A DNA stretch of 63,997 bases, filler included, from Malassezia furfur (taxonomy: Eukaryota): the NCBI GenBank assembly GCA_052055015.1. It is 14 parts of 14 records of this genome, joined end to end, with 100 filler letters (N's around TTAATTAATTAA, not from the genome) between each part and the next. Parts side by side here need not be neighbours in the genome. Positions count along the whole stretch, not along the records: positions 37,877 to 42,459 come from JBQJIT010000664.1; 13 more parts are not named here. One strand, 5' to 3'. Position numbers and translations under genes: made by a program. The notes beneath the pieces were generated by a model, which did not search any database, was not told where the DNA came from, and was given only the letters and a program-made list of their open reading frames with translations. Positions 1 to 63,997 of this stretch are shown in pieces (the stretch's first letter is position 1; each line of letters opens with the position of its first letter).

Positions 1-315
1 GGCGCCAACGCCAACGCGCCGCGGGGCGGTGCGGCGCCGGCGCAGCCCGAGGTGCTGACCGCTGCGGCGCTGGCGAACGCCACGCCCGAGGAGCAGAAGC
101 AGATGCTCGGCGAGGCGATCTACCCCAAGATTGCCGCGACGCAGCCGCAGCTCGCGGGCAAGCTCACGGGCATGATCCTCGAGCTGCCGGTCGGCGAGCT
201 GCTGCACCTGCTCGAGGACGACGAGGCGCTCTCCAGCAAGGTGGACGAGGCGCTCAATGTGCTCCGCGAGTACGAGAGCCGCAGTGGCGAGGCGGCGGCC
301 GAGGGCAGTGCCTAG
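1..315 (+). CDS. PAB1: Polyadenylate-binding protein, C-terminal MLLE/PABC domain (5' truncated)
   Basis: LANATPEEQKQMLGEAIYPKI...AGKLTGMILE...LLHLLEDDEALSSKVDEALNVL is the MLLE domain signature; TAG stop at 313-315. Confidence 0.93.
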   Translation, partial: GANANAPRGGAAPAQPEVLTAAALANATPEEQKQMLGEAIYPKIAATQPQLAGKLTGMILELPVGELLHLLEDDEALSSKVDEALNVLREYESRSGEAAAEGSA

Positions 316-416
316 GCGCCACGCAGCCTTGTTGTGTATAGTAGCATCGCTGGCTAGATTGCTGTAGCGACCTAGCTACCCGCCCCCCAAAAGGAAGGAC
401 CACTCTATTGCATGTG

Positions 417-3054
417 CTACCGCGTCCAGTTGAGCAGCGCCTCGGCGGCCTCGCGCACCTGCGCGTTGGCGTGCGTGTGCGCGAGCAGGAAGAGCTCGTA
501 GGCCGCCTCGCCGCTCGGCAGCACGCGCGCGCCCTCGGGGATCGTCGCGTACGCGTCGTGCTGCCCGTCGCGCACCGAGTCGCGGTTGTCGATCAGCGTC
601 TCGAAGCGCGAGTCGACCACCGCGGTGCGCGCGAGGATCGTGTGCGCGATGCGCAGCGCACGCAGCGCACTGCCCGTCGGCCAGTGCAGCGTCGCGGTGA
701 GCAGGCGCTTGAGGATCGCCGCGCTGCGGTCCAGCGTCATGTACACGCTCTGCCGCGACACCTGCACAAAGCCCACGTCGAGCGCGTGGAAGAGCATCGC
801 GGCCTCGCTCCAGCGGCGCAGCCCGGGCGTCGGGCCGCGCTGCTTGGGCACCTGCGCGGGCGCCGGCAGCGCCGCCTCCTCCTCGAAGCACGTGCTCACA
901 CTCAGCGGCAGCAGCAGCTGGTACAGCGCCACGTGGAACGCCGCGATGTCGATCTCGAGCGCCTCGCCCTGCCCGCGCAGCAGCTCGAGCGCGGTGACGA
1001 TCATGAGCAGCGCCGCGCGCATGCCGACGTGCCGCGGCGCCGCACGCAGGTCGTCCGTCTCGATCGTGTGCGCCGCCTCGACCTCGGCCATCGCGTCGGC
1101 GAGGCGCGTGCGCAGCACCTGCACGAGGTCGTAGAAAAAGTCCAGACTCACATGGTGCGCATACAGCACGATGCCCTCGAGCGCCGCGGCGAGCAGCTGC
1201 TGCGGCACGTCGGGCGTCTTGAGGATGCGGAAGTAGAGCGCAAACACGAGCTTGAGCGTCTCCGATTGCTGGGTAAGTAGCAGAACGTACATGGCGCGTG
1301 CGCTCCTCGACGTCGACGGCCGCCTCCGCCTCGCGCATCTCCTCCTCGATCGCGCGCAGCTCCTTGTTGCGCTTCGCCTGCTTCTTGCTCACGTGCGTGG
1401 CGAGCCCTTTGCGCACCGCCTTGGGGTCCGCACGCCGGCTCTCGGCGGCGCTCGTGTGCCGCGACTTGGCGCGCGGCTTCGCGACGCTCGCCGTGCCCAT
1501 CGGGCCCGTGCGGTGGCCCTTGCCGAGCTCGTCGCGCAGCCGCAGGTGCGCAAGCAGGTCGAGCACATTGGCGTGCACCGCCAGCTTCCGCTCGCGGATC
1601 ATGCGGTACAGCAGCATCACCGCCTCGAGCGCCACCTCGCCGTCGTGGTCGTTCGCCAGCAGCGTCACGAGCGCGCGGTAGCACTCCTCGGACGACGCCG
1701 TCCACGCCTTGCGCGACAGCTGCGCCACCACCACCGCCAGCAGGTTCTTGCGGTAGTTGAAGTGCGTCGCGCGCGTCAGCAGCGTACAGAACGCACGCAG
1801 CGCCACGGGCGCCAGCGGCGTCGCGCTGCGCACCTCGGCCTCGCACAGCTCGAGGTACGCGCGGTACACCTGCACAAGGCCCTGCTCCCACTCGCGCCGC
1901 CGCGCCACCTCCTGGCTCACCTTCTCCTTCTCCTCCTGCTCGGACAGCGGGCGGATGCGGTAGCCGGGCACAATGTCTACAAACACGGCCAGCAGCGAGA
2001 GCAGCGCAAGCTGCCGGATGTACACATGCACCACCACGCGCGGCTTGCCCTGCACGCCCGGCGGCGCATCCGCACGCCGCTCCGCAAACACGAGCAGGCG
2101 CCGCAGCCAGTGCAGGCCCATCTCGGGGTCGCCCACGATCTGCGACGCAAGGTGCGCAATCTGCTCGCGTGCCATCGCAAGCGCCGCGGCGACCGTCGCC
2201 GCGTCCTTGGACTGCGCCTCGGCAATTACCTCGTACGGCGCACGCAGCCCAAACCGCGTCGAGTGCACCGCGGACGACGGCGGGCCGCTCGCGGGCGCAC
2301 GCTGCGCCGCCTCGTCGTCATCGCTCTCGTCGTCGCTCTCGCGGAACACGACGCGGCTCGCCTCGGGCTCCGCGTCGGAGTCGGACGCGTCGAGCTCGGC
2401 AATCGCGCCGTCTTCGGTGCGCACGGGCAGCCGGCGGTGCGCCAGCGCCTCGCGCGCGCGCTCGCGTGCGCGCTCCTCGCGCTTGGAGCGCTTTGCAGCC
2501 TGCTGGAGGTATGCGTCTTCGAGATCGCTCGCGCGGCCCTCGTCGAGGTCTTCGCTGTCGTCCAGCGCGGAGTCGTCCAGCGCGGCGTCGTCCAGCTCGC
2601 TGTCGTCCAGCTCGGCGTCGTCCAGCTCGCTGTCGCCTTCGCTGTCACTCGCGCCCTCCATGTCCGTCGACTCGTCGCCGGACACGCTCGCCTCGCGCTC
2701 GCGGCGGAGCGCATCGAGCGCCTCGCGCTGCTTTCGCTTCTCGGCCTGGAGCCGCGCGCGCTCCTTTCCCTGTGCGCCGGCCTCGCTGACGTCCGGCAGG
2801 CGCGCGCGCGACAGGAACTGCATCGCGTGCACGTCGTCGTCGTCGTCGCTGCCGACCATGGCCTGCGCGTCGTGCGCCAACGCCGCGAGCTCCGCTGGGT
2901 CGTCGTCGTCGTCGGGGTTGGGGCGCACGCGCTTCGCCTGCGGCAGCGCCTTTTTGGGCGCCGCACGTTTCGCAGGCTTGGCGGCGTGTGCTGCGCCGCG
3001 TGCGCCCGCGCCGCGGCCACGCGCGGCGCCGCGACCTGCCCCGCTGCGCGCCAT
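417..3054 (-). CDS. NOC3: Nucleolar complex-associated protein 3, 2 exons (22-nt intron 1269-1290)
   Basis: Acidic/basic N-terminus; SLLAVFVDIVPGYRIRPLSEQE, THFNYRKNLL and QSETLKLVFALYFRILK motifs; the GTACGT..CTTAC.CCAG intron joins the two ORF frames. Confidence 0.88.
2557..2640 (-). repeat. Coding 15-bp tandem repeat (ELDDA/ELDDS/ALDDS) within NOC3
   Basis: Repeated gtcgtccagc core with 15-bp period. Confidence 0.8.
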
Positions 3055-3097
3055 CGTCCTGGAATCCAAGGGGGGCGCACAAAAAAACGGCGCGTCC

Positions 3098-3103
3098 CAC
3101 GTG
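3098..3103. promoter_or_regulatory. CACGTG E-box in the NOC3/KEX1 divergent promoter
   Basis: Palindrome centred in a 100-bp ATG-to-ATG spacer; the same motif recurs in nearly all divergent spacers. Confidence 0.6.
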
Positions 3104-3154
3104 ATACCTCCACACCTCCGCACGAACGCCCCGGCGCCTGGGACGCACAGCAGC

Positions 3155-4672
3155 ATGGCGAAGCTCGCGGCGCGCTCCTTCTTTGTGGGCCATGTGCCCG
3201 ACGTGCCGCCGGTCGAGCCGGGGCGCGAGTTTGTGGTCGAGGCAGGCTACCTGCCCGCGCGCCCGCCCGCGAACGGCGAGGCGGCGAAGGACAATGCCCA
3301 CCTCTACTTCCTGCTGCACCGCGCGATGTACAAGCCGAAGCGGCGCAAGCTCGTCGTGTGGCTCAACGGCGGGCCCGGGTGCTCGAGCTTCGACGGGTCG
3401 ATGATGGAGATCGGCGCGTGGCGCTTCGACGGCGCGAACCTGTCGTGGACGCCGCCGGGCGGGAGCTGGAACGAGTACGCCGACGTGCTCTACGGTACGT
3501 ATGCGCAGGTGCGCTGACGCGCAGTCGACCAGCCGGTGGGCACGGGCTTTTCGTACGTGCAGAACGACGCGTACGCGACGTCGCTCGCGCAGGTCGGCGC
3601 CGAGTTCCTCTACTTCCTGCGCGAGTTTGTCGCGGCGTACCCCGAGTACGACCGGCAGCGGCACCTGGACGCGGGCCCCGGCGGCGCGGTCGACGTGTAC
3701 ATCGCGGGCGAGAGCTACGCGGGCCAGTTCATCCCGTACATCGCGGACGCGCTCGTCAAGGCGGGCCAGAACAACCCCGTGCACCTCGCGGGCATTGCGA
3801 TCGGCAACGGCGACCTCGACCCCAAGCACCAGGGCGGCAGCGAGGTCGACATGATGCTCGCCGCGGGCCTCTGGAAGCCCGACGGCCCCGAGATGCGCGC
3901 CATTGCGCCGACCGTGCAGCAGTGCCGCGACGCGGTGGCGCGCGATGCGACGCCGAAGGCCGCGTACGCCGCGTGCGACGCCGTGCTGTCGCAGCTGCTG
4001 TCGCTCACGACGCGCACCGAGAACGGCACCGAGGTGTGCCTGAACACGTACGACCTGCGCCTCGTCGACACGTCGCCCGCGTGCGGCATGAACTGGCCGC
4101 CGGAGCTCGCGGCGACCTACGCCTTCCTGCGCAAGCCCGCGGTGCGCAAGGCGCTGCACGTCGACGACACCCAGAAGCCGCAGGCGTGGGTCGAGTGCAA
4201 CACGGCCGTCGGCCACGCGCTGCAGGAGCACGCGGCGCAGATGGACGCGAGCGTCGCGCTGCTGCCCGGCCTGCTCGAGGCGCACGTGCCGGTGCTGCTG
4301 TTTGCGGGCGACCAGGACGTGATCTGCAACGCGATCGGCCTGCAGCGCACCGTCGACGCGCTCGCGTGGGGCGGGCAGCGCGGCCTCGCGAGCGCGCCGC
4401 GCGACTGGCGCATCAACGGCGAGCTCGTCGGCACGTGGCAGTCGGACCGCAACCTGACCTGGGTCAAGGTGCACCAGGCGTCGCACATGCCCGCGTACGA
4501 CGCGCCGCTCGCGGTGCACGACATGATGCTGCGCTTCATGCAGGTCGACATGAACCTCGGCGCGGGCGTCGCCGCGTGGAACACGAGCACGGTCGGCCTC
4601 GACGCGCGCATCCTCGTGCCGGACCGCGGCAAGACGCGCGTGCCGATGCGCCCGCCGCCGCCCCGCCCGCCC
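3155..4672 (+). CDS. KEX1: Kex1-like serine carboxypeptidase (peptidase S10), 3' truncated; 30-nt intron 3495-3524
   Basis: WLNGGPGCSSFDG, Y|VDQPVGTGFSY restored by splicing, GESYAG (Ser), GDQDVIC (Asp), ASHMPAYD (His), CGMNWPP. Confidence 0.85.
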
Positions 4673-4772
4673 NNNNNNNNNNNNNNNNNNNNNNNNNNNN
4701 NNNNNNNNNNNNNNNNTTAATTAATTAANNNNNNNNNNNNNNNNNNNNNNNNNNNNNNNNNNNNNNNNNNNN
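4673..4772. other. Artificial contig-joining spacer (N44-TTAATTAATTAA-N44); first of 13
   Basis: Identical six-frame-stop linker also at 9425, 14175, 18920, 23647, 28371, 33082, 37777, 42460, 47126, 51742, 56353 and 60960; contig lengths decrease monotonically (4652, 4650, 4645, 4627 ... 4507). Confidence 0.98.
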
Positions 4773-6340
4773 CGGCCGGCGCGGGGGCCGCGGGGGCCGC
4801 CGAGGGCGGCGCTCCGGACGCTTCTGGCCAGCAGACCGCCCCGGACAATGCCCGTGCGCCGTCCGAGGACGCCAAGGACGCCAGAGACGCCCAGGGCAAC
4901 GAGGGCAACCAAGGCGGCCAGCGCGACAACGGACACTTCAGCGACCTCAACTACCCTTGCGATGAGCCGGGCTTCACGCCGTACGACCATCTGCGCAAGA
5001 AGCTGCCCATCAGCAAAGACGAGCGGCCCTCCATGTCGCTGTGGGGCATTCTGAAGAAGAACATCGGCAAGGACCTGACCAAGATCTCGTTCCCTGTCGC
5101 CTTCAACGAGCCGACGTCGATGCTCCAGCGCATGGCCGAGGACATGGAGTTCAGCGAGTGCCTTGATGCTGCGGCGCTGCAGCCTGACTCGACGCGCCGC
5201 ATTGCGTACGTCGCCGCCTTTGCCGCCTCGAACTACAGCTCGACGATCGGGCGTATCGCGAAGCCGTTCAACCCGATGCTTGGCGAGACGTTCGAGTACG
5301 CGCGCCCGGACCTCAACTACCGCTACATCAGTGAGCAGGTGAGCCACCACCCGCCGATTTCGGCGTGCTTTGCCGAGTCGCCGACGTGGGAGTACATGGG
5401 GTGTGTCGACGCCAAGTCCAAGTTTATGGGCCGCAAGTTTGAGATTCGGCCCACTGGTGTGGCCCATGCGCGCATCAAGGTGCCCGAAGACTGGGTGCCC
5501 GCTGCGAAGCGCAACTCGCTGCCGCGCGCCCCCAACACCGACGACCTGGTGATGGAGCACTACTCGTGGAACAAGGTGACGAGCTGCGTGAGCGGTTTCC
5601 TTGTCGGCTCGCCGACGATCGACCATTACGGCGACATGGTCGTCACCAACCACGTCACGGGCGACAAGTGTGTGCTCTCATTCGTGCCCGCTGGCTGGCG
5701 CGGAGCAGACGCGCGTGAAATCCGCGGCAAGGTCACCGATGCCCAAGGGAACCTGGTGTGGGAGATTGCCGGGCGGTGGAGCAGCCAACTCGTGGCGCGC
5801 CGTGTCGGGCAGGGTCCCAGCGAGCTGAACCCCGACAGCCAGGTGGACAGCAACACGGACCCGGTGTCGAGCAGCAAGTCGGACGACTCGCTGCTGCTCC
5901 TGTGGCGCAACAGCAAGAAGTTCCCGTCGCCGTTCAACCTGACGCCATACGCGATCACGCTCAACTCGTGCCCCGACGACCTGCGTCCGTGGCTGCCGCC
6001 GACCGACTGCCGCCTGCGTCCCGACTTGCATGCGTTCGAGAACGGCAAGTTTGATGAGGCCGATGAGCTCAAGGCCTACCTCGAGAACTTCCAGCGCGAG
6101 ACGCGCCGCAAGCGGGAGGCCGGCGAGCTTGAGCCGCACAAGCCGCGCTGGTTCGAGTCGACGATCGAGCCGGAGAGCAACGCCCAGTTCTGGAAGCCGC
6201 TGCAGTCGACAAGCGCGCAGAACCGCCCTGAAATGAGCTACTGGGTGGAGCGCCTCAAGGTCGGTACCGCACATTCGAATGGAGACACGTCTGCCAAGTG
6301 GACGGGCTCCGAACCCATCTTTGGCAAATACTCCTACTAG
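4773..6340 (+). CDS. Oxysterol-binding protein (Osh1/Osh2-like), C-terminal ORD domain, 5' truncated
   Basis: SLWGILKKNIGKDLTKISFPVAFNEPTSMLQR, KPFNPMLGETFE, EQVSHHPP signature, LPPTDCRLRPD. Confidence 0.92.
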
Positions 6341-6490
6341 CCCATCCCCACCGTCCGTAGGCCCCTACAGCATTTTGGTTTGGTCCGCGCCGCCGGCCCC
6401 GATGCCCCCGATCGCGGGAGAGGCTGAGTCAGCACAAGCAAGCGCTCACAGCGCGCGGATTGCAAATCCCCGTCGTTTCTCCTACTCGCG

Positions 6491-7281
6491 ATGTCTGCTT
6501 TCCGTGCTACGCGTACGCTGCTCAAGCGTGTGCCTGAGTCGCCCGAGAAGTACCACTATACCGAGGGACAGACTCCGTTCTGGCGCAAGGTCCGCCACCT
6601 GCTCTCGCTGAACCCGTATGTCACGTCACTCATCGCAGGGAAATCTCGTCCGGTCTGCCCGACCCGGTGCTGGTGCGTTGCATTGCAGCGCACGTTGTCT
6701 AACGCAGAACCGGTATCCCCAACCCGCTTCGCGCCCGGAAAAGCCAGCGACGGTGCCGTCGAAGGGTACGTACATCCACGGCTCCCTTGGACCTTGCTAA
6801 CACGGCGCGCTTCGCTGCGCACGTACTACGATAGCTTCGGGTATGTCTTTCTTCACTTACCCAGACATCGCTGCGAACCTGTACCACAACCGTGACTTCC
6901 GTCGCAAGTACCCCCAGACGGACGTCATTACGCAGCACTACCTCACTGAGCTGCTCCTGGCGAGCCCCAACGAAGACGGCACGAAGAGGTATGTTGCGCA
7001 CGGCGCTCACGCAGCATCCCTGCCGGTGACGAGTCGGGATCCACCGCACTCACGCGCCCGAGCGACCTCAACTCGCCGACGGCCTTCACCGAAGTGCTGA
7101 ACCAGGTGCAGCTTGAGCCGCAGAACAAGTACACGTCCACCAACATGCCGCCGTCGTTCCCGTCGACGAAGCCGCAGCACATCCTCAAGGTGCAGAAGGG
7201 TGCGATCCCCAAGGGCAAGGACCACTACCTGCCTATGTACGTCCCCCGCGCGACTCACCCTTCAGCGACAACTTTGCGTAG
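6491..7281 (+). CDS. Mitochondrial complex I accessory subunit (fungal 21.3a/NUZM type), 7 exons including a 6-nt microexon
   Basis: Introns 6616-6638, 6673-6707, 6766-6834, 6841-6864, 6989-7014 and 7237-7265 give a continuous protein: FWRKVRHLLSLNPEISSGLP...PSKASDIAANLYHNRDFRRKYP. Confidence 0.75.
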
Positions 7282-7337
7282 CGATAGTCAACATAGGTGG
7301 AGGTGTGTATTCCGACTCCGACCCGCATCGATCGGCC

Positions 7338-7966
7338 ATGTTCACGTAGGTGGAACGACTGAACGCGTAGCTTGCTGCAGCGGCTAAATGTCGTGACTGC
7401 CTTTATGACCAGCGTCGTCTCGGTGCTGCTTCTGGCAGTCGCCCTGACGAATGTGTCGTTCCGCGCGCCGGCGTGCCAGATCGACGTGAAGCACCTCGAC
7501 CTGTATGTCGCAGCACTCACCCAGCGTATACGGGCGCGCCGCGTCGCACAGCGACCGCCGTACGCAGGACTTCCTCGAGACGTCGCTCGAGCTGGACATG
7601 GACGTCTCGTCGTTGTTCACGTGGGACACCAAGCAGGTGTTTCTGAGCATCGTCGGGTCTTATACCTCGCCGAACCGCGTACGTCGCTTTCTGACGCAGC
7701 CCCAAAACGAGGTCGTGTTCTGGGACAGGATCGTGCGGAGCAAGCGGCAGTCCAAGGTGCATGTGCCCAACCTGCGCAACAAGTATGGGCTGCGCGAGGT
7801 GTCGCGCACCTTTCAAAACATCACGTCGATCGAATTCAGCGTACACTGGAACGTGATGCCGTACGTCGGCATGATGCGGCACGGGCGCACGGATTTCACG
7901 CCGCCCGTCGCGCTGCCCGCGCCCGCCGAGGTGTCGGCAAACAAGGTTCGGCTATTGCATTACTAG
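7338..7966 (+). CDS. SPC3: Signal peptidase complex subunit 3 (SPC22/23), 4 exons
   Basis: MFTLLQRLNV plus TM segment; DVSSLFTWDTKQVFL, NEVVFWDRIV, NKYGL, WNVMPYVG; introns 7346-7370, 7503-7524, 7679-7699. Confidence 0.9.
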
Positions 7967-8012
7967 GATATCACGAGTAGACGAAGTGTACGATGCACAG
8001 AGCACAGCGCGC

Positions 8013-9424
8013 TCAGCTCAGCACCGAGAAAAAGGAGCGCTTCTTCTTGGCCTTGGATGCATCCGCCGCGGACGCCTCGGCGCTCGCCCCCGCCATCTTG
8101 GAGGCGGGCAGCACGCGTGCCTGCGACGGCGGCGGCGCATCTGAGTCGGAAGAGTCGCTCGACGACTCCGACTCGGACTCGCTCGACGAGCTGCTGGCAT
8201 CCTCGGCGGGGGCCACTGCGCCTCCCGCCGACGTCCCTGCGTCGTCCTCGGCGGCATCGGTCGTCTCTTTCTGCGAGAAGGAGCGACGTAGTGCCGAGGG
8301 GCGCAGGTCCGACAGCTTCATAAACGCGCCCGACATGGACCGCCGCGCGTTTGACGGCTCCGACACCTCGGCGCGCCGTGCGCGCTGCGGCGTGCTCTCC
8401 ATCGGCCGCTCGGGCCGCGGCGCAGGGCCCTGCACCTGCGCACTCGACACGTTCGCGTGCGACTCGGGCTGCGAGAAGTAGTCGCGGCTCTCGCTGCCCG
8501 TGCTGCTCGCCGACTCGTCAGCGTCGGCGGGCGCGTCTGTCGGCGTGGCTACCGAGGCAGGGTCTAGATCACTTTCGTGGGAAGTCAAACGAGCGTCAGT
8601 GCCTGCCCTGGGCGCATTCCCAGGCAACTCACGAGAAGAAACGTCGGCCTCGCTCGGCGTGACGCTCATGCCCTTGACCATGCTGACGAGCATCTTTTGC
8701 TCCTCGCGCTCCACGGCATTCTTGCGCTGTTTCTTTGCCTTGAGCTCCGCAAGCCGCGCCTGCATCGCATCGATCCCAGTCTCCACCAGGGCCTGCACAG
8801 CCGCCGATGCCGCCGCGCTGTGTTCCTCGTTCCGGATATCGTGCACAATCACCGTCTCGTCTTGCGCCTGCGACGCATCCGCATCGCCTGCGACACTGGC
8901 GTCGGCAGCGCCGTGCTTCGCAGCCTGCTTCTCCGCACGCTCCTGCTCCTTGGCTGCCTTCTTGGCCGCCTTTTCCGCACGGAAGGCCTCCATCTCCGCC
9001 TTGGTCCGCCGCGTGCGTTTCGGCTTCTCCGGACTATCGGCCTGCGACGAGGCGGGGGGCTGCGACGACAGCGGCACGTCGTCATCAGACGATGCATCAT
9101 CGTCCTCGGCAGGCGCGGCCGCCTCCTGCGCGTCCGGCGCGGGGGCAGACGCTTCGGCGGCCGGTGCCGGCGCCGTAGCAGGCTCGGCAGCCGGCGCCGG
9201 TTCTGCATCGGCGGCTTGCACATCCGCCTTGCGCTTGCGTCCACGCTTGGCAGGCGTCGCCGGCGCCTCGTCCGTAGTGCGCTCCGCATCAAAGAACTGC
9301 GACACTTCGGTCGCCGACGCCGAGTCATCCGGCGTGTCGTCCAGACGCGGCGCACCACGCCCACGGCGCCCGCGGGCCTTGGCCTGCGTCGGCGCCGCAG
9401 GGACAGGCGCGGGCACGGGTGCGG
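8013..9424 (-). CDS. Low-complexity Ala/Glu/Ser/Lys-rich, probably nuclear/nucleolar protein (C-terminal part)
   Basis: Open frame with KRGRKRK and KPKRTRRTK NLS-like patches, an acidic-serine tract and a KKKRSFFSVLS terminus; no family assignable with confidence. Confidence 0.65.
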
Positions 9425-10290
9425 NNNNNNNNNNNNNNNNNNNNNNNNNNNNNNNNNNNNNNNNNNNNTTAATTAATTAANNNNNNNNNNNNNNNNNNNN
9501 NNNNNNNNNNNNNNNNNNNNNNNNTGGGCGGCACGATGTGGTTCTGGCTTTTCTACCGCATGAAGGAGGACGGGCCCGTGCTGCTGGTGCGTACCTTCCC
9601 ATGATAGAGGACACGACTGACACGGCACGCTCGCTACGGACACGCACGGGACGATGGGACATGCACACGGATGCTGGACAATGTTGCTTACATGGATGCA
9701 CGGATGGATGGTTGTTTTCGTTTTTCTTCTTCTTCTCTCGACCTGTTGTGCTTGTGCTTTTTGTTGCCGCAATGTAGGGCTGGCGCCACCCCTGGGACCA
9801 CCACGGTGACCACGGTCACGACGAGCACCATTAATCGACAACCCACGACCTTTTGCACAGCGTCTGTAGTGCAGAAAAGGATACCTCGATTTGTTGTGCC
9901 ATGCGCCCACTCGGTGCACGGGTGTATGCGTCCAAAGGACGTGCTTTGTTGGCCGTAGGCTTTCGTGGGAGCGTGCTGCGTCGTGGCATGCGCGCCGTGC
10001 GCCGTGCCGCATGCGCTGCCGCATGCTCGTCGGTGCGTGCGGTGTCGTGCCCTGCTCGGCGGCGTTTCTGTGTCACGGCATATTTCCTCGTGGCTTCATT
10101 GTGTGGCCCCTGCGGGGTATGCAGGACGCGACGAGACAATGATTGCGACAGGGTTCGCGAGCCAATCGAGCGGAGACCGACCGCATCCGTACGTGGTGCG
10201 GCCCACGCCGCGGTGATGTGATCCAAGTATAAAGTCGGCGCGCCGCGCGCCGGTCGCGACGACTGCGCAGCTGCGTTCGGCTACGGAAGC

Positions 10291-13200
10291 ATGTGGCAAG
10301 CAAGCCCCCCCTCGACGCGGCCTGGGACGCCCAGCCGCAAGATGAGCGACAGTCTCTCGCGTGTGGGGACGCTTCAAGGCAAACCGGAGTACGCCCACAC
10401 CGTGCAGACCGTGCCGTCGATCAGCAGCGTCTCGCTGAGCACCGCGTCGTCGCGCCCCCTGCTGGGCCGCCTGACCGCGTCGCGGGCCAAGCACGACGAG
10501 CTGGAGAAGGACGAAGAGGTGCTGTGTGGTTTCCTCAAAAAGAGCACCGGCCCATGGAGCATGGCGTGGTGGGCGGACGCCGTGCCGAAACACCGTGCGC
10601 CGCGCACGGAGCCAGGGCGTGGCTGGCGCCCGTTCAAGGTGATTCTGGCGCGCGGTACGCTCTACTTTTACAAGGTGCCGAGCGTGATGATCCCCGAGAT
10701 CCGGAGCACGTTCCAGATCCGTGCCTCGGTGTGGCCCACGGAGCTGGACGAAGTCGAGGCGCCCGTTGCGTCGCTGGACGACGATCTGCCGCCGTCGGCG
10801 CTGGCGTCCAGCGACACCACCTCCCTCTTTCATGAGGCGCTCGTCGACACGGTCTGGGAGCAGGCTGGCAAGCACCCCGAGCTGCACCTCGTGCAGACGG
10901 GCGTGCTGCCTGCGAGCTGGACGGCGCGCATCGAGCACGCAACGGGCCCGGCGCTGGCGCACGAGCTCGTGTTTGGCACGCAGCGCGTTGCGGTGCACGC
11001 GTCGCCCTACGGCCCGGTGGGTGACGCGAGCCGCGCGTGCGACCGCGACGAGCGCAAGTTTCTGCACATTGTGTTTTACGCGCTGGGCACGTCCTCGGTG
11101 CCGTTTGACGCGTTCCTGAAGCAGGTGCACACGGCGCTGCTGCTCGCTGAGCGTCTTGGCGCGGTGCACACGGACGTAGGGTGCGTGCGGCGCGTGTCGC
11201 TTTTCCTCGAGCTTTTCCTGTGGAAGCGCCCGCTGCTCCGTGGCGGCCACGAAACGCTCTTTTTCCGCGAGGCCGAGGCGCTCGCGGCGGAGCTGACGCG
11301 CCTCGAGCCCGGGATGTACGTGTCGCTTACGCGCCAGTTCCGCGCGTGGCGCGAGACGTATTGCGACACCGTCGGGGCCCCGACCGACTTCCAGCACACC
11401 GACGCGCCGCTCGTGCGCCGTGCGGCGCTCGAGCCGCTGCACGTGTGCTGGAGCAGCGCGCTGTTCCTCGCGTGCGACCCGCTGGAGGTCGCACAGCAGA
11501 TCCAGTGTTTCCACGCGGACCGCCTTGCGGCGCTGGTGCGTGCGCCCATCACGGCGTACCGCCTGGCGAGCACCGTTTCGGAGCCGCTGCTGCGCTCCTT
11601 CCGCTTTGACGCGTCGCGCCCGCACTGGCTTTCGCATGTCCTCTTGCGCCAGATTCTCGTAGACGACGCACCCGAACGCCAGGACGGCGGCGAGCGCGCC
11701 GGCGTCGTGGCGCACTGGGTCGCCGTCGGGCACGCCGTGCTGCAGCTGCGCGATATGGCCGCCTGGACGGCGATCGCCGCGGTGCTGTGCTCGCGCCCCG
11801 TCGCGTGCGTCGAGTGCGTCTGGCGCCGGCTCGACCCCAGCGTGCGGGAGGAGCTCGCGGCGTGGACCGAGCAGCTCGCCGCGCTCGGATGGGTCGAGGG
11901 CGTGCACACGGGGCTTGCGCCGCGCTGGAGTGTTGCCGGCGCGCCTGACGTGCACGCCGTGCCGTTCCTCGGCAACGCCGGCCTGACACAGGCCGCAACG
12001 CCGCTCCTGCGCAAGGCGCGCGCCGCGACGCGTGTGCAGATTGCCGCACAGGAGCCCGAGTTCAACCGCGTGCGCGCGCTCGCCCAGCGCCTCGCGAGCC
12101 TGTACGAGGACGCGACGCCCGTTGCGGCGTGTGCGCCGCCGATCGCCGAGTGGCAGTGCCTGTTCCAGCGGCTCGCGCAGCACGAGTACCCGCTGCACAC
12201 CGGGATCACCGACTACCTCGGCAGCGCGGTGCTCGCCTCGGGCCTCGCCGATGTGCGTGCGTGTGCGCCGCGTGCGGCGTGGGCTGCAGGCGCGCCGCTG
12301 CCCCTGTTCCCGCCGCCGCTGCCGGCCGCGGTGCCTGGGGCGATGGCGCCGGGCGCATGGCCGCGTCTGTTTGACTGGCTCGCGCGCTACGAGCAGCGTG
12401 GCGAGGAGGTCATGCTCGGCGACGCGCTGCGCCTGCGGGCGATCCCTGAGCCGCGGAGCCGCGCGAGCATTGCGTGTGCCGAGGCGCTAGCAGCGCCGCT
12501 CGGCCTGCGCCGCCTCGCATCGCCCACGGCGAGCTTGGACGCGCTCGCCAACTTGGCGCGCCCCGCCGAGGCCGCGTCGCAGTACGCCGTCGAGGTGGCG
12601 GCCGTGAGCCCCGCACGCATCGGTACGTCGTGTCTCGACTAACCCAGTGGACCTGCTTGTGCTGGGCGCATCGCACCTCGTTGTGCGCTCGCCCGTGCCG
12701 CAGCGCGAGCCGCCCGAGTACCGCGTGCTGCACGTCGTGCTGGACTGGGCGGCGTTCCGCGACGCGGTGCTGTTGGCGCACCATGACGTGCTGCCGAGCG
12801 CGTCGCTGCTCGATGCCCTCCGCCTGCGCTGGGACGAGGCCGAGGCCGCGAGCCGCGAGATGGCGTGGCACGCGCGCTCCCATGTCCCGAACCAGTATCC
12901 CTCGTGGACGAGCGGCGCAGCGTACGCACGCGAGCCGGCGGACTGGAGCATGGTGGCCAAGATCCGGCACGGCGTGCTCACCACGCTGCAGCGCTGGCTT
13001 GCGCTGTGCCCGCACGAATTTGTCGCGGACCCCGTGCTGTTTGAGGCGGCGCACACGTTCCTCGCCGACGCGGCGGCCGAGTGTGATGCGAGTCCGGCGG
13101 ATGCGCCGCGCCTCGCGAGCTTGGTCGAGACCCTGCGCGAAACGTATCCCCGCCTCGCCCAGCATACGGCGGCGCAGTACGCACACGAGCCGCCGCGCGC

Positions 13201-14174
13201 GCTGCCGAGCGCGCCCGAGGGAACGTCGGCGCCGGCGCTCGCGCAGTACCTCGAGTCGATCGTGGCGCCGCTGTTTGCCGGTGTCGTGGAGCGCGACGTG
13301 GCGCGCGCCGCGCTGCTCCTCGCGCACACCTCGGCGCACAGCTGGAGCGCGGCGAGTGCGACGCTGCACGGTGGCGGCGGCGCCCCGACGCTTGCGCGCC
13401 TCGTGCGTCTGCTTCCCGCGCCGCACGCGGCGGGCGGCGAGCGCGCGGGCTTGCTCGATGCGCTGCCGCCGTCGTTGCGTGCGCTGTGCGACGCGTACGA
13501 CGCGATCGCCGCATGGGTCGAGAGCTACCTCGTAGACACCCGCATCGACGCCGACGCACGCGTGGCGCGCATGGCCACCGTGCTTGACGTTGTCGCGCTT
13601 GTGCGCGCGCAGATGGCCCAAAAGGCCGGCGGCAGCATCGACGGGCCGATCCCGCCGACGCTCGTCGAGGCCGCGGTGCTCGAAGGCGCCACGGCGCCCG
13701 CGAGCCTCGCGTACCGCACCGCGTGGGAGCAGGCGGGGGGCGCCGCGTCTACGCTGCTCGACCGCGTGCGTACGCGCGCCCAAGAGCTGGGGCACACCGA
13801 CGCCGCGCTCGTAGGCAGTGCGACGCCCGACGTCTACTGGGTGCTCGCGTGGCTCGCGGCCGCGACGCTGCGCCTCCCTCTCGAACGCACGGGCGAGATG
13901 GTCGCGCTGAGCGGCGCGCTCGCCGTGCGCGACGTGGCACACGCCGTGCACACGCTGCGCGACGCGCCGCACGCGACCCCCGCCGCGCTCGCGCGCGCGC
14001 AGGCGCGCCTTGCATGGCTGCACGAGGATCTTGCGAGCGCCGCGTGGCCGCTACCGAGCGTGCACGCCGACGGGCTGCCTGATAGCACCGAGGCCGCGCC
14101 GGTGCCGCCGCGCCTGTTTGCGATGCACGTCGCGGCGCGTGCGCAGAAGCGCGCGGCGCTGGCGGCCGTGGTGG
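10291..14174 (+). CDS. Large RasGEF (CDC25-homology) domain protein with PH-like N-terminal segment, 3' truncated; 25-nt intron 12623-12647
   Basis: WRPFKVILARGTLYFYK; DPLEVAQQIQ; RAGVVAHWVAVG..LRDMAAWTAIAAVLCS; VPFLG; the intron joins ORF 10291-12642 to ORF 12647 onward. Confidence 0.7.
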
Positions 14175-14274
14175 NNNNNNNNNNNNNNNNNNNNNNNNNN
14201 NNNNNNNNNNNNNNNNNNTTAATTAATTAANNNNNNNNNNNNNNNNNNNNNNNNNNNNNNNNNNNNNNNNNNNN

Positions 14275-14505
14275 GCCGGGCCGCTGCCGCCGCCCGGACC
14301 GCGTCCGATGCGGCAATGGGGCACGGGCGCGAATGCGACGCCGACGGGCGCTGGGTGGCCGGCGCCTGGGATGCCTACGTACGGTGCGGGCCCGCCTGTA
14401 CCCCCACCCATGCCTGGATGGACGCCGTCGCGCGGCGGGTGGTACGGCGGGAACCCCGAGCAGACCGAGGCGCGGCGCGGTGCGGCGCGGCGCGGCCGGC
14501 GCTAG
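14275..14505 (+). CDS. Pro/Gly-rich C-terminal fragment of an unidentified protein
   Basis: Open frame from the contig start to a TAG; composition only. Confidence 0.35.
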   Translation, partial: AGPLPPPGPRPMRQWGTGANATPTGAGWPAPGMPTYGAGPPVPPPMPGWTPSRGGWYGGNPEQTEARRGAARRGRR

Positions 14506-14645
14506 CGGTCATGTGGGCGTCACGCGTGTTGGCGCTGCGGGCGCTGGCTGACACGGCGCGTGTCCGTAGTGTTTAGTCATCCTACTGCTGGGGCCCCTCC
14601 GCTGGTCGGGTCGGCGCTACGACGCAGGCACGCCGCGCGATTGCG

Positions 14646-17600
14646 ATGCCTGCTTCTTCGGACGCTGCTGTGCAGATCGGGACGCGATTCTCACCGTACG
14701 CGGTTCCGGCTGCGACACAGCTGACCGATGCGAATGCGGATACACAGCTAGACTACATCGCGGCGCTCCTCGAGTCGGTCGTGTGTGCGACGCCGCGCTC
14801 GCCGCTGCGCGATGCGTTTGGGCAGAGTGCGCGCGAGGGCGATGTCGCGGGCGCGAACGGCGGCGGCGGTGGCGGCGGTGGCGGCGGCGACGGCAAGCTG
14901 TATCCCGTGTCGCTCGAGGTGCCTGCGGATGCGCCGCCCAAGGTGCACCACATCCACGAACTGATTGGGTCGCTGGCGCACAAGCTATGGCACGTCGAGG
15001 ACGTGCTGAGCGACGTGCCGCTGCCCACGGATGACACGGCGCACGGCGCGCAGGGCGGCGCACGGCGCGCGCACCGGCGCAGCCTGCCGTACCCCCTGTC
15101 GAAGTCGCATCCGCTCAGCTCCGAGTACCCCCTCAGTTTCCCGATCGGGATGGAGAACGATAAGCCGGTGATCCTGTCGTGCCGGACGCCCGCGCGGCCC
15201 GCGCGCACGACACGCACCGGCAGTGCGTCGGAGGCGAGCGCGGCGCGTACGGCGACCAACGCGGCGGGCGCGGAGAAGACTGCGCGCCCCGGCACGGCGC
15301 CGAGCAGCGAGGGGGGCAGCATGCCGCCGTCGCCGTACGCGACGACCGAGGTGGACCCGATCGAGATGCTCAAGCGCTTCAACCAGGAGAGCGGGCTAAG
15401 TGCGGAGGAGGAGCTGATCCTGCTCAAGGCGCAGGTGCAGGACATTGCGCGCGTGTGCAAGGCCGTGGCGCTGGGCGATCTGACGCAGCACATCATGGTG
15501 CCCGTGCAGGGCCCTGTGATGGTCGAGCTGAAGGAGATCATCAACCAGATGGTGGATCGGCTGAGCAACTTTGCGAGCGAGGTGACGCGTGTCTCGCTCG
15601 AGGTCGGCACGCAGGGCAAGCTCGGCGGGCAGGCGGGCGTCGAGGGCGTCGAGGGCACGTGGAAGGAGCTTAAGGACGTGGTGAACCGCCTCGCCGAGAA
15701 CCTCACGAACCAGGTGCGCGGCGTGGCGCTCGTCACCAAGGCGGTCGCGCGCGGCGACCTCTCGAAGAAGATCGACGTGCAGGCCGACGGCGAGATCCTC
15801 GAGTTGAAGGTCACCATCAACGTCATGGTCGACCAGCTGCGGCACTTTGCGAACGAAGTGACGCGTGTCTCGCGCGAGGTCGGCTCGCAGGGCCGCCTCG
15901 GCGGCCAGGCGCACGTGCCGGGCGTGCAGGGCGTGTGGAAGGAGCTGACGGACAACGTGAACCGGATGTGCCTGAACCTCACCGAGCAGGTGCGCTCGAT
16001 CGGCATCGTCACCACGGCGGTCGCCAAGGGCGACCTCACCAAGACGATCGAGATCGAGGCCGAGGGCGAGATGGCGCAGCTCAAGGACACGGTCAACAGC
16101 ATGGTGAGCCAGCTGCGTGTGTTTGCGAGCGAGGTGGTGCGCATGTCCATGGAGGTGGGCACCTACGGCCGCCTCGGCGGGCAGGCGCACGTCCCCAACG
16201 TCGAGGGCATCTGGAAGGACCTGACGCGCAGCGTGAACAAGATGGCCGACAACCTCACGTCGCAGGTGCGCGAGATTGCGCGCGTCACCAAGTGCGTCGC
16301 CGAGGGCGTCCTGACCGAGTTCATCACGGTCGACGTCAAGGGCGAGATCCTCGAGCTGAAGGACACGGTGAACAACATGGTGCGCCAGCTGCGCACGCTC
16401 TCGGACGAGATCATCCGTGTCTCGGTCGAGGTCGGCACCGAGGGCCGCCTCGGCGGGCAGGCGAACGTCGCGGACGTCAAGGGCCAGTGGCAGGTGCTCA
16501 CCGAGCGCGTCAACATGATGGCGAGCAACCTGACGACGCAGGTGCGCTCCATCGCCACCGTCAACACGGCCGTCGCGCGCGGCGACCTGAGCAAGACGAT
16601 CAACGTCGAGGTGCGCGGCGAGTTCCTCGACCTGAAGCTCACCGTGAACAACATGGTCGAGTCGCTGCGCACCTTCTCGACGGAGGTGACGCGCGTCGCC
16701 ACCGAGGTCGGCACCGAGGGCAAACTCGGCGGGCGCGCGACGGTGCTCGGCGTGGGCGGCACGTGGAAGGACCTGACCGACTCGGTGAACACGATGGCGG
16801 CCAACCTCACGCTGCAGGTGCGCGCGATTGCGCACGCCACCACCGCCGTCGCGCACGGCGACCTGACCAAGAAGGTGACCATCTCGGTCAGCGGCGAGAT
16901 CCTCGACCTGGTCAACACGATCAACAACATGATCGACCAGCTCAGCTTCTTTGCGAGCGAGGTGACGCGCGTCGCGCGCGAGGTCGGCACCGAGGGCAAG
17001 CTCGGCGTGCAGGCGCAAAAGAAGGACATCAAGGGCAAGTGGGCCGAGATCACCGACAACGTCAACATCATGGCGAACAACCTCACGTCGCAGGTGCGTG
17101 CCTTTGCGCAGATCACCGCGGCGGCGACCGACGGCGACTTTACACGCTTCGTCACGGTCGAGGCGAGCGGCGAGATGGACTCGCTCAAGACCAAGATCAA
17201 CCAGATGGTGTACAGCCTGCGCGACTCGATCCAGAAGAACACGGCGGCGCGCGAGGCCGCCGAGCTCGCGAACCGCTCCAAGTCGGAGTTTTTGGCGAAT
17301 ATGTCGCACGAGATCCGCACGCCGATGAACGGCATCATCGGCATGACCTCGCTCACGCTCGAGACGGAGCTGTCGCGCAGCCAGCGCGAGAACCTGGTGA
17401 CCGTCTCGACGCTCGCGGGCAACCTGCTCGCGATCATCGACGACATCCTCGACATCAGCAAGATCGAGGCGGGCCGCATGAACGTCGAAGAGATTCCGTT
17501 CAGCCTGCGCGGCATCGTGTTCAGCGTGCTCAAGACGCTGTCCGTGCGCGCGGCGCAGAAGCGGCTCAACCTCGTGTACGAGGTGGCGCCCGATTGCCCC

Positions 17601-18794
17601 GATCCACTCATCGGCGACGCGCTGCGCCTCAAGCAGATCATCACGAACCTGATCGGCAACGCGGTCAAGTTTACCGAGAGCGGCGGGCGCGTCGCGCTGC
17701 GGTGCAAGCTGAACTCGCCCAAGGACGCCGACACGGCCACGCTCGAGTTCTGCGCGAGCGACTCGGGCATCGGCATCAAGCAGGACAAGCTCGACATGAT
17801 CTTCGACACCTTCTGCCAGGCGGACGGCTCGACCACGCGCAAGTACGGCGGCACGGGCCTCGGGCTGTCCATCTCGCGGCGCCTCGTGAACCTGATGGGC
17901 GGCGACATGTGGGTGCGCAGCCAGTTCGGCAAGGGCTCCGACTTCTTCTTCACGATGGTCGCCAAGAAGGACAAGTTTACAAAGGAGCAGCTCACGGAGC
18001 GCATGCGCCCCTACTTTGGGCGCAACGTCTTTTTCCTCGACACGGTGCACGACACCACCGGCGTGTCGGACATGCTCGTGCAGCTCGGCCTGCGCCCGAT
18101 CGTCTCGCACACGATCGACGAGGCGCTGGCGCACTCGCAGAGCATCTCGCGTGTGGACGCGATCGTCACCGACTCGCTGTCGGTCGTGGCGCAGCTGCGC
18201 GCCTCGGAGCAGCTGCGGTACATCCCGATCAACCTCGTGACGCCCGAGGTGCTCTCGCTGAACCTCACCTTCTGCCTCGACTACGGCATCTCGTCGTACA
18301 TCAACACACCGCTCTCGCTCGAGGACCTGTACTATGCGCTGCTCCCCTCGCTCGAGAGCAGCGCCGCGGCGCCGAGCGAGGGCAACAACGAGGTGAGCTA
18401 CGAGATCCTCCTCGCGGAAGACAACCTCGTCAACCAGAAGCTCGCGTGCAAGATCCTCCAGAACCAGGGGCACCACGTCGACGTCGTGGACAACGGCGAG
18501 CTTGCCGTGCTCGCCGTGCAGAAGCACCGCTACGACGTCATCTTGATGGACGTCAGCATGCCCATCATGGGCGGCATCGAGGCGACGATGGCGATCCGCG
18601 ACTACGAAGACTCGTCCAACTTGCCGCACATTCCCATCGTCGCGCTCACGGCGCACGCCATGCTCGGCGACAAGGAAAAGTGCCTGCAGGCCGGCATGAA
18701 TGCGTACGTCAGCAAGCCGATCCGCCGCGTCGAGCTGGTCTCGACGCTCACGTCGCTGCTCACGCCCAAGACGGCCGACGCCGCCCCCTCGTAG
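14646..18794 (+). CDS. NIK1: Group III hybrid histidine kinase (Nik1/Os-1/Tco1 family)
   Basis: Poly-HAMP repeats of about 92 aa (seven AVAxGD-type units), H-box [20 protein letters not shown] boxes ([23 protein letters not shown]), receiver [17 protein letters not shown]. Confidence 0.95.
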
Positions 18795-19019
18795 CCGTAG
18801 CATGCACTCGCTCCTCCTACCGGTCCCTATCCATCGTACATACGCTGGCGAGCACGTGCCCGGCGCGGCGCTACGCGCGCTCGTCCGCCGCGGGCGCCGT
18901 GTCGGGCGCCGTGGCGGGCNNNNNNNNNNNNNNNNNNNNNNNNNNNNNNNNNNNNNNNNNNNNTTAATTAATTAANNNNNNNNNNNNNNNNNNNNNNNNN
19001 NNNNNNNNNNNNNNNNNNN

Positions 19020-19749
19020 TAGCCAAAAGGCACTCGACACCGATCCAATCCATACGGCTTGCTCCTCTTCCTCTGGCCACCGACCGCGCGGCATCGGACG
19101 CCGCGCCGAGCTCCTCGGCGACCTGCGCAAGGAGGTTCGCATCCTGCGTGGTGCTGGCACCTGCTTCGGATGTCTGCTTGTCGTTGCGTGCGTGCTGGCG
19201 CTGCTTGTCGCGCTGCTTCGACCGCGCGCGTTCCTGCCGCTCGTTTTCGAGGTGCTGCTCCTTCCACTCGGCGAACGAGAGCAAGGGGTCGCGCGCTGTA
19301 TCGGTGAGCTGCGCCGGTGTTTGTGGCACAGTGCCCTCAATCATTGTACTGCTCTCGAGCTCCTGCGTCTGCGGTGGTGCCTGTGCGTCGGGGACGAGCA
19401 CCGTGCCGAGGACGGCGTAGACGCGGTGCTTGCTGTCCCCCCCCGCGCGCGCAGCAACGGCGCTATTCCACGGCAGCTCACACACGAGGATCTCGTCGCC
19501 AATCAGCGTATTGCGCGGGTCATGTAGTGCGGTGCTGCCCATGCTCGTGGACGTGGGGGGCTGCGTCGAGTCGAGCTGCTGCAGCGCCTTGGCGAGCGGC
19601 GAGACGCACGTCAGGCCGGCGGGCAGCTCGGCAAACCGTGGTGCTGGGTTGGCGCCGGGCGTCACTTTGACGGCGCCCGGCGACGCGGCGTACGCGCCGA
19701 GCGCGCCCGCTACGAGCGCGACCACCGCTGCGACGCTCCGCCCCACCAT
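19020..19749 (-). CDS. Secretory-pathway protein, N-terminal part, probably SUN-like protein Slp1
   Basis: Signal peptide MVGRSVAAVVALVAGALGAYAA; LLSFAEWKEQHL resembles the Slp1-family SFEEWK motif; truncated before any SUN domain. Confidence 0.5.
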
Positions 19750-20008
19750 GCGTAAGAGCGGGGGTGCGCCGATCGCGCCTCCACCCATCGATCGACGTAC
19801 GTCACGTGCTCATGCAAGGATCTGCACGCGCCACCCCCTTTTTGCCGCGTACGCGTGCCAATGCAGGCGCGGATCCGATGAGGGCACGCGACGCGCGCTT
19901 AGCGCGTCGGCACGCACCCGCGCGCTTTTGTCGACCTCCCACCACCCGGCGTGTATTTTGTTGGCTTGGCCATCTCCCTTCCTTTCTATCAACACACTCT
20001 CTTCCCCC

Positions 20009-21361
20009 ATGCTGGTCAAGAGCGCGTTTGTGACACTCCTTTCCTGCGCTTTGGCCGCTGTGGTGTCTGCTGGCGGCACCAACGAGAACCTCACCTCCAT
20101 TCCTCATGTGCAGCGCAGCAACGGCGCCCCCGTTGTGAAGCGTATGGAGCGCATGCACCTGCCGCGCGCCGAGTCGCTCAACCTGCGCTTCCCGTACAAC
20201 CAGGAGAAGATGCGCGGTGTGAGTCTCGGCGGCTGGCTCGTGATTGAGGACTTCATCACGCCCTCGGTGTACGCCAGCACCGGCGATGACCGTGTGATTG
20301 ACGAGTGGTCGTTTGGCAAGTACGTCGACCACGACAAGGCGGTGAGCATTCTGCGCAACCACTACGACAACTTTATCACGGAGGACGACTTTGCCGAGAT
20401 TGCGTCCTACGGCCTGAACCACGTCCGGATTCCCTTCCCGTACTGGGGTGTGAAGACCTACTCGGGCGACCCCTACATCAAGCTCAACCAGCTCGCCAAG
20501 CTCAAGCAGGCGGCGCAGTGGGCGGCCAAGTACAACCTCAAGATCCTCATTGAGCTGCACACGGTGCCCGGCGGTGCGAACCCGTACGACCACGGCGGCC
20601 ACAAGGGCCACATGAACTGGCTCAACAACGCCGACAACGAGGGCCGCACCCTCGAGATCCTCAACGCGCTCGCGAGCGAGTTCAGCCAGAGCCAGTACAG
20701 CGCGGTGTCGGCCATCTCGCTCGTGAACGAGCCGATCGGCGACACGGACCAGATCCGTCGCTTCTACCAGCGCGGCTACAACACGGTGCGCGGTGCCGAG
20801 GGCAGCGGCGACCTGCTTGTGGTGATTGGTGACGCATTCATCAACCCCGCGACGAACGACTACTGGCTGAGCAAGATGCAGCCGCCCAAGTACCAGGACG
20901 TGGCCGTCGACACGCACGTGTACCGCCTGTTTGACCCCACCTCGATCGCCCTGACGCAGGACGAGCGGATTTCGTACTACTGCTCGTTCAAGTCGGGCTT
21001 TGCCAACGCCAACAACCACATCTGGTCGATGGTCGGCGAGTGGTCGCCCGTGTTCACCGACTGCGCGCCCGGTCTGAACGGCCGCAACACGGGCAGCCGC
21101 TACGACGGCTCGTACCCCGACTCGACGCGCCGTGGCTCGTGCAAGAACCGCACCGGCAACGCCAACAACTTCTCGCCCGGCTTTATCGCGAACCTGCGCA
21201 AGAACTGGGCGGCGCAGGCGGATGCGTACGAGGCGGGCCTCGGGTGGATCATGTGGACGTGGAAGACGGAGGACCACACCGCCGACGACTGGAGCTACAA
21301 GGCCGGTGTGCGTCACGGCTGGATCCCGCGGGACCCGACCGACCGTAGCTTCTCGTGCTAA
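20009..21361 (+). CDS. Secreted GH5 exo-beta-1,3-glucanase
   Basis: Signal peptide; RGVSLGGWLVIE..ITPS, GLNHVRIPFPYW, catalytic NEP and GEW, GWIMWTWKTE. Confidence 0.93.
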   Translation: MLVKSAFVTLLSCALAAVVSAGGTNENLTSIPHVQRSNGAPVVKRMERMHLPRAESLNLRFPYNQEKMRGVSLGGWLVIEDFITPSVYASTGDDRVIDEWSFGKYVDHDKAVSILRNHYDNFITEDDFAEIASYGLNHVRIPFPYWGVKTYSGDPYIKLNQLAKLKQAAQWAAKYNLKILIELHTVPGGANPYDHGGHKGHMNWLNNADNEGRTLEILNALASEFSQSQYSAVSAISLVNEPIGDTDQIRRFYQRGYNTVRGAEGSGDLLVVIGDAFINPATNDYWLSKMQPPKYQDVAVDTHVYRLFDPTSIALTQDERISYYCSFKSGFANANNHIWSMVGEWSPVFTDCAPGLNGRNTGSRYDGSYPDSTRRGSCKNRTGNANNFSPGFIANLRKNWAAQADAYEAGLGWIMWTWKTEDHTADDWSYKAGVRHGWIPRDPTDRSFSC

Positions 21362-21584
21362 GCAGCACGGGTATGTGACTGTACGACCCTCGTTTGGGGC
21401 TCCTAGGTAGCCCACGTTTAGACGCCTACTACAGACTTTTTGGACTGCATCTCCGTCTGGCCTCGCCGCCCACGCGCGCGGCGCCCACGTGAAGCCCGTG
21501 CGCACGTGATGTTACGCGCGCAGCGCCGGTGTGCCTTGTGGGGGACGCTGGTGGACGACGCCCTGCACCGCACGACCGTGTCCG

Positions 21585-23646
21585 ATGATGCCTGCGCACA
21601 CGTACGCGCCCGGTGATACCGGCGCGTATGTGCCGGACATGGCGGAACGCGAGTGGGATGCGCCGCGGTCGTTTTTCCCGCGCACTCTGCGCCGCGTCGC
21701 GTCCGGTGACGTGGCGATGCTCGCGGCGCACAATGCCGACGCGCCGCCGCCCACGGCGCGCGCATACAGCCCGCTCGACACGCGCGACATGCCGAGTGGG
21801 AGCACATCTCCGGCGGAAGAGCGCCCGTTGAGCCGCACGGCGACGCGCATCCTGCGCATCTCGCGCTCCTTCTCGCGGCTCGGCGAGCGCAAGAGCTCGG
21901 CGGGGAGCAGCTCGACGCACCAGACGCCCGCGCTTGTGGGACACGCATCACGCAGCACCACCCCGACGCTCGTCGCACCGAACAGCACGTCGCGCATGCC
22001 CTCCGACTCGAATCCGAGCGTGCACGCCTCGACACGCTGGCGCACACGCACGGCGCTGCTTGCCGCGCGCGACTCGCCAGACGTCGCTGGCTCGCACACG
22101 GATGAGCTCGGGAATGTCTCGCCGTACACACCAAGCCCCGTGTGGGCCGACACGGACGCATGGCACGGCGCGCGGCGCTCGGCAACGAGCCCGGCGATAC
22201 GCGCAGCGACGTTCGCCGAGGGGCCTGGCCGCCTGCCGTACGATATGCAGGCGCCCGATGCACCGTGGGCCGATGCGCCGCGCACCACGTCGCCGCTGCT
22301 GCCCGCCGCGTCGGTGAGCAGCACCGCGCTGCCCACCCAGGCGGGCCTCGGTCTGGCGATCGACGGCATGCACCTCGTGCCGCCCGAAGCGCCCCCATGG
22401 TCGGGCACGGACGACGAGGCGGGCGGTGCGGCACAGGCGTCGCCCCGGCGCTCGCGTGCGCGTGGGCTGGCGTCGTCGCTGATGCCTGCCAAGCGGCGGG
22501 ACAAGCCGCTGCCCCCGCTGCAGGGCGACGCAACGCCGCCGCCGCCGCCGAGCGACGAAACGCGACGCAGCCACACGAATCTACGTCGTCTCTTCCGTGC
22601 CGGGATGGGCGACGACGACGAGCCGCGGCGGACGATGGGCTTCCGGCGGCGGCGTTCGGACCTGCGTCTTGGGTCCGGCGGCGAGGCGCCGCGTACGTCG
22701 CCGGTTCTGCCGCGCGCCGCGTCGCCAAACCCGCCCCGTATGCCGCCACCCGCCGTGTCGCTGTCGACCAGCTCGTCGTCGTCGTCGGCGCTGCTGCCGC
22801 CCGAGTCGCTCGCACGTACCGATACACCGGCGACGTCGCAGAGCGACGCACAGAGCGATCTCGAGCGCAAGCAGAGCGTGCAGCGCTACAACGTGCTCAA
22901 GGAGCTCGCCGAGACCGAGTGTACGTACGCGGCGGACCTGGCGGTGGTGCGCGAGCTGTACCTGGCGCGTGCGCGGCTCTACGCCGGGATCCGGACGCCG
23001 ACCTCGTCGATGCTCGCGCCGTCGCCGCACATTGCGACGGGCGCGTCGCCGACCGAAGGCGCGCACAGTACTCTGCCGCGCTCGCGCAGCAGCCGCTCCA
23101 TGGACAGCCTCGAGGTGCGCCATTTGGACGCCGTGCTGCACCATCCCCTCTCGCCGAAAAAGCGGCGCGAGCAGGCGCGGGGCAATGCGCCGTCCGTCGC
23201 GTCCGAGCACGATGATGAGGGGCCGTCGTGGGCGCACCCGGAGCGTACGCCGCACTCGCCGCGCCCCGAACGCACGCGCCCATCGAGTCCCGTGCGTGCG
23301 CCGCCGCTGAGCGTGCCCGATATCCTCGTGATCTTTGCGGGCCTCGAGCCGTGTGCGGCGCTTGCGGGCGAGATGAGCACGCTGCTGTCCGCTGCGGTGC
23401 ACGAGCACGACGCGCAGGCCGTCGGCTACATCTTTCTGCAAAAGATGGCGCAAATCGAGCAGGTATACACCCTGTACTGCGGGCGGCACGAGGCGGCGAT
23501 GGCGCGCCTCTCCGAGGTGACCGCCAAAAACCCCGCGGCCGCCGCATTCCTGGCCGAGTGCGACGCGACATCGCGCGAGCACTCGCGTGCATGGGACCTG
23601 CCGTCGCTGCTCATCAAGCCGGTGCAGCGCGTGCTGAAATACCCCC
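21585..23646 (+). CDS. RhoGEF (Dbl-homology) protein with long disordered N-terminus, 3' truncated
   Basis: RYNVLKELAETECTYAADL, IFAGLE, IEQVYTLYC, WDLPSLLIKPVQRVLKYP. Confidence 0.85.
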
Positions 23647-23746
23647 NNNNNNNNNNNNNNNNNNNNNNNNNNNNNNNNNNNNNNNNNNNNTTAATTAATT
23701 AANNNNNNNNNNNNNNNNNNNNNNNNNNNNNNNNNNNNNNNNNNNN

Positions 23747-24504
23747 TGCCGGCCCGCGCGCGGCTGCGCCATGCGCACCGCCTGCCGCGCGATCCACGCG
23801 GCGGCCGCGGGGACGTGGGTGTGCGCAAAGTCGATCAGCGTGAGGAGCGCCTGGCGTGCGCGCACGTCGTCTTCGGCGGCGAGGAGGAGCGCCGCAGCGT
23901 GCTGCACGAGCGCGTGTGCACGCTCCGGCTGCGGCTGGCGGCGTGCGGTCCAAGCGTGTGCCGTGCGGAGGGCGAGCTGCGTCGCGGGCCGCGCCGTGTG
24001 CCAAGCACGGCAACCGAGCGTCGCGTCGAGGACGCGCGTCGCGACGCGCGCGGCGTTGTCGGTGGTGTAGGCTGCGCTGAGCCTCGTGGCGATACGCACG
24101 GCGCTCGCGGCGTCGGCGACGCCGTGGGCGCGCGCCAGCGCGCGCTGCAGGACGAACGGCGGCGCGTCGTCGAGGGTGTCGAGGAGTGAGGCGCAGTCGG
24201 CCCATGTCGTGCGCGTGAGCACGTTGTACCACTGGACGAACGTCGATTCCGGGATGGCGCGGCGTGCGAGCTCTGCGCGCATCGGGAGCGTGTCGTGTGC
24301 GTCGAGGCGCGGCAGGTCGGCGAGCGACGCGGCGAGCGGGCGGCGGCGCGCGTGTTTCCACTCGCCGCGCCCCATGCCGCGGTCCATGAGCGAGCGGGTG
24401 CTGAGCGCGGCGAGCGGGACGTCGTGCGGCGGCCCGGGGAGCGCGTCGTGCGCGGCGGCGAGCGCCGGCGGGCGGCCGCGAAGGAGCGTCGCGCACGGCC
24501 GCAT
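23747..24504 (-). CDS. Hypothetical helical protein, N-terminal part (possibly mitochondrial)
   Basis: ATG divergent from eIF2gamma; Arg-rich N-terminus; open to the contig end. Confidence 0.55.
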
Positions 24505-24554
24505 CGCGAGAAGGTAAGGTCACGTGCGGCGACGTTTTCTCCTCCTTCGCCACC

Positions 24555-25969
24555 ATGTCGGACGGCGTACAGGACGTCACGGACGGCGTGCAGGCGCTCC
24601 AGCTGGGTACGTGGTGCACACTTACGCAGACGTCACGAAGCTCACCCCCCTCTCGCCCGAGGTCATCCGGAACCAGGCGACGATCAACATCGGCACGATT
24701 GGCCACGTCGCGCACGGCAAGTCGACGGTGGTCAAGGCGATTTCCGGCGTGCAGACGGTGCGCTTCAAGAACGAGCTGGTGCGCAACATCACGATCAAGC
24801 TCGGCTATGCGAACGCGAAGATCTACAAGTGCGAGAACCCCAAGTGCCTGCGCCCGCAGTGCTACCAGAGCTACCCCAGCTCCAAGGAGGACCACCCGCC
24901 GTGCCCCAACCCCGGGTGCGGCGGCAAGATGGACCTGGTGCGCCACGTCTCGTTCGTCGACTGCCCCGGCCACGATATCCTGATGGCGACCATGCTCAAC
25001 GGCGCGGCGGTCATGGACGCCGCGCTGCTGCTCATCGCCGGCAACGAGCCGTGCCCGCAGCCGCAGACGAGCGAGCATCTTGCGGCGGTCGAGATCATGA
25101 AGCTGCAGCACATCATCATCCTCCAGAACAAGGTCGACCTGATCCGCGAGCCGGCCGCCGAGGAGCACTGGAAGAGCATCACGGCGTTCGTCAAGGGCAC
25201 GGTCGCCGACGGCGCGCCGATCGTGCCGATTTCGGCGCAGCTGAAGTACAACATCGACGCGGTGAACGAAAACATTGTCAAAAAGGTGCCGGTGCCCGTG
25301 CGCGACTTTACGGCGTCGCCGCGCCTGATCGTCATCCGCTCGTTCGACGTGAACAAGCCGGGCGCGGAGATCGACGAGCTCAAGGGCGGCGTCGCCGGCG
25401 GCTCCATCCTGTCGGGTGTGCTGCGCCTCGGGCAGGAGATCGAGGTGCGCCCCGGCATCGTCACGAAGGACAGCGAGGGCAAGATCCACTGCCGTCCGAT
25501 CTACTCGCGCATTGTGTCGCTGCTCGCCGAGCACAACCCGCTGCAGTTCGCCGTGCCCGGCGGGCTGATCGGTGTCGGCACCAAGATCGACCCGACGCTG
25601 TGCCGTGCGGACCGCCTGGTGGGCCAGGTGCTCGGCGAGGTCGGCAAGCTCCCGGCGATCTACACGGAGCTCGAGATCAACTACTTCCTGCTGCGCCGCC
25701 TGCTCGGTGTCAAGTCGGACGACAAGAAGCAGACCAAGGTGCAGAAGCTCGCGAAGAACGAGGTGCTGATGGTCAACATCGGCTCGACGTCGACGGGCGG
25801 GCGCGTGATGAGCGTCAAGGCGGACCTTGCGAAGATCTTCCTCACGTCGCCCGCGTGCACCGAGGTCGGCGAGAAGATCGCGCTCAGCCGGCGAATCGAC
25901 AAGCACTGGCGCCTCGTCGGCTGGGGCACCGTGCGCCGCGGCACGCAGCTCGAGGTGGATGCGCCGTAG
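24555..25969 (+). CDS. GCD11: Translation initiation factor eIF2 gamma; 23-nt intron 24607-24629
   Basis: [56 protein letters not shown]. Confidence 0.97.
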
Positions 25970-25984
25970 CCGCCGTAGCCGTAG

Positions 25985-26642
25985 ATGGGATCGGGCGATC
26001 GGGCCTCGCTCTGTATGCCCGCCGCCACGCGCTTCTGGGGCGCGGCGCCGGCGCCGCCGGTGGACGCGCCCGCCGAGGGCCAGGGGCTGCTCGGCTTCTT
26101 CCAGAGCGGGCTGTCGGGCTATGTGCCGCTGCGCAGCGGCGAGCGCACGAACGAGGAGGAGGCGTACATCAGCCTGAGCCACTGGGAGCGCTTCCTCGGC
26201 TTTCTGTGCTGCCTCGCGGGCAGCGCGCTGTGCTTCCTGTTCTCCTTCTTCTTCCTCACGCCGCCGATCCTCGCGCTGCGCCCGCACAAGTTTGCGCTCG
26301 CGTTCACGCTCGGCAACGTGCTCTTCCTCGTCGGGTACGTTGGCGCGCCGGCTCCCCCCACTCACACGCAGCTTCGCCGTGCTCTCGGGCCCCCGGGCGC
26401 ACCTGCGGCACCTGTTCAGCGCAGAGCGCTGGCCGTTCAGCACCGCGTACCTCTCGTCGATGGTCGGCACGCTCTACTTTGCGCTCGGCCCGCGCTGGCG
26501 CCTCGTGACGCTGCTGTGCGCGGTAATGGAAATGGCGGCGCTGCTCACCTATGTAGCCGCCTACTTCCCCGGCGGCACGACGACGCTGCGGTACGCCGCG
26601 TCGATGCTCGCGCGCGGGGGATCGAGTCTGCTGCCGCTGTAG
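25985..26642 (+). CDS. SFT2: Golgi transport protein Sft2 (4-TM); 37-nt intron 26335-26371; alternative start at 26015
   Basis: SLSHWERFLGF, RPHKFALAFTLG, FAVLSGPRAHLRHLFSAER, YFPGGTTTL. Confidence 0.85.
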
Positions 26643-26646
26643 CTAC

Positions 26647-27057
26647 TTAGTGGTGCTCCTTGTGCTCGAGGTGCGGGTCCTTCTGCAGCTCGGCAAGGTA
26701 CTTTTCCACCATCTCGGTCTCGTAGACCGCCTCCTCGCTCCGCGCGTTGATCGGCACGTCCTCGGGGTCGTACGCCTTGAACTCGTCAAACGCCTTGTCG
26801 AGGTCCGCGCCCACGACGCTCGGCGTGTGCTTCGGCGGCTCGGGGTGCGAGAACTCGCGCACGGCGCCCTTGTGCGCGTTGGGGTCCTGCTCCGGCGGCT
26901 CGAACGACTTGAGCGTCTTCAGGTAGAGCTCCTGGACGAGGTCTGGGTCAGTCCAACTCCACGCACCCTTGCGGGCCACCGCCGAGGTCGACAGCGCACG
27001 CACGCCGGTCGTGCGCGCCGCAGTGAGAGAGCGCTGGGCGATCGATAGCATCATCAT
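26647..27057 (-). CDS. ATP14: Mitochondrial ATP synthase subunit h; in-frame 24-nt intron 26943-26966
   Basis: Presequence ending STSAVARK then DLVQELYLKTLKSF, typical of fungal subunit h. Confidence 0.85.
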   Translation of the reverse strand: MMMLSIAQRSLTAARTTGVRALSTSAVARKGAWSWTDPDLVQELYLKTLKSFEPPEQDPNAHKGAVREFSHPEPPKHTPSVVGADLDKAFDEFKAYDPEDVPINARSEEAVYETEMVEKYLAELQKDPHLEHKEHH

Positions 27058-27188
27058 CGGAGCAGCAAGCAGAGGGCGCGCGCTCGGCCGGACACGCCCG
27101 GCGCCAGCGGGGAGACGTCACGTGGTCGGAATGGCACGGACCGCACGAGGCGCCCCGCCCGGCCCCCCCGCCTCGCACCCCATCGACC

Positions 27189-27504
27189 ATGATGCTGTCT
27201 ACCCGTATTGCTACGCAGCTCCCTGTGCGCTCCGCCGTGTCCCGCGCGGCGGGCGCCGTGCGCACCTACTCGGCCAGCACGGGCGGCGACGGCAGTGCCG
27301 GCGCCACCGGCCACGACCCCAGCTGGAAGAGCCGCGAGCAGGCGCTCGAGGGCAGCTACATCCTCGAGCAGGAGAAGGCCAAGCTCAAGAAGCTCCACGA
27401 GTCCGTTGAGCAGCAGAAGAAGGTTGTCGAGAACGTACGTGCGCGCGCGCCTCCCCCGCGACTGACCCCAGCTCGAGAGCGGCCAGAAGGCCGAGAAGAA
27501 GTAA
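27189..27504 (+). CDS. INH1: Mitochondrial F1Fo-ATPase inhibitor (IF1/Inh1 family); 37-nt intron 27435-27471
   Basis: Presequence ..VRTYS, GSAGAT, WKSREQALEGSYILEQEKAKLKKL coiled coil. Confidence 0.8.
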
Positions 27505-27568
27505 ACCGCCGCCGGTCTGCTCTCATAGCGTGGGGCGCTGTGCTCTCTCTATGTAGCCTACCAACCGC

Positions 27569-28370
27569 TCACCCCGGCCGCGCACCCGCGCCCGCCTGCG
27601 CCAGCAGCCGGTCCCACACCGCCTCGCTCTCGAGCACGCACCCGCGCGCGAGCAGCCACCGCGCATACGCCCGGATCGCATGCACATCGCTGCGCTCCAC
27701 GGCCTCCTCGCCACTGCGCCCGAGCCGCGCGCTGAGCAGCGTGTCGAGGTTGCCGAGGATGAACAGCTGGCTCTGGGCGCGCGTCAGCGCCACATTCAGC
27801 CGGCGCGTGTCCGCCAAAAAGCCGACGTACCCGCCGTGCGCTGCCGCGTCGCCCGGCACGGCAAGCGCCGCCGCACGCGCAGCGCTCGGCGCCGTGAGCG
27901 CCGCCCGCAGCGCCGGCGCGCCGCGCCACGTGCCGCCGCCCGCCTTGACCGTCGAAAAGAGCATGACCCGCTTCTCGCGGCCCTCGAACCCGTCGACGGT
28001 GTGCACCTCGACGTGCGCGAGCTGCGCCGCACGCGCCGCGTCGGTGTGCGCGAGCGTGTGCAGCGCATACTCGCTCAGCAGCGGCAGCGACGCGAGGCCC
28101 GGCGCGTCGTGCGGCACACCGACGTCGCCCGCACACGCGCCGGCGGCGAGCATGCGCTCGAGCAGGCGCACCTGCGCCTCGTACGGCGTCACGATGCCGA
28201 TCTCGTCGCCGCGCAGCGTGGGGTTGCGCACGAGCAGGTCGCACAGCAGCGCGAGCGCAAGGTCCGCCTGCGGCGCATTGTACGGCGACACGCCGCCGAG
28301 GCCGCCCGCGGCGCTCGCGGCGCTCGGCGCGACGGGCGCGTGCGTCAGCAGCGTGACGGCGTGCGGCGTG
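27569..28370 (-). CDS. SF1 Upf1/DNA2/NAM7-like helicase, C-terminal RecA domain (5' truncated)
   Basis: IGIVTPYEAQV, VHTVDGFEGREK, VGFLADTRRLNVALTRAQ. Confidence 0.85.
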
Positions 28371-28470
28371 NNNNNNNNNNNNNNNNNNNNNNNNNNNNNN
28401 NNNNNNNNNNNNNNTTAATTAATTAANNNNNNNNNNNNNNNNNNNNNNNNNNNNNNNNNNNNNNNNNNNN

Positions 28471-29695
28471 GCTTGGGCGCGGGCGCCGCTGCGGGCGCTG
28501 CCGCGTGCGCCGGCTTGGCGTCGCCCTTGCGGCGCGTCACCTTGAGGCTCTTGCGGTCCAGGCTGTGCTCGATCTCGGCAAGGCCAATACCAGACTGCAC
28601 GCACTTGGCGAGCGCAAAGTAGAGCAAATCCGCCGCCTCGAACGCGACATGCTCCGGCTCGGTGGCCTCGACGAGCTCCTGCGCCTCTTCGCGGATCTTG
28701 GCGCCGAGCAGCGACGCGTCACTAAACAGGCGCGCGGTGTAGGAGCCCTGCGGCGCGCTCGCCTTGCGCGCACGCAGCGTCTGCTCCAGCTTGGCCAGGC
28801 CGCGCAACGAGCCGAAGCACGACGCGCGGTCGGTCAGGTGGCAAAAGCCCACGGCCTCGGTGCCGGCGTGCTGCTCCACCTGGAACTCGACGGCGTCCTC
28901 ATCGCAGTCCAGCACGACGCGCACGACGTTTTGTGTCGCGCCGCTCGTCGCACCCTTGTGCCAGAGCCCGCGCTTGCGCGACTCGTAGTGCGCCGAGCCG
29001 GTGAGCAGCGACGCACGGATGCTCCGCGGCGACGAGTACACCAGCCCCAGCGAGGTCGACAGCGGCTCCGACACCACGACCGTCGGGAACAGGCCATCCT
29101 GGCGGTCCGACTTGATCGCGCACAGTAGCGCGTCGACGTAGTCCACCTTGCTGCCGTCGACCGACAGCTGCGAAGTGGGAACGACGGGCGTGGCACCCGA
29201 GGCGTGCACGGCCTTGATCTCTTCCAGAGTCACGGGCGTGGGCGACTGCATGTATACTGGCTTCCCACACACCGCGGTCTCCATCGCATCGAGGAAGCGC
29301 TGCGCGGTGCCTTCGTGCGGCGTGCCTGCGCAGCGCACGAGTGCACCGGCGGCCTGCTTCTGGCTCGGCGGCGTGCCGTCCTCGGCGACCGCAAGGATGA
29401 TGCGCGACGTGCGCACACTTTCCTCGAGCTCACCAAGCACGCTGCTGGATGCCGGGATGACCAGCGCATCCACGCCGGCGTTGAGCAGGTCGATCACCTG
29501 GTCATACGTCGGCTCGTCGACCTGCACAAGGATCGGCGTACGCGAAAAATCCTTCCATACGAGCTGCTGGAGCGCGTCATGGGGGACCAGCAGCGGCGAA
29601 GAGCGCGAAATGGCCTGCGCCAGCTGGCTTTGGTCCCAGCCCGCCACTGACTCTCGCGTCAGGGCCGGCAGAAGCGGCGACGACTGCTGCAGCAT
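28471..29695 (-). CDS. HIS4: Trifunctional histidine biosynthesis protein (PRA-CH and PRA-PH portion), 3' truncated
   Basis: SDRQDGLFPTVV, LGLVYSS, SRKRGLWHKGATSGATQ, DCDED, GSYTARLF, EAADLLYFA, KVTRRKGDAKP. Confidence 0.93.
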
Positions 29696-29810
29696 GAAGA
29701 AGAATGTCCAGCGTGACTCGTGGGCACGTGACTCGAGATAAGCGCGGCGCTCGCTGGGTCCACCGGCGCGGCGCCCGCCCGGCGTCTTGCTTCCATCCCG
29801 CGCACCGACG

Positions 29811-31436
29811 ATGCTGGGTCGCACAGGAGTACTTGCGCTGCTGGCATTCGCCGGCGCTGCGTGTGCGTCGCAGGCGCCATTCGAACTGCCCATCAACACG
29901 CCCGTGGAGACGAGCGATTTCCGTGTGCTGTCGCACCCCTCGCTGCCGGCGCACACGCTGCGTCTGCGTCGCGTGCCCGACGGCCTGTGCGAGCGCAACG
30001 GCACCGCGTCGTGGTCCGGCTACCTCGATGTGGACTTGGATGTGCTGTACGAGCGCGAGGACAAGATGTACGGCACGCAGTCGACGACGCGGCCTCCGCC
30101 GGGCATCATTGAGCACTTCTACTTCTGGGCGTTTGAGTCGCGCAACAACAAGCTGACCGACCCGGTGACGCTCTGGCTGAATGGCGGCCCCGGCTGCTCG
30201 TCGTTCACGGGCCTGCTGATGGAGCTGGGTCCGTGCAATGCGGCGCCGCCCAAGGACGGTGTGCCCCGCACCGAATGGAACCCGTATGCCTGGAACACCA
30301 ACTCGTCGATGATCTTCTTGGACCAGCCCACGGGCACGGGCTTCTCGTACGCGTCGTGGAAGAACACCTCGCGGGAGGACGCGCCGCCGTCGCGCATCTT
30401 CGACACGGCGCACGCCGCGCGTGACGTGTCGGCTTTCCTGCACCTGCTCGGCACCGACAGCGCGAACGAGGTGGTGTCGCTCGAGACGCTGCCTGGCAGC
30501 CCGCTCCCGCAGTTCACCGAGTTCCACATGGCCGGCGAGTCGTACGCGGGCCGCTACCTGCCGCTGATCGCCAGCCAGCTGCTCAAGGACAACGCACGGC
30601 TCGTCGCGCAGCCCGAGAGCGGTCTGCTCCCGATCCCGCTGGCCTCGGTGCTGATCGGCAATGGTATCACCTCGCCTAAGCACCAGAACAAGGCGTTTGT
30701 GCAATACGCGTGCACCAACGCCACGGGCCACGGCCCCTTCCTGAACAAGCGCACGTGCGACAAGATGTGGAAGCAGCTGCCTGAGTGCCGCAAGATGCTC
30801 GAGAAGTGCAACAAGCACGTCGGAAACGTGCCCTACTCGCGTGAAGCGTGCGTCAATGCCAACTCGTTCTGCTCGGGCGCGCTGTCGTCGCCTTGGGACG
30901 CGACCAACTCGTCGTTCTTCGACTACAACCACAAGCCCGACTACGACGAGGAGGAGTATGTCGCGGCGCTGCTCAACCACAAGGAGACGCGCGCAAAGCT
31001 CGGTATCGACAAGCGTGGTGCGGGCGACAACCACGACGGCAAGTTTGTCGGGTGCTCGGACCGCGTGTACAACGACTTTGAGACGACCGGCGACGGTGCG
31101 CGTGAGAGCACGTGGGCGGTGCGCGACGTGCTCTCCAAGGGGGTGCGTGTGCTGAGCTACTCGGGCACGCGCGACTTTATTTGCAACTACATCGGCAACG
31201 AGCACTGGACGCGTGATCTCGACTGGGCGGGCGGCGACGACTTCCGGAAGGCGCCGCTCGAGCCCTGGTACGTCGACGGTGTTGAGGGCCCCGCGGGCCA
31301 CTTCCGCAACTTTGGCAACCTGACGTTTGCCACGGTCAACGACGCCGGCCACTTTGTCCCGCACGACCAGCCTGCCGTTGCCCAGCAAATGTTCCGCCGC
31401 TGGGAGCACGGCGCGGTTAAGGGCCGTTTGGACTAA
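29811..31436 (+). CDS. Carboxypeptidase Y-like serine carboxypeptidase (S10)
   Basis: Signal peptide; HFYFWAFESRN, WLNGGPGCSS, DQPTGTGFSY, GESYAG, DFICNYIG, AGHFVPHDQP. Confidence 0.92.
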   Translation: MLGRTGVLALLAFAGAACASQAPFELPINTPVETSDFRVLSHPSLPAHTLRLRRVPDGLCERNGTASWSGYLDVDLDVLYEREDKMYGTQSTTRPPPGIIEHFYFWAFESRNNKLTDPVTLWLNGGPGCSSFTGLLMELGPCNAAPPKDGVPRTEWNPYAWNTNSSMIFLDQPTGTGFSYASWKNTSREDAPPSRIFDTAHAARDVSAFLHLLGTDSANEVVSLETLPGSPLPQFTEFHMAGESYAGRYLPLIASQLLKDNARLVAQPESGLLPIPLASVLIGNGITSPKHQNKAFVQYACTNATGHGPFLNKRTCDKMWKQLPECRKMLEKCNKHVGNVPYSREACVNANSFCSGALSSPWDATNSSFFDYNHKPDYDEEEYVAALLNHKETRAKLGIDKRGAGDNHDGKFVGCSDRVYNDFETTGDGARESTWAVRDVLSKGVRVLSYSGTRDFICNYIGNEHWTRDLDWAGGDDFRKAPLEPWYVDGVEGPAGHFRNFGNLTFATVNDAGHFVPHDQPAVAQQMFRRWEHGAVKGRLD

Positions 31437-31507
31437 ATAGCCCCAATTTCACCACGTGGTCTCTATGGTACATTGAGCCGGGCCTCCACCCTGAGCGTCC
31501 GGCCGAA

Positions 31508-33081
31508 CTACACGCGCGTTCTCTTCGTGTGACTGGGCACGGGCGGCGGCCGCGAATTGTTCCGCGCGCCACTCGTGCGTTTCACCACAGGCGGCGAGCC
31601 GGCCAATTGTTGCGACGGCGGTCGCCCAATCGCCGGTGCACTTGCGCTGAGCACCGTCGCGTCGAGCGACGCAAACGGCGGCGTAGGCCCTGCGCCGGAC
31701 GTCGCTCGCAGTCCCAGCGCCTGCGGCATCGGCTGCTGTGCATGAGGGAAGGGGGAGAGTGCGGAGGGCGCAGGACTGTTGGACGCCGATCGCCCGCGGA
31801 CTGTGCGCCGGTGCCGCCGGATCTGGGGTGACACGGGGTATGGCCCGACGTCGACGGCGCGCCGGGCACCGGCATGCGGGCGCAGCCGCGCGGCCGTCTT
31901 GGCTGGCGACGCGGTCGGTGTGAGAAGGTGCTCGCCACGCCGCTCGTGCGGCAGAGCGCGCGACACTTGCGCTGGCAGTTGGCCGATGTCCACCGACCAC
32001 GCCGGCGGCGGCGGAGGCCGCACGGCCGCCAGCGACGGGCTGCTCCACGTCGCAGGTGCCACAGGCGTGTTCTTGCGGCTCCACACGCTGACAAAGAGAA
32101 TGCGCTTCATGCGACGGTTGTAGAAGAAGCTGAACGTCGACCACAGCAGACCGGCGCCCGCGCCGCCTAAGTCGTCTTCGTCGAGCGCCACGTCGTCGTG
32201 GTTGTGAGTGCTGCTGAACGAGGAGGAGTGTGTGTGATGTGGCGCGCTGCCTGTGCCACTCTCTCGGCGCGGCGCAAAGCCGCCGTCCATGAGGTCTTCG
32301 TCAAAGACAGGCGCGTCGGTCATCTCGACGTCGTGGTCCGTGGGCGTGCCGCCGCGGGACACGACACCCCCGGCATCGACCGAGTAGCCCTCGTCGTACG
32401 GATCGCAGTCGTCCATCTCGCCGCCCTCCTCATCGGGCTCGGCACTGGCATGGGGATCCGAGTCCATGTCCGGGTGGAAGGAGTACACCTCGCAGTCAGC
32501 GATGTTGATGATGTCGTCTAGCACGGTCGACAACGAAGCATTCGCAGACCGCGTATTGCTACCGCTCGCCGCGAGCGGATGGCTGGACGTCGCGGCGTGC
32601 GGTCGTGTGTCACTGCCCATCGGCGAGCGTGCCGGAAGCACCGGGTCGTCGAGCGAGTGCGAAAGGCTCCCAAGTGAGTTGGGCGACACGATCCCACTCT
32701 TGAGGCTCTGGAGGGTGGACGTGAGACTGGTCAGCACCATCGTCGGGCTCGCTTCGCGAATAAAGTCGCCGGGGTTCACGTCGCTAAAGTCGTGGTCCGG
32801 GAACGCACCATTTAGCGTCGCGATCAGAAGGAACAGCGTCTTGCGCGCACTTGGCTGATCGAGCCGCCCGAATGGCGACGCGAGCGCCTCGTCGAGGTAG
32901 CCCGGCGGCGAGCTCGACGCTGATAACAGATAGGACGACTCGAGGTTCTTGAATAGGCGTTTCTCCTTGTTGACCGCCTTGCACGAATACGCCTCAAGGC
33001 GTGTAAACACTTTGCACTCGCTCATTTCAAATGTGAGCGCGCGCGAGAGCACCTCGAGCTCGGGATACTCCAGGTACTTCA
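31508..33081 (-). CDS. MAF1: RNA polymerase III repressor Maf1 (start codon cut by the contig edge)
   Basis: KYLEYPELE..RLEAYSCK, RKTLFLLIATLNGAFPDHDFS, CEVYSFHPD..DP, LWSTFSFFYNRRMKRILF. Confidence 0.92.
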
Positions 33082-33181
33082 NNNNNNNNNNNNNNNNNNN
33101 NNNNNNNNNNNNNNNNNNNNNNNNNTTAATTAATTAANNNNNNNNNNNNNNNNNNNNNNNNNNNNNNNNNNNNNNNNNNNN

Positions 33182-34621
33182 CCTGCGGCGCGCCCGCTGC
33201 CGCTGCCGCTGCTCGCGCGCGCGCCGCAGGTGCGTGCGTATGCCAGCAAGCCGCCGCAGGGCGTCGTGTCCTATGCGATGAAGCTCATGACTGACCCCGT
33301 GATCGAGACCATTGCGCTCGCGTCGCGCATCGCGCGCATCCTTGTCGGCTCCGTGCTGGTGGTCGGCTCGGTGACGTTTGTCGTGTGGGAGGGTGCGCAT
33401 CAGTATGTAGAGCACGTCGCGATGCCTGCCGCTGCCCACATCGAAGAGGTGTCGGCACACGACACCTACGGCTGGGAGCGCGACGACGTCACGCACCACC
33501 TTGGCATTGCGCCGGGCACCGACGCGCGCCTCGGCATCTTTGGCCGGCACATTGTGCGCAGTGCCTGGATGGCCGAGCACTGGGGCGGCGGCATCGCGCC
33601 GCAGGCCATCTTTGGCCTTGCGCCGCGCGGTATGCCTGTGCACCGCGCAGCCGACTTTGAGGCGCACCAGGGGCTGCGCCTCGCCGAGCGCTTTTTGACG
33701 ACCGCGCTGCGCGTCGCCGATGAACGCAACGTGCGGGTCGAGGAGTTTGCCGACACCGGCGCGCCGCTCGACTCCACCGCTGCGACGCTCGAAGCGTGGC
33801 TCGCTGCTTTGCGCATGCGCCTCGGCACGCCCGCGGCGCTGAGCGCGGCGGGCCTCGCGTACGAGAAGCTGTACGATGCCTATGCCACGCAGCCGCACGC
33901 CGAGGCGGTGTGCGACGTGCTGGCGATGCGCCTCGGCACGCTCCAGGGCCAGCTGGGGCGCCTGGATGAGAGCCTCGCGTGGTTTGGCCGTGCGCTCCAC
34001 GACGATACCCGCGCGTTGGTGGACGCGGCGCTCGCGCACAAGGCCGCGCCGCGCTCGCCACTCGCGACGCGCACTGCTGTCCGCACGCTCGAGGCGCTCT
34101 CGCGTGTGTACGTGCACGCCTCGAGCCTGAGCGACACGCCGCGCGACGCGCTCCACGACGCACTGCGTGTCCAGCTCGCCGCGCTCGCCCTGGCACAGGA
34201 CGAGCACGCGCGCCCGGGCGTCGGAGCGGACGCCGAGCTGCAGCGCGCGTGGGCGCACGAGACCGAGGCCGAGATGGGCGTGCAGATCGCCGAGACGCTC
34301 TATGCGCTGCACCAGCACCCCGCGCCGCGCCGCTGGCTCGCGTGGCTGAAGCGCGACAAGGTGCTCGATGCACGGCCGCCGCGCACCGACACAGTGCTGC
34401 CAGCCACGGCGGGGGCGTACGCCGCGAGCCGCGCATGGCTCACGTTCGCGGTCGATCGCGCCGCGCACGTACAGGCGGCGCTCGCTGCCGAGGCGCCCAC
34501 GCCGTCGTACGCGGCGCTCAGTCGGCAACACGCCGCGGCGCGGCTGGGCGAGCGCGCACGCCTCACTGAAAGCGAGGCGCAGCTGCTGCTGCGCGCGCTC
34601 GCGCGGCACGAAGTCCCGTAG
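33182..34621 (+). CDS. Hypothetical helical-repeat membrane protein, probably mitochondrial (5' truncated)
   Basis: Presequence-like ..PQVRAYAS, one TM segment ILVGSVLVVGSVTFVVW, long open frame. Confidence 0.6.
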   Translation, partial: PAARPLPLPLLARAPQVRAYASKPPQGVVSYAMKLMTDPVIETIALASRIARILVGSVLVVGSVTFVVWEGAHQYVEHVAMPAAAHIEEVSAHDTYGWERDDVTHHLGIAPGTDARLGIFGRHIVRSAWMAEHWGGGIAPQAIFGLAPRGMPVHRAADFEAHQGLRLAERFLTTALRVADERNVRVEEFADTGAPLDSTAATLEAWLAALRMRLGTPAALSAAGLAYEKLYDAYATQPHAEAVCDVLAMRLGTLQGQLGRLDESLAWFGRALHDDTRALVDAALAHKAAPRSPLATRTAVRTLEALSRVYVHASSLSDTPRDALHDALRVQLAALALAQDEHARPGVGADAELQRAWAHETEAEMGVQIAETLYALHQHPAPRRWLAWLKRDKVLDARPPRTDTVLPATAGAYAASRAWLTFAVDRAAHVQAALAAEAPTPSYAALSRQHAAARLGERARLTESEAQLLLRALARHEVP

Positions 34622-34631
34622 TCTACGTACA

Positions 34632-35379
34632 CTATGCACCCGGTCCGAGCGCAATCAGGTTGAACTGCACCTGGTCGGGGTCCGTGCGCATCTGCGTGAG
34701 CGGCGGCGCAACATACGTAGTAGTCCTGCACGAACTGTGCGGCGCTCGGCAGCAGCGCGGCCTGGGAGGCGACGGGCACGTCGCGCGCGACCGGTCCGCG
34801 TCGGCGGCCGTCCAGCTCCCACAGCTTCCCGTCCGGGCCACGCACGAACGCGACAAAGTGCAGATCGACGGGCTCGTCGGCGCCCGGCGCGGCGGTCTGC
34901 CCCTGCCCAGCGGTCGCGGCGTGTGCACTCTTGAGCGCGTCCGAGCTCTCCAGCAGCTTGGTGCGGTCCGCGGGTGTCGCGCCACGCGCCACGCGCAGCA
35001 GTTGCGCGAGCGGCGAGTCGGTCTGGATCGCCTCCTGGGCGGGCGAGTTGGCAATCGCATGCAGCAGGCCGATCGTGCCACACGCATTGCCAATCTGGGT
35101 CAGTGTGCAGCGACGCACCGTCTGCTGGAACCAGAGCACGTCTTCGGCGCCCTGCGGCCGCGTGTACGCGGCGTCCTCGGTGCGGTGGCGCGCCTCGACG
35201 TTCGGCGTGAGCGGCAGCAGGCACAGCACCGCATGCACAGGCTGCGGCACCATTGCGAGCAGCTCCTCGTCTAGTCCGAATATGTCATGGAACGTGCTTT
35301 GTTGCGTATCAAGGCCGAGCTGGGCGCTCCACGCGCCAAACAGCTCCGGATTCGCTTCGAGCGGCACCCACGACGTCAT
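34632..35379 (-). CDS. YUH1: Ubiquitin C-terminal hydrolase (Yuh1/UCHL3 family); introns 35095-35118 and 34692-34716
   Basis: WVPLEANPE, QT|IGNACGTIGLLH, DLHFVAFV, LWELDGRRRGP, FNLIAL. Confidence 0.9.
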
Positions 35380-35397
35380 GGCCCGGGCGGAGGGCGC

Positions 35398-35403
35398 CAC
35401 GTG
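35398..35403. promoter_or_regulatory. CACGTG E-box in the 35-bp YUH1/BET2 divergent spacer
   Basis: Between the CAT at 35377-35379 and the ATG at 35415. Confidence 0.6.
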
Positions 35404-35414
35404 CTGCCTCCACC

Positions 35415-36416
35415 ATGACGCTGCGCGTCGCGGAGCATGTGCGCTTCATCAAGAAGCTCGAGCAGAAGCGCGATGCAAGCGTCGCGTACCACATGACCGC
35501 GCACCTGCGCATGAACGGCGTATACTGGGGCCTGTGTGCGCTTGAGCTGATGCACGCTGGCGAGGCGCTTGACCGCGACGAGCTCATCGAGTTCGTCCTG
35601 AGCTGCTACGACGAGCAGCGGGGGGGCTTCGGTGCGTACCCCCAGCACGACGCGCATATTCTGAGCACGCTGAGCGCGATCCAGGTGCTTTCCCTGAAGG
35701 ATGCACTCGACGTGCTCGGTGAGCGCCGCGAGCGCATCATTGAATGTACGTGCGGCGACACTCACGCAGTTGTGCTCTCGCTGCAGCTCCCAGAGGGCGC
35801 GTTCCAGGGCGACCAGTGGGGTGAGACGGATACGCGGTTCCTCTACTGCGGCGTGAGCGCGCTGGCACATCTCGGGGCGCTCGGCCGCCTCGACACGGAG
35901 CGCACGACTGCCTGGGTGCTGCGGTGCGCCAACTACGACGGCGGGTTTGGCTCCACCGAGGGCGCCGAGAGCCACGCCGCGCAGGTGTTTACGTGTGTGG
36001 GAGCGCTGTCGATCCTGCGCACGCTCGACCGCATCGACACAGACCGCCTCGCACACTGGCTCGCCGAGCGGCAGCTGCCGTGCGGCGGGCTGAACGGGCG
36101 CCCCCAGAAACTCGAGGATGTGTGCTACTCGTGGTGGGTGCTCTCGTCGTTGAGCCTGCTTGGCAAGCTGCACTACATCGATGCGCCCAAGCTCGCCGCA
36201 TTCATCCTCTCCGCGCAGGACGTCGACGGAGGCATTGCCGACCGCCCGGGCAACGTCGCCGACGTCTTCCACACGCTCTTTGGCGTCGCGGGCCTGTCGC
36301 TGCTCGGCTACGCGGGCCTCGCGCCCGTCGACCCGACGTACTGCATGCCGACCGCTGTGACGCAGCGGCTTGGGATGCAGCGCCCGTGTCAGACACTCAC
36401 TCAGCCCCTTGTATAG
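35415..36416 (+). CDS. BET2: Rab geranylgeranyltransferase (GGTase II) beta subunit; in-frame 24-nt intron 35746-35769
   Basis: HLRMNGVYWGL, HDAHILSTLSAIQ, GDQWGETDTRF, GLNGRPQKLEDVCYSWW, DVFHTLFG. Confidence 0.93.
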   Translation: MTLRVAEHVRFIKKLEQKRDASVAYHMTAHLRMNGVYWGLCALELMHAGEALDRDELIEFVLSCYDEQRGGFGAYPQHDAHILSTLSAIQVLSLKDALDVLGERRERIIECTCGDTHAVVLSLQLPEGAFQGDQWGETDTRFLYCGVSALAHLGALGRLDTERTTAWVLRCANYDGGFGSTEGAESHAAQVFTCVGALSILRTLDRIDTDRLAHWLAERQLPCGGLNGRPQKLEDVCYSWWVLSSLSLLGKLHYIDAPKLAAFILSAQDVDGGIADRPGNVADVFHTLFGVAGLSLLGYAGLAPVDPTYCMPTAVTQRLGMQRPCQTLTQPLV

Positions 36417-36477
36417 AAATTACGCAAAACTCTGGGCATAGACTGCGTGCGCGTGCAGCGCGGACAGCGTGTGCATA

Positions 36478-37776
36478 TTACTCTACGAGATCGCCGAGGG
36501 GGCGAGCTCGGTCGGTTACCCGCGTGCGCGACGGCGTCTGCTGCACATCGTCGCCCAGCGCCTGTCCCTCGACCGAGACGGTGCCGGGCGAGAAGGGCGA
36601 GGCGTACGGCCCCTCGCGCGACGGTGTGGCATGGTAAGACATCGTAGGCGAAGAAAAACGAAGAGGCATCGTCGACGACGAGAACGTCTCGGGCGATACG
36701 GCCGGCGGCAGGTACGACGCATGGCCCGCGGCCGCACCCGACCGCGGCGGCGTCGTCTGCGGCTCGGCCATCGGGGCAGACAGCTCGAAAAGCGCCGACT
36801 GCGCCCACGACGGCAGGTCGCTCATCTGCGGCGAGACGGACGGCGACTGCCACGGCGGGGCAGCGGCAGTCGGGAGCGCCGGCGCAGGCATGAGCGGCGA
36901 TGGCTGCGAAGACGCAGGCACCGACATGCTCGGCGCACCGGCCCGGCCCTCGGAAATGTCCGGCGACGGCTGTAGCGACGCCATGAGCGCCGCCGGCGGC
37001 GCCGGCGATGCGTCGCGCACCGGGGACGCGTCGCGCACCGCGCTGCTGGTGTGCGGCGCAGCGACGGGGGCAGCGGGGGGGTCCACGAGGCGCAGGTTGG
37101 CAAACGCGCTCGTCTGCGGCACTTGCGGCGAGTCGGACGTGTGCTGCGACAGCGCGGGCGTGCCCATCAGCTGCAGGGAGCCCAGGGCAGGCGAGGGCAG
37201 CACCGGCGCAGCGTTCGACAGCGGCCACACACTGCCTGGCGACGGCGGGCGCGACACCACGGGCGAGCCCATGTGCGGCGACGCCGCCGGGGAGTCCCTG
37301 TGGGGCGACACCAACGGGGAGCCCGTGTGCGGCGACGCCACCGGGGTGCCGGCGCGCGGCGATGCAGCGGGCACCGACCCACCGGACACGGGTGGATCGG
37401 GTTGCGAAGCGGGTTGGGGAGCGGGGCGCGATGCGACCGGCGGCAGGGGATGCGGAACGGGTGAGGGAGCCATGGCCGGTGCCATGGACGGAGCAGACTG
37501 CGACGCAGGCAGCGACGGGGGCGGCTGGCTGCGCGCGGCGGCCTCGGGCACGGCCGTCGGCTTGGGCGCCGTGGTGCCGGCAGGTGCATCACGAACCGGC
37601 CTGACGCGCGGCGGCGGGCGCTGCGGTGCCGTCGGCGCCGGCGTGTCGGTCTTTTTCTTGGAGCGGAAGAGGGAGGCAATCCCGCGCTTCCAGCGTCCGG
37701 AAAGGGACTTATCCGAGCGTGCGGGGTTCTTGGCGGGTCGCGCGGGCGTCGGCGCCGCGGCCGCGGGAGTTGCATC
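36478..37776 (-). CDS. Pro/Ser-rich disordered C-terminal part of an unidentified protein, with 30-bp GSPxxSPH repeats (about 37243-37345)
   Basis: Open frame from the contig end to a TAA; repeats AGTPVASPH/TGSPLVSPH/DSPAASPH/MGSPVVSRP. Confidence 0.55.
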   Translation of the reverse strand, partial: DATPAAAAPTPARPAKNPARSDKSLSGRWKRGIASLFRSKKKTDTPAPTAPQRPPPRVRPVRDAPAGTTAPKPTAVPEAAARSQPPPSLPASQSAPSMAPAMAPSPVPHPLPPVASRPAPQPASQPDPPVSGGSVPAASPRAGTPVASPHTGSPLVSPHRDSPAASPHMGSPVVSRPPSPGSVWPLSNAAPVLPSPALGSLQLMGTPALSQHTSDSPQVPQTSAFANLRLVDPPAAPVAAPHTSSAVRDASPVRDASPAPPAALMASLQPSPDISEGRAGAPSMSVPASSQPSPLMPAPALPTAAAPPWQSPSVSPQMSDLPSWAQSALFELSAPMAEPQTTPPRSGAAAGHASYLPPAVSPETFSSSTMPLRFSSPTMSYHATPSREGPYASPFSPGTVSVEGQALGDDVQQTPSRTRVTDRARPLGDLVE

Positions 37777-37967
37777 NNNNNNNNNNNNNNNNNNNNNNNN
37801 NNNNNNNNNNNNNNNNNNNNTTAATTAATTAANNNNNNNNNNNNNNNNNNNNNNNNNNNNNNNNNNNNNNNNNNNNCACCCTCCTCCCCTTTACTCTCCT
37901 CTTTTCAGCATTGACCGCTCTGCACGCTCCATCTGGCTGCGTGTGCATTTTGTGGTAACTAGGAACC

Positions 37968-39332
37968 ATGCCGTGGGCTTCGATGCTCTACCATCTCGAC
38001 TTTCTTCCCGGCTCCAAATCGGCACCGGATTTCTACGCGCCGCAATGGGACCCGTTTGCTAAGCGACCGGAACGCGTCCTCGCACCTCCGCTCATCCCGC
38101 CCGATGAAGGTGCAGAGAGCTCCGAGACTGAGTCTGGCTCAGACCCAGAGACTGAGAGCGACGATGGCGTCGCTGAGGCCCCGACGACTCCGACGGCCCC
38201 GACGATTCCGACGATTCCGACGGCTCCAACGGCTCCGACGGTCCCAGTGACACCGCCCCGTCCTACGCGTCCACTTTATGCTCAGCATACGACATCTCCC
38301 ACCACGGAAGCCAACCTGGATGGCTCGCCCATCCAGTACACGCTTCCGCAGCGTCCGGGCACCGCCATCACGCGGAATTCAAATCGTTCATGGGCACACC
38401 GCAGCGCCACAGCCGTGCGGTTGTCGGCACGGTTGAATGTCCATCGAGCACGTATTCCGGCCAACTTGACGCCCATCACCAACGATGGACTTCAGCTTCC
38501 GAGCCACCAGGAGTCCAAGACAGTCTCGCAGAAACCGCGATCTGAAGATCGAATCCGTGCGGCGCAGCGGTTGTTTCACGCGCTTAAGCAATCGCCGCGC
38601 ACCGAGGCTGTGGGCCGCGCACAAACCAGGGGTTCTCAACCCGAGGTGCGTTCGCGCGTATCGCTGCTGCACGGCCTCACTGCACAGGCGTACCGTCGGA
38701 ACAGCGAGCCACAGTGCGCACAAGACATGGTTTCGCACAATGCGGACATGCCCCAGTTTACACCGACCATGCACGGGACACAGCAGTGTGTGATCGCGAC
38801 GCAGACTAACGCCATTGCCCTTGTGATCACGCCGCCATCTCCTCGCCCGGATGGTGGTGAGGGGTTCAAGCCGGATGTTACGGGCATCCGCATCGCCTCG
38901 CATCATACGCGTGATTCGGCCGTGCCGGTTCCCAAATCACCGACCCTCCAACCGCCTGCCTTTGAGCTGGCGCCGGGCAGGGCGCGCCAAATGGCGCAAC
39001 GACGTCGCGAAGCTGCAGAGCGGCACACCACGCAGTATGCTCAGCACAGTCGTGCGGGTGCCTGTACGGCAACCATCACGAAAAAGGCCACCCTCCCGCC
39101 TGCCAAGCCTGTGCAGATGAGCCCTGGTCGGCCATTCCTGGGTCCAGTGCGTCCTGCGCCGCTGTTGCCAAAAGAAACTACGCAACGACCACAACGGGTC
39201 CCAATGGTGTCTTCCGGTGCATCGGTGTCTACGTGCAAGTATGTACCGCCGGGCCGTCGCCGTTGCATGCCAGGGCAGGTCTTTTATCCCCCGCTTGCCG
39301 CGCGCGTGGCGCGCCCGCTGGGGGAATTTTGA
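37968..39332 (+). CDS. Hypothetical 454-aa Pro/Thr-rich protein, no recognisable domain
   Basis: Long ATG-initiated ORF in lower-GC DNA (ACC ATG context); PT(T/A/I) 9-bp repeats at about 38180-38245. Confidence 0.55.
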   Translation: MPWASMLYHLDFLPGSKSAPDFYAPQWDPFAKRPERVLAPPLIPPDEGAESSETESGSDPETESDDGVAEAPTTPTAPTIPTIPTAPTAPTVPVTPPRPTRPLYAQHTTSPTTEANLDGSPIQYTLPQRPGTAITRNSNRSWAHRSATAVRLSARLNVHRARIPANLTPITNDGLQLPSHQESKTVSQKPRSEDRIRAAQRLFHALKQSPRTEAVGRAQTRGSQPEVRSRVSLLHGLTAQAYRRNSEPQCAQDMVSHNADMPQFTPTMHGTQQCVIATQTNAIALVITPPSPRPDGGEGFKPDVTGIRIASHHTRDSAVPVPKSPTLQPPAFELAPGRARQMAQRRREAAERHTTQYAQHSRAGACTATITKKATLPPAKPVQMSPGRPFLGPVRPAPLLPKETTQRPQRVPMVSSGASVSTCKYVPPGRRRCMPGQVFYPPLAARVARPLGEF

Positions 39333-39519
39333 CGCGCCTCCACTTGGCGCGTCACCCCCGTCGCGCGGCCAAGGCGCGCAGTGTATAGCAACCTCCACAT
39401 AATCATCACGTGTACCCTTCCCTACTATACAGGATCACGTGTCAGCCCTGCCCACGGCTGCAGCTGCCGTCCTTCGGCTCGCGTCCTCACCACACAGCAA
39501 CTTCTGTTCCAGTGTCGTC

Positions 39520-40095
39520 ATGGTGAGTAACGCAGAGGACGGGGTGATGTTGGTCTCTAAGTATCGCTGCTCGCGACATGGCCGTGTATTCTGCTGGATG
39601 TGGGCACAACAAAAGACGTGCTTTACGGACCGGATTACACACGAACATGTTCTGGGTGGTAATTGAAGAGCGCTCCCATCACCTCGTACTTCCTTTTTGT
39701 GCTTCGAACATATACTAACGTCACAGCCCAAGGTTCGCACTCACGATCTCCACAACAAGTCCAAGGCGGACCTGCTTTCGCTCCTCGACGAGCTGAAGGC
39801 TGAGCTCCTCCAGCTCCGTGTCCAGAAGGTGGCTGGTGGCGGCTCGAGCAAGCTCGGCCGCATCAACACGGTGCGCAAGAACATTGCTCGTACCCTCACG
39901 ATCATCAACCTCAAGCAGCGTGCGAGCCTGCGTGAGTTCTACAAGGGCAAGAAGTACCAGCCCCTGGACCTCCGTGCCAAGAAGACTCGCGCGCTCCGCC
40001 GCAAGCTCACCAAGCACGAGCAGAAGAAGGTTACTGAGCGCCAGCACAAGAAGAACGTGCACTTCGGCACCCGCCGCTACGTCATCAAGGCGTAA
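39520..40095 (+). CDS. RPL35: 60S ribosomal protein L35 (uL29); ATG-only first exon and 204-nt intron 39523-39726
   Basis: [51 protein letters not shown] donor, TACTAAC 39713-39719, CAG acceptor. Confidence 0.95.
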
Positions 40096-40566
40096 ACTCG
40101 TTTACGTCTTTGCTCACATACCTGGCATCTTCTTTTCCCGGTGCACATTGTGCGTGCCGCAATGTAGTTTGTACCCTGCCGACAGCGGCATGACTCTGGT
40201 AGCCTAGCTACTTTCAAAAGGAATTAGCACATGAACCATTTGCGATTTCCAGATGATGCGAACACTACTTGATGGACTTGATGGAAGCGACGTCCGTTGT
40301 ACGCAGCGCAATCAATAAACTGTGACGCCGACAATGGAGACGTTGGTTGTATACCCGTATCCCTAGCACAATGTATCGAACGAATACCCAGAAAAGAGTA
40401 CCTTGTTCCTATAGGCAGCGAATGTAGCATGGACTGCATGCAAAGCGCATGTATCACCGCCCATCTATGACGACGTGGGCGCAAAAGAGGTCGACGGTCC
40501 CGGACCGACTCGATACCTTCTTTCTTTTCCTCGTGTAATGCAGTTGTCCAGAGCAAGAAGGGGCCA

Positions 40567-40910
40567 TTACGCGCCGCCGCTGTTGTGTTAGAGGTTCGCT
40601 TGTCGTGCACATACACAAGCTGGGAAAGAGCGCGAATAGCGCCAGTGTCAGTACGTGTTCATATACGCGTAGTAGGACGTACAATGTTGTTAATGGGGAT
40701 ATGGATCAGTTTCACCAGATAACCAATGAAACCCATCACGAGAAAGCCGACACCGACGGCACGGCACATTTGGATATACTCTGCCATAAGTCACAATCTT
40801 TGCGCAAACGCACCCTTGCGGTCGGGCTTAGTACACCGGTTCAAGAAGTGCACACCCTCATGCACAAACGACACAGGAAGGTCGACAATCTCACGGATCC
40901 GCTCCGACAT
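40567..40910 (-). CDS. SSS1: Sec61 gamma subunit, 4 exons including a 5-nt microexon (40615-40619)
   Basis: Introns 40781-40813, 40620-40682 and 40580-40614 give [49 protein letters not shown]. Confidence 0.93.
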
Positions 40911-40998
40911 GGCGCTACGATATGGAGCGAGCGGCGCGGCGCCTGCGCTGGCGATTTGATCACGTGACGATGCGGCGCGAAGCCTTGTTCTTCCCAGC

Positions 40999-41463
40999 AT
41001 GTGGACGACGAGTGCGATGCGCAGTGCCTTGTTTGCGCAGGCCGTGGCTGCGCCGATACGCGCACCCAAGGTGAACATGCCTCGTCTTGGAATGCGGCTC
41101 CTTAGTACAGAGTCTAGCATTCAGCCCGAGATGCAGGAGCCTCTGCCACGGACGCCTGTCCCTATCCGATACCCTTACTTTGTCAACCGCGTGGGCGTGA
41201 ACCAGTTCAACCTGCCCGTATATGCAGATGTGCGCAATGCCGGATCGCGCACGCTTACTATGATCCGTAAAGTGGATGGTGACGTTTCCGCGCTGTGTCG
41301 CGACCTGTTCGAGGACTTTGGATGGGGCGATCCCTTCGACAAGATGAACCCCGACGCCGACAAGTTGGTTCGCATCACCACCCAGGCCGGCTCCAAAAAG
41401 ATTGTCGTTCGTGGGCACTGGACGCGCGACATCAAGGCATGGCTCGAGGAGCGTGGATTTTAA
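40999..41463 (+). CDS. IMG2: Mitochondrial ribosomal protein mL49 (Img2)
   Basis: YFVNR...NLPVY..IRKVDGD...VRGHWTRDIKAWLEERGF. Confidence 0.85.
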   Translation: MWTTSAMRSALFAQAVAAPIRAPKVNMPRLGMRLLSTESSIQPEMQEPLPRTPVPIRYPYFVNRVGVNQFNLPVYADVRNAGSRTLTMIRKVDGDVSALCRDLFEDFGWGDPFDKMNPDADKLVRITTQAGSKKIVVRGHWTRDIKAWLEERGF

Positions 41464-41522
41464 CTGTGTCGCTCACCGGTTCGAAACATACCCGACGACT
41501 GATGGGGCGATGCGCGCAGAGT

Positions 41523-42296
41523 CTAGCTACGTTGTACAGAGAATCCAAACTTGGAGACTTGCACACGCCGCGCTACGCCGAATGCAATGGCAAACGCAAC
41601 GACGGAAAGGACAACGGCCAGGGGCGTGGGGGTGACTGTGCGCCCCCATACGGTGTCCCACAAGGCCAACATGATTTCCACAACGAGCAGGGTGCCGATG
41701 GTATATCCCGACATTCTTGGGTCAGTGCAGAATACGTACCTGTGGTATTTCCAGAGACCCTTTGCTCTGGCCGTGGATCCATACGCTTTTCCGTTGGCCC
41801 ATACGGTCGACATGCCAAACAAAGCTTGAACCCAGAGTAGGACAAACAAAAGTGCACCCAGGATCCCATGCAACGAAATAAAGTGCTTTGCGCCAGGCTT
41901 ACCGTGTGCGTGCCACATAACCCACACACCGGCTGTCAACAGCGGAAGTCCAAGGCCGAGGACGAACACTTGATGCGCGTACAAGCCCATCTTTTTGGTG
42001 GGCGGTGTATCGGTTGGCTGAAGCACTAAAATCCCTTGCAACAGGAATAATAGCCCCGTAGACACGAGCAACGGGTGGTAAAGTGGTGCGGGCACGCGCC
42101 CGCCCGTGAAATAGAGGACGAGGCACCAGATACTCGCGACTAAGCCGACGCCGCCTGCTTGGACCCAAGCTGCGCGCGCACCAAGGTTCCCCGCAAGGAA
42201 AGCACCCAAAGATGGCGTCGCCTCTGAACCTTCTTCTGCGCTCACGAGGCGCTCGTGTTCCCCATCGGAGGCTAACGCAGGCAACATTGCAGACAT
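41523..42296 (-). CDS. Cytochrome b561-domain membrane protein; in-frame 24-nt intron 41716-41739
   Basis: YHPLL, HQVF, HFISLHGILG and WKYHR|MSGY heme-His motifs with several TM helices. Confidence 0.85.
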   Translation of the reverse strand: MSAMLPALASDGEHERLVSAEEGSEATPSLGAFLAGNLGARAAWVQAGGVGLVASIWCLVLYFTGGRVPAPLYHPLLVSTGLLFLLQGILVLQPTDTPPTKKMGLYAHQVFVLGLGLPLLTAGVWVMWHAHGKPGAKHFISLHGILGALLFVLLWVQALFGMSTVWANGKAYGSTARAKGLWKYHRYVFCTDPRMSGYTIGTLLVVEIMLALWDTVWGRTVTPTPLAVVLSVVAFAIAFGVARRVQVSKFGFSVQRS

Positions 42297-42559
42297 GCTC
42301 ACCCGCACAAGCAATGCGCGCTCAAGCCACTCAGCGCGCGCTGATTACGGTTCTCCACCTGCGCTTACCTAGGGGTATTTTTGCATGACATTACAAACGG
42401 GGCCGCGGCGGGCGGCCGAACACGTGCCGCCGTTTTCGCCCACAGACAGCCGGTCCGCGNNNNNNNNNNNNNNNNNNNNNNNNNNNNNNNNNNNNNNNNN
42501 NNNTTAATTAATTAANNNNNNNNNNNNNNNNNNNNNNNNNNNNNNNNNNNNNNNNNNNN

Positions 42560-43676
42560 GCCGCGTGCCTCGCCGTGTGCCACCCGCGCGTCGCCGCGTG
42601 CCTCGCCGTGTGCCACCCACGCGTCGCCGTGCGCGTCGCCGTCACCGCTCCCCACCGCCGCCGACGCCATCCTCACGACGCTCGCGCGCGCCGCCGAGCG
42701 CTTCTGCGTGCGCGGCGGCGGCATGGCGTACGCGGGCACGCGCTTTCCCCACATGCTCCGCGACACCGACTGGATGATGCTCGGCATGTCGTCCATCGCG
42801 GCCCTGTTCGCGTTCGGTCGCCCGGACGCATACGTCGACATCCGCGAGCTCGCGGCGTACCGCACGCCGTCGAGCGCGCGCCTCTTTTCCGACGAGCACG
42901 CGGCATGCGTCGCGGCGCGCCTCGATCGCCACGCACCGCCACCGCCAGACTACCGCCCGGACGGGTGTGCGGACGTGGCACTCGCACGCGGCGTCCCGTG
43001 GCCATGCGCATGTGCGCTGCAGCTCGTCGTCCAGCTCATCCACGTCGCGGCGCACCTCCAGCACGAGGCACTCGAGAACCGCGTCGCGCACATCAACGCA
43101 CCGACCGCCTTCCTGGTGATTGTGTGTACAGCGCTGCACATCCTCGCGCTCCGCGCACACACCCACGCCGCAGCACGCACGCTCGTCGACGTCCTCCGCA
43201 CGCATGTGCCGTGGACGACGCTCGAGGCGTTTGCGCGGGTCGACGTCCTCGACGAGGCACCGCTCGCAGCGCCCCACCTCTTGGCGCGCGCCAAGCGCAC
43301 GCTGCCCGAGGACTGGTGCCTGCGCGGCATTGCGTGGAACACATACCACCCCGCGGTGCTCCACGACACGACCCCGGCCGGCGGGCCGGCAGCGGTCGCG
43401 GCGGCGGCGGCGGCACACGCTTCAGCGCCCGAGCCGAACGAGGCATGGGCCGGCGGCGCGACGTTTGCATACGACTCGGAGACACACATGTTTGCCGAGC
43501 TCGGCGCTCGTACACGGTACTATGCGTCGCTCAAGACGCACGCCTACCTGTCGGCATATGTACAAGACCCGGACTTGCAGGCGCTCCTCCGTGTGCGCCA
43601 CGCGCGCTTCCACCTGCTGCACGCGGCGCTGCGCGACGCGCTCGACGCGCTCGATGCGCCCGACGTGCCGGAATAA
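42560..43676 (+). CDS. C-terminal part of a helical protein, possibly Est1/Ebs1/SMG-type DNA/RNA-binding protein
   Basis: LPEDWCLRGIAW resembles the fungal Est1-type LPEDxxxRGxxW motif; 33-bp duplication at the contig start. Confidence 0.5.
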
Positions 43677-43800
43677 AGTGGGTGCGGCGCAGGCAGGCGG
43701 GCGGGGCAGTAGGGTAGGCACGTCGCGGCGCACGAGGGCGCCCAAGCTCCGTCCCAGGTGCGGGCCGGAGGGGGGCGGAGCCGGTTTTGCCACCGGCCTG

Positions 43801-44095
43801 GCGGCAGGCCGCTCATGCGCTCTGTGGGGCGGCCTCGGGCCGCTTCCGCACGGGCCCAGCGGCAGGCCACCCGTGCGCTCTGCGGGGCGGCCTCGGGCCG
43901 CTTCCGCACGGGGCCTGCTTGTTTGGCTGCCCCATGCTGGCGCCCCCCATCGGCCGCCCCATGCTGGCAGGGCCCATCGGCCGCCCCATGCTGGTGGGGC
44001 TTCTCGGCCGCCACACGCCGGCGGGGCGTGCCGCAGTGCAGGCGCGCTGCCCTGCCGCAGCGCAGGCGTTCTGGCCTGCCGCAGCGCGGCCAGCA
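43801..44095. repeat. Cluster of GC-rich minisatellites (58 bp x2, 27 bp x3, 24 bp x about 3)
   Basis: Units start at 43801/43859 and 43929/43956/43983; tgccgcag-based units from about 44030. Confidence 0.8.
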
Positions 44096-44209
44096 CCACA
44101 AGGGTCCTCGCTCTTTTGCCCTGCGTCTGCTCGCTCGGCCTCCACCGGTCTCGGCCCCTTGGCTCGCTCGGCCCCTTTTCGACTCTCCCATTTCCCCTTA
44201 TGCTCCACG

Positions 44210-46020
44210 CTAAGGCAACTCGCTGGGTCAGACATACACATACCTTCTCTCAATCTGCCCCGTCGCGGGATAGTACGTAGCCCATCCAAACGCACTGCCC
44301 CGGAACGACCCAGGATTAAAGACGTGGCACCCCTCGTACGTCAGTGCGTACCGCTCGTAGCGGTCGGCGAGCACCAGCTGTGGTCAGCGTCGTTATGCAT
44401 ACGCACCGCACTGGGCATCGGGTACAGCCGCAGCGCATGCGCATACTCCCACAGCACGGGGCGCACGGGCTGCGGCAGGGGACACAGATGCACCTGGTCG
44501 AGCAGCGTCGAGACGAGCTGCGTGAGCGGCGGCACGTACCAGCTTCGGCAGGTCGCTCGCCTGCACGTCGGTCGACAGCGGCAGCGCACTGCGCAGCATC
44601 TTGCTCATCACGTCGTCGCGGAACACGACAATCTCCTGCGAAAAGTACACGAGGCGGCACGGATTGCTCGCCCAGTGCACGCGCTCCGCACAAAACGCAC
44701 GCGGCAGGCGCCGCTCAAAGCGCGCCACGAGCGGCGCAGGGATGCGCGCGCGGGGCAGCACGGGCGTCGCGACGGGGTCGTCGGGGCCGGGCACGAGCAC
44801 GAGATGCGTCTCGTCCAGCAGGCGCGGGAAACGCGCGAGGATCTCGGCGAGCGCCGCAAACCCTTCCTCGTACCGCGCGAGGTGCGCCGCATCGTCCGCG
44901 CCGCGCGTCCCGCAAAAGTTGCCGCACAGCACAATCGCGAGCGGCACAAAGTCCGCGTCGTGGTAGCCCTGGAACAGCGCACGCAGATTCGACAGCGACG
45001 CGGCATGGTCCAAGTGCACCTCGCTCAGCACCGCAATGCACACGTCGCCATGCTGCCGCTCCTGCACACGCAGCGCATGCTGCATCAGTAGGGTGCACGT
45101 ACCGCCTCCTTGGGCGCGAGCGCCCCGGTGCCGAGCCAGTCGAGGTGCCCGACGTGCGTTTGCGCCGCCTCGCGGCTCTCGCTGGGCGGATGCCCAATCG
45201 CCGCGACGCGCAGCCGCTCGTCCGCCTCGTAGGTGCCCTCGACGAGCACAAATGCGCCCTCGGTCAGCAGGCCCTCGCCCGCGACCGCCTCGCGCAGGTC
45301 GAGCACGACGGCGCCCTCGGCGTCCTCGAGCGCGTAGGCGCCGTCGGGGCGCGTCGAGAGCCGGCCGAACAGCAGGCACGCCTTGCCTGCGCGGCCCAGC
45401 AGGTTCGCCGTCGTGGTCAGCTGCAGGAACGACGCGCGCTCCGCGCCGGACGCGAGCGCAAGCGGCGGCAAAAAGTGCTCGTTGCGCAGCACAATGCTGC
45501 GCAGCAGCTCGTAGCGCTCGCCCAGGTGCGCACTGGGCGCGCTTGCCGACGACAAGAGCGACGGCGCGTGGTCCGCCCTGCGTCAGTAGAGCACGTACGC
45601 CTCAAACACCTTGCGCGCGCCGCTGAAGCGCAGCTTCGGCATGGAAAACGCGTCGACGACGCGCAGCGCACGCGTCAGGTCCGGCGCGTCGCTGCTGCCG
45701 GCGAGCGCCGCGGCCGCATCGGCGTCCGCGGGCGCATCGACGAGCCGCTCGTACGTGCGCTGCAGCACCTCGGCGGTGACCACGTGCCCGTCCCACGCCG
45801 CGCCCGCGCTCCCCTGGTGCTCGACGAGCGCGTGCGCCAGCGCGTCGACGGCCTCCGACATCGCCTCGGGCTCGTCGAGCAGGCCGTGCGCCTGCAGCGT
45901 GCCGTACACAAACTGCACCGCATCCGCACGCACCTGCAGATGGTGCTTCCGCGTAAACGTGCGCAGGATCAGCCGCCGCACCGCAGGGGGGATGGCGCCG
46001 CCCTCGCGTCCGCCGTCCAT
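44210..46020 (-). CDS. DPB2: DNA polymerase epsilon subunit B, 6 exons
   Basis: [15 protein letters not shown]...[58 protein letters not shown]; introns 45578-45598, 45080-45102, 44518-44539, 44378-44406, 44223-44243. Confidence 0.92.
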
Positions 46021-46131
46021 GGTGCGTGCACGCGACTGGCACCGAGGCGCGCGCGCCGCGCGCGTTTCTTCGCGTGCTGACTCAGCGACGCGCTCCTCCA
46101 CCCCCCTCCTCGGCTCGGCGTCGTCGCTGCG

Positions 46132-47125
46132 ATGGACCCCGCGCGCTCCGCCGCGGACGCCGTGCGTGCGCAGATCGCGCGCGGCGCATGGCACGACGCG
46201 CTCTTTGCGGCGCTCGACCTCACCCAGGTGCCGCATCCGCTCGACACGCGGCCGGGCAGCACCCTGTCGTTCGGCCTCGACGTGCTCGAAGCATGGGCGG
46301 CTGCGGCGCACGACGCACACGCGCGCGTCGACGACCCCGCGGCATGGGACGCCGTGCGCACGCGCCTGCTTACCGCGCTCGCCGCCTCCCACACGCACAC
46401 CTCGACCGTGCACCGCCTGCGCCGCGTCTTTTTGGCCTTCTTCCACACGGCGCAGCGCACACACACCGAGCCGCTCGCGTGGGCACGCTCCGTGTACGCC
46501 GCCGTGGACGCCGCGCCCGACGCACCCGACACGCTCGTGGTGCACGAGGCCCTCGTTACCGCCTACGGCACCGCCATTCTCCCACAGGGCACGTCGGTCG
46601 CTGCGTTCTTCGCCGCGCTCCTCGACGCGATGCAGGCGGGGCGAGGGAGCGTCAGCCGCCGCTCGCGCCTCGCGATTGCGATCGTGCGTGCGTGCCGCGA
46701 CGAGCGTGTGCCGCCCGACGCATGGCGCGTGCCGCTCGCACACGCGCTCCTCGACGCCGACGACCGCGGGCGCGAAAATGTCGTAGCGCATCTCGTGCAG
46801 CCGCTGCTGGACGCATGGCCCGCGGCCATGCACGATGTGCTTGCCGCGCTGCATGCCGCATCTGCGCGCGCCGCCGACCCGGCAGAGGCCGCCGAGGCAC
46901 GGGTCGGTGCACTGCTGGCCGTGCTCCGTGCCGCCAAGGTGCGTGAGCTGTGCGTCGTCGGCACCCCCGACAACGACGCGCGCCAGGACCTCGGGCGGGA
47001 TGCCCGCGGCAGCGGCGGGGGCGTCGATGCAGCGGGAGACACCCCGGATGCCTCGGCGTCGGCCCCCCTGGCCACGGATGCCCCGGCCTCGGACCGCCCT
47101 GCCTTTTCCTCCCCTGCCTCTTCCC
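46132..47125 (+). CDS. Hypothetical ARM/helical protein, N-terminal part
   Basis: ATG divergent from DPB2; open to the contig end; family not assignable with confidence. Confidence 0.55.
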
Positions 47126-47225
47126 NNNNNNNNNNNNNNNNNNNNNNNNNNNNNNNNNNNNNNNNNNNNTTAATTAATTAANNNNNNNNNNNNNNNNNNN
47201 NNNNNNNNNNNNNNNNNNNNNNNNN

Positions 47226-48184
47226 GCGCCGAGACATGGCGTGCGCTCCTGCGCACGCACGGCCTGTCCGACGCGGACGATGCGCAGGCGGCGCGCGCGG
47301 GGCGGCCCGCCCAGCTGGCGCTCGCGCAGCGCCTGTACGCCGCGCGCCTCGCCGAGCTCCACGAGCAGATCCAGCACAAAGAGGCCCGCTTCCGGTACGT
47401 CGCCGTACTCACCCAGCGAGTTGCACCAGCGCCTGCTGGACCTCGAGGCGGGCAAGCTCGACGCCCAGCTTGCGGAAGAGCACGGCTTGGCGCGTGCGGC
47501 GTCGCCACACAAGCGGCCCGCCGACGCCGACGCCGACGCCGACGACGACGAAGAGATCAACGAGCACCGCCAGGTCGAGCAGGACCTGCTGGGCGCCGCG
47601 CCCGACGCCGCGCCCGACGCCGCGCACTCCGGCGCCGAGGCGGCGGGGCACGAGCGTGCGAGTGCGCAGCCCACCACGACGTACAAGTCGCGTGCGCGGC
47701 GGCGCACCGCCGAGGCGTCGCGCACGCCGTCGCCCGTGCGTGGGCGGCGCTCGCGCGGGCGCACGCCCGAGGCGTCCGAGCACTCGGCCGGCGAGGAGGC
47801 CGGCGACGGGGTGTCGGATGCGGAGCGCGACAAGACGCGGCGGCGGACGACGCAGGTGCTGCTGATGCTGCACAACCAGGTGTCGAACCACACGCACGGC
47901 AACCTGTTCCACCAGGCGATCAAGGAGGTGGATGCGCCGCACTACTATGCGCTGGTGAAGCGGCCTATGGACCTGAAGCTGATCAAGCAGCGGATCAAGG
48001 AGGGGGCGATTGCGTCGATGCCCGAGCTGCGGCACGCGCTGAGCCTCATGTTTGCGAATGCGCTGATGTACAACCGGCCGGACACCGAGGTGCACCGCAT
48101 GGCGAACGAGATGCGGCTCGCCACCGACGAGGTACGCCGCGCGCGCTGACCCAGATGTTGGACCAGTTTGAGCACGCCGCGTAG
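47226..48184 (+). CDS. BRD8-like bromodomain protein (5' truncated); introns 47395-47416 and 48132-48154
   Basis: Coiled coil [31 protein letters not shown]; bromodomain [36 protein letters not shown]. Confidence 0.8.
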
Positions 48185-48309
48185 CGCCGCCTGGCACGTG
48201 TTGTAGACAAATGCCCCCCCGGCGATTTGCGGCTTTTTTCGGCCGAGGGTGCCGGCGACAACGGGAGGCGGCCGCCCGCGCGTTTTCCTGCGACCTTTGG
48301 GCGAGCGAG

Positions 48310-49723
48310 ATGGTAGCGATGCTTCCGCGCGCCCTGCGTACGGCAGGTGCTAGTCTGGCGCGCCGCGCCGCGACTTCGAGCGTGCATGTGCAGCGCTGTG
48401 CCGGCGTGCGGGCCTTTGCGTCCGAGGCCGGCGACAAGCGCGAGAACCCGGCGTTCACGGCGACGACCGTCGAGGACATGCAGGGCCTGGACGCCTCGCT
48501 GCTCCTCAAGGAGGACGGCACGCAGAAGGACGCGAGCCTGCGGCACTTTACCGTCAACTTCGGCCCGCAGCACCCCGCCGCACACGGTGTGCTGCGTCTG
48601 ATCATGGAGCTGAACGGCGAGGAGATCCTCCGTGTGGACGTACGTACCCGCACTCACCCAGCCCCACGTCGGCCTGTTGCACCGCGGCACGGAAAAGCTC
48701 ATCGAATACAAGACGTACACGCAGGCGCTGCCCTACTTCGACCGCCTCGACTACAGTTCGATGATGACCAACGAGCTGTGCTTCTCGCGCGCGGTCGAAA
48801 AGCTGCTCAACATCGAGGTGCCCGAGCGCGCCAAGTGGATCCGCACGCTGTACGGCGAGCTGACGCGCATCTCGAACCACTGCATGGCCGTGCTGTCGCA
48901 CATCATGGACGTCGGCGGTCTGACGCCGTTCGTGTGGGGCCTCGAGGAGCGTGAAAAGATCATGGAGTTCTACGAGCGCGTGTCCGGCGCGCGTATGCAC
49001 GCGGCCTACGTGCGCCCCGGCGGTGTGGCGTACGACCTGCCCCCGGGCCTGCTCGAGGACATCTACCACTGGGCCACGCAGTTCTCCGGCCGCGTCGACG
49101 AGATCGAGGAGCTGGTCACCAACAACCGCATCTGGCAGCAGCGCACGATCGGCATCGGCAAGGTCACCGCGCAGGAGGCGCTCGACTACGGCTTCAGCGG
49201 CGTGATGCTGCGTGGCAGCGGCATCCCGTGGGACATCCGCAAGGTCGCGCCGTACGACGCGTACGAACAGTGCGAGTTCGACGTGCCCGTCGGCAAGAAC
49301 GGCGACTGCTTCGACCGCTACGCGTGCCGCATCGAGGAGTTCCGCCAGTCGCTGCGCATCATCAACCAGTGCCTCGACAAGATGCCCGCGGGCCAGATCA
49401 AGGTCGACGACCACAAGATTGCGCCCCCGTCGCGTGCGATGATGAAGGACAGCATGGAGAGCTTGATCCACCACTTCAAGCTCTTCTCCGAGGGCTACTC
49501 GGTGCCGCCGGGCGAGACGTACGCCGCCATCGAGGCGCCCAAGGGCGAGATGGGCGTGTACCTCGTCTCCAACGGCTCCAACCGCCCCTACCGCTGCTCG
49601 ATCTCCGCGCCCGGGTTCCGCCACCTCGCGGGCGCCGACTTTATGGCGCGTCACCACTACCTGCCGGACATGGTCGCGATCATCGGTACGATGGATCTCG
49701 TGTTCGGCGAGGTCGACAGGTAG
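48310..49723 (+). CDS. NDUFS2: NADH:ubiquinone oxidoreductase 49 kDa subunit (NDUFS2/NuoD); 22-nt intron 48640-48661
   Basis: [53 protein letters not shown]. Confidence 0.97.
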
Positions 49724-50176
49724 ACTCGTAGCAGCCCAAGGGCCAGAGACCGAGCAGGCCGGCACAGCAGGCGCAGCGCGCGGCCGGCGTGCGCAGCGGC
49801 CATGCCAGCGCCACAAGGCCCCGGCGATGCACCACCCAGCGCGCCGCGCGGCGCACCGTGACAGCCCTCGGCGGGGGCCGCGGGGTGCACCCCAGTGGCC
49901 GTCTCTGCATCGTTGGCGGCCCGATCGCAGGCGACGCCTGCCGCCCGGTGCCCTATCGCAGGCTGCTTCCAGGGGCCCGATCGCCGTCTCGTCCGCGAGC
50001 CCGGGGTGCACCGTGTCACCGGCTCTTCCGTGCCGCAGCATGCCCCATCGCAGGCCCATCGCAGGCTACGCTGCGCACCGCGTCGCGCCTGCTCCGCGCG
50101 CCTATCGGGCCGCATCCACACACACGCTCTACCGCTCGTTGCGCCTATGCACGGGCCGGGCGATCGGCCCCGCCGT

Positions 50177-51505
50177 CTACAGCAACTTGGTATCGAGGCC
50201 GCCATAGAACCCGTCGCTGTCGTCGTACGACGACGCGCCGGTCAGCTTGCGCTGCCCGCGGTAAATCAGCCCATCGAGCAGCCCCGCGAGCGTGAGAATC
50301 CCGCCGACGATCGCACACAGGTTCGACACAAAGTGCCACAGCGAGCGGCGCGTCTCGGTCTGGGTGACGCGCATCGGGGAGATCTCGTAGTTGAAAAACA
50401 CGCCGGGGACGCCCTCGACGGTGCGCACGACCTGCCCGTCGCTCTGGTCGGGCGAGTCGTGCCCGAGCTTGGGGTCGTACGGCACCAGGTCGCGCTCGTA
50501 CGCCGTGGCGCTGTACTGGAACGTCTGCACGCGGTCGCCGTTGAGCTTGTGGTACACGGTGGGCACCACCTTCAAGAAGTACTGGAACATGAACTGGCTC
50601 TGCTCGGGGTGCGCCGAGCGCCCCTGGAGCGCGTCGGTGATGCCCAGCTCCTTCTTCTTGCTCTTGTCCGAGCGGCGCCCGCCGCGCTTCGGGAGGAACT
50701 CGTTGAGCGTGCCAAAGCTAAAGTCGTGGATGACGTGCCCAAAGTGGTGGTACTCGTCGCCGGCGCCCTGCAGGTAGGGCACCAGGTCGTGCGTGTGGAC
50801 GCTGTTCCGCTGGAACGCCCGGCCGGGGCTCATGTGCAGGTTGCCCACGACGCGGTTCGCGTGGACCTCGCCGGCGATGTTGCACCCCTCGTGGTTCATC
50901 GCGCGGATGCGCTCCGTCCAGTGCTCGTCGCGGCACTGCTGGATCTGGTCGGGGTTCGAGAACGACCAGCTGGAGCGCACGTAGGCGTCGCGCACGTCCT
51001 CGCACGAGTTGCAGCACCCGCCCGGGGGCGGGTCGGCGCCGTAGCACGAGCCGCAGTAGTTCACGTCGTGGCCCTGCTCCTCGAGGTAGCGCTGCGCCTC
51101 GCCCTTCAGCTGGCGGTCGGTGCGCGTGTCGAGTTTGCGGCCCTGGCTGTCGAGGCGCGTCTTGACGACGTCGTGGTTGATGTCGACCTGCATGTCGCCG
51201 ACAATGTCCACCACGTCGAGCGACAGCAGGTAGCACGGCACGCGGGGGAACGTCACGTTGAAGTGGATCGCAATCTTCGGGTCGCGCGCCAAATCCACCT
51301 CGAGCCGCGGCTCCACCGACACGCGGCGGTAGTCGAGGAACTCGCTGATGGTCAGCACGGCGACCAGCGCGCCGCTGAGCAGCGTGATCAGCGCGCCGAC
51401 ATTCGTGCGGATGCGTGCCTCGTCGGAAGTCTGTGTGAGCGGTGCACGTACCCTGCCAAACGCGTCCAGGCCACGCAGCTGGCCGAGCAGCTGCCCCGGG
51501 TGCAT
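50177..51505 (-). CDS. ERV46: ER-derived vesicle protein Erv46 (ERGIC3); in-frame 21-nt intron 51431-51451
   Basis: LDAFGR|TSDE, CGSCYGA..CCNSCEDVRDAY, VPGVFFNYEISPM, CAIVGG. Confidence 0.9.
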   Translation of the reverse strand: MHPGQLLGQLRGLDAFGRVRAPLTQTSDEARIRTNVGALITLLSGALVAVLTISEFLDYRRVSVEPRLEVDLARDPKIAIHFNVTFPRVPCYLLSLDVVDIVGDMQVDINHDVVKTRLDSQGRKLDTRTDRQLKGEAQRYLEEQGHDVNYCGSCYGADPPPGGCCNSCEDVRDAYVRSSWSFSNPDQIQQCRDEHWTERIRAMNHEGCNIAGEVHANRVVGNLHMSPGRAFQRNSVHTHDLVPYLQGAGDEYHHFGHVIHDFSFGTLNEFLPKRGGRRSDKSKKKELGITDALQGRSAHPEQSQFMFQYFLKVVPTVYHKLNGDRVQTFQYSATAYERDLVPYDPKLGHDSPDQSDGQVVRTVEGVPGVFFNYEISPMRVTQTETRRSLWHFVSNLCAIVGGILTLAGLLDGLIYRGQRKLTGASSYDDSDGFYGGLDTKLL

Positions 51506-51566
51506 CGTCGCGGAAGGACACGTGGACCCACGTGGAGCGCGTCGCCGTACGCCTGCGCACGACGCG

Positions 51567-51741
51567 ATGCAGGGGCCGACGCCGGAGCGCGCGCCGGAGC
51601 GCGCGCCCGCGGCGCCGACAGGCCTCGACGACGACGCCCTCAACGCCCTCTCTACGGCCGATCTGCTGCTCTATGCCGCTGCGGCGCGTGCTCAGGCCGC
51701 GCAACGCGCCGGCGCGCCGTGGCCCCGGCGGCCGGCCGAGC
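51567..51741 (+). CDS. N-terminal fragment of an unidentified protein
   Basis: ATG downstream of a double CACGTG and divergent from ERV46; open to the gap. Confidence 0.35.
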
Positions 51742-51841
51742 NNNNNNNNNNNNNNNNNNNNNNNNNNNNNNNNNNNNNNNNNNNNTTAATTAATTAANNN
51801 NNNNNNNNNNNNNNNNNNNNNNNNNNNNNNNNNNNNNNNNN

Positions 51842-53385
<1,544 letters not shown>

Positions 53386-53806
53386 GACGTAGAGGACAGG
53401 GGATGTGTGTGTGTGCGGTCACAAGAGGCGGCGTGGGGTTCTGTGAGCGAGGGTGGCGCCCCACCCCCCGCGGGCGACGGCGCTGCGCTGCTGGTGTGGC
53501 GCGCGGGGCCGCCGCTGCCGCGGCTGCGTGTCGCTGTGCTCACGACCGCGACGGCCACGACCACCGCGACGGCGCCGACGGCCAGCGCGTGCGCAGTCTC
53601 GCCAAGAACCGCGCCGGTGGCCGCGCGGCGCAGTGCGGGGTTGGGCAGCGCAGGGTGTGCGCAGGCCCAATGGAGGGCCGGCGCCGTGACGCGGCCGACT
53701 GTCTCTTATGGTAGCCTCCTGTAAACCCCACGTGATTACTCAACCGTGCATGCCGGAACGATAGGCAAATTCCACGGCGCCGGCCCTCGCCTCTGTCTGC
53801 CACGCC

Positions 53807-56352
53807 ATGATCCCTCGCCGAAGTGTGGCGTTTTGTCGGAGTTCGCGCCTGCTTGGTGGCGCCGGTGTGCTGGGTGCGCGTGCGCGCGCGCCCGCGGTGC
53901 GCACGCTCGCCACGGCGGGCGCGCGCCGCAACGATGCGCTGCAGATGGAGCTGCCGGCGCCCGGCGCGTCGGTGTTTGCCGCGCAGGACACCTTCCTGCG
54001 GCGGCACGTCGGCCCCCGCCCCGCGCAGCTCGAGCACATCCTCAAGACGCTCGGGTACCCCAGCTTTGAGGCGTTTGTCGAGGCCACCGTGCCCGAGGAG
54101 GTGCGCTATGCGCAGACCGAGTCGCTTGCCGCGAGCATTCCCGCGCTGTCGGAGCACGAGCTGGCGCGCCGCGTCGACGAGCTCGCGAAGGACGTCGAGG
54201 TGTACCGCTCGTACATCGGCATGGGCTACCACGGCACGGTGGTGCCGCCCGTGATCCTGCGCAACGTGCTCGAGAACCCCGCGTGGTACACGTCGTACAC
54301 GCCGTACCAGCCCGAGATCTCGCAGGGCCGCCTCGAGTCGATGCTGAACTACCAGACGATGGTCAAGTCGCTCACGGGCCTGGACCTCGCGAACGCGTCG
54401 CTGCTCGACGAGGGCACGGCGGCGGGCGAGGCGATGATCCTCGCGCTCGGCAGCGCCAAGGACAAGAAGAAGCGCGTGTTCCTCGTGGACGAGCGCGTCG
54501 CGCCGCAGACGCTCGCGGTGGTGCGTGGGCGTGCGCGCGGCTTTGGCGTCGAGGTCGTCCAGGCGCCGCTGCAGGCCGACGGGCGCGCGCGGCTGCCGAC
54601 CGACGTCGTGGACCCCGCGCGCGTGATGGGTGTGCTGGTGCAGTACCCCGACGTGGACGGCGCGCTCGTCGACTGGGCGCCGCTCGCGCAGGAGGCCAAG
54701 GCGCACGGCGCGCTCGTCGTCGCGGCGACCGACCTGCTCGCGCTGACGATGGTCCGCCCGCCCGGCGAGTGGGGCGCGGACATTGCGCTCGGCAACGCGG
54801 GCCGCTTCGGCGTGCCGCCCGGGTACGGCGGCCCGCAGGCGGCGTTCTTTGCGGTGACCGACGCGCTGAAGCGCCGCATGCCCGGCCGCCTGATCGGCGT
54901 GTCGCGCGACGCCGACGGGCGCGCCGCGTACCGCCTCGCGCTGCAGACGCGCGAGCAGCACATCCGCCGCGAGAAGGCCACGTCGAACATCTGCACGGCG
55001 CAGGCGCTGCTCGCCAACATGTCGGCGATGTACGCCGTGTACCACGGCCCCGAGGGCCTGCGCCGCATCGCCGCCAAGGTGCACGCCGAGACACTCGTGC
55101 TGCGCCGCGCGCTGCAGGAGCTCGGGTACGGCGTGCCGGCGCACGCCGTGTTTGACACGCTCACGCTCGACACCGCCGCGGCGGGCGTCGGCGCCGAGGA
55201 CGTCGTGCGCGCGGCGCTCGCGGCGCGCATCAACCTGCGCCGCATCGACGGCACGCACGTCGGCGTGACGCTCGACGAGACGGTCACGCGCGAGGACCTG
55301 CTGCGCCTCGTGAACGCGTTTGCCGCGGCGGTCGGCCAGGGCCCGCGTGCGGACGCGGACCTGGACGCGCACGCGGCGGCGCTCGGCCTGGACGCCGCGG
55401 CGCTCGAGACGCTCGCGGTGGATGGCGGGTTTGCGCGCACGTCGGCGTACCTGACGCAGCCCGTGTTCCACGCGCACCGGAGCGAGACGGCGATGCTGCG
55501 GTACATGCACGGGCTGCAGGACAAGGACCTGTCGCTGGTGCACGCGATGATCCCGCTCGGCTCGTGCACGATGAAGCTGAACAGCACGTCGAGCATGATG
55601 CCGCTGTCGCGCCCCGAGTTCAATGCGGTGCACCCCTTTGCGCCGCTCGAGCAGGTGCCCGGCATCCAGACGCTGATCCGCGAGCTGGAGCACGACCTCG
55701 GCGTGCTGACCGGCTTCCCCGCGGTGAGTGTGCAGCCGAACTCGGGCGCGCAGGGCGAGTTTGCGGGCCTGTCGGTGATCCGCGCGTACCTTGACGCGAA
55801 CGGGCAGCAGCACCGCAACGTGTGCCTGATCCCGACGAGCGCGCACGGCACGAACCCCGCGTCGGCGGTGATGGCGGGCATGAAGGTGGTGCCGGTCAAG
55901 ACGCTCGCGGACGGCACGGTCGACCTCGACGACCTGCGCGCCAAGGCGGAGAAGCACCGCGACGACCTCGCGGCGACGATGATCACCGAGCCCGGCACGA
56001 CGGGCATCTACTTTGCGAACATCAAGGAGGCGTTTGACATTGTGCACGCGCACGGCGGCCAGGTGTACCTCGACGGCGCCAACTTCCAGGCGCAGGTCGG
56101 CCTCACGAACCCCGCGGTGATGGGCGCGGACGTGACGCACCTCAACCTGCACAAGACGTTCAGCATCCCGCACGGCGGCGGCGGCCCCGGCGTCGGGCCG
56201 ATCGGCGTCGCGGCGCACCTCGCGCCCTTCCTGCCGGGCAACCCCGTGGTGCGCACCGGCGGGCAGCACGCGATCGACGCCGTGAGCGCCGCGCCGTGGG
56301 GCTCGGCGAGCATTCTGACGATCGCGTGGGCGTACATCAAGATGCTCGGCTT
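53807..56352 (+). CDS. GCV2: Mitochondrial glycine decarboxylase (glycine cleavage P protein), 3' truncated
   Basis: YTPYQPEISQGRLE, NASLLDEGTA, TREQHIRREKATSNICTAQ, PLGSCTMK, PLP-Lys HLNLHKTF.IPHGGGGPG. Confidence 0.96.
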
Positions 56353-56452
56353 NNNNNNNNNNNNNNNNNNNNNNNNNNNNNNNNNNNNNNNNNNNNTTAA
56401 TTAATTAANNNNNNNNNNNNNNNNNNNNNNNNNNNNNNNNNNNNNNNNNNNN

Positions 56453-57740
56453 CCGCCGAGGTGCCGAACACGGTGATGCCCAGCTGCGCCGCACGCTCCC
56501 ACAGCACGCTAGTGGGGTGCGCCGGGGAGCCGTCGTACAGCACCACGGGGCACCCCGCGAGGAGCGCACCCACGAGCCAGTTCCACATCATCCACCCCGT
56601 CGTGGTGTGCTGGAAAAACACGTCGTCGCGCGTCAGGCCGCCGAGCAGCAGGTGCTCCTTGCCGAACTGGAGCAGCATGCCGCCCGCGCGGTGCGTGATC
56701 GCCTTGGGCTTGCCGGTTGTCCCGCTCGAGAAGAGGATCCAGAGGGGGTGGTTGAAGTCGAGCTGCGCAAACTCGGTGTGCGCCTCCTCCTCGCCGTCCG
56801 CGGGCGCGCCGCTTGCAAGGAAGTCGGACCACGTTGTACGCTGCACGCCGTGGGGGTCGCTGTAGCCCGCGACGCCGTCCTTGCGGTCGGCCGCCTCGGG
56901 GTGCGAGCCGGCGTAGGGGATCACGACGATGTGCTCGAGCGCCGGGCGCGTCTCGCGGCGCGCGCGCTTGGCGCGGCGCTCGCCATCGGCATCCGCATCA
57001 GTGCCCGCATCGGCGTCGGCGTCGGCGTCGGTGGCCGGCGCCGGGGCGTTGGCGCCGTTCGAGGCAAGCAGCCCCTCGACGGTCGCGTCGAGCTTCGCGA
57101 GGTGGTCGTGCAGCTTGCCGTTGTACAGCACCGCGTTCACGCTAAACAGCACGCGCGGGCGCACCGTCTGCAGGCGCTCCAGGACGCCTGCCGTGCCAAA
57201 GTCGGGCGCGACGCTCGTCCACACGGCGCCGACGGCGCTCGCGGCGAGGAACGCAACGAGGTTCTCGGCGGAGTTGCTCGCGTAGCTCGCGACCGTGTCG
57301 CCCTGCTTCACGCCGAGCTTGCGCAGCGCGCGCACAGCGTATGCGACCTTCTTGCGCAGCTCGCCGTAGGTCGTCTTGTGCGTGTCGTCGTCGCGCTCCG
57401 TGCACGCGATCAGTGCGACGTCCTCGTCGCGGCCGTGGTGCAGGATGTTTTCGGCGAAGTTGAGGCGCGCTCCAAAGAACCACTCGACGGGCGGGAACAT
57501 CTGCGGGTCTTTGGGCAGCACCTCGCTTGCGGGCGCACTGGCCACGACGCCGATCTCGTCCCAGACGGCCTGCCAGAAGGGTGCGAGTGACTCGACGCTC
57601 CACTTGTGCAGCTGTGCATAGTCCTTGAGCGCCACGCCGTGCTCCGCGTTGATGCGCTCGCGGAAGCGGTCGAGCCGCGTCGTGCCCTCCGGCGGCGTCC
57701 ACACAATCCGTCCCTGAATCGGCTCCTCGGCAATGCTCAT
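56453..57740 (-). CDS. Acetoacetyl-CoA synthetase (ANL superfamily), 3' truncated
   Basis: WFFGARLNFAENIL, GAVWTSVAPDFG, HPLWILFSSGTTGKPKAITH, TTTGWMMWNW, YDGSP. Confidence 0.9.
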
Positions 57741-57868
57741 CGTGGTTCGAAGACCGGCCGTCCCCCCACATTGCGCACGTGATGCACCAGGGCCGCCGCG
57801 CGGCGCAAGCGGCTTGCCACCCCGCCCGGTGTGGAACGAGTGGTGCGCACCGCGGCTGCCTGAGCGCG

Positions 57869-59535
57869 ATGGAGCCGGCGCCTTCGTCGTCGTCAGACGC
57901 GCCCTCGTCGCGCAACAACCTCTTCTTCCAGACCATCCACGTGCCGTCGCCGCCGAAGGCCAAGCCGCCGCTCCGCCTCGATAAGAAGCAGGCCGGCCCG
58001 CCGCGGCAGCCGTCGTCGCTCGCTGCTGCGCGCCGCGGGCACGCGAAGCGCCCGTCGTTCGGGCGCATCTCGATGGAGCAGCGCGAGTCGGAGCGCGAGC
58101 GTATCCGCGCGGACCACAGCGTCGACATCCGCGTGCTCCTCGAGCGCGAATACAAGCTCGGCGAGGGGCGCAACGCCGAGGTCTACCTCGGCGCGTACCG
58201 CCGCGTGCACGCACATGCGCCCGCCGACGCACACACACCGTGGGACCTGTGCGCGGTGAAGCGCATGCAGGTCGACCGCGAGTCGCAGCTCGCGGGCCTC
58301 GACGAGGTGTTTGCGCTGCGCCGCTTAGGGCCGCACCCGCACATTGTCCACCTGATAGCCGTCATCGACGAGGTCAGCCTGCGTGCGCCCCCACCGGGCG
58401 ACCTGCTCGCGCCGCCCGCGTCGGGGCCACCCGATTTACCGCGCCTGCTCATCCTGCTCGAATACCTCCCGTGCACCCTCGCGCAGTTTGTCAAGCGCGA
58501 GCCGCGCGCGGTCGACCTGGAGCAATGGATGACATGGGCGCTGCAGCTCACGCGCACCATCGACTGGCTCCACGCGCGGGGGTGCGTGCACGGCGACGTC
58601 AAGATGCAAAATGTGCTGCTCACCGCCGACGGGCAGATCAAGCTGTGCGACTTCACCTCGGTGCTGTTTACGAACGCCGCCGTGCCCGCAACCGACTGCC
58701 TCACAGTCGGCACACCGGCGTACAGTGCGCCGGAGCTCTTCACCTCGTCGTGCTGGATGCCATCCGAGGGGCAGGACCCGACGCACCCCGCGCTCTCCTT
58801 CACGCTCGACGTCTTCTCGCTCGGCGTGCTGCTCTACTCGCTCGCGACCGGCGTCGAGCCGTCGCGGCAAGTCCACGGCATGATCGCGATGCGCCACCGC
58901 CAGTACCAGTTCTTCCAGTCCGAGGAGGAGGACCGCATCGAGCGCATGGCACTGCCACACCGCGACGGTGGACTGCGCCCGCGCGATGTCCGCCGGGACA
59001 CGCCGGTCGGGCGCAGCGCGTCCCAGCGCAGCAGCAGCACATCGTCGTTCGGCGTGTCGGACGCGGCCGTCGACCGGCTGCTCGACCCGGCGTCGCCGGT
59101 GCATGGCGTCGTGTCCAAGACGCGGCAGGCGTCGCCGGACGCCGCGGCGCTGCTCCGCACCAAGTCGCTCTCGGCGACCGACAAGGCGTCACACAATACA
59201 CAGCGCGCGCTCACCACGCACCTCGACGCGCCGGGGCGCCCCTGTACGCTGGAGTGCGCCACGTCGGACGTGCGCAGCAGTGCGGCCGTAGGGCGCGCGC
59301 GGGCGCTGGACGACCTGCCCGAGACCCTGTCGCCGATGCCCGCGTCGCCCGCATCGACGCGCGCCTCGTCGGCGGCGTCGACGCGCTCCGTGTGGCACGT
59401 GCGTCCGGCGAAGCGTCCGGCGGTGGGCGGTTACCAGACGCGGTGCGCACGCTCATACAGCAGATGGTCTCGCCCATACCCGAAGAGCGGCCCACCGCGT
59501 CCCAGGTGCGCCAGCAGCTCGAGCTGTTCTCGTAG
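57869..59535 (+). CDS. Divergent Ser/Thr protein kinase; subdomain XI lies in a different frame (unresolved intron or frameshift)
   Basis: LGEGRNAEVY, CAVKR, HGDVKMQNVLL, CDFT, VGTPAYSAPE, DVFSLG; LIQQMVSPIPEERPTASQV in another frame ending at the TAG 59533-59535. Confidence 0.75.
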
Positions 59536-59578
59536 GCGCGAATTGTACATTGTTCACGTGACGTCGTCGGCTTCCACC

Positions 59579-60195
59579 ATGTACCTGCTGGGCGCGTACC
59601 TGCCGGACCACAAGCTCGTGCGCGTGCGTATTCCGTGCTGACCTTGCAGATTGCGCTCACGACCTTCTACGGGATCTCGTACGATACTGCGCTGCGGATC
59701 TGCGCGCGCATCGGCGTGCATGAGCGCGCGACGGTGATGTCGCTCACCGAGGCGCAGGTCACGGAGCTCTCCGCGTACCTCTCGTCGCCGGGCCTGATTC
59801 CCGCGCGCGGTGCCAGCCCGACGCGCGCCGCCGTCGATGCGCCGCCCGCTCAGGCGCCGCAGACCGCGACGCCGCCGCCGTCGCAGCGCGCGCAGGCATC
59901 CACCGACCCGCTGCGCTCCATCAAAATCGAGGGCGACCTCCGTCGCGACATGCTCGCCAACATTGCGCACCACCGCGCCATCGGTACATACAAGGGGCGG
60001 CGGCATGCGAACGGCTTCCCGGTGCGCGGGCAACGCACGCAGCGCAACGCACTCACCGCGCGCCGCCTGAACCGCCTCGAGCGCCGGCAGCTCTCCACTG
60101 CCACGGCGCCGCACGCACCTACGGACCCTGCTGCAACGCCCGCCCCGTCGCTCACGGAACTGCTGGCGCCGCTTGCGCGCGCGCGCTTCGTGTAG
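59579..60195 (+). CDS. SWS2: Mitochondrial ribosomal protein uS13m; 26-nt intron 59624-59649
   Basis: LPDHKLVR|IALTTFYGI, IEGDLRR...IGTYKGRRHANGFPVRGQRTQRNA. Confidence 0.9.
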
Positions 60196-60232
60196 CCATT
60201 TACATCTAATGAAACAGTACCCTCCCTGGCGC

Positions 60233-60850
60233 TCAAAACAAATCCTCGAGCGTGAGCTGCTTGGCCACGTCCGTGTTGTTCACCATGTCGAGGAACTCGC
60301 TAAAGTCGAGCTTCCCGTCGCCGTTCTTGTCCGCCTCCATGATGGTCTTGTCGACGATCTGCTGCAGCTGCTGATCCTTCAGGTTGCCGCCGACCATCAT
60401 TTTGAGCACAAGGAACAGCTCGCCATTCGAGATGTAGCCGTCGCGGTCCATATCGTACACTTTGAACACAACTGCGTGGTTAGTTTCCCTGCGCGCGCAC
60501 GTACAGTGCATCTTTTCTTCGCGGCTGCCCTGGCTGCTGAATACACTCAGGCCATGCACAAACTCCTGGAAGTCGACCGAGCCGCCGCCACTGTGGTCAG
60601 CACACACGCCCAACGTACTCGGCGTCAAAGATCGAGATGAGCCGGTGCGCCAATGGGTTGTTGGCAACGGCAGGGATCTGCAGAAATTCGTCGCGGTCGA
60701 TGCACCCCGACCCGTCGCGGTCGAGTTTAAGGAAGCGTTTTTTTAGCCGCTGGATCTCGGGAGCGGAGACTGCGTCAGCTCGCACACACACCACCTACAA
60801 TTCGTGCTCCGCTCCATGTCGTTCAGCAACTGCGAGCCCTGCTGCCCCAT
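60233..60850 (-). CDS. CNB1: Calcineurin B regulatory subunit; introns 60770-60798, 60591-60618, 60472-60504
   Basis: MGQ myristoylation start; [53 protein letters not shown]; four EF-hands. Confidence 0.96.
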
Positions 60851-61059
60851 GGTCGTCCGTCGCGCAGCGCCCCGCAACCGCTCGATCACGTGGAAGATCG
60901 GGGTGCGCTTACGCCAGCGCTCGACTACGATGGACGCGATCGACCTGACGCGGCTCAAGNNNNNNNNNNNNNNNNNNNNNNNNNNNNNNNNNNNNNNNNN
61001 NNNTTAATTAATTAANNNNNNNNNNNNNNNNNNNNNNNNNNNNNNNNNNNNNNNNNNNN

Positions 61060-61314
61060 GCGCTCGAGGTGCGCGCGGCGCATCGCATCGCGGTACCCCT
61101 CGTCCGCGCCGCCGGCGTGCGCGCCGGCGCCCGGGTCGCGCTGGAAGCGGCGGCGGTGGTAGTCGGACTCGCGCGCCTGGACCTGGCGCGCCTCGACGCG
61201 CTCCGCGAGCGGGTCATACGCGTCGTCCGCAAACTCGTCGAGCAGGTGCTGCGGCGCGGTGTACTGGTCGAGCACGTTGGCGCGCGCGCCGTCGATGTCG
61301 TCGGGCGGCGCCAT
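61060..61314 (-). CDS. SF3B1: U2 snRNP splicing factor SF3B1/Hsh155, N-terminal fragment
   Basis: QYTAPQHLLDEF...ARESDYHRRRFQR...YRDAMRRAHLER matches the N-terminal pattern of fungal SF3B1. Confidence 0.65.
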
Positions 61315-61330
61315 CGTGGTGGCGGCACGT

Positions 61331-61336
61331 CACGTG
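61331..61336. promoter_or_regulatory. GTCACGTG E-box in the 32-bp SF3B1/ESA1 divergent spacer
   Basis: Between the CAT at 61312-61314 and the ATG at 61347. Confidence 0.6.
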
Positions 61337-61346
61337 CACCTCCTCC

Positions 61347-62750
61347 ATGGCGCCGCGGACGGGGGGCAATGGCGGCGGTGGCGGCGCGCCGGCGCGCACG
61401 AGCGCGGGCGGCACGTACGCGCTCGCGGACGTCGCGGTGGGCTGCAAGCTGTATGTGGTCAAGACGAACCCCGAGAACGGCGAGACCGAGGAGCGGCGCG
61501 CCGAGATCCTCTCGATCCGCGAGAAGCGGCAGAACAAGCTGCACCGCCTGCAGGCCGAGCAGGAGCGCGGCGTGAAGATCGAGGAGGACGCGCCAGAGAT
61601 CGACTACTACGTGCACTACTGCGAGTTCAACAAGCGCCTCGACGAGTGGGTGCCGAGCGCGCGCCTCGTGCTCGCGCGCGAGATGGAGTGGCCGAAGCCG
61701 CCGGAGCCGTCGCCCGCGACGAAGCACACCAAGCGCAAGGTGGTGCACGGCGTGCGCACGACGCCGGGCGCGGACGCGCCCGCGGCGGCGGACGCGGACG
61801 CGGACGCGGAGCGCAAGGACGACACCTTCTCGAAGGAGAAGGAGGTCGAGAAGCTGCGCACGTCGGGCTCCATGACGCAGTGCGCCAGCGAAGTGTCGCG
61901 CGTCAAGAACCTCAACATGATCCAGATGGGGCGCCACCAGATCGAGGCGTGGTACTTCTCGCCGTACCCCGTCGAGTACGCGCACATCGACTGCCTGTAC
62001 CTGTGCGAGATGTGCCTGTCCTACTTCCCCTCCGAGGCGCTGCTCACGCGCCACCGGCACAAGTGCACGCTGCTGCACCCGCCCGGGAACGAGATCTACC
62101 GCAGCGAGGACATCAGCTTCTTCGAGATCGACGGGCGCCGGCAGAAGACGTGGTGCCGCAACCTGTGCCTGCTGTCCAAGTGCTTCCTGGACCACAAGAC
62201 GCTCTACTACGACGTCGACCCCTTCCTGTACTACGTCATGTGCCAGCGCGACAACACGGGGTGCCACATGATCGGCTACTTCTCGAAGGAGAAGGAGAGC
62301 GCCGAGGGCTACAACGTCGCGTGCATCCTCACCCTGCCGCAGCACCAGCGCAGCGGCTTCGGGCGCCTGCTCATCGAGTTCTCCTACGTCCTGTCGAAGC
62401 GCGAGAACAAGCTCGGCTCGCCCGAGAAGCCGCTCTCGGACCTCGGCCTGCTCGGCTACCGCGCGTACTGGACCGAGACGATCGTCGAGCTCCTCCTGCA
62501 CACCGACGACGAGATCAGCATCGACGAGATCGCCACCAAGACCTCGATCACCCACGCCGACGTCCTGCAGACCTGCCAGGCGCTCAACATGCTCAAGCAG
62601 TACCAGGGCAAGCACTACCTCGTGCTCAGCGACGCCATCATCGAGAAGCACGAGCGCCAGATGAAGAAGAAGCGCCGGCGCATCCACCCCGAGGACCTCA
62701 ACTGGAAGCCGCCCGTGTTCACCCGCGACCAGCTCCGCTTCGGTTGGTAG
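61347..62750 (+). CDS. ESA1: MYST histone acetyltransferase Esa1 (NuA4 catalytic subunit)
   Basis: Tudor-knot YYVHYCEFNKRLDEWV, EVEKLRTSGSM, WYFSPYP, C2HC finger, FLDHKTLYYDVDPF, GSPEKPLSDLG. Confidence 0.96.
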   Translation: MAPRTGGNGGGGGAPARTSAGGTYALADVAVGCKLYVVKTNPENGETEERRAEILSIREKRQNKLHRLQAEQERGVKIEEDAPEIDYYVHYCEFNKRLDEWVPSARLVLAREMEWPKPPEPSPATKHTKRKVVHGVRTTPGADAPAAADADADAERKDDTFSKEKEVEKLRTSGSMTQCASEVSRVKNLNMIQMGRHQIEAWYFSPYPVEYAHIDCLYLCEMCLSYFPSEALLTRHRHKCTLLHPPGNEIYRSEDISFFEIDGRRQKTWCRNLCLLSKCFLDHKTLYYDVDPFLYYVMCQRDNTGCHMIGYFSKEKESAEGYNVACILTLPQHQRSGFGRLLIEFSYVLSKRENKLGSPEKPLSDLGLLGYRAYWTETIVELLLHTDDEISIDEIATKTSITHADVLQTCQALNMLKQYQGKHYLVLSDAIIEKHERQMKKKRRRIHPEDLNWKPPVFTRDQLRFGW

Positions 62751-62786
62751 CGCCGTAGCGTCTCGTACCCCCACCTCCACACACGC

Positions 62787-63871
62787 ATGCGCGTGTCGAT
62801 CCCTTCGCTGCCCGCGGGGCCGCACGCCCCGCCCACCGTGCACAGCGTCGAGCGTGCCGTGCAGCTCATCGAGCAGCTGCTCGCACGCAACGCGCGCCCG
62901 CTCGTGCTCACGGGCGCGGGCGTGTCGGTGGACAGCGGGATCAAGTCGTACCGCGGCGAAAACGGCATGTACCGTACGTCGGCGCACCTCACCCAGTGAA
63001 CCGCGGCTACCGGCCCATCTACTTCCACGAGTTCGTCGACGCCGGCGCCGCAGGCGACGCCAAGCGCCACCGGTACTGGGCGCGCTCGTTCCTCGGCTAC
63101 CCGCCGCTCCGCATCGCACAGCCCAACACCACCCACACGGCGCTCGCGGCGCTCCAGCGCGCAGGGTCCGTGCACGGACTCATCACCCAGAACGTCGACC
63201 GCCTGCACCACGCCGCTTGGCACGGCGTGCCGCCCAACTCGGTCGAGCTCCACGGCGCGCTCTCCGAGGTGGAGTGCGTCGCGCGCGGGACGCAGGCGCC
63301 CAGGCACACCTCGCGCTGGTGGGACGTCGCCTCCTCCAAGACGTTTGGGCCCATGGACCGCTACACCACCGCACACATCCACGACGCGGGCACGGGCTGC
63401 GGCTTCGTCGCACCGCGCGACGCGCTCCAGGACGAGCTCGCGGACGCCAACCCGGCGTGGGCGACGTGGGCCGAGCGCCTCCTCCACGAGCCGGACCTCT
63501 CGCTGCGCCGCAACCCCGACGGCGACGTCCAGCTCGAGGGCGTCGACTACGATACCTTTGCATACCCCCCCTGCCCGTCGTGCGGCGGCGTGCTCAAGCC
63601 GGACGTGGTCTTCTTTGGCGAAAACGTACGCAACTCGGTGCGCCTCGCCGCCGAGCGCCTCGCGCGCGACGCCGATGCCCTGCTCGTCATCGGCTCGACG
63701 CTCGCGACGCACTCGGCGTACCGCCTCGTGCGCGACATGGTCGAGGCGGGCAAGCCCGCCATCCTGCTCAACCGCGGGCCGACGCGCGCCGACGCGCTCC
63801 TCGAGCACCGCATCGGCTTCGACTGTGCCCAGGTCATGGGGCAGGTCGTGCAAAACATGTTACATACATAG
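62787..63871 (+). CDS. Class II (SIRT4-like) sirtuin; 23-nt intron 62974-62996
   Basis: LTGAGVSVDSGIKSYRG, RYWARSFLG, ITQNVDRLH, ELHG, NPDGDV, CPSCGGVLKPDVVFFGEN. Confidence 0.9.
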
Positions 63872-63997
63872 CTACGACGTCGAGCTCGGCGCTTTGCGCT
63901 GCGTTAGTAAGACACGTACGGCTCGGCGCTCTTCGCGCAGGCGCTGCAGCTCGGCCATCTTGGCCGCCATCGCCGCCGAGGGGACCTTGGGGCCGGC
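63872..63997 (-). CDS. C-terminal fragment of an unidentified gene; probable 21-nt intron 63899-63919
   Basis: ..AKMAELQRLREERRA|RKAPSSTS*; intron GTACGTGTCTTACTAACGCAG. Confidence 0.55.
   Translation of the reverse strand, partial: AGPKVPSAAMAAKMAELQRLREERRAVRVLLTQRKAPSSTS

Follow-up and report, generated by a model that had tools for sequence, protein, structure and literature searches.

The window analysed here is the whole 63,997-nucleotide stretch (filler included) of Malassezia furfur DNA, in which we have curated 39 introns, among them those of DPB2, SPC3, RPL35 and the genes encoding calcineurin B, Sec61-gamma and a ubiquitin C-terminal hydrolase (UCH). All 39 open with GT and close with AG, and their median and mean lengths are 24 and 29.3 nt, respectively. 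Positions, strands and the evidence bearing on each are as follows.

1269..1290, minus: 22-nt intron, NOC3-like gene; GTACGT..TACTTAC..CCAG, frame shift
3495..3524, plus: 30-nt intron, oxysterol-binding protein gene; in-frame stop, coding sequence on both sides
6616..6638, plus: 23-nt intron, small gene 6491-7281; frame-consistent exon chain
6673..6707, plus: 35-nt intron, same small gene; frame-consistent exon chain
6766..6864, plus: 99-nt intron, same small gene, or 69 nt + 6-nt exon + 24 nt (6841-6864); either reading in frame
6989..7014, plus: 26-nt intron, same small gene; frame shift
7237..7265, plus: 29-nt intron ahead of the last 5 codons, same small gene; motif only
7503..7524, plus: 22-nt intron, SPC3 (signal peptidase subunit 3); frame shift
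7679..7699, plus: 21-nt intron, SPC3; read-through is an exact 7-residue insertion relative to PDB SPCS3 chains 9rjb_D and 7p2p_B
12623..12647, plus: 25-nt intron, large GEF-like gene; frame shift and in-frame stop
24607..24629, plus: 23-nt intron, eIF2-gamma gene; frame shift
26335..26371, plus: 37-nt intron, small membrane protein gene; frame shift
26943..26966, minus: 24-nt intron, ATP synthase subunit h gene; spliced form gap-free against 11 of 12 homologs (an insertion of unrelated sequence occupies this site in the remaining one), Pfam PF10775
27435..27471, plus: 37-nt intron, ATPase inhibitor (IATP) gene; motif, C-terminal exon
34692..34716, minus: 25-nt intron, UCH gene; restores a 19-codon terminal exon, the preceding exon leaving the last ~20 residues of PDB homologs unmatched
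35095..35118, minus: 24-nt intron, UCH gene, directly ahead of the catalytic NACGT motif; read-through forces a gap against UCH-L3
35746..35769, plus: 24-nt intron, Rab geranylgeranyltransferase beta gene; read-through is an exact 8-residue insertion relative to 6o60_B
39686..39726, plus: first RPL35 intron, 41 nt with this donor (68 or 71 nt with others, the donor being ambiguous); clear TACTAAC and CAG acceptor, Pfam L29 on exon 2
40781..40813, minus: 33-nt intron, Sec61-gamma gene; in-frame stop in read-through
40620..40682, minus: 63-nt intron, Sec61-gamma gene; read-through stop, exon 2 ending 4-5 residues short of PDB Sec61-gamma ends
40580..40614, minus: 35-nt intron after a 5-nt exon (40615-40619), Sec61-gamma gene; yields C-terminus ..INNILVGGA, fitting PDB chain ends
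41716..41739, minus: 24-nt intron, cytochrome b561-domain gene; spliced junction identical to M. furfur protein P0154, other species diverging precisely there
44223..44243, minus: 21-nt intron ahead of the last 4 DPB2 codons; spliced ..ERSELP matches ERSEL/ESEL C-termini in 6 of 13 homologs, read-through ends at an in-frame TGA
44378..44406, minus: 29-nt intron, DPB2; gap-free junction in homolog alignment
44518..44539, minus: 22-nt intron, DPB2; frame shift, homolog alignment
45080..45102, minus: 23-nt intron, DPB2; frame shift, stop, homolog alignment
45578..45598, minus: 21-nt intron, DPB2; in-frame TGA, gap-free junction
47395..47416, plus: 22-nt intron, bromodomain gene; frame shift
48132..48154, plus: 23-nt intron close to the bromodomain gene end; motif, read-through stop
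48640..48661, plus: 22-nt intron, complex I 49-kDa subunit gene; frame shift
51431..51451, minus: 21-nt intron, Erv46 gene; 7 read-through residues missing from 17 of 17 homologs
52053..52075, plus: 23-nt intron, NDR/Dbf2-type kinase gene; frame shift
52589..52622, plus: 34-nt intron, NDR/Dbf2-type kinase gene; frame shift and stop
59624..59649, plus: 26-nt intron, mitochondrial ribosomal protein S13 gene; frame shift, in-frame TGA, Pfam S13
60770..60798, minus: 29-nt intron 1, calcineurin B; exon 2 starts at residue 19, as in the 175-residue chain 6tz8_B
60591..60618, minus: 28-nt intron 2, calcineurin B; flanking exons match 6tz8_B residues 19-67 and 69-96, one split codon
60472..60504, minus: 33-nt intron 3, calcineurin B; flanking exons match 6tz8_B residues 69-96 and 98-175, one split codon
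62974..62996, plus: 23-nt intron, sirtuin gene; frame shift
63899..63919, minus: 21-nt candidate intron near the 3' end of a gene leaving the window; GTACGT..TACTAAC..GCAG motif only

Lengths pile up at the lower edge of the distribution, with five introns of 21 nt (the shortest), five of 22 nt and six of 23 nt; 24 of the 39 measure 21-26 nt, 28, counted within the window only, fall below 30 nt, and the longer ones include those at 40620-40682 and 6766-6864. Motif-only support or an uncertain boundary marks six of the 39 (63899, 7237, 27435, 48132, the 39686 donor, and the choice between 99 and 69 + 24 nt at 6766-6864). The original prediction had placed 26 of 41 introns in the 21-26 nt range, figures that our inventory reaches when two unverified candidates, 6841-6864 (24 nt) and 19797-19818 (22 nt), are added; this comparison relies on coordinates for ten introns and on counts for the remainder. 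All ten of those 21- and 22-nt intervals do read GT...AG at the predicted positions, and in each the donor is GTACGT or GTATGT, the branch CTNAC and the acceptor NCAG.

Other candidates were set aside. The interval 11316-11337 (22 nt) codes better when read through, and both 6424-6449 (minus) and 19797-19818 (plus), which lie outside coding sequence, are unverified candidates. SPC3 may have one further exon at its 5' end. At weak thresholds the dynamic-programming gene finder proposed spurious 'introns' of 150-300 nt that fused neighbouring genes and were dropped after tightening, and four further long ones (176, 233, 251 and 251 nt) were judged by eye to be gene fusions and excluded. An ORF at 61060-61314 (minus), considered as an SF3b1 N-terminus, matched no Pfam family.

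The splice signals follow a common order consisting of a 5' splice-site hexamer, a spacer of down to 4 nt, a yeast-like branch heptamer NNCTNAC and a CAG acceptor, in agreement with the predicted layout of donor, short linker, CTNAC branch and closely following AG. Donors are GTACGT in 23 introns, GTGCGT in seven and GTATGT in six, three other hexamers accounting for the remainder, and position +4 is C in 31 of 39. The branch, assigned via its motif rather than mapped experimentally, reads CTNAC in 36 of 39 and CTNAT in three; in 38 introns 5-8 nt separate its A from the 3' end, compared with 28 nt at 40620-40682. In 24 of 39 the 3' splice site falls 5 nt past the branch A, leaving 2 nt between CTNAC and AG. 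The 21-nt minimum is the sum of 16 nt from the 5' end to the branch A and 5 nt from there to the 3' end; each of these two distances is at its own minimum in every one of the five 21-nt introns.

Chance origin of these motifs is ruled out by their frequency. The pattern GTACGT-N(4-30)-CTNACNNAG was matched 13 times against 0.08 expected, a count reached in none of 100 shuffles, and its GTATGT version five times against 0.03; against 26 observed, 50 dinucleotide shuffles averaged 0.78 and never exceeded 4. All 18 strict-motif matches measured 21-26 nt though the pattern permitted 19-45 nt; 17 belong to the curated list on the gene-model strand, and the 18th (6841-6864) is nested within a longer intron on the same strand. 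Without a donor, CTNACNNAG occurs 50 times and is also a favoured codon string (Leu-Thr-Gln/Lys/Glu), hence an intron cannot be diagnosed from its branch motif alone. Fifteen of these introns also served to train the splice-signal weight matrix and the gene finder, and motif scores are to that extent not independent, whereas the frame and homology tests are independent of both.

Those tests indicate that the intervals are removed. Downstream sequence scored positive in the spliced frame alone for 13 of 13 flagged short introns whose length is not a multiple of three. The five 22-nt introns, which had been predicted to shift the frame, do so without exception, with downstream coding scores of +12.9 to +32.2 bits when spliced versus −38.3 to −59.8 bits when read through. 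Read-through meets in-frame stops at 45578 (the TGA that had been foreseen in this DPB2 intron), 3495, 44223, 40781, 40620 and 59624. Each of the four 24-nt introns and, at 21 nt, all but one of the five are backed by homolog or PDB alignments or in-frame stops; the exception, 63899-63919, has its perfect motif as sole support, with an open read-through frame. The five-intron DPB2 model is gap-free at all five junctions against 13 homologs, one exon being 95% identical to M. brasiliensis, and the calcineurin B exons are collinear with chain 6tz8_B, a single split-codon residue standing at each junction. The b561 protein differs from that of M. furfur CBS9595 at one aligned residue, which together with the DPB2 identity places the gene-dense window in the M. 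furfur clade. Intron removal therefore restores reading frame and homolog collinearity, for 13 introns by the frame test and for others by homolog or PDB alignment.

Taken together, these features make it very probable, on sequence grounds, that the roughly 39 intervals are ordinary U2-type GT-AG spliceosomal introns squeezed nearly to the sum of their own signals. Identity as tRNA/BHB-type introns or as IRE1-cleaved introns of the HAC1/XBP1 type, which lack GT-AG ends and a branch motif and are cut at a bulge-helix-bulge or at paired stem-loops, does not fit, all 39 carrying GT-AG ends and the donor and branch consensus. Across the window ARAGORN detected no tRNA gene, an Rfam scan returned no family and hence no snRNA gene, and the composition profile revealed no AT-rich island. 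Recognition would proceed by intron definition, via near-consensus pairing with U1/U6 and U2; the space is too small for a polypyrimidine tract, which makes it probable that the first AG lying 5 nt or more beyond the branch serves as the 3' site. Shortness probably arose from genome streamlining or deletion bias, proceeding down to the point where signals would overlap, and the compression would be common to the genus. Extreme intron shortness is a trait already published for Malassezia, to which the present data add modest detail.

A sharp floor at 21 nt, as had been proposed, would agree with the absence of any validated shorter intron in the window and with the pile-up at the lower edge, but 0 of 39 only bounds the fraction of introns below 21 nt to less than about 7.4% at 95%. 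That 21 nt might be just the smallest value of a small sample, with introns of 15-20 nt occurring in other parts of the genome or arising here through alternative donors, is a possibility to which we give somewhat less than an even chance. In-frame nested forms exist, one of 15 nt via the tandem donors GTATGTGTATGT at 44223-44243 and one of 20 nt within calcineurin B intron 1, and annotators of M. restricta chose a min_intron_len of 15-20 (PMC6473144). However, all seven motif candidates below 21 nt fail the frame test, four of them being nested inside validated longer introns and another, 44333-44351, falling in DPB2 codons kept in homologs; it is the 29-nt calcineurin B intron 1 that reproduces 6tz8_B residue numbering, and the strict pattern yielded no match at the permitted 19-20 nt. 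A literature search, outside which bioRxiv supplements and most subscription journals lay, found nothing on a Malassezia length floor, branch spacing or spliceosome inventory.

It seems unlikely, on balance, that the 21-nt floor and the 5-nt branch-acceptor spacing reflect a specially adapted spliceosome, mechanistically unlike that of other basidiomycetes, for instance one in which polypyrimidine recognition of the U2AF65/Mud2 type has been lost or altered, U1-BBP bridging has changed or branching factors have been trimmed. The crowding of lengths at the lower edge with none below 21 nt, the 2-nt gap that leaves a polypyrimidine tract no space in 24 of 39 introns, and the unusual +4 C of the donors, which could co-vary with U1 or U6, would fit such an adaptation; a precedent is provided by Stentor, where the branching factors lack conservation in regions close to the active site (PMC9505925). 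Nevertheless, the same source describes splicing of 15-16-nt introns by mostly conserved proteins, U2AF1 and U2AF2 homologs included, so that a physical limit at 21 nt does not hold universally and losses are not required. Moreover, the 63- and 99-nt introns and the 28-nt branch-to-AG distance at 40620-40682 show a machinery not confined to the minimal layout, and nothing in the window, where the Rfam scan gave no snRNA gene, bears on the composition of that machinery. We regard as distinctly doubtful the stronger proposition that 21 nt is a hard genome-wide limit, set by a spliceosome that has abandoned polypyrimidine-tract/U2AF65-type 3' recognition as well as conventional U1-BBP bridging and instead finds the 3' site with a fixed 5-nt ruler from the branch. 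If true, minimal-intron splicing could be studied in a tractable model, this yeast being transformable.

It is very improbable that some stop-free intervals of 3n length stay in the transcript, or are spliced only alternatively, and encode short in-frame insertions: read-through is open at 7679, 51431, 63899, 35746, 35095, 26943 and 41716, and public protein models of other species read through the homologous tiny 3n intervals (P0166, ATP synthase h; P0155, b561; P0012, DPB2), but the inserted residues are missing from 17 of 17 homologs at 51431, 11 of 12 at 26943 and all PDB homologs at 7679 and 35746, they hit conserved cores such as that directly ahead of the UCH catalytic motif, and the insertions of other species show no sequence relationship, just what unspliced introns in automatic gene calls should give.

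Reading these intervals as obligatory spliceosomal introns has consequences for annotation, since public Malassezia gene models miss them. Four of seven named Malassezia DPB2 proteins (P0002, P0005, P0013 and P0017) lack the conserved C-terminal region, and model P0006 skips 13 residues. An older M. globosa annotation gives average introns of 76-79 nt (PMC4634964 Table 2), whereas the M. sympodialis set, curated with RNA-seq, averages 30 bp. With introns of this kind missed or read through, gene finders applied to the genus need a lower bound on intron length set no higher than 20 nt. The parts covered of a 2026 paper on the shortest introns name three exceptional groups with introns shorter than 30 bp (ciliates, microsporidia and dicyemids) and make no mention of Malassezia (PMC13644364), a genus that is genetically tractable and has been little exploited for asking how small an RNA a spliceosome can work with.

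Short introns had been described as documented in Malassezia, and PMC5389616 (Table 2) and PMC7426719 agree. The M. sympodialis set comprises 5350 curated introns with a mean of 30 bp, 99% of them supported by RNA-seq (PMC5389616 Table 2), and the median intron in M. restricta is 30 bp (PMC9241646 Table 1). With its mean of 29.3 nt the window displays the same phenomenon in the same genus, though in another species, of the M. furfur clade; the parts covered of those papers give means and a cumulative plot (Fig. S8), but no minimum, branch-acceptor spacing or donor consensus. Ciliates likewise possess GT-AG spliceosomal introns near minimal length with a narrow length distribution, about 25 bp in Paramecium (PMC5014332) and 15-16 nt in Stentor (PMC9505925). 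They are nonetheless an independent lineage, with Stentor well under 21 nt, and unlike theirs the introns of the window keep full-strength, non-overlapping yeast-like donor and TACTAAC-like branch signals. Microsporidia share fungal-lineage introns below 30 nt, in reduced genomes, but have very few of them, inefficiently spliced (median about 25%; PMC13644364). The window, by contrast, holds about 39 per 64 kb in a free-living commensal yeast. The nucleomorph of Bigelowiella natans carries uniformly tiny GT-AG introns in a sharp range of 18-21 nt, although its genome is endosymbiont-derived and extremely reduced. Introns of Saccharomyces cerevisiae combine a near-invariant GTATGT-type donor and a TACTAAC branch with first-AG choice of the 3' site and no strong polypyrimidine tract; they are few and mostly 80-500 nt long, with the branch farther from the 3' site, whereas in the window the branch A sits 5 nt from the 3' end.

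All ten intervals that the original prediction had listed as 21- or 22-nt introns run from GT to AG at the coordinates claimed. Their donor is GTACGT or GTATGT, their branch CTNAC and their acceptor NCAG. Judged from the DNA and its homologs, the introns are GT-AG intervals that bear U2-type signals and, once removed, leave both frame and homology restored; our evidence base comprised the window sequence, homologous proteins and published papers. Curation yielded 39 introns with a median length of 24 nt and a mean of 29.3 nt, 24 of them measuring 21-26 nt and 29 being no longer than 30 nt. The modulo-3 length classes hold 14, 11 and 14 introns, so those of length divisible by three (3n) are not depleted. 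Two unconfirmed candidates were left out: 19797-19818 (22 nt), which lies outside coding sequence, and 6841-6864 (24 nt), which needs a 6-nt exon and rivals a 99-nt reading. Adding them back reproduces the 26 of 41 first reported at 21-26 nt. Six of the 39 are motif-based or have an uncertain boundary (those starting at 63899, 7237, 27435 and 48132, the donor of 39686, and 6766-6864).

Lengths of the curated introns (nt)
Short end: 21 (five), 22 (five), 23 (six), 24 (four), 25 (two), 26 (two), 28, 29 (three), 30
Long end: 33 (two), 34, 35 (two), 37 (two), 41, 63, 99

The strict donor-branch-acceptor motif occurs far beyond chance. The pattern GTACGT-N(4-30)-CTNACNNAG matches 13 times in the window against 0.08 expected, a count attained in none of 100 shuffles, and its GTATGT variant 5 times (0.03 expected). 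With a looser donor there are 26 matches, where 50 shuffles averaged 0.78 and peaked at 4. Although lengths of 19-45 nt were permitted, each of the 18 strict matches falls within 21-26 nt. Without a donor, CTNACNNAG is found 50 times in the window because it doubles as a favoured codon string for Leu-Thr-Gln/Lys/Glu, and the branch motif by itself is therefore not diagnostic.

Independently of the motif, a codon model trained on 15 long ORFs from the window was used to ask whether the shift in coding frame across a candidate equals the candidate's length modulo 3. In 13 non-3n introns the exon that follows scored positive in the spliced frame only, and its score in the read-through frame was strongly negative. 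All five 22-nt introns, which had been said to shift the frame, are among them.

Non-3n introns passing the frame test (start coordinates)
Part 1: 1269, 6989, 7503, 12623, 24607, 26335, 44518
Part 2: 45080, 47395, 48640, 52053, 52589, 62974

Introns of 3n length required other evidence.

Evidence for individual 3n introns
7679-7699 (21 nt): read-through gives exactly a 7-residue insertion relative to solved SPCS3 chains
44223-44243 (21 nt): removal needed for the DPB2 C-terminus ..ERSELP
45578-45598 (21 nt): the in-frame TGA claimed for it is present
51431-51451 (21 nt): its 7 read-through residues are missing in 17 of 17 Erv46 homologs
63899-63919: the sole one of the five 21-nt introns supported by motif only (perfect GTACGT..TACTAAC..GCAG)
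35746 (24 nt): read-through gives an exact 8-residue insertion relative to RabGGT-beta
35095 (24 nt): read-through forces a gap immediately ahead of the UCH catalytic motif
26943 (24 nt): insertion missing in 11 of 12 homologs, the twelfth carrying an unrelated insertion at that position
41716 (24 nt): the spliced form equals the M. furfur protein; other species diverge precisely there

The ..ERSELP end of DPB2 agrees with ERSEL/ESEL in 6 of 13 aligned homologs, the other seven being truncated or read through, and the five-intron DPB2 model (21, 23, 22, 29 and 21 nt) aligns with homologs free of gaps at every junction. Likewise, calcineurin B exons 2, 3 and 4 correspond to residues 19-67, 69-96 and 98-175 of the PDB chain 6tz8_B, with one split codon per junction. 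In Sec61-gamma, a 5-nt exon CTTGT (40615-40619, minus strand) seems to lie between introns of 63 nt (40620-40682) and 35 nt (40580-40614); the C-terminus ..INNILVGGA is obtained only with this reading, and exon 2 stops 4-5 residues short of the ends of solved Sec61-gamma chains. The interval 6766-6864 (plus strand) can be read as one 99-nt intron or as two introns, of 69 nt and 24 nt, flanking a 6-nt exon (CTTCGG); the alternatives are both in frame and two residues apart.

Among the 39 introns, donors are GTACGT in 23, GTGCGT in 7 and GTATGT in 6, with three other hexamers, and position +4 is C in 31; branches, assigned by motif, are CTGAC (16), CTCAC (11), CTAAC (6), CTTAC (3) and CTNAT (3), and the acceptor is CAG in 38. 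The distance from the branch A to the 3' end is 5 nt in 24 introns, 6 nt in seven, 7 nt in two, 8 nt in five and 28 nt in one, and the branch A falls at intron position 16 (five), 17 (six), 18 (seven) and upward. Both minima occur together (16 + 5) in exactly the five 21-nt introns, which leave only 4 nt between donor hexamer and branch heptamer and 2 nt between CTNAC and AG; a polypyrimidine tract would not fit.

The claim that 21 nt is a sharp floor stands in part: no shorter intron was validated and the lengths crowd the lower edge, which is the pattern expected from a hard limit, but by our own arithmetic 0 of 39 bounds the fraction of shorter introns only below ~7.4% at 95%. A hard length limit is a testable, unproven idea. 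Seven shorter motif candidates were considered.

Motif candidates shorter than 21 nt
44223-44237 (15 nt)
60591-60607 (17 nt)
59443-59460 (18 nt)
60770-60787 (18 nt)
44333-44351 (19 nt)
55820-55839 (20 nt)
60770-60789 (20 nt)

None of the seven passed the frame test, four are nested inside validated longer introns, and 44333-44351 sits in conserved DPB2 codons. DPB2 intron 44223-44243 (minus strand) has the tandem donors GTATGTGTATGT, the inner of which gives a 15-nt intron, also in frame; the protein would then end ..ERRYVELP instead of ..ERSELP, and homologs favour the 21-nt form. Calcineurin B intron 1 (60770-60798, minus strand) begins with GTAGGTGGTGTGTGTG, a set of nested GT donors; its 20-nt form is in frame and adds 3 residues, and 6tz8_B residue numbering favours the 29-nt form. 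The 15-nt and 20-nt forms may be minor products. Stentor introns of 15-16 nt are spliced (PMC9505925), so no universal physical limit lies at 21 nt. In this window that length looks like what full-strength signals add up to when they do not overlap and a 4-nt spacer is included.

Recognition most likely proceeds by intron definition, through near-consensus pairing to U1/U6 and U2, and the 3' site is probably whichever AG comes first at a distance of 5 nt or more beyond the branch; shortness probably arose from genome streamlining. A specially adapted spliceosome, the further step of the original prediction, is possible, and is not needed to account for the introns. Overall, the observation is confirmed and its interpretation partly supported.

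The window, 63,997 nt in length, has a GC content of 67% and is densely filled with protein-coding genes on both strands. Homologs assign it to Malassezia, and specifically to the M. furfur clade: a DPB2 exon and Erv46 are 95% and 96% identical, respectively, to those of M. brasiliensis, and one aligned residue separates its cytochrome b561-domain protein from a protein of M. furfur CBS9595. There are 26 runs of 44 N, paired about every 4.7 kb (first 4673-4716 and 4729-4772), which cut several genes and were taken as masks, not biology. In 36400-39400 and 8000-10300 the codon-position signal is weak or flat despite long open frames (e.g. 37959-39329), no genes were assignable, and neither an RNA family nor a tRNA was detected there. 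Upstream of calcineurin B, 61060-61314 (minus strand) is an open frame of 85 codons that shows good codon bias and has no Pfam family; a resemblance to the SF3b1 N-terminus was not supported.

Among seven named Malassezia DPB2 proteins, the conserved C-terminal region is missing from four (P0002, P0005, P0013 and P0017 in our alignment) and 13 residues are skipped in another (P0006); 3n introns are read through in several models, including P0012 (DPB2), P0155 (b561) and P0166 (ATP synthase h). Malassezia proteins, deposited or auto-predicted, are truncated or read through at tiny introns, so that errors at such sites are systematic in the genus's public proteomes: public gene models overlook tiny Malassezia introns. 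In an older annotation of M. globosa, introns average 76-79 nt (PMC4634964).

Short introns are, as the original prediction held, documented in Malassezia. The proteogenomic annotation of M. sympodialis lists 5350 introns with a mean of 30 bp and 99% RNA-seq support, its Supplementary Fig. S8 being a cumulative plot that states no minimum (PMC5389616); M. restricta has a median of 30 bp (PMC9241646), its annotators having set the minimum at 15-20 (PMC6473144), and a review attributes 'very short introns' to Malassezia genes (PMC7426719). The shortest introns are the subject of a 2026 paper in which the exceptions below 30 bp are ciliates, microsporidia and dicyemids; its accessible text never mentions Malassezia (PMC13644364). 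In the literature searched we found no explicit description of a length floor, a 5-nt branch-to-acceptor spacing or a GTRCGT donor in Malassezia, nor a splicing-factor inventory for the genus. The mean of 29.3 nt in the window agrees with the value published for the genus, which means that the phenomenon was already known; M. furfur is a further species with a published genus trait, to which some anatomical detail is added here.

Follow-up and report, generated by a model that had tools for sequence, protein, structure and literature searches.

The minus strand of the Malassezia furfur window (the whole stretch of DNA analysed here, 63,997 nucleotides including filler) carries a four-exon SSS1/Sec61-gamma gene at positions 40910-40567. 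Its exons of 97, 98, 5 and 13 nt are separated by introns of 33, 63 and 35 nt, and all three introns begin with GT and end with AG (Table 1). Splicing gives a coding sequence of 213 nt and a predicted protein of 70 amino acids, which starts with MSERIRE and ends in a conserved C-terminal tail.

The SSS1 gene and its five-nucleotide exon

The peptide encoded by exon 2 matches the Pfam family PF00584 (SecE) with an E-value of 3.7e-6 and 27.2 bits, against a curated cut-off of 22.7 bits. The spliced product as a whole has the features of Sec61-gamma, namely a length of about 70 amino acids, a single C-terminal membrane helix and the conserved end. The best explanation of the locus, judged from its sequence, is that it encodes the Sec61-gamma subunit of the ER translocon, whose tail would be built by way of a constitutive 5-nt exon, CTTGT.

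To this model we compared three alternative splice forms. Retention of intron 2 gives an unconserved tail, ..NNIVRPTTRI followed by a stop. Skipping of the microexon shifts the reading frame and leads to ..NNIRRRVMAPS.., which is also unconserved, while retention of intron 3 ends in the unconserved ..ILVYVHDK... Among the splice forms compared, inclusion of CTTGT is the sole route to the conserved 70-amino-acid end, as the sequence-only reading had claimed. The coordinates that it gave for CTTGT and for the flanking introns of 63 and 35 nt proved exact on re-derivation. Both of these introns are canonical in their donors, branch motifs and acceptors. We conclude that the 5-nt microexon of the SSS1 gene model is almost certainly real.

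Table 1. Features of the SSS1 gene and of the second microexon in the window
Feature	Positions	Strand	Description
SSS1 exon 1	40814..40910	-	ATG at 40910; 97 nt; weak Pfam SecE match, 15.6 bits
SSS1 intron 1	40781..40813	-	33 nt; GTGCGT..CAG; CTTAT branch motif 6 nt from end
SSS1 exon 2	40683..40780	-	98 nt; membrane helix; Pfam PF00584 SecE match
SSS1 intron 2	40620..40682	-	63 nt; GTACGT..CCCAG; no internal AG; about 2-3 times the usual length here
Predicted branch motif TACTGAC, SSS1 intron 2	40647..40653	-	predicted from the motif; predicted branch A at 40648
SSS1 microexon CTTGT	40615..40619	-	5 nt; Leu codon and first two bases of Val codon
SSS1 intron 3	40580..40614	-	35 nt; GTATGT..ACAG; CTCTAAC branch motif 8 nt from end; phase 2 in Val codon
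SSS1 last coding exon	40567..40579	-	C GGC GGC GCG TAA; completes Val, then Gly-Gly-Ala-stop
Intron before second microexon	6766..6834	+	69 nt; CTAAC, then 33 nt without AG; predicted branch A 34 nt before terminal G
Second microexon CTTCGG	6835..6840	+	6 nt; encodes conserved Ala-Ser of ..PSKASDIA..
Intron after second microexon	6841..6864	+	ordinary, 24 nt; CTTAC 5 nt from end

Related loci and public protein models

Metagenome contigs were scanned once with an alignment of exon-2 peptides, which yielded 80 loci. Three of them, L001, L002 and L004, are 88, 84 and 81% identical to SSS1 over exon 2 and share its layout, with an intron directly after NNI, a 5-nt exon, a second intron and a 13-nt last exon. 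The 5-nt exon reads TTGGT in L001 and CTTGT in L002 and L004, and the three loci have complete 70-amino-acid ORFs that end in LVGGA, LVSSA and LVSGA, respectively. Among public proteins, L002 and L004 are similar to the M. globosa and M. arunalokei models, and L001 is similar to a Parajaminaea protein. A comparison of SSS1 exon structure among relatives had been proposed by the sequence-only reading; in these metagenome data the 5-nt exon is kept in all three related loci. No spliced Malassezia-like transcript contig was found among the 80 loci.

A gene diverges from SSS1 in the window (40960-41463, plus strand; ..LPVYADVRNAGSRTLTMIRKVDGDVS..), and candidate intron flanks, inspected by eye, point to a look-alike at the corresponding divergent position in L002 (about 760-920, minus strand) and L004 (about 530-600, minus strand). 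This suggests conserved synteny of SSS1 and its divergent neighbor in these two loci.

A different small exon was found in 25 of the 80 loci (18 distinct sequences), where the penultimate SSS1 exon is 15 nt long and encodes (I)NNILV. In these basidiomycete-like loci the downstream intron holds the same position as in the window (phase 2, in the Val codon of ..ILV/GGA), whereas the upstream intron interrupts the Ile codon of PIN, 10 nt to the 5' side of its position in the loci with the 5-nt exon. This offset suggests intron sliding or replacement. The correct tail is present in many public proteins of fungi with the 15-nt-exon type. Because these 25 further loci carry a 15-nt exon, a tiny penultimate exon is, on this sequence comparison, widespread in basidiomycete-like SSS1 genes; the 5-nt form is limited, among the 80 loci, to the Malassezia-like loci and L001. 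In addition, when their flanking sequence was inspected by eye, L008, L011, L012, L013, L022, L025 and similar loci appeared to have a phase-0 intron after ..NNIL, together with divergent tails such as VARN or VGRT before the stop.

Protein searches provided a wider view of the tail. Among the matches listed in a first search, LVGGA forms the end of 69 of 120 homologues, and the count rises to 87 when close variants are included. A second search showed a Parajaminaea model with the correct ILVGGA end and eight named Malassezia models, from M. furfur, M. japonica, M. pachydermatis (two), Malassezia sp. CBS 17886, M. globosa, M. arunalokei and M. nana, and the consensus tail was found in none of these eight. 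The public M. furfur model, P0002, is identical to exon 1, exon 2 and the read-through of intron 2 (72 amino acids, ending ..NNIVRPTTRI). Six of the eight models continue from NNI with a V (V-R, V-V or V-C), as a donor that starts with GT would translate. The exceptions are the M. pachydermatis model P0007, which ends in ..NNITTHKL, and the M. arunalokei model, which ends in ..NNILVYVTCL, that is, NNI joined to the microexon and followed by a reading of intron 3; L004 yields the same NNILVYVTCL string. The read-through tails are mutually unrelated (VRPTTRI, VRTVVLENVY, VRIHCLFLRSLC, VRAHNNTQRE and VCGTHVFWTRY).

It could be argued from P0002, which equals exactly that ORF, that SSS1 has no microexon and that the annotated 72-residue read-through is the protein, all the more as the membrane helix would still be terminated by its short tail. 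We consider this very improbable. Read-through tails lack conservation from one Malassezia species to the next, whereas all four of the four loci conserve the spliced tail, which agrees with the fungal consensus; the consensus signals of both introns beside the microexon, and the run of most Malassezia models from NNI into what looks like a translated donor, also speak against it. Judged by these models, the SSS1 microexon is absent from public Malassezia annotation.

Branch-site geometry in the window and in related loci

To describe ordinary introns, we surveyed this one 64-kb window with a script that combined consensus donors, a CTNAY branch motif and the first AG after it, with a branch-to-AG distance of at most 70 nt. 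The script needed at least 30 open, GC3-rich codons on each side, so introns near gene ends are under-sampled. Of 25 candidate introns that bridge ORFs, 24 are 20-37 nt long and have the predicted branch A 5-8 nt from the terminal G, with a distance of exactly 5 nt in 17. Their donors are mostly GTACGT, but GTGCGT, GTATGT and, once, GTGTGT also occur, and their branch motifs follow CT[GCAT]A[CT]. In the shortest of these introns (20-22 nt), only about 15 nt separate the donor from the branch A.

The 25th candidate (27435-27604) was rejected as a script artefact that spans a 37-nt intron (distance 6) with a short last exon after it. Two distal-branch candidates were also set aside. The one at 33469-33367 on the minus strand, with GTAGGT as its donor and GAG as its acceptor, looks by eye like uninterrupted coding-type sequence, and the one at 42629-42698, with a GTGCGC donor, a GAG acceptor and GC-rich sequence, was judged false. 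Runs of N lie at about 56353-56450, about 60960-61060 and about 33150-33180, and the first two enclose a six-frame stop linker, TTAATTAATTAA. These runs therefore mark joins or masked stretches within the window, and ORFs that appear to cross them are not real.

Introns 1 and 3 of SSS1 lie within the ordinary range, at 6 and 8 nt from branch to end. Intron 2 is an outlier both in length and in branch distance (63 nt and 28 nt, versus 20-37 nt and 5-8 nt in the 24 window introns). TACTGAC, at intron positions 30-36, is the sole [CT]TNA[CT] motif of this intron and places the predicted branch A (40648) 28 nt before the terminal G; the terminal AG is the sole AG. Pyrimidines make up 73% of the branch-to-AG stretch and 87% of its final 15 nt. 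The sequence-only reading had placed TACTGAC at a distance of about 28 nt from the AG, with an AG-free spacer after it, and had stated that typical introns here keep the branch a few nucleotides from the AG. These descriptions agree exactly with our measurements, with the branch predicted from its motif. Its further description of the spacer as pyrimidine-rich holds for SSS1 and fails as a general rule, as the spacer before a second microexon is only 56% pyrimidine.

This second microexon emerged when the window was scanned for distal-branch introns followed directly by a very short exon and then by an ordinary intron. The pattern matched SSS1 and one other place, in a gene for a complex I 21-kDa/B14.5a-like subunit (6491-7281, plus strand), whose seven-exon model gives a product of 194 amino acids. 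The product aligns without gaps to M. sympodialis MSYG_0951, a 194-residue orthologue, compared as protein only, that includes the Ala-Ser encoded here by the 6-nt exon; MSYG_0951 comes from an annotation described as curated with RNA-seq and proteomics (PMC5389616). The Ala-Ser pair is present in eight of nine aligned homologues that cover the site. The exception is a public M. equina model, which is without the two residues encoded by CTTCGG; the model P0128 starts after the site.

The complex I gene also has a 34-nt exon (6639-6672) after an ordinary 23-nt intron, and a regular-expression scan for short exons between two ordinary introns returned only this exon. The next gene encodes a signal peptidase complex subunit (PF04573) at about 7400-8000 on the plus strand, with introns at 7503-7524 and 7679-7699. 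The M. equina and M. yamatoensis models P0124 and P0126 (370 and 367 amino acids) fuse the two genes, which look separate in the window.

The distal position recurs in the related SSS1 loci. In the window gene, the nearest strict branch motif is separated from the AG by 28 nt in the upstream intron and by 8 nt in the downstream intron; the corresponding distances are 42 and 20 nt in L001, 65 and 8 nt in L002, and 49 and 8 nt in L004, where a weaker CTCAT lies at 38 nt. The upstream intron of L002 also contains a weak CTTTCAC 3 nt from the AG, which is probably too close for use. Other introns in or beside SSS1 in L002 and L004 have distances of 8-13 nt, with 20 nt for a doubtful 34-nt candidate in L002. 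The organism of L001 has generally longer branch-to-AG distances, 20-22 nt by the strict motif, so that its 42 nt represent an approximately twofold excess. In contrast to the distal motifs that precede the 5-nt exon, those upstream of the 15-nt exon are proximal, at 6-24 nt (median 12) in the 18 distinct loci, similar to the 7-14 nt of their downstream introns.

Taken together, the distal layout is found before both window microexons and in all four loci with the 5-nt SSS1 exon, versus none of the 24 ordinary introns. The spacer is AG-free in all five distal-branch introns (the four SSS1 loci and the complex I gene), and its pyrimidine content in the five is 73, 56, 68, 70 and 60%. At the level of sequence motifs, the combination of distal branch and AG-free spacer is a true outlier that recurs and is linked to exons of 5-6 nt.

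We also considered other uses for the long introns. An intronic non-coding RNA was rejected, as no Rfam family matched at E-values up to 1 in or around either long intron. A conserved fold that bridges branch and AG was likewise rejected: as a group, the four upstream SSS1 introns fold no better than shuffled sequences (z-scores of -0.98, +1.98, -1.47 and +1.65). In the M. furfur SSS1 spacer a 5-bp hairpin is predicted, and the effective distance would be shorter if it formed.

Spacing across the microexon and comparison with known systems

With an ordinary layout, the branch of SSS1 intron 2 would fall about 11 nt upstream of the intron-3 5' splice site. The predicted distal branch, with its A 28 nt from the AG, would instead lie 33-34 nt from the next GT. 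The AG-free spacer may thereby give room to complexes on the intron-2 branch and on the intron-3 5' splice site, should these need to coexist; alternatively, it may keep the 5'-exon-binding surface of the spliceosome on intron 3 clear. When exon length is added to the branch-to-AG distance, the M. furfur microexons come to 33 nt (SSS1) and 40 nt (complex I), the related 5-nt loci to 47-70 nt and the 15-nt-exon loci to 21-39 nt. We lean, by a little more than an even chance, towards the view that the spacer of SSS1 intron 2 serves steric spacing between the branch site and the next 5' splice site. This is the best-supported explanation of the layout, and the support, which is correlative, is good. 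We infer that TACTGAC is the branch in use and that spacing is the selected property.

The sequence-only reading had attributed the layout to avoidance of a clash between U2 and the next U1 across the 5-nt exon. The structure it described and its recurrence bear this out, and every comparison fits; the causal part of the claim is indirect and depends on predicted branch points. Against a simple clash, ordinary introns tolerate about 15 nt between 5' splice site and branch A. Because about 15 nt suffices within introns of 20-22 nt, spacers of 28-65 nt exceed what a simple clash would demand, and if the two introns were removed sequentially, simultaneous occupancy would not be required. As related members of a single lineage, the four SSS1 loci do not count as separate origins of the trait, which may have appeared just once and been retained since. 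Independent replication of the distal layout comes from the complex I gene alone.

That single lineage would also suit a neutral history, in which the microexon is real and the distal branch is a leftover of a longer, less streamlined intron 2, perhaps gained or slid recently, with no role of its geometry in inclusion. The upstream SSS1 introns are not alignable among the four loci and range from 63 to 117 nt, and the upstream intron sits 10 nt downstream of its position in the 15-nt-exon loci, which suggests a separate history. We nevertheless consider a neutral leftover unlikely, since the geometry persists in four diverged loci, of which the Malassezia-like ones otherwise have distances of 8-13 nt and the M. 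furfur window 5-8 nt, an unrelated gene in the window has a matching layout before its 6-nt exon, and the layout is absent from the 24 ordinary introns.

The distal branch and spacer could instead serve timing, with a slow intron 2 that faces a normal-sized exon once intron 3 is out, or a tract-dependent, U2AF-type recognition of the 3' splice site, as a 5-nt exon offers no exonic contacts. Upstream introns of plant microexons are described as preferentially detained, with the downstream intron spliced first (PMC8831610). Pyrimidine content points the same way in four of the five spacers (60-73%, versus 39-61% in the upstream part of the same intron), as does the final 15 nt in M. furfur and L002, which is 87% pyrimidine in both. 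The complex I spacer, however, falls below the upstream part of its own intron (56% versus 67%), so the tract is not general, and removal of intron 3 first would still need a free region upstream of its 5' splice site, which is spacing again. We therefore regard timing or tract recognition as a quite improbable account of the layout, and retain steric spacing as the preferred one.

A broader form of the steric-spacing explanation is possible, though we would put its chances below even. Malassezia-type fungi may have a hard minimum of about 30 nt from the branch point to the next 5' splice site, met for exons of a few bases by a second mode of 3' splice-site recognition (distal branch and AG-free spacer) in place of 'branch + 5 nt + AG'. 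Were this the case, every intron of roughly 60 nt and longer in Malassezia-type genomes would flag a hidden microexon, a rule that would recover a missed class of exons genome-wide, and the minimum itself would be a clean, genetically tractable measure of the cross-exon footprint of the spliceosome.

Several consequences follow. The proposed model corrects that of an essential translocon subunit, for which none of the eight named public Malassezia models had the conserved tail. One small genome offers a sharp contrast between 5-8 nt in the introns examined and 28 and 34 nt before the microexons, and the limit between branch site and next 5' splice site becomes directly testable in a yeast by editing of the spacer. 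In the annotation of fungi with ultra-short introns, a missed microexon may be suspected wherever an intron is unusually long, has a distal branch motif and contains no AG in its tail.

Constitutive mini-exons are known from plants. Simpson and colleagues are said to have reported, in RNA in 2000 and 2002, that inclusion of a 9-nt constitutive mini-exon of potato invertase depends on two elements far upstream within the intron before it, a strong branch point and a U-rich tract, and their mutational work reportedly pointed to a minimum spacing between branch and 5' splice site. That case differs from SSS1 in that the gene is from a plant, the exon is 9 nt long and in frame, and the U-rich tract is reportedly required. 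Our literature search found nothing that links Sec61 gamma with a microexon, and the titles and abstracts of the Malassezia literature yielded nothing on an SSS1 microexon or a branch-distance rule.

A single-nucleotide exon in Fusarium CYP621A, with transcript support from SRA, has been described by Nelson and Syed (2026, PMC12940212). Like the SSS1 exon, this fungal micro-exon falls within a conserved motif, was overlooked in annotation and came to light through comparative alignment, and it was betrayed by an 'intron' of more than twice the median length (PMC12940212). The words 'branch' and 'steric' are absent from that paper.

For vertebrate neural microexons, a 2026 preprint proposes that extended branch spacing gives physical space and relieves steric constraints, with a modest shift in the median distance, 45 versus 34 nt (PMC12871342). 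Those exons are described as alternative, tissue-regulated and linked to SRRM4/UGC motifs, whereas the M. furfur exons look constitutive, and we do not class the SSS1 exon with the SRRM4-regulated type. The spacing principle has thus already been described for vertebrate microexons, and SSS1 is, in our assessment, a new and unusually clean fungal case of it: among introns of 20-37 nt, the predicted distance shifts from 5-8 to 28-34 nt, compared with the modest vertebrate shift (PMC12871342).
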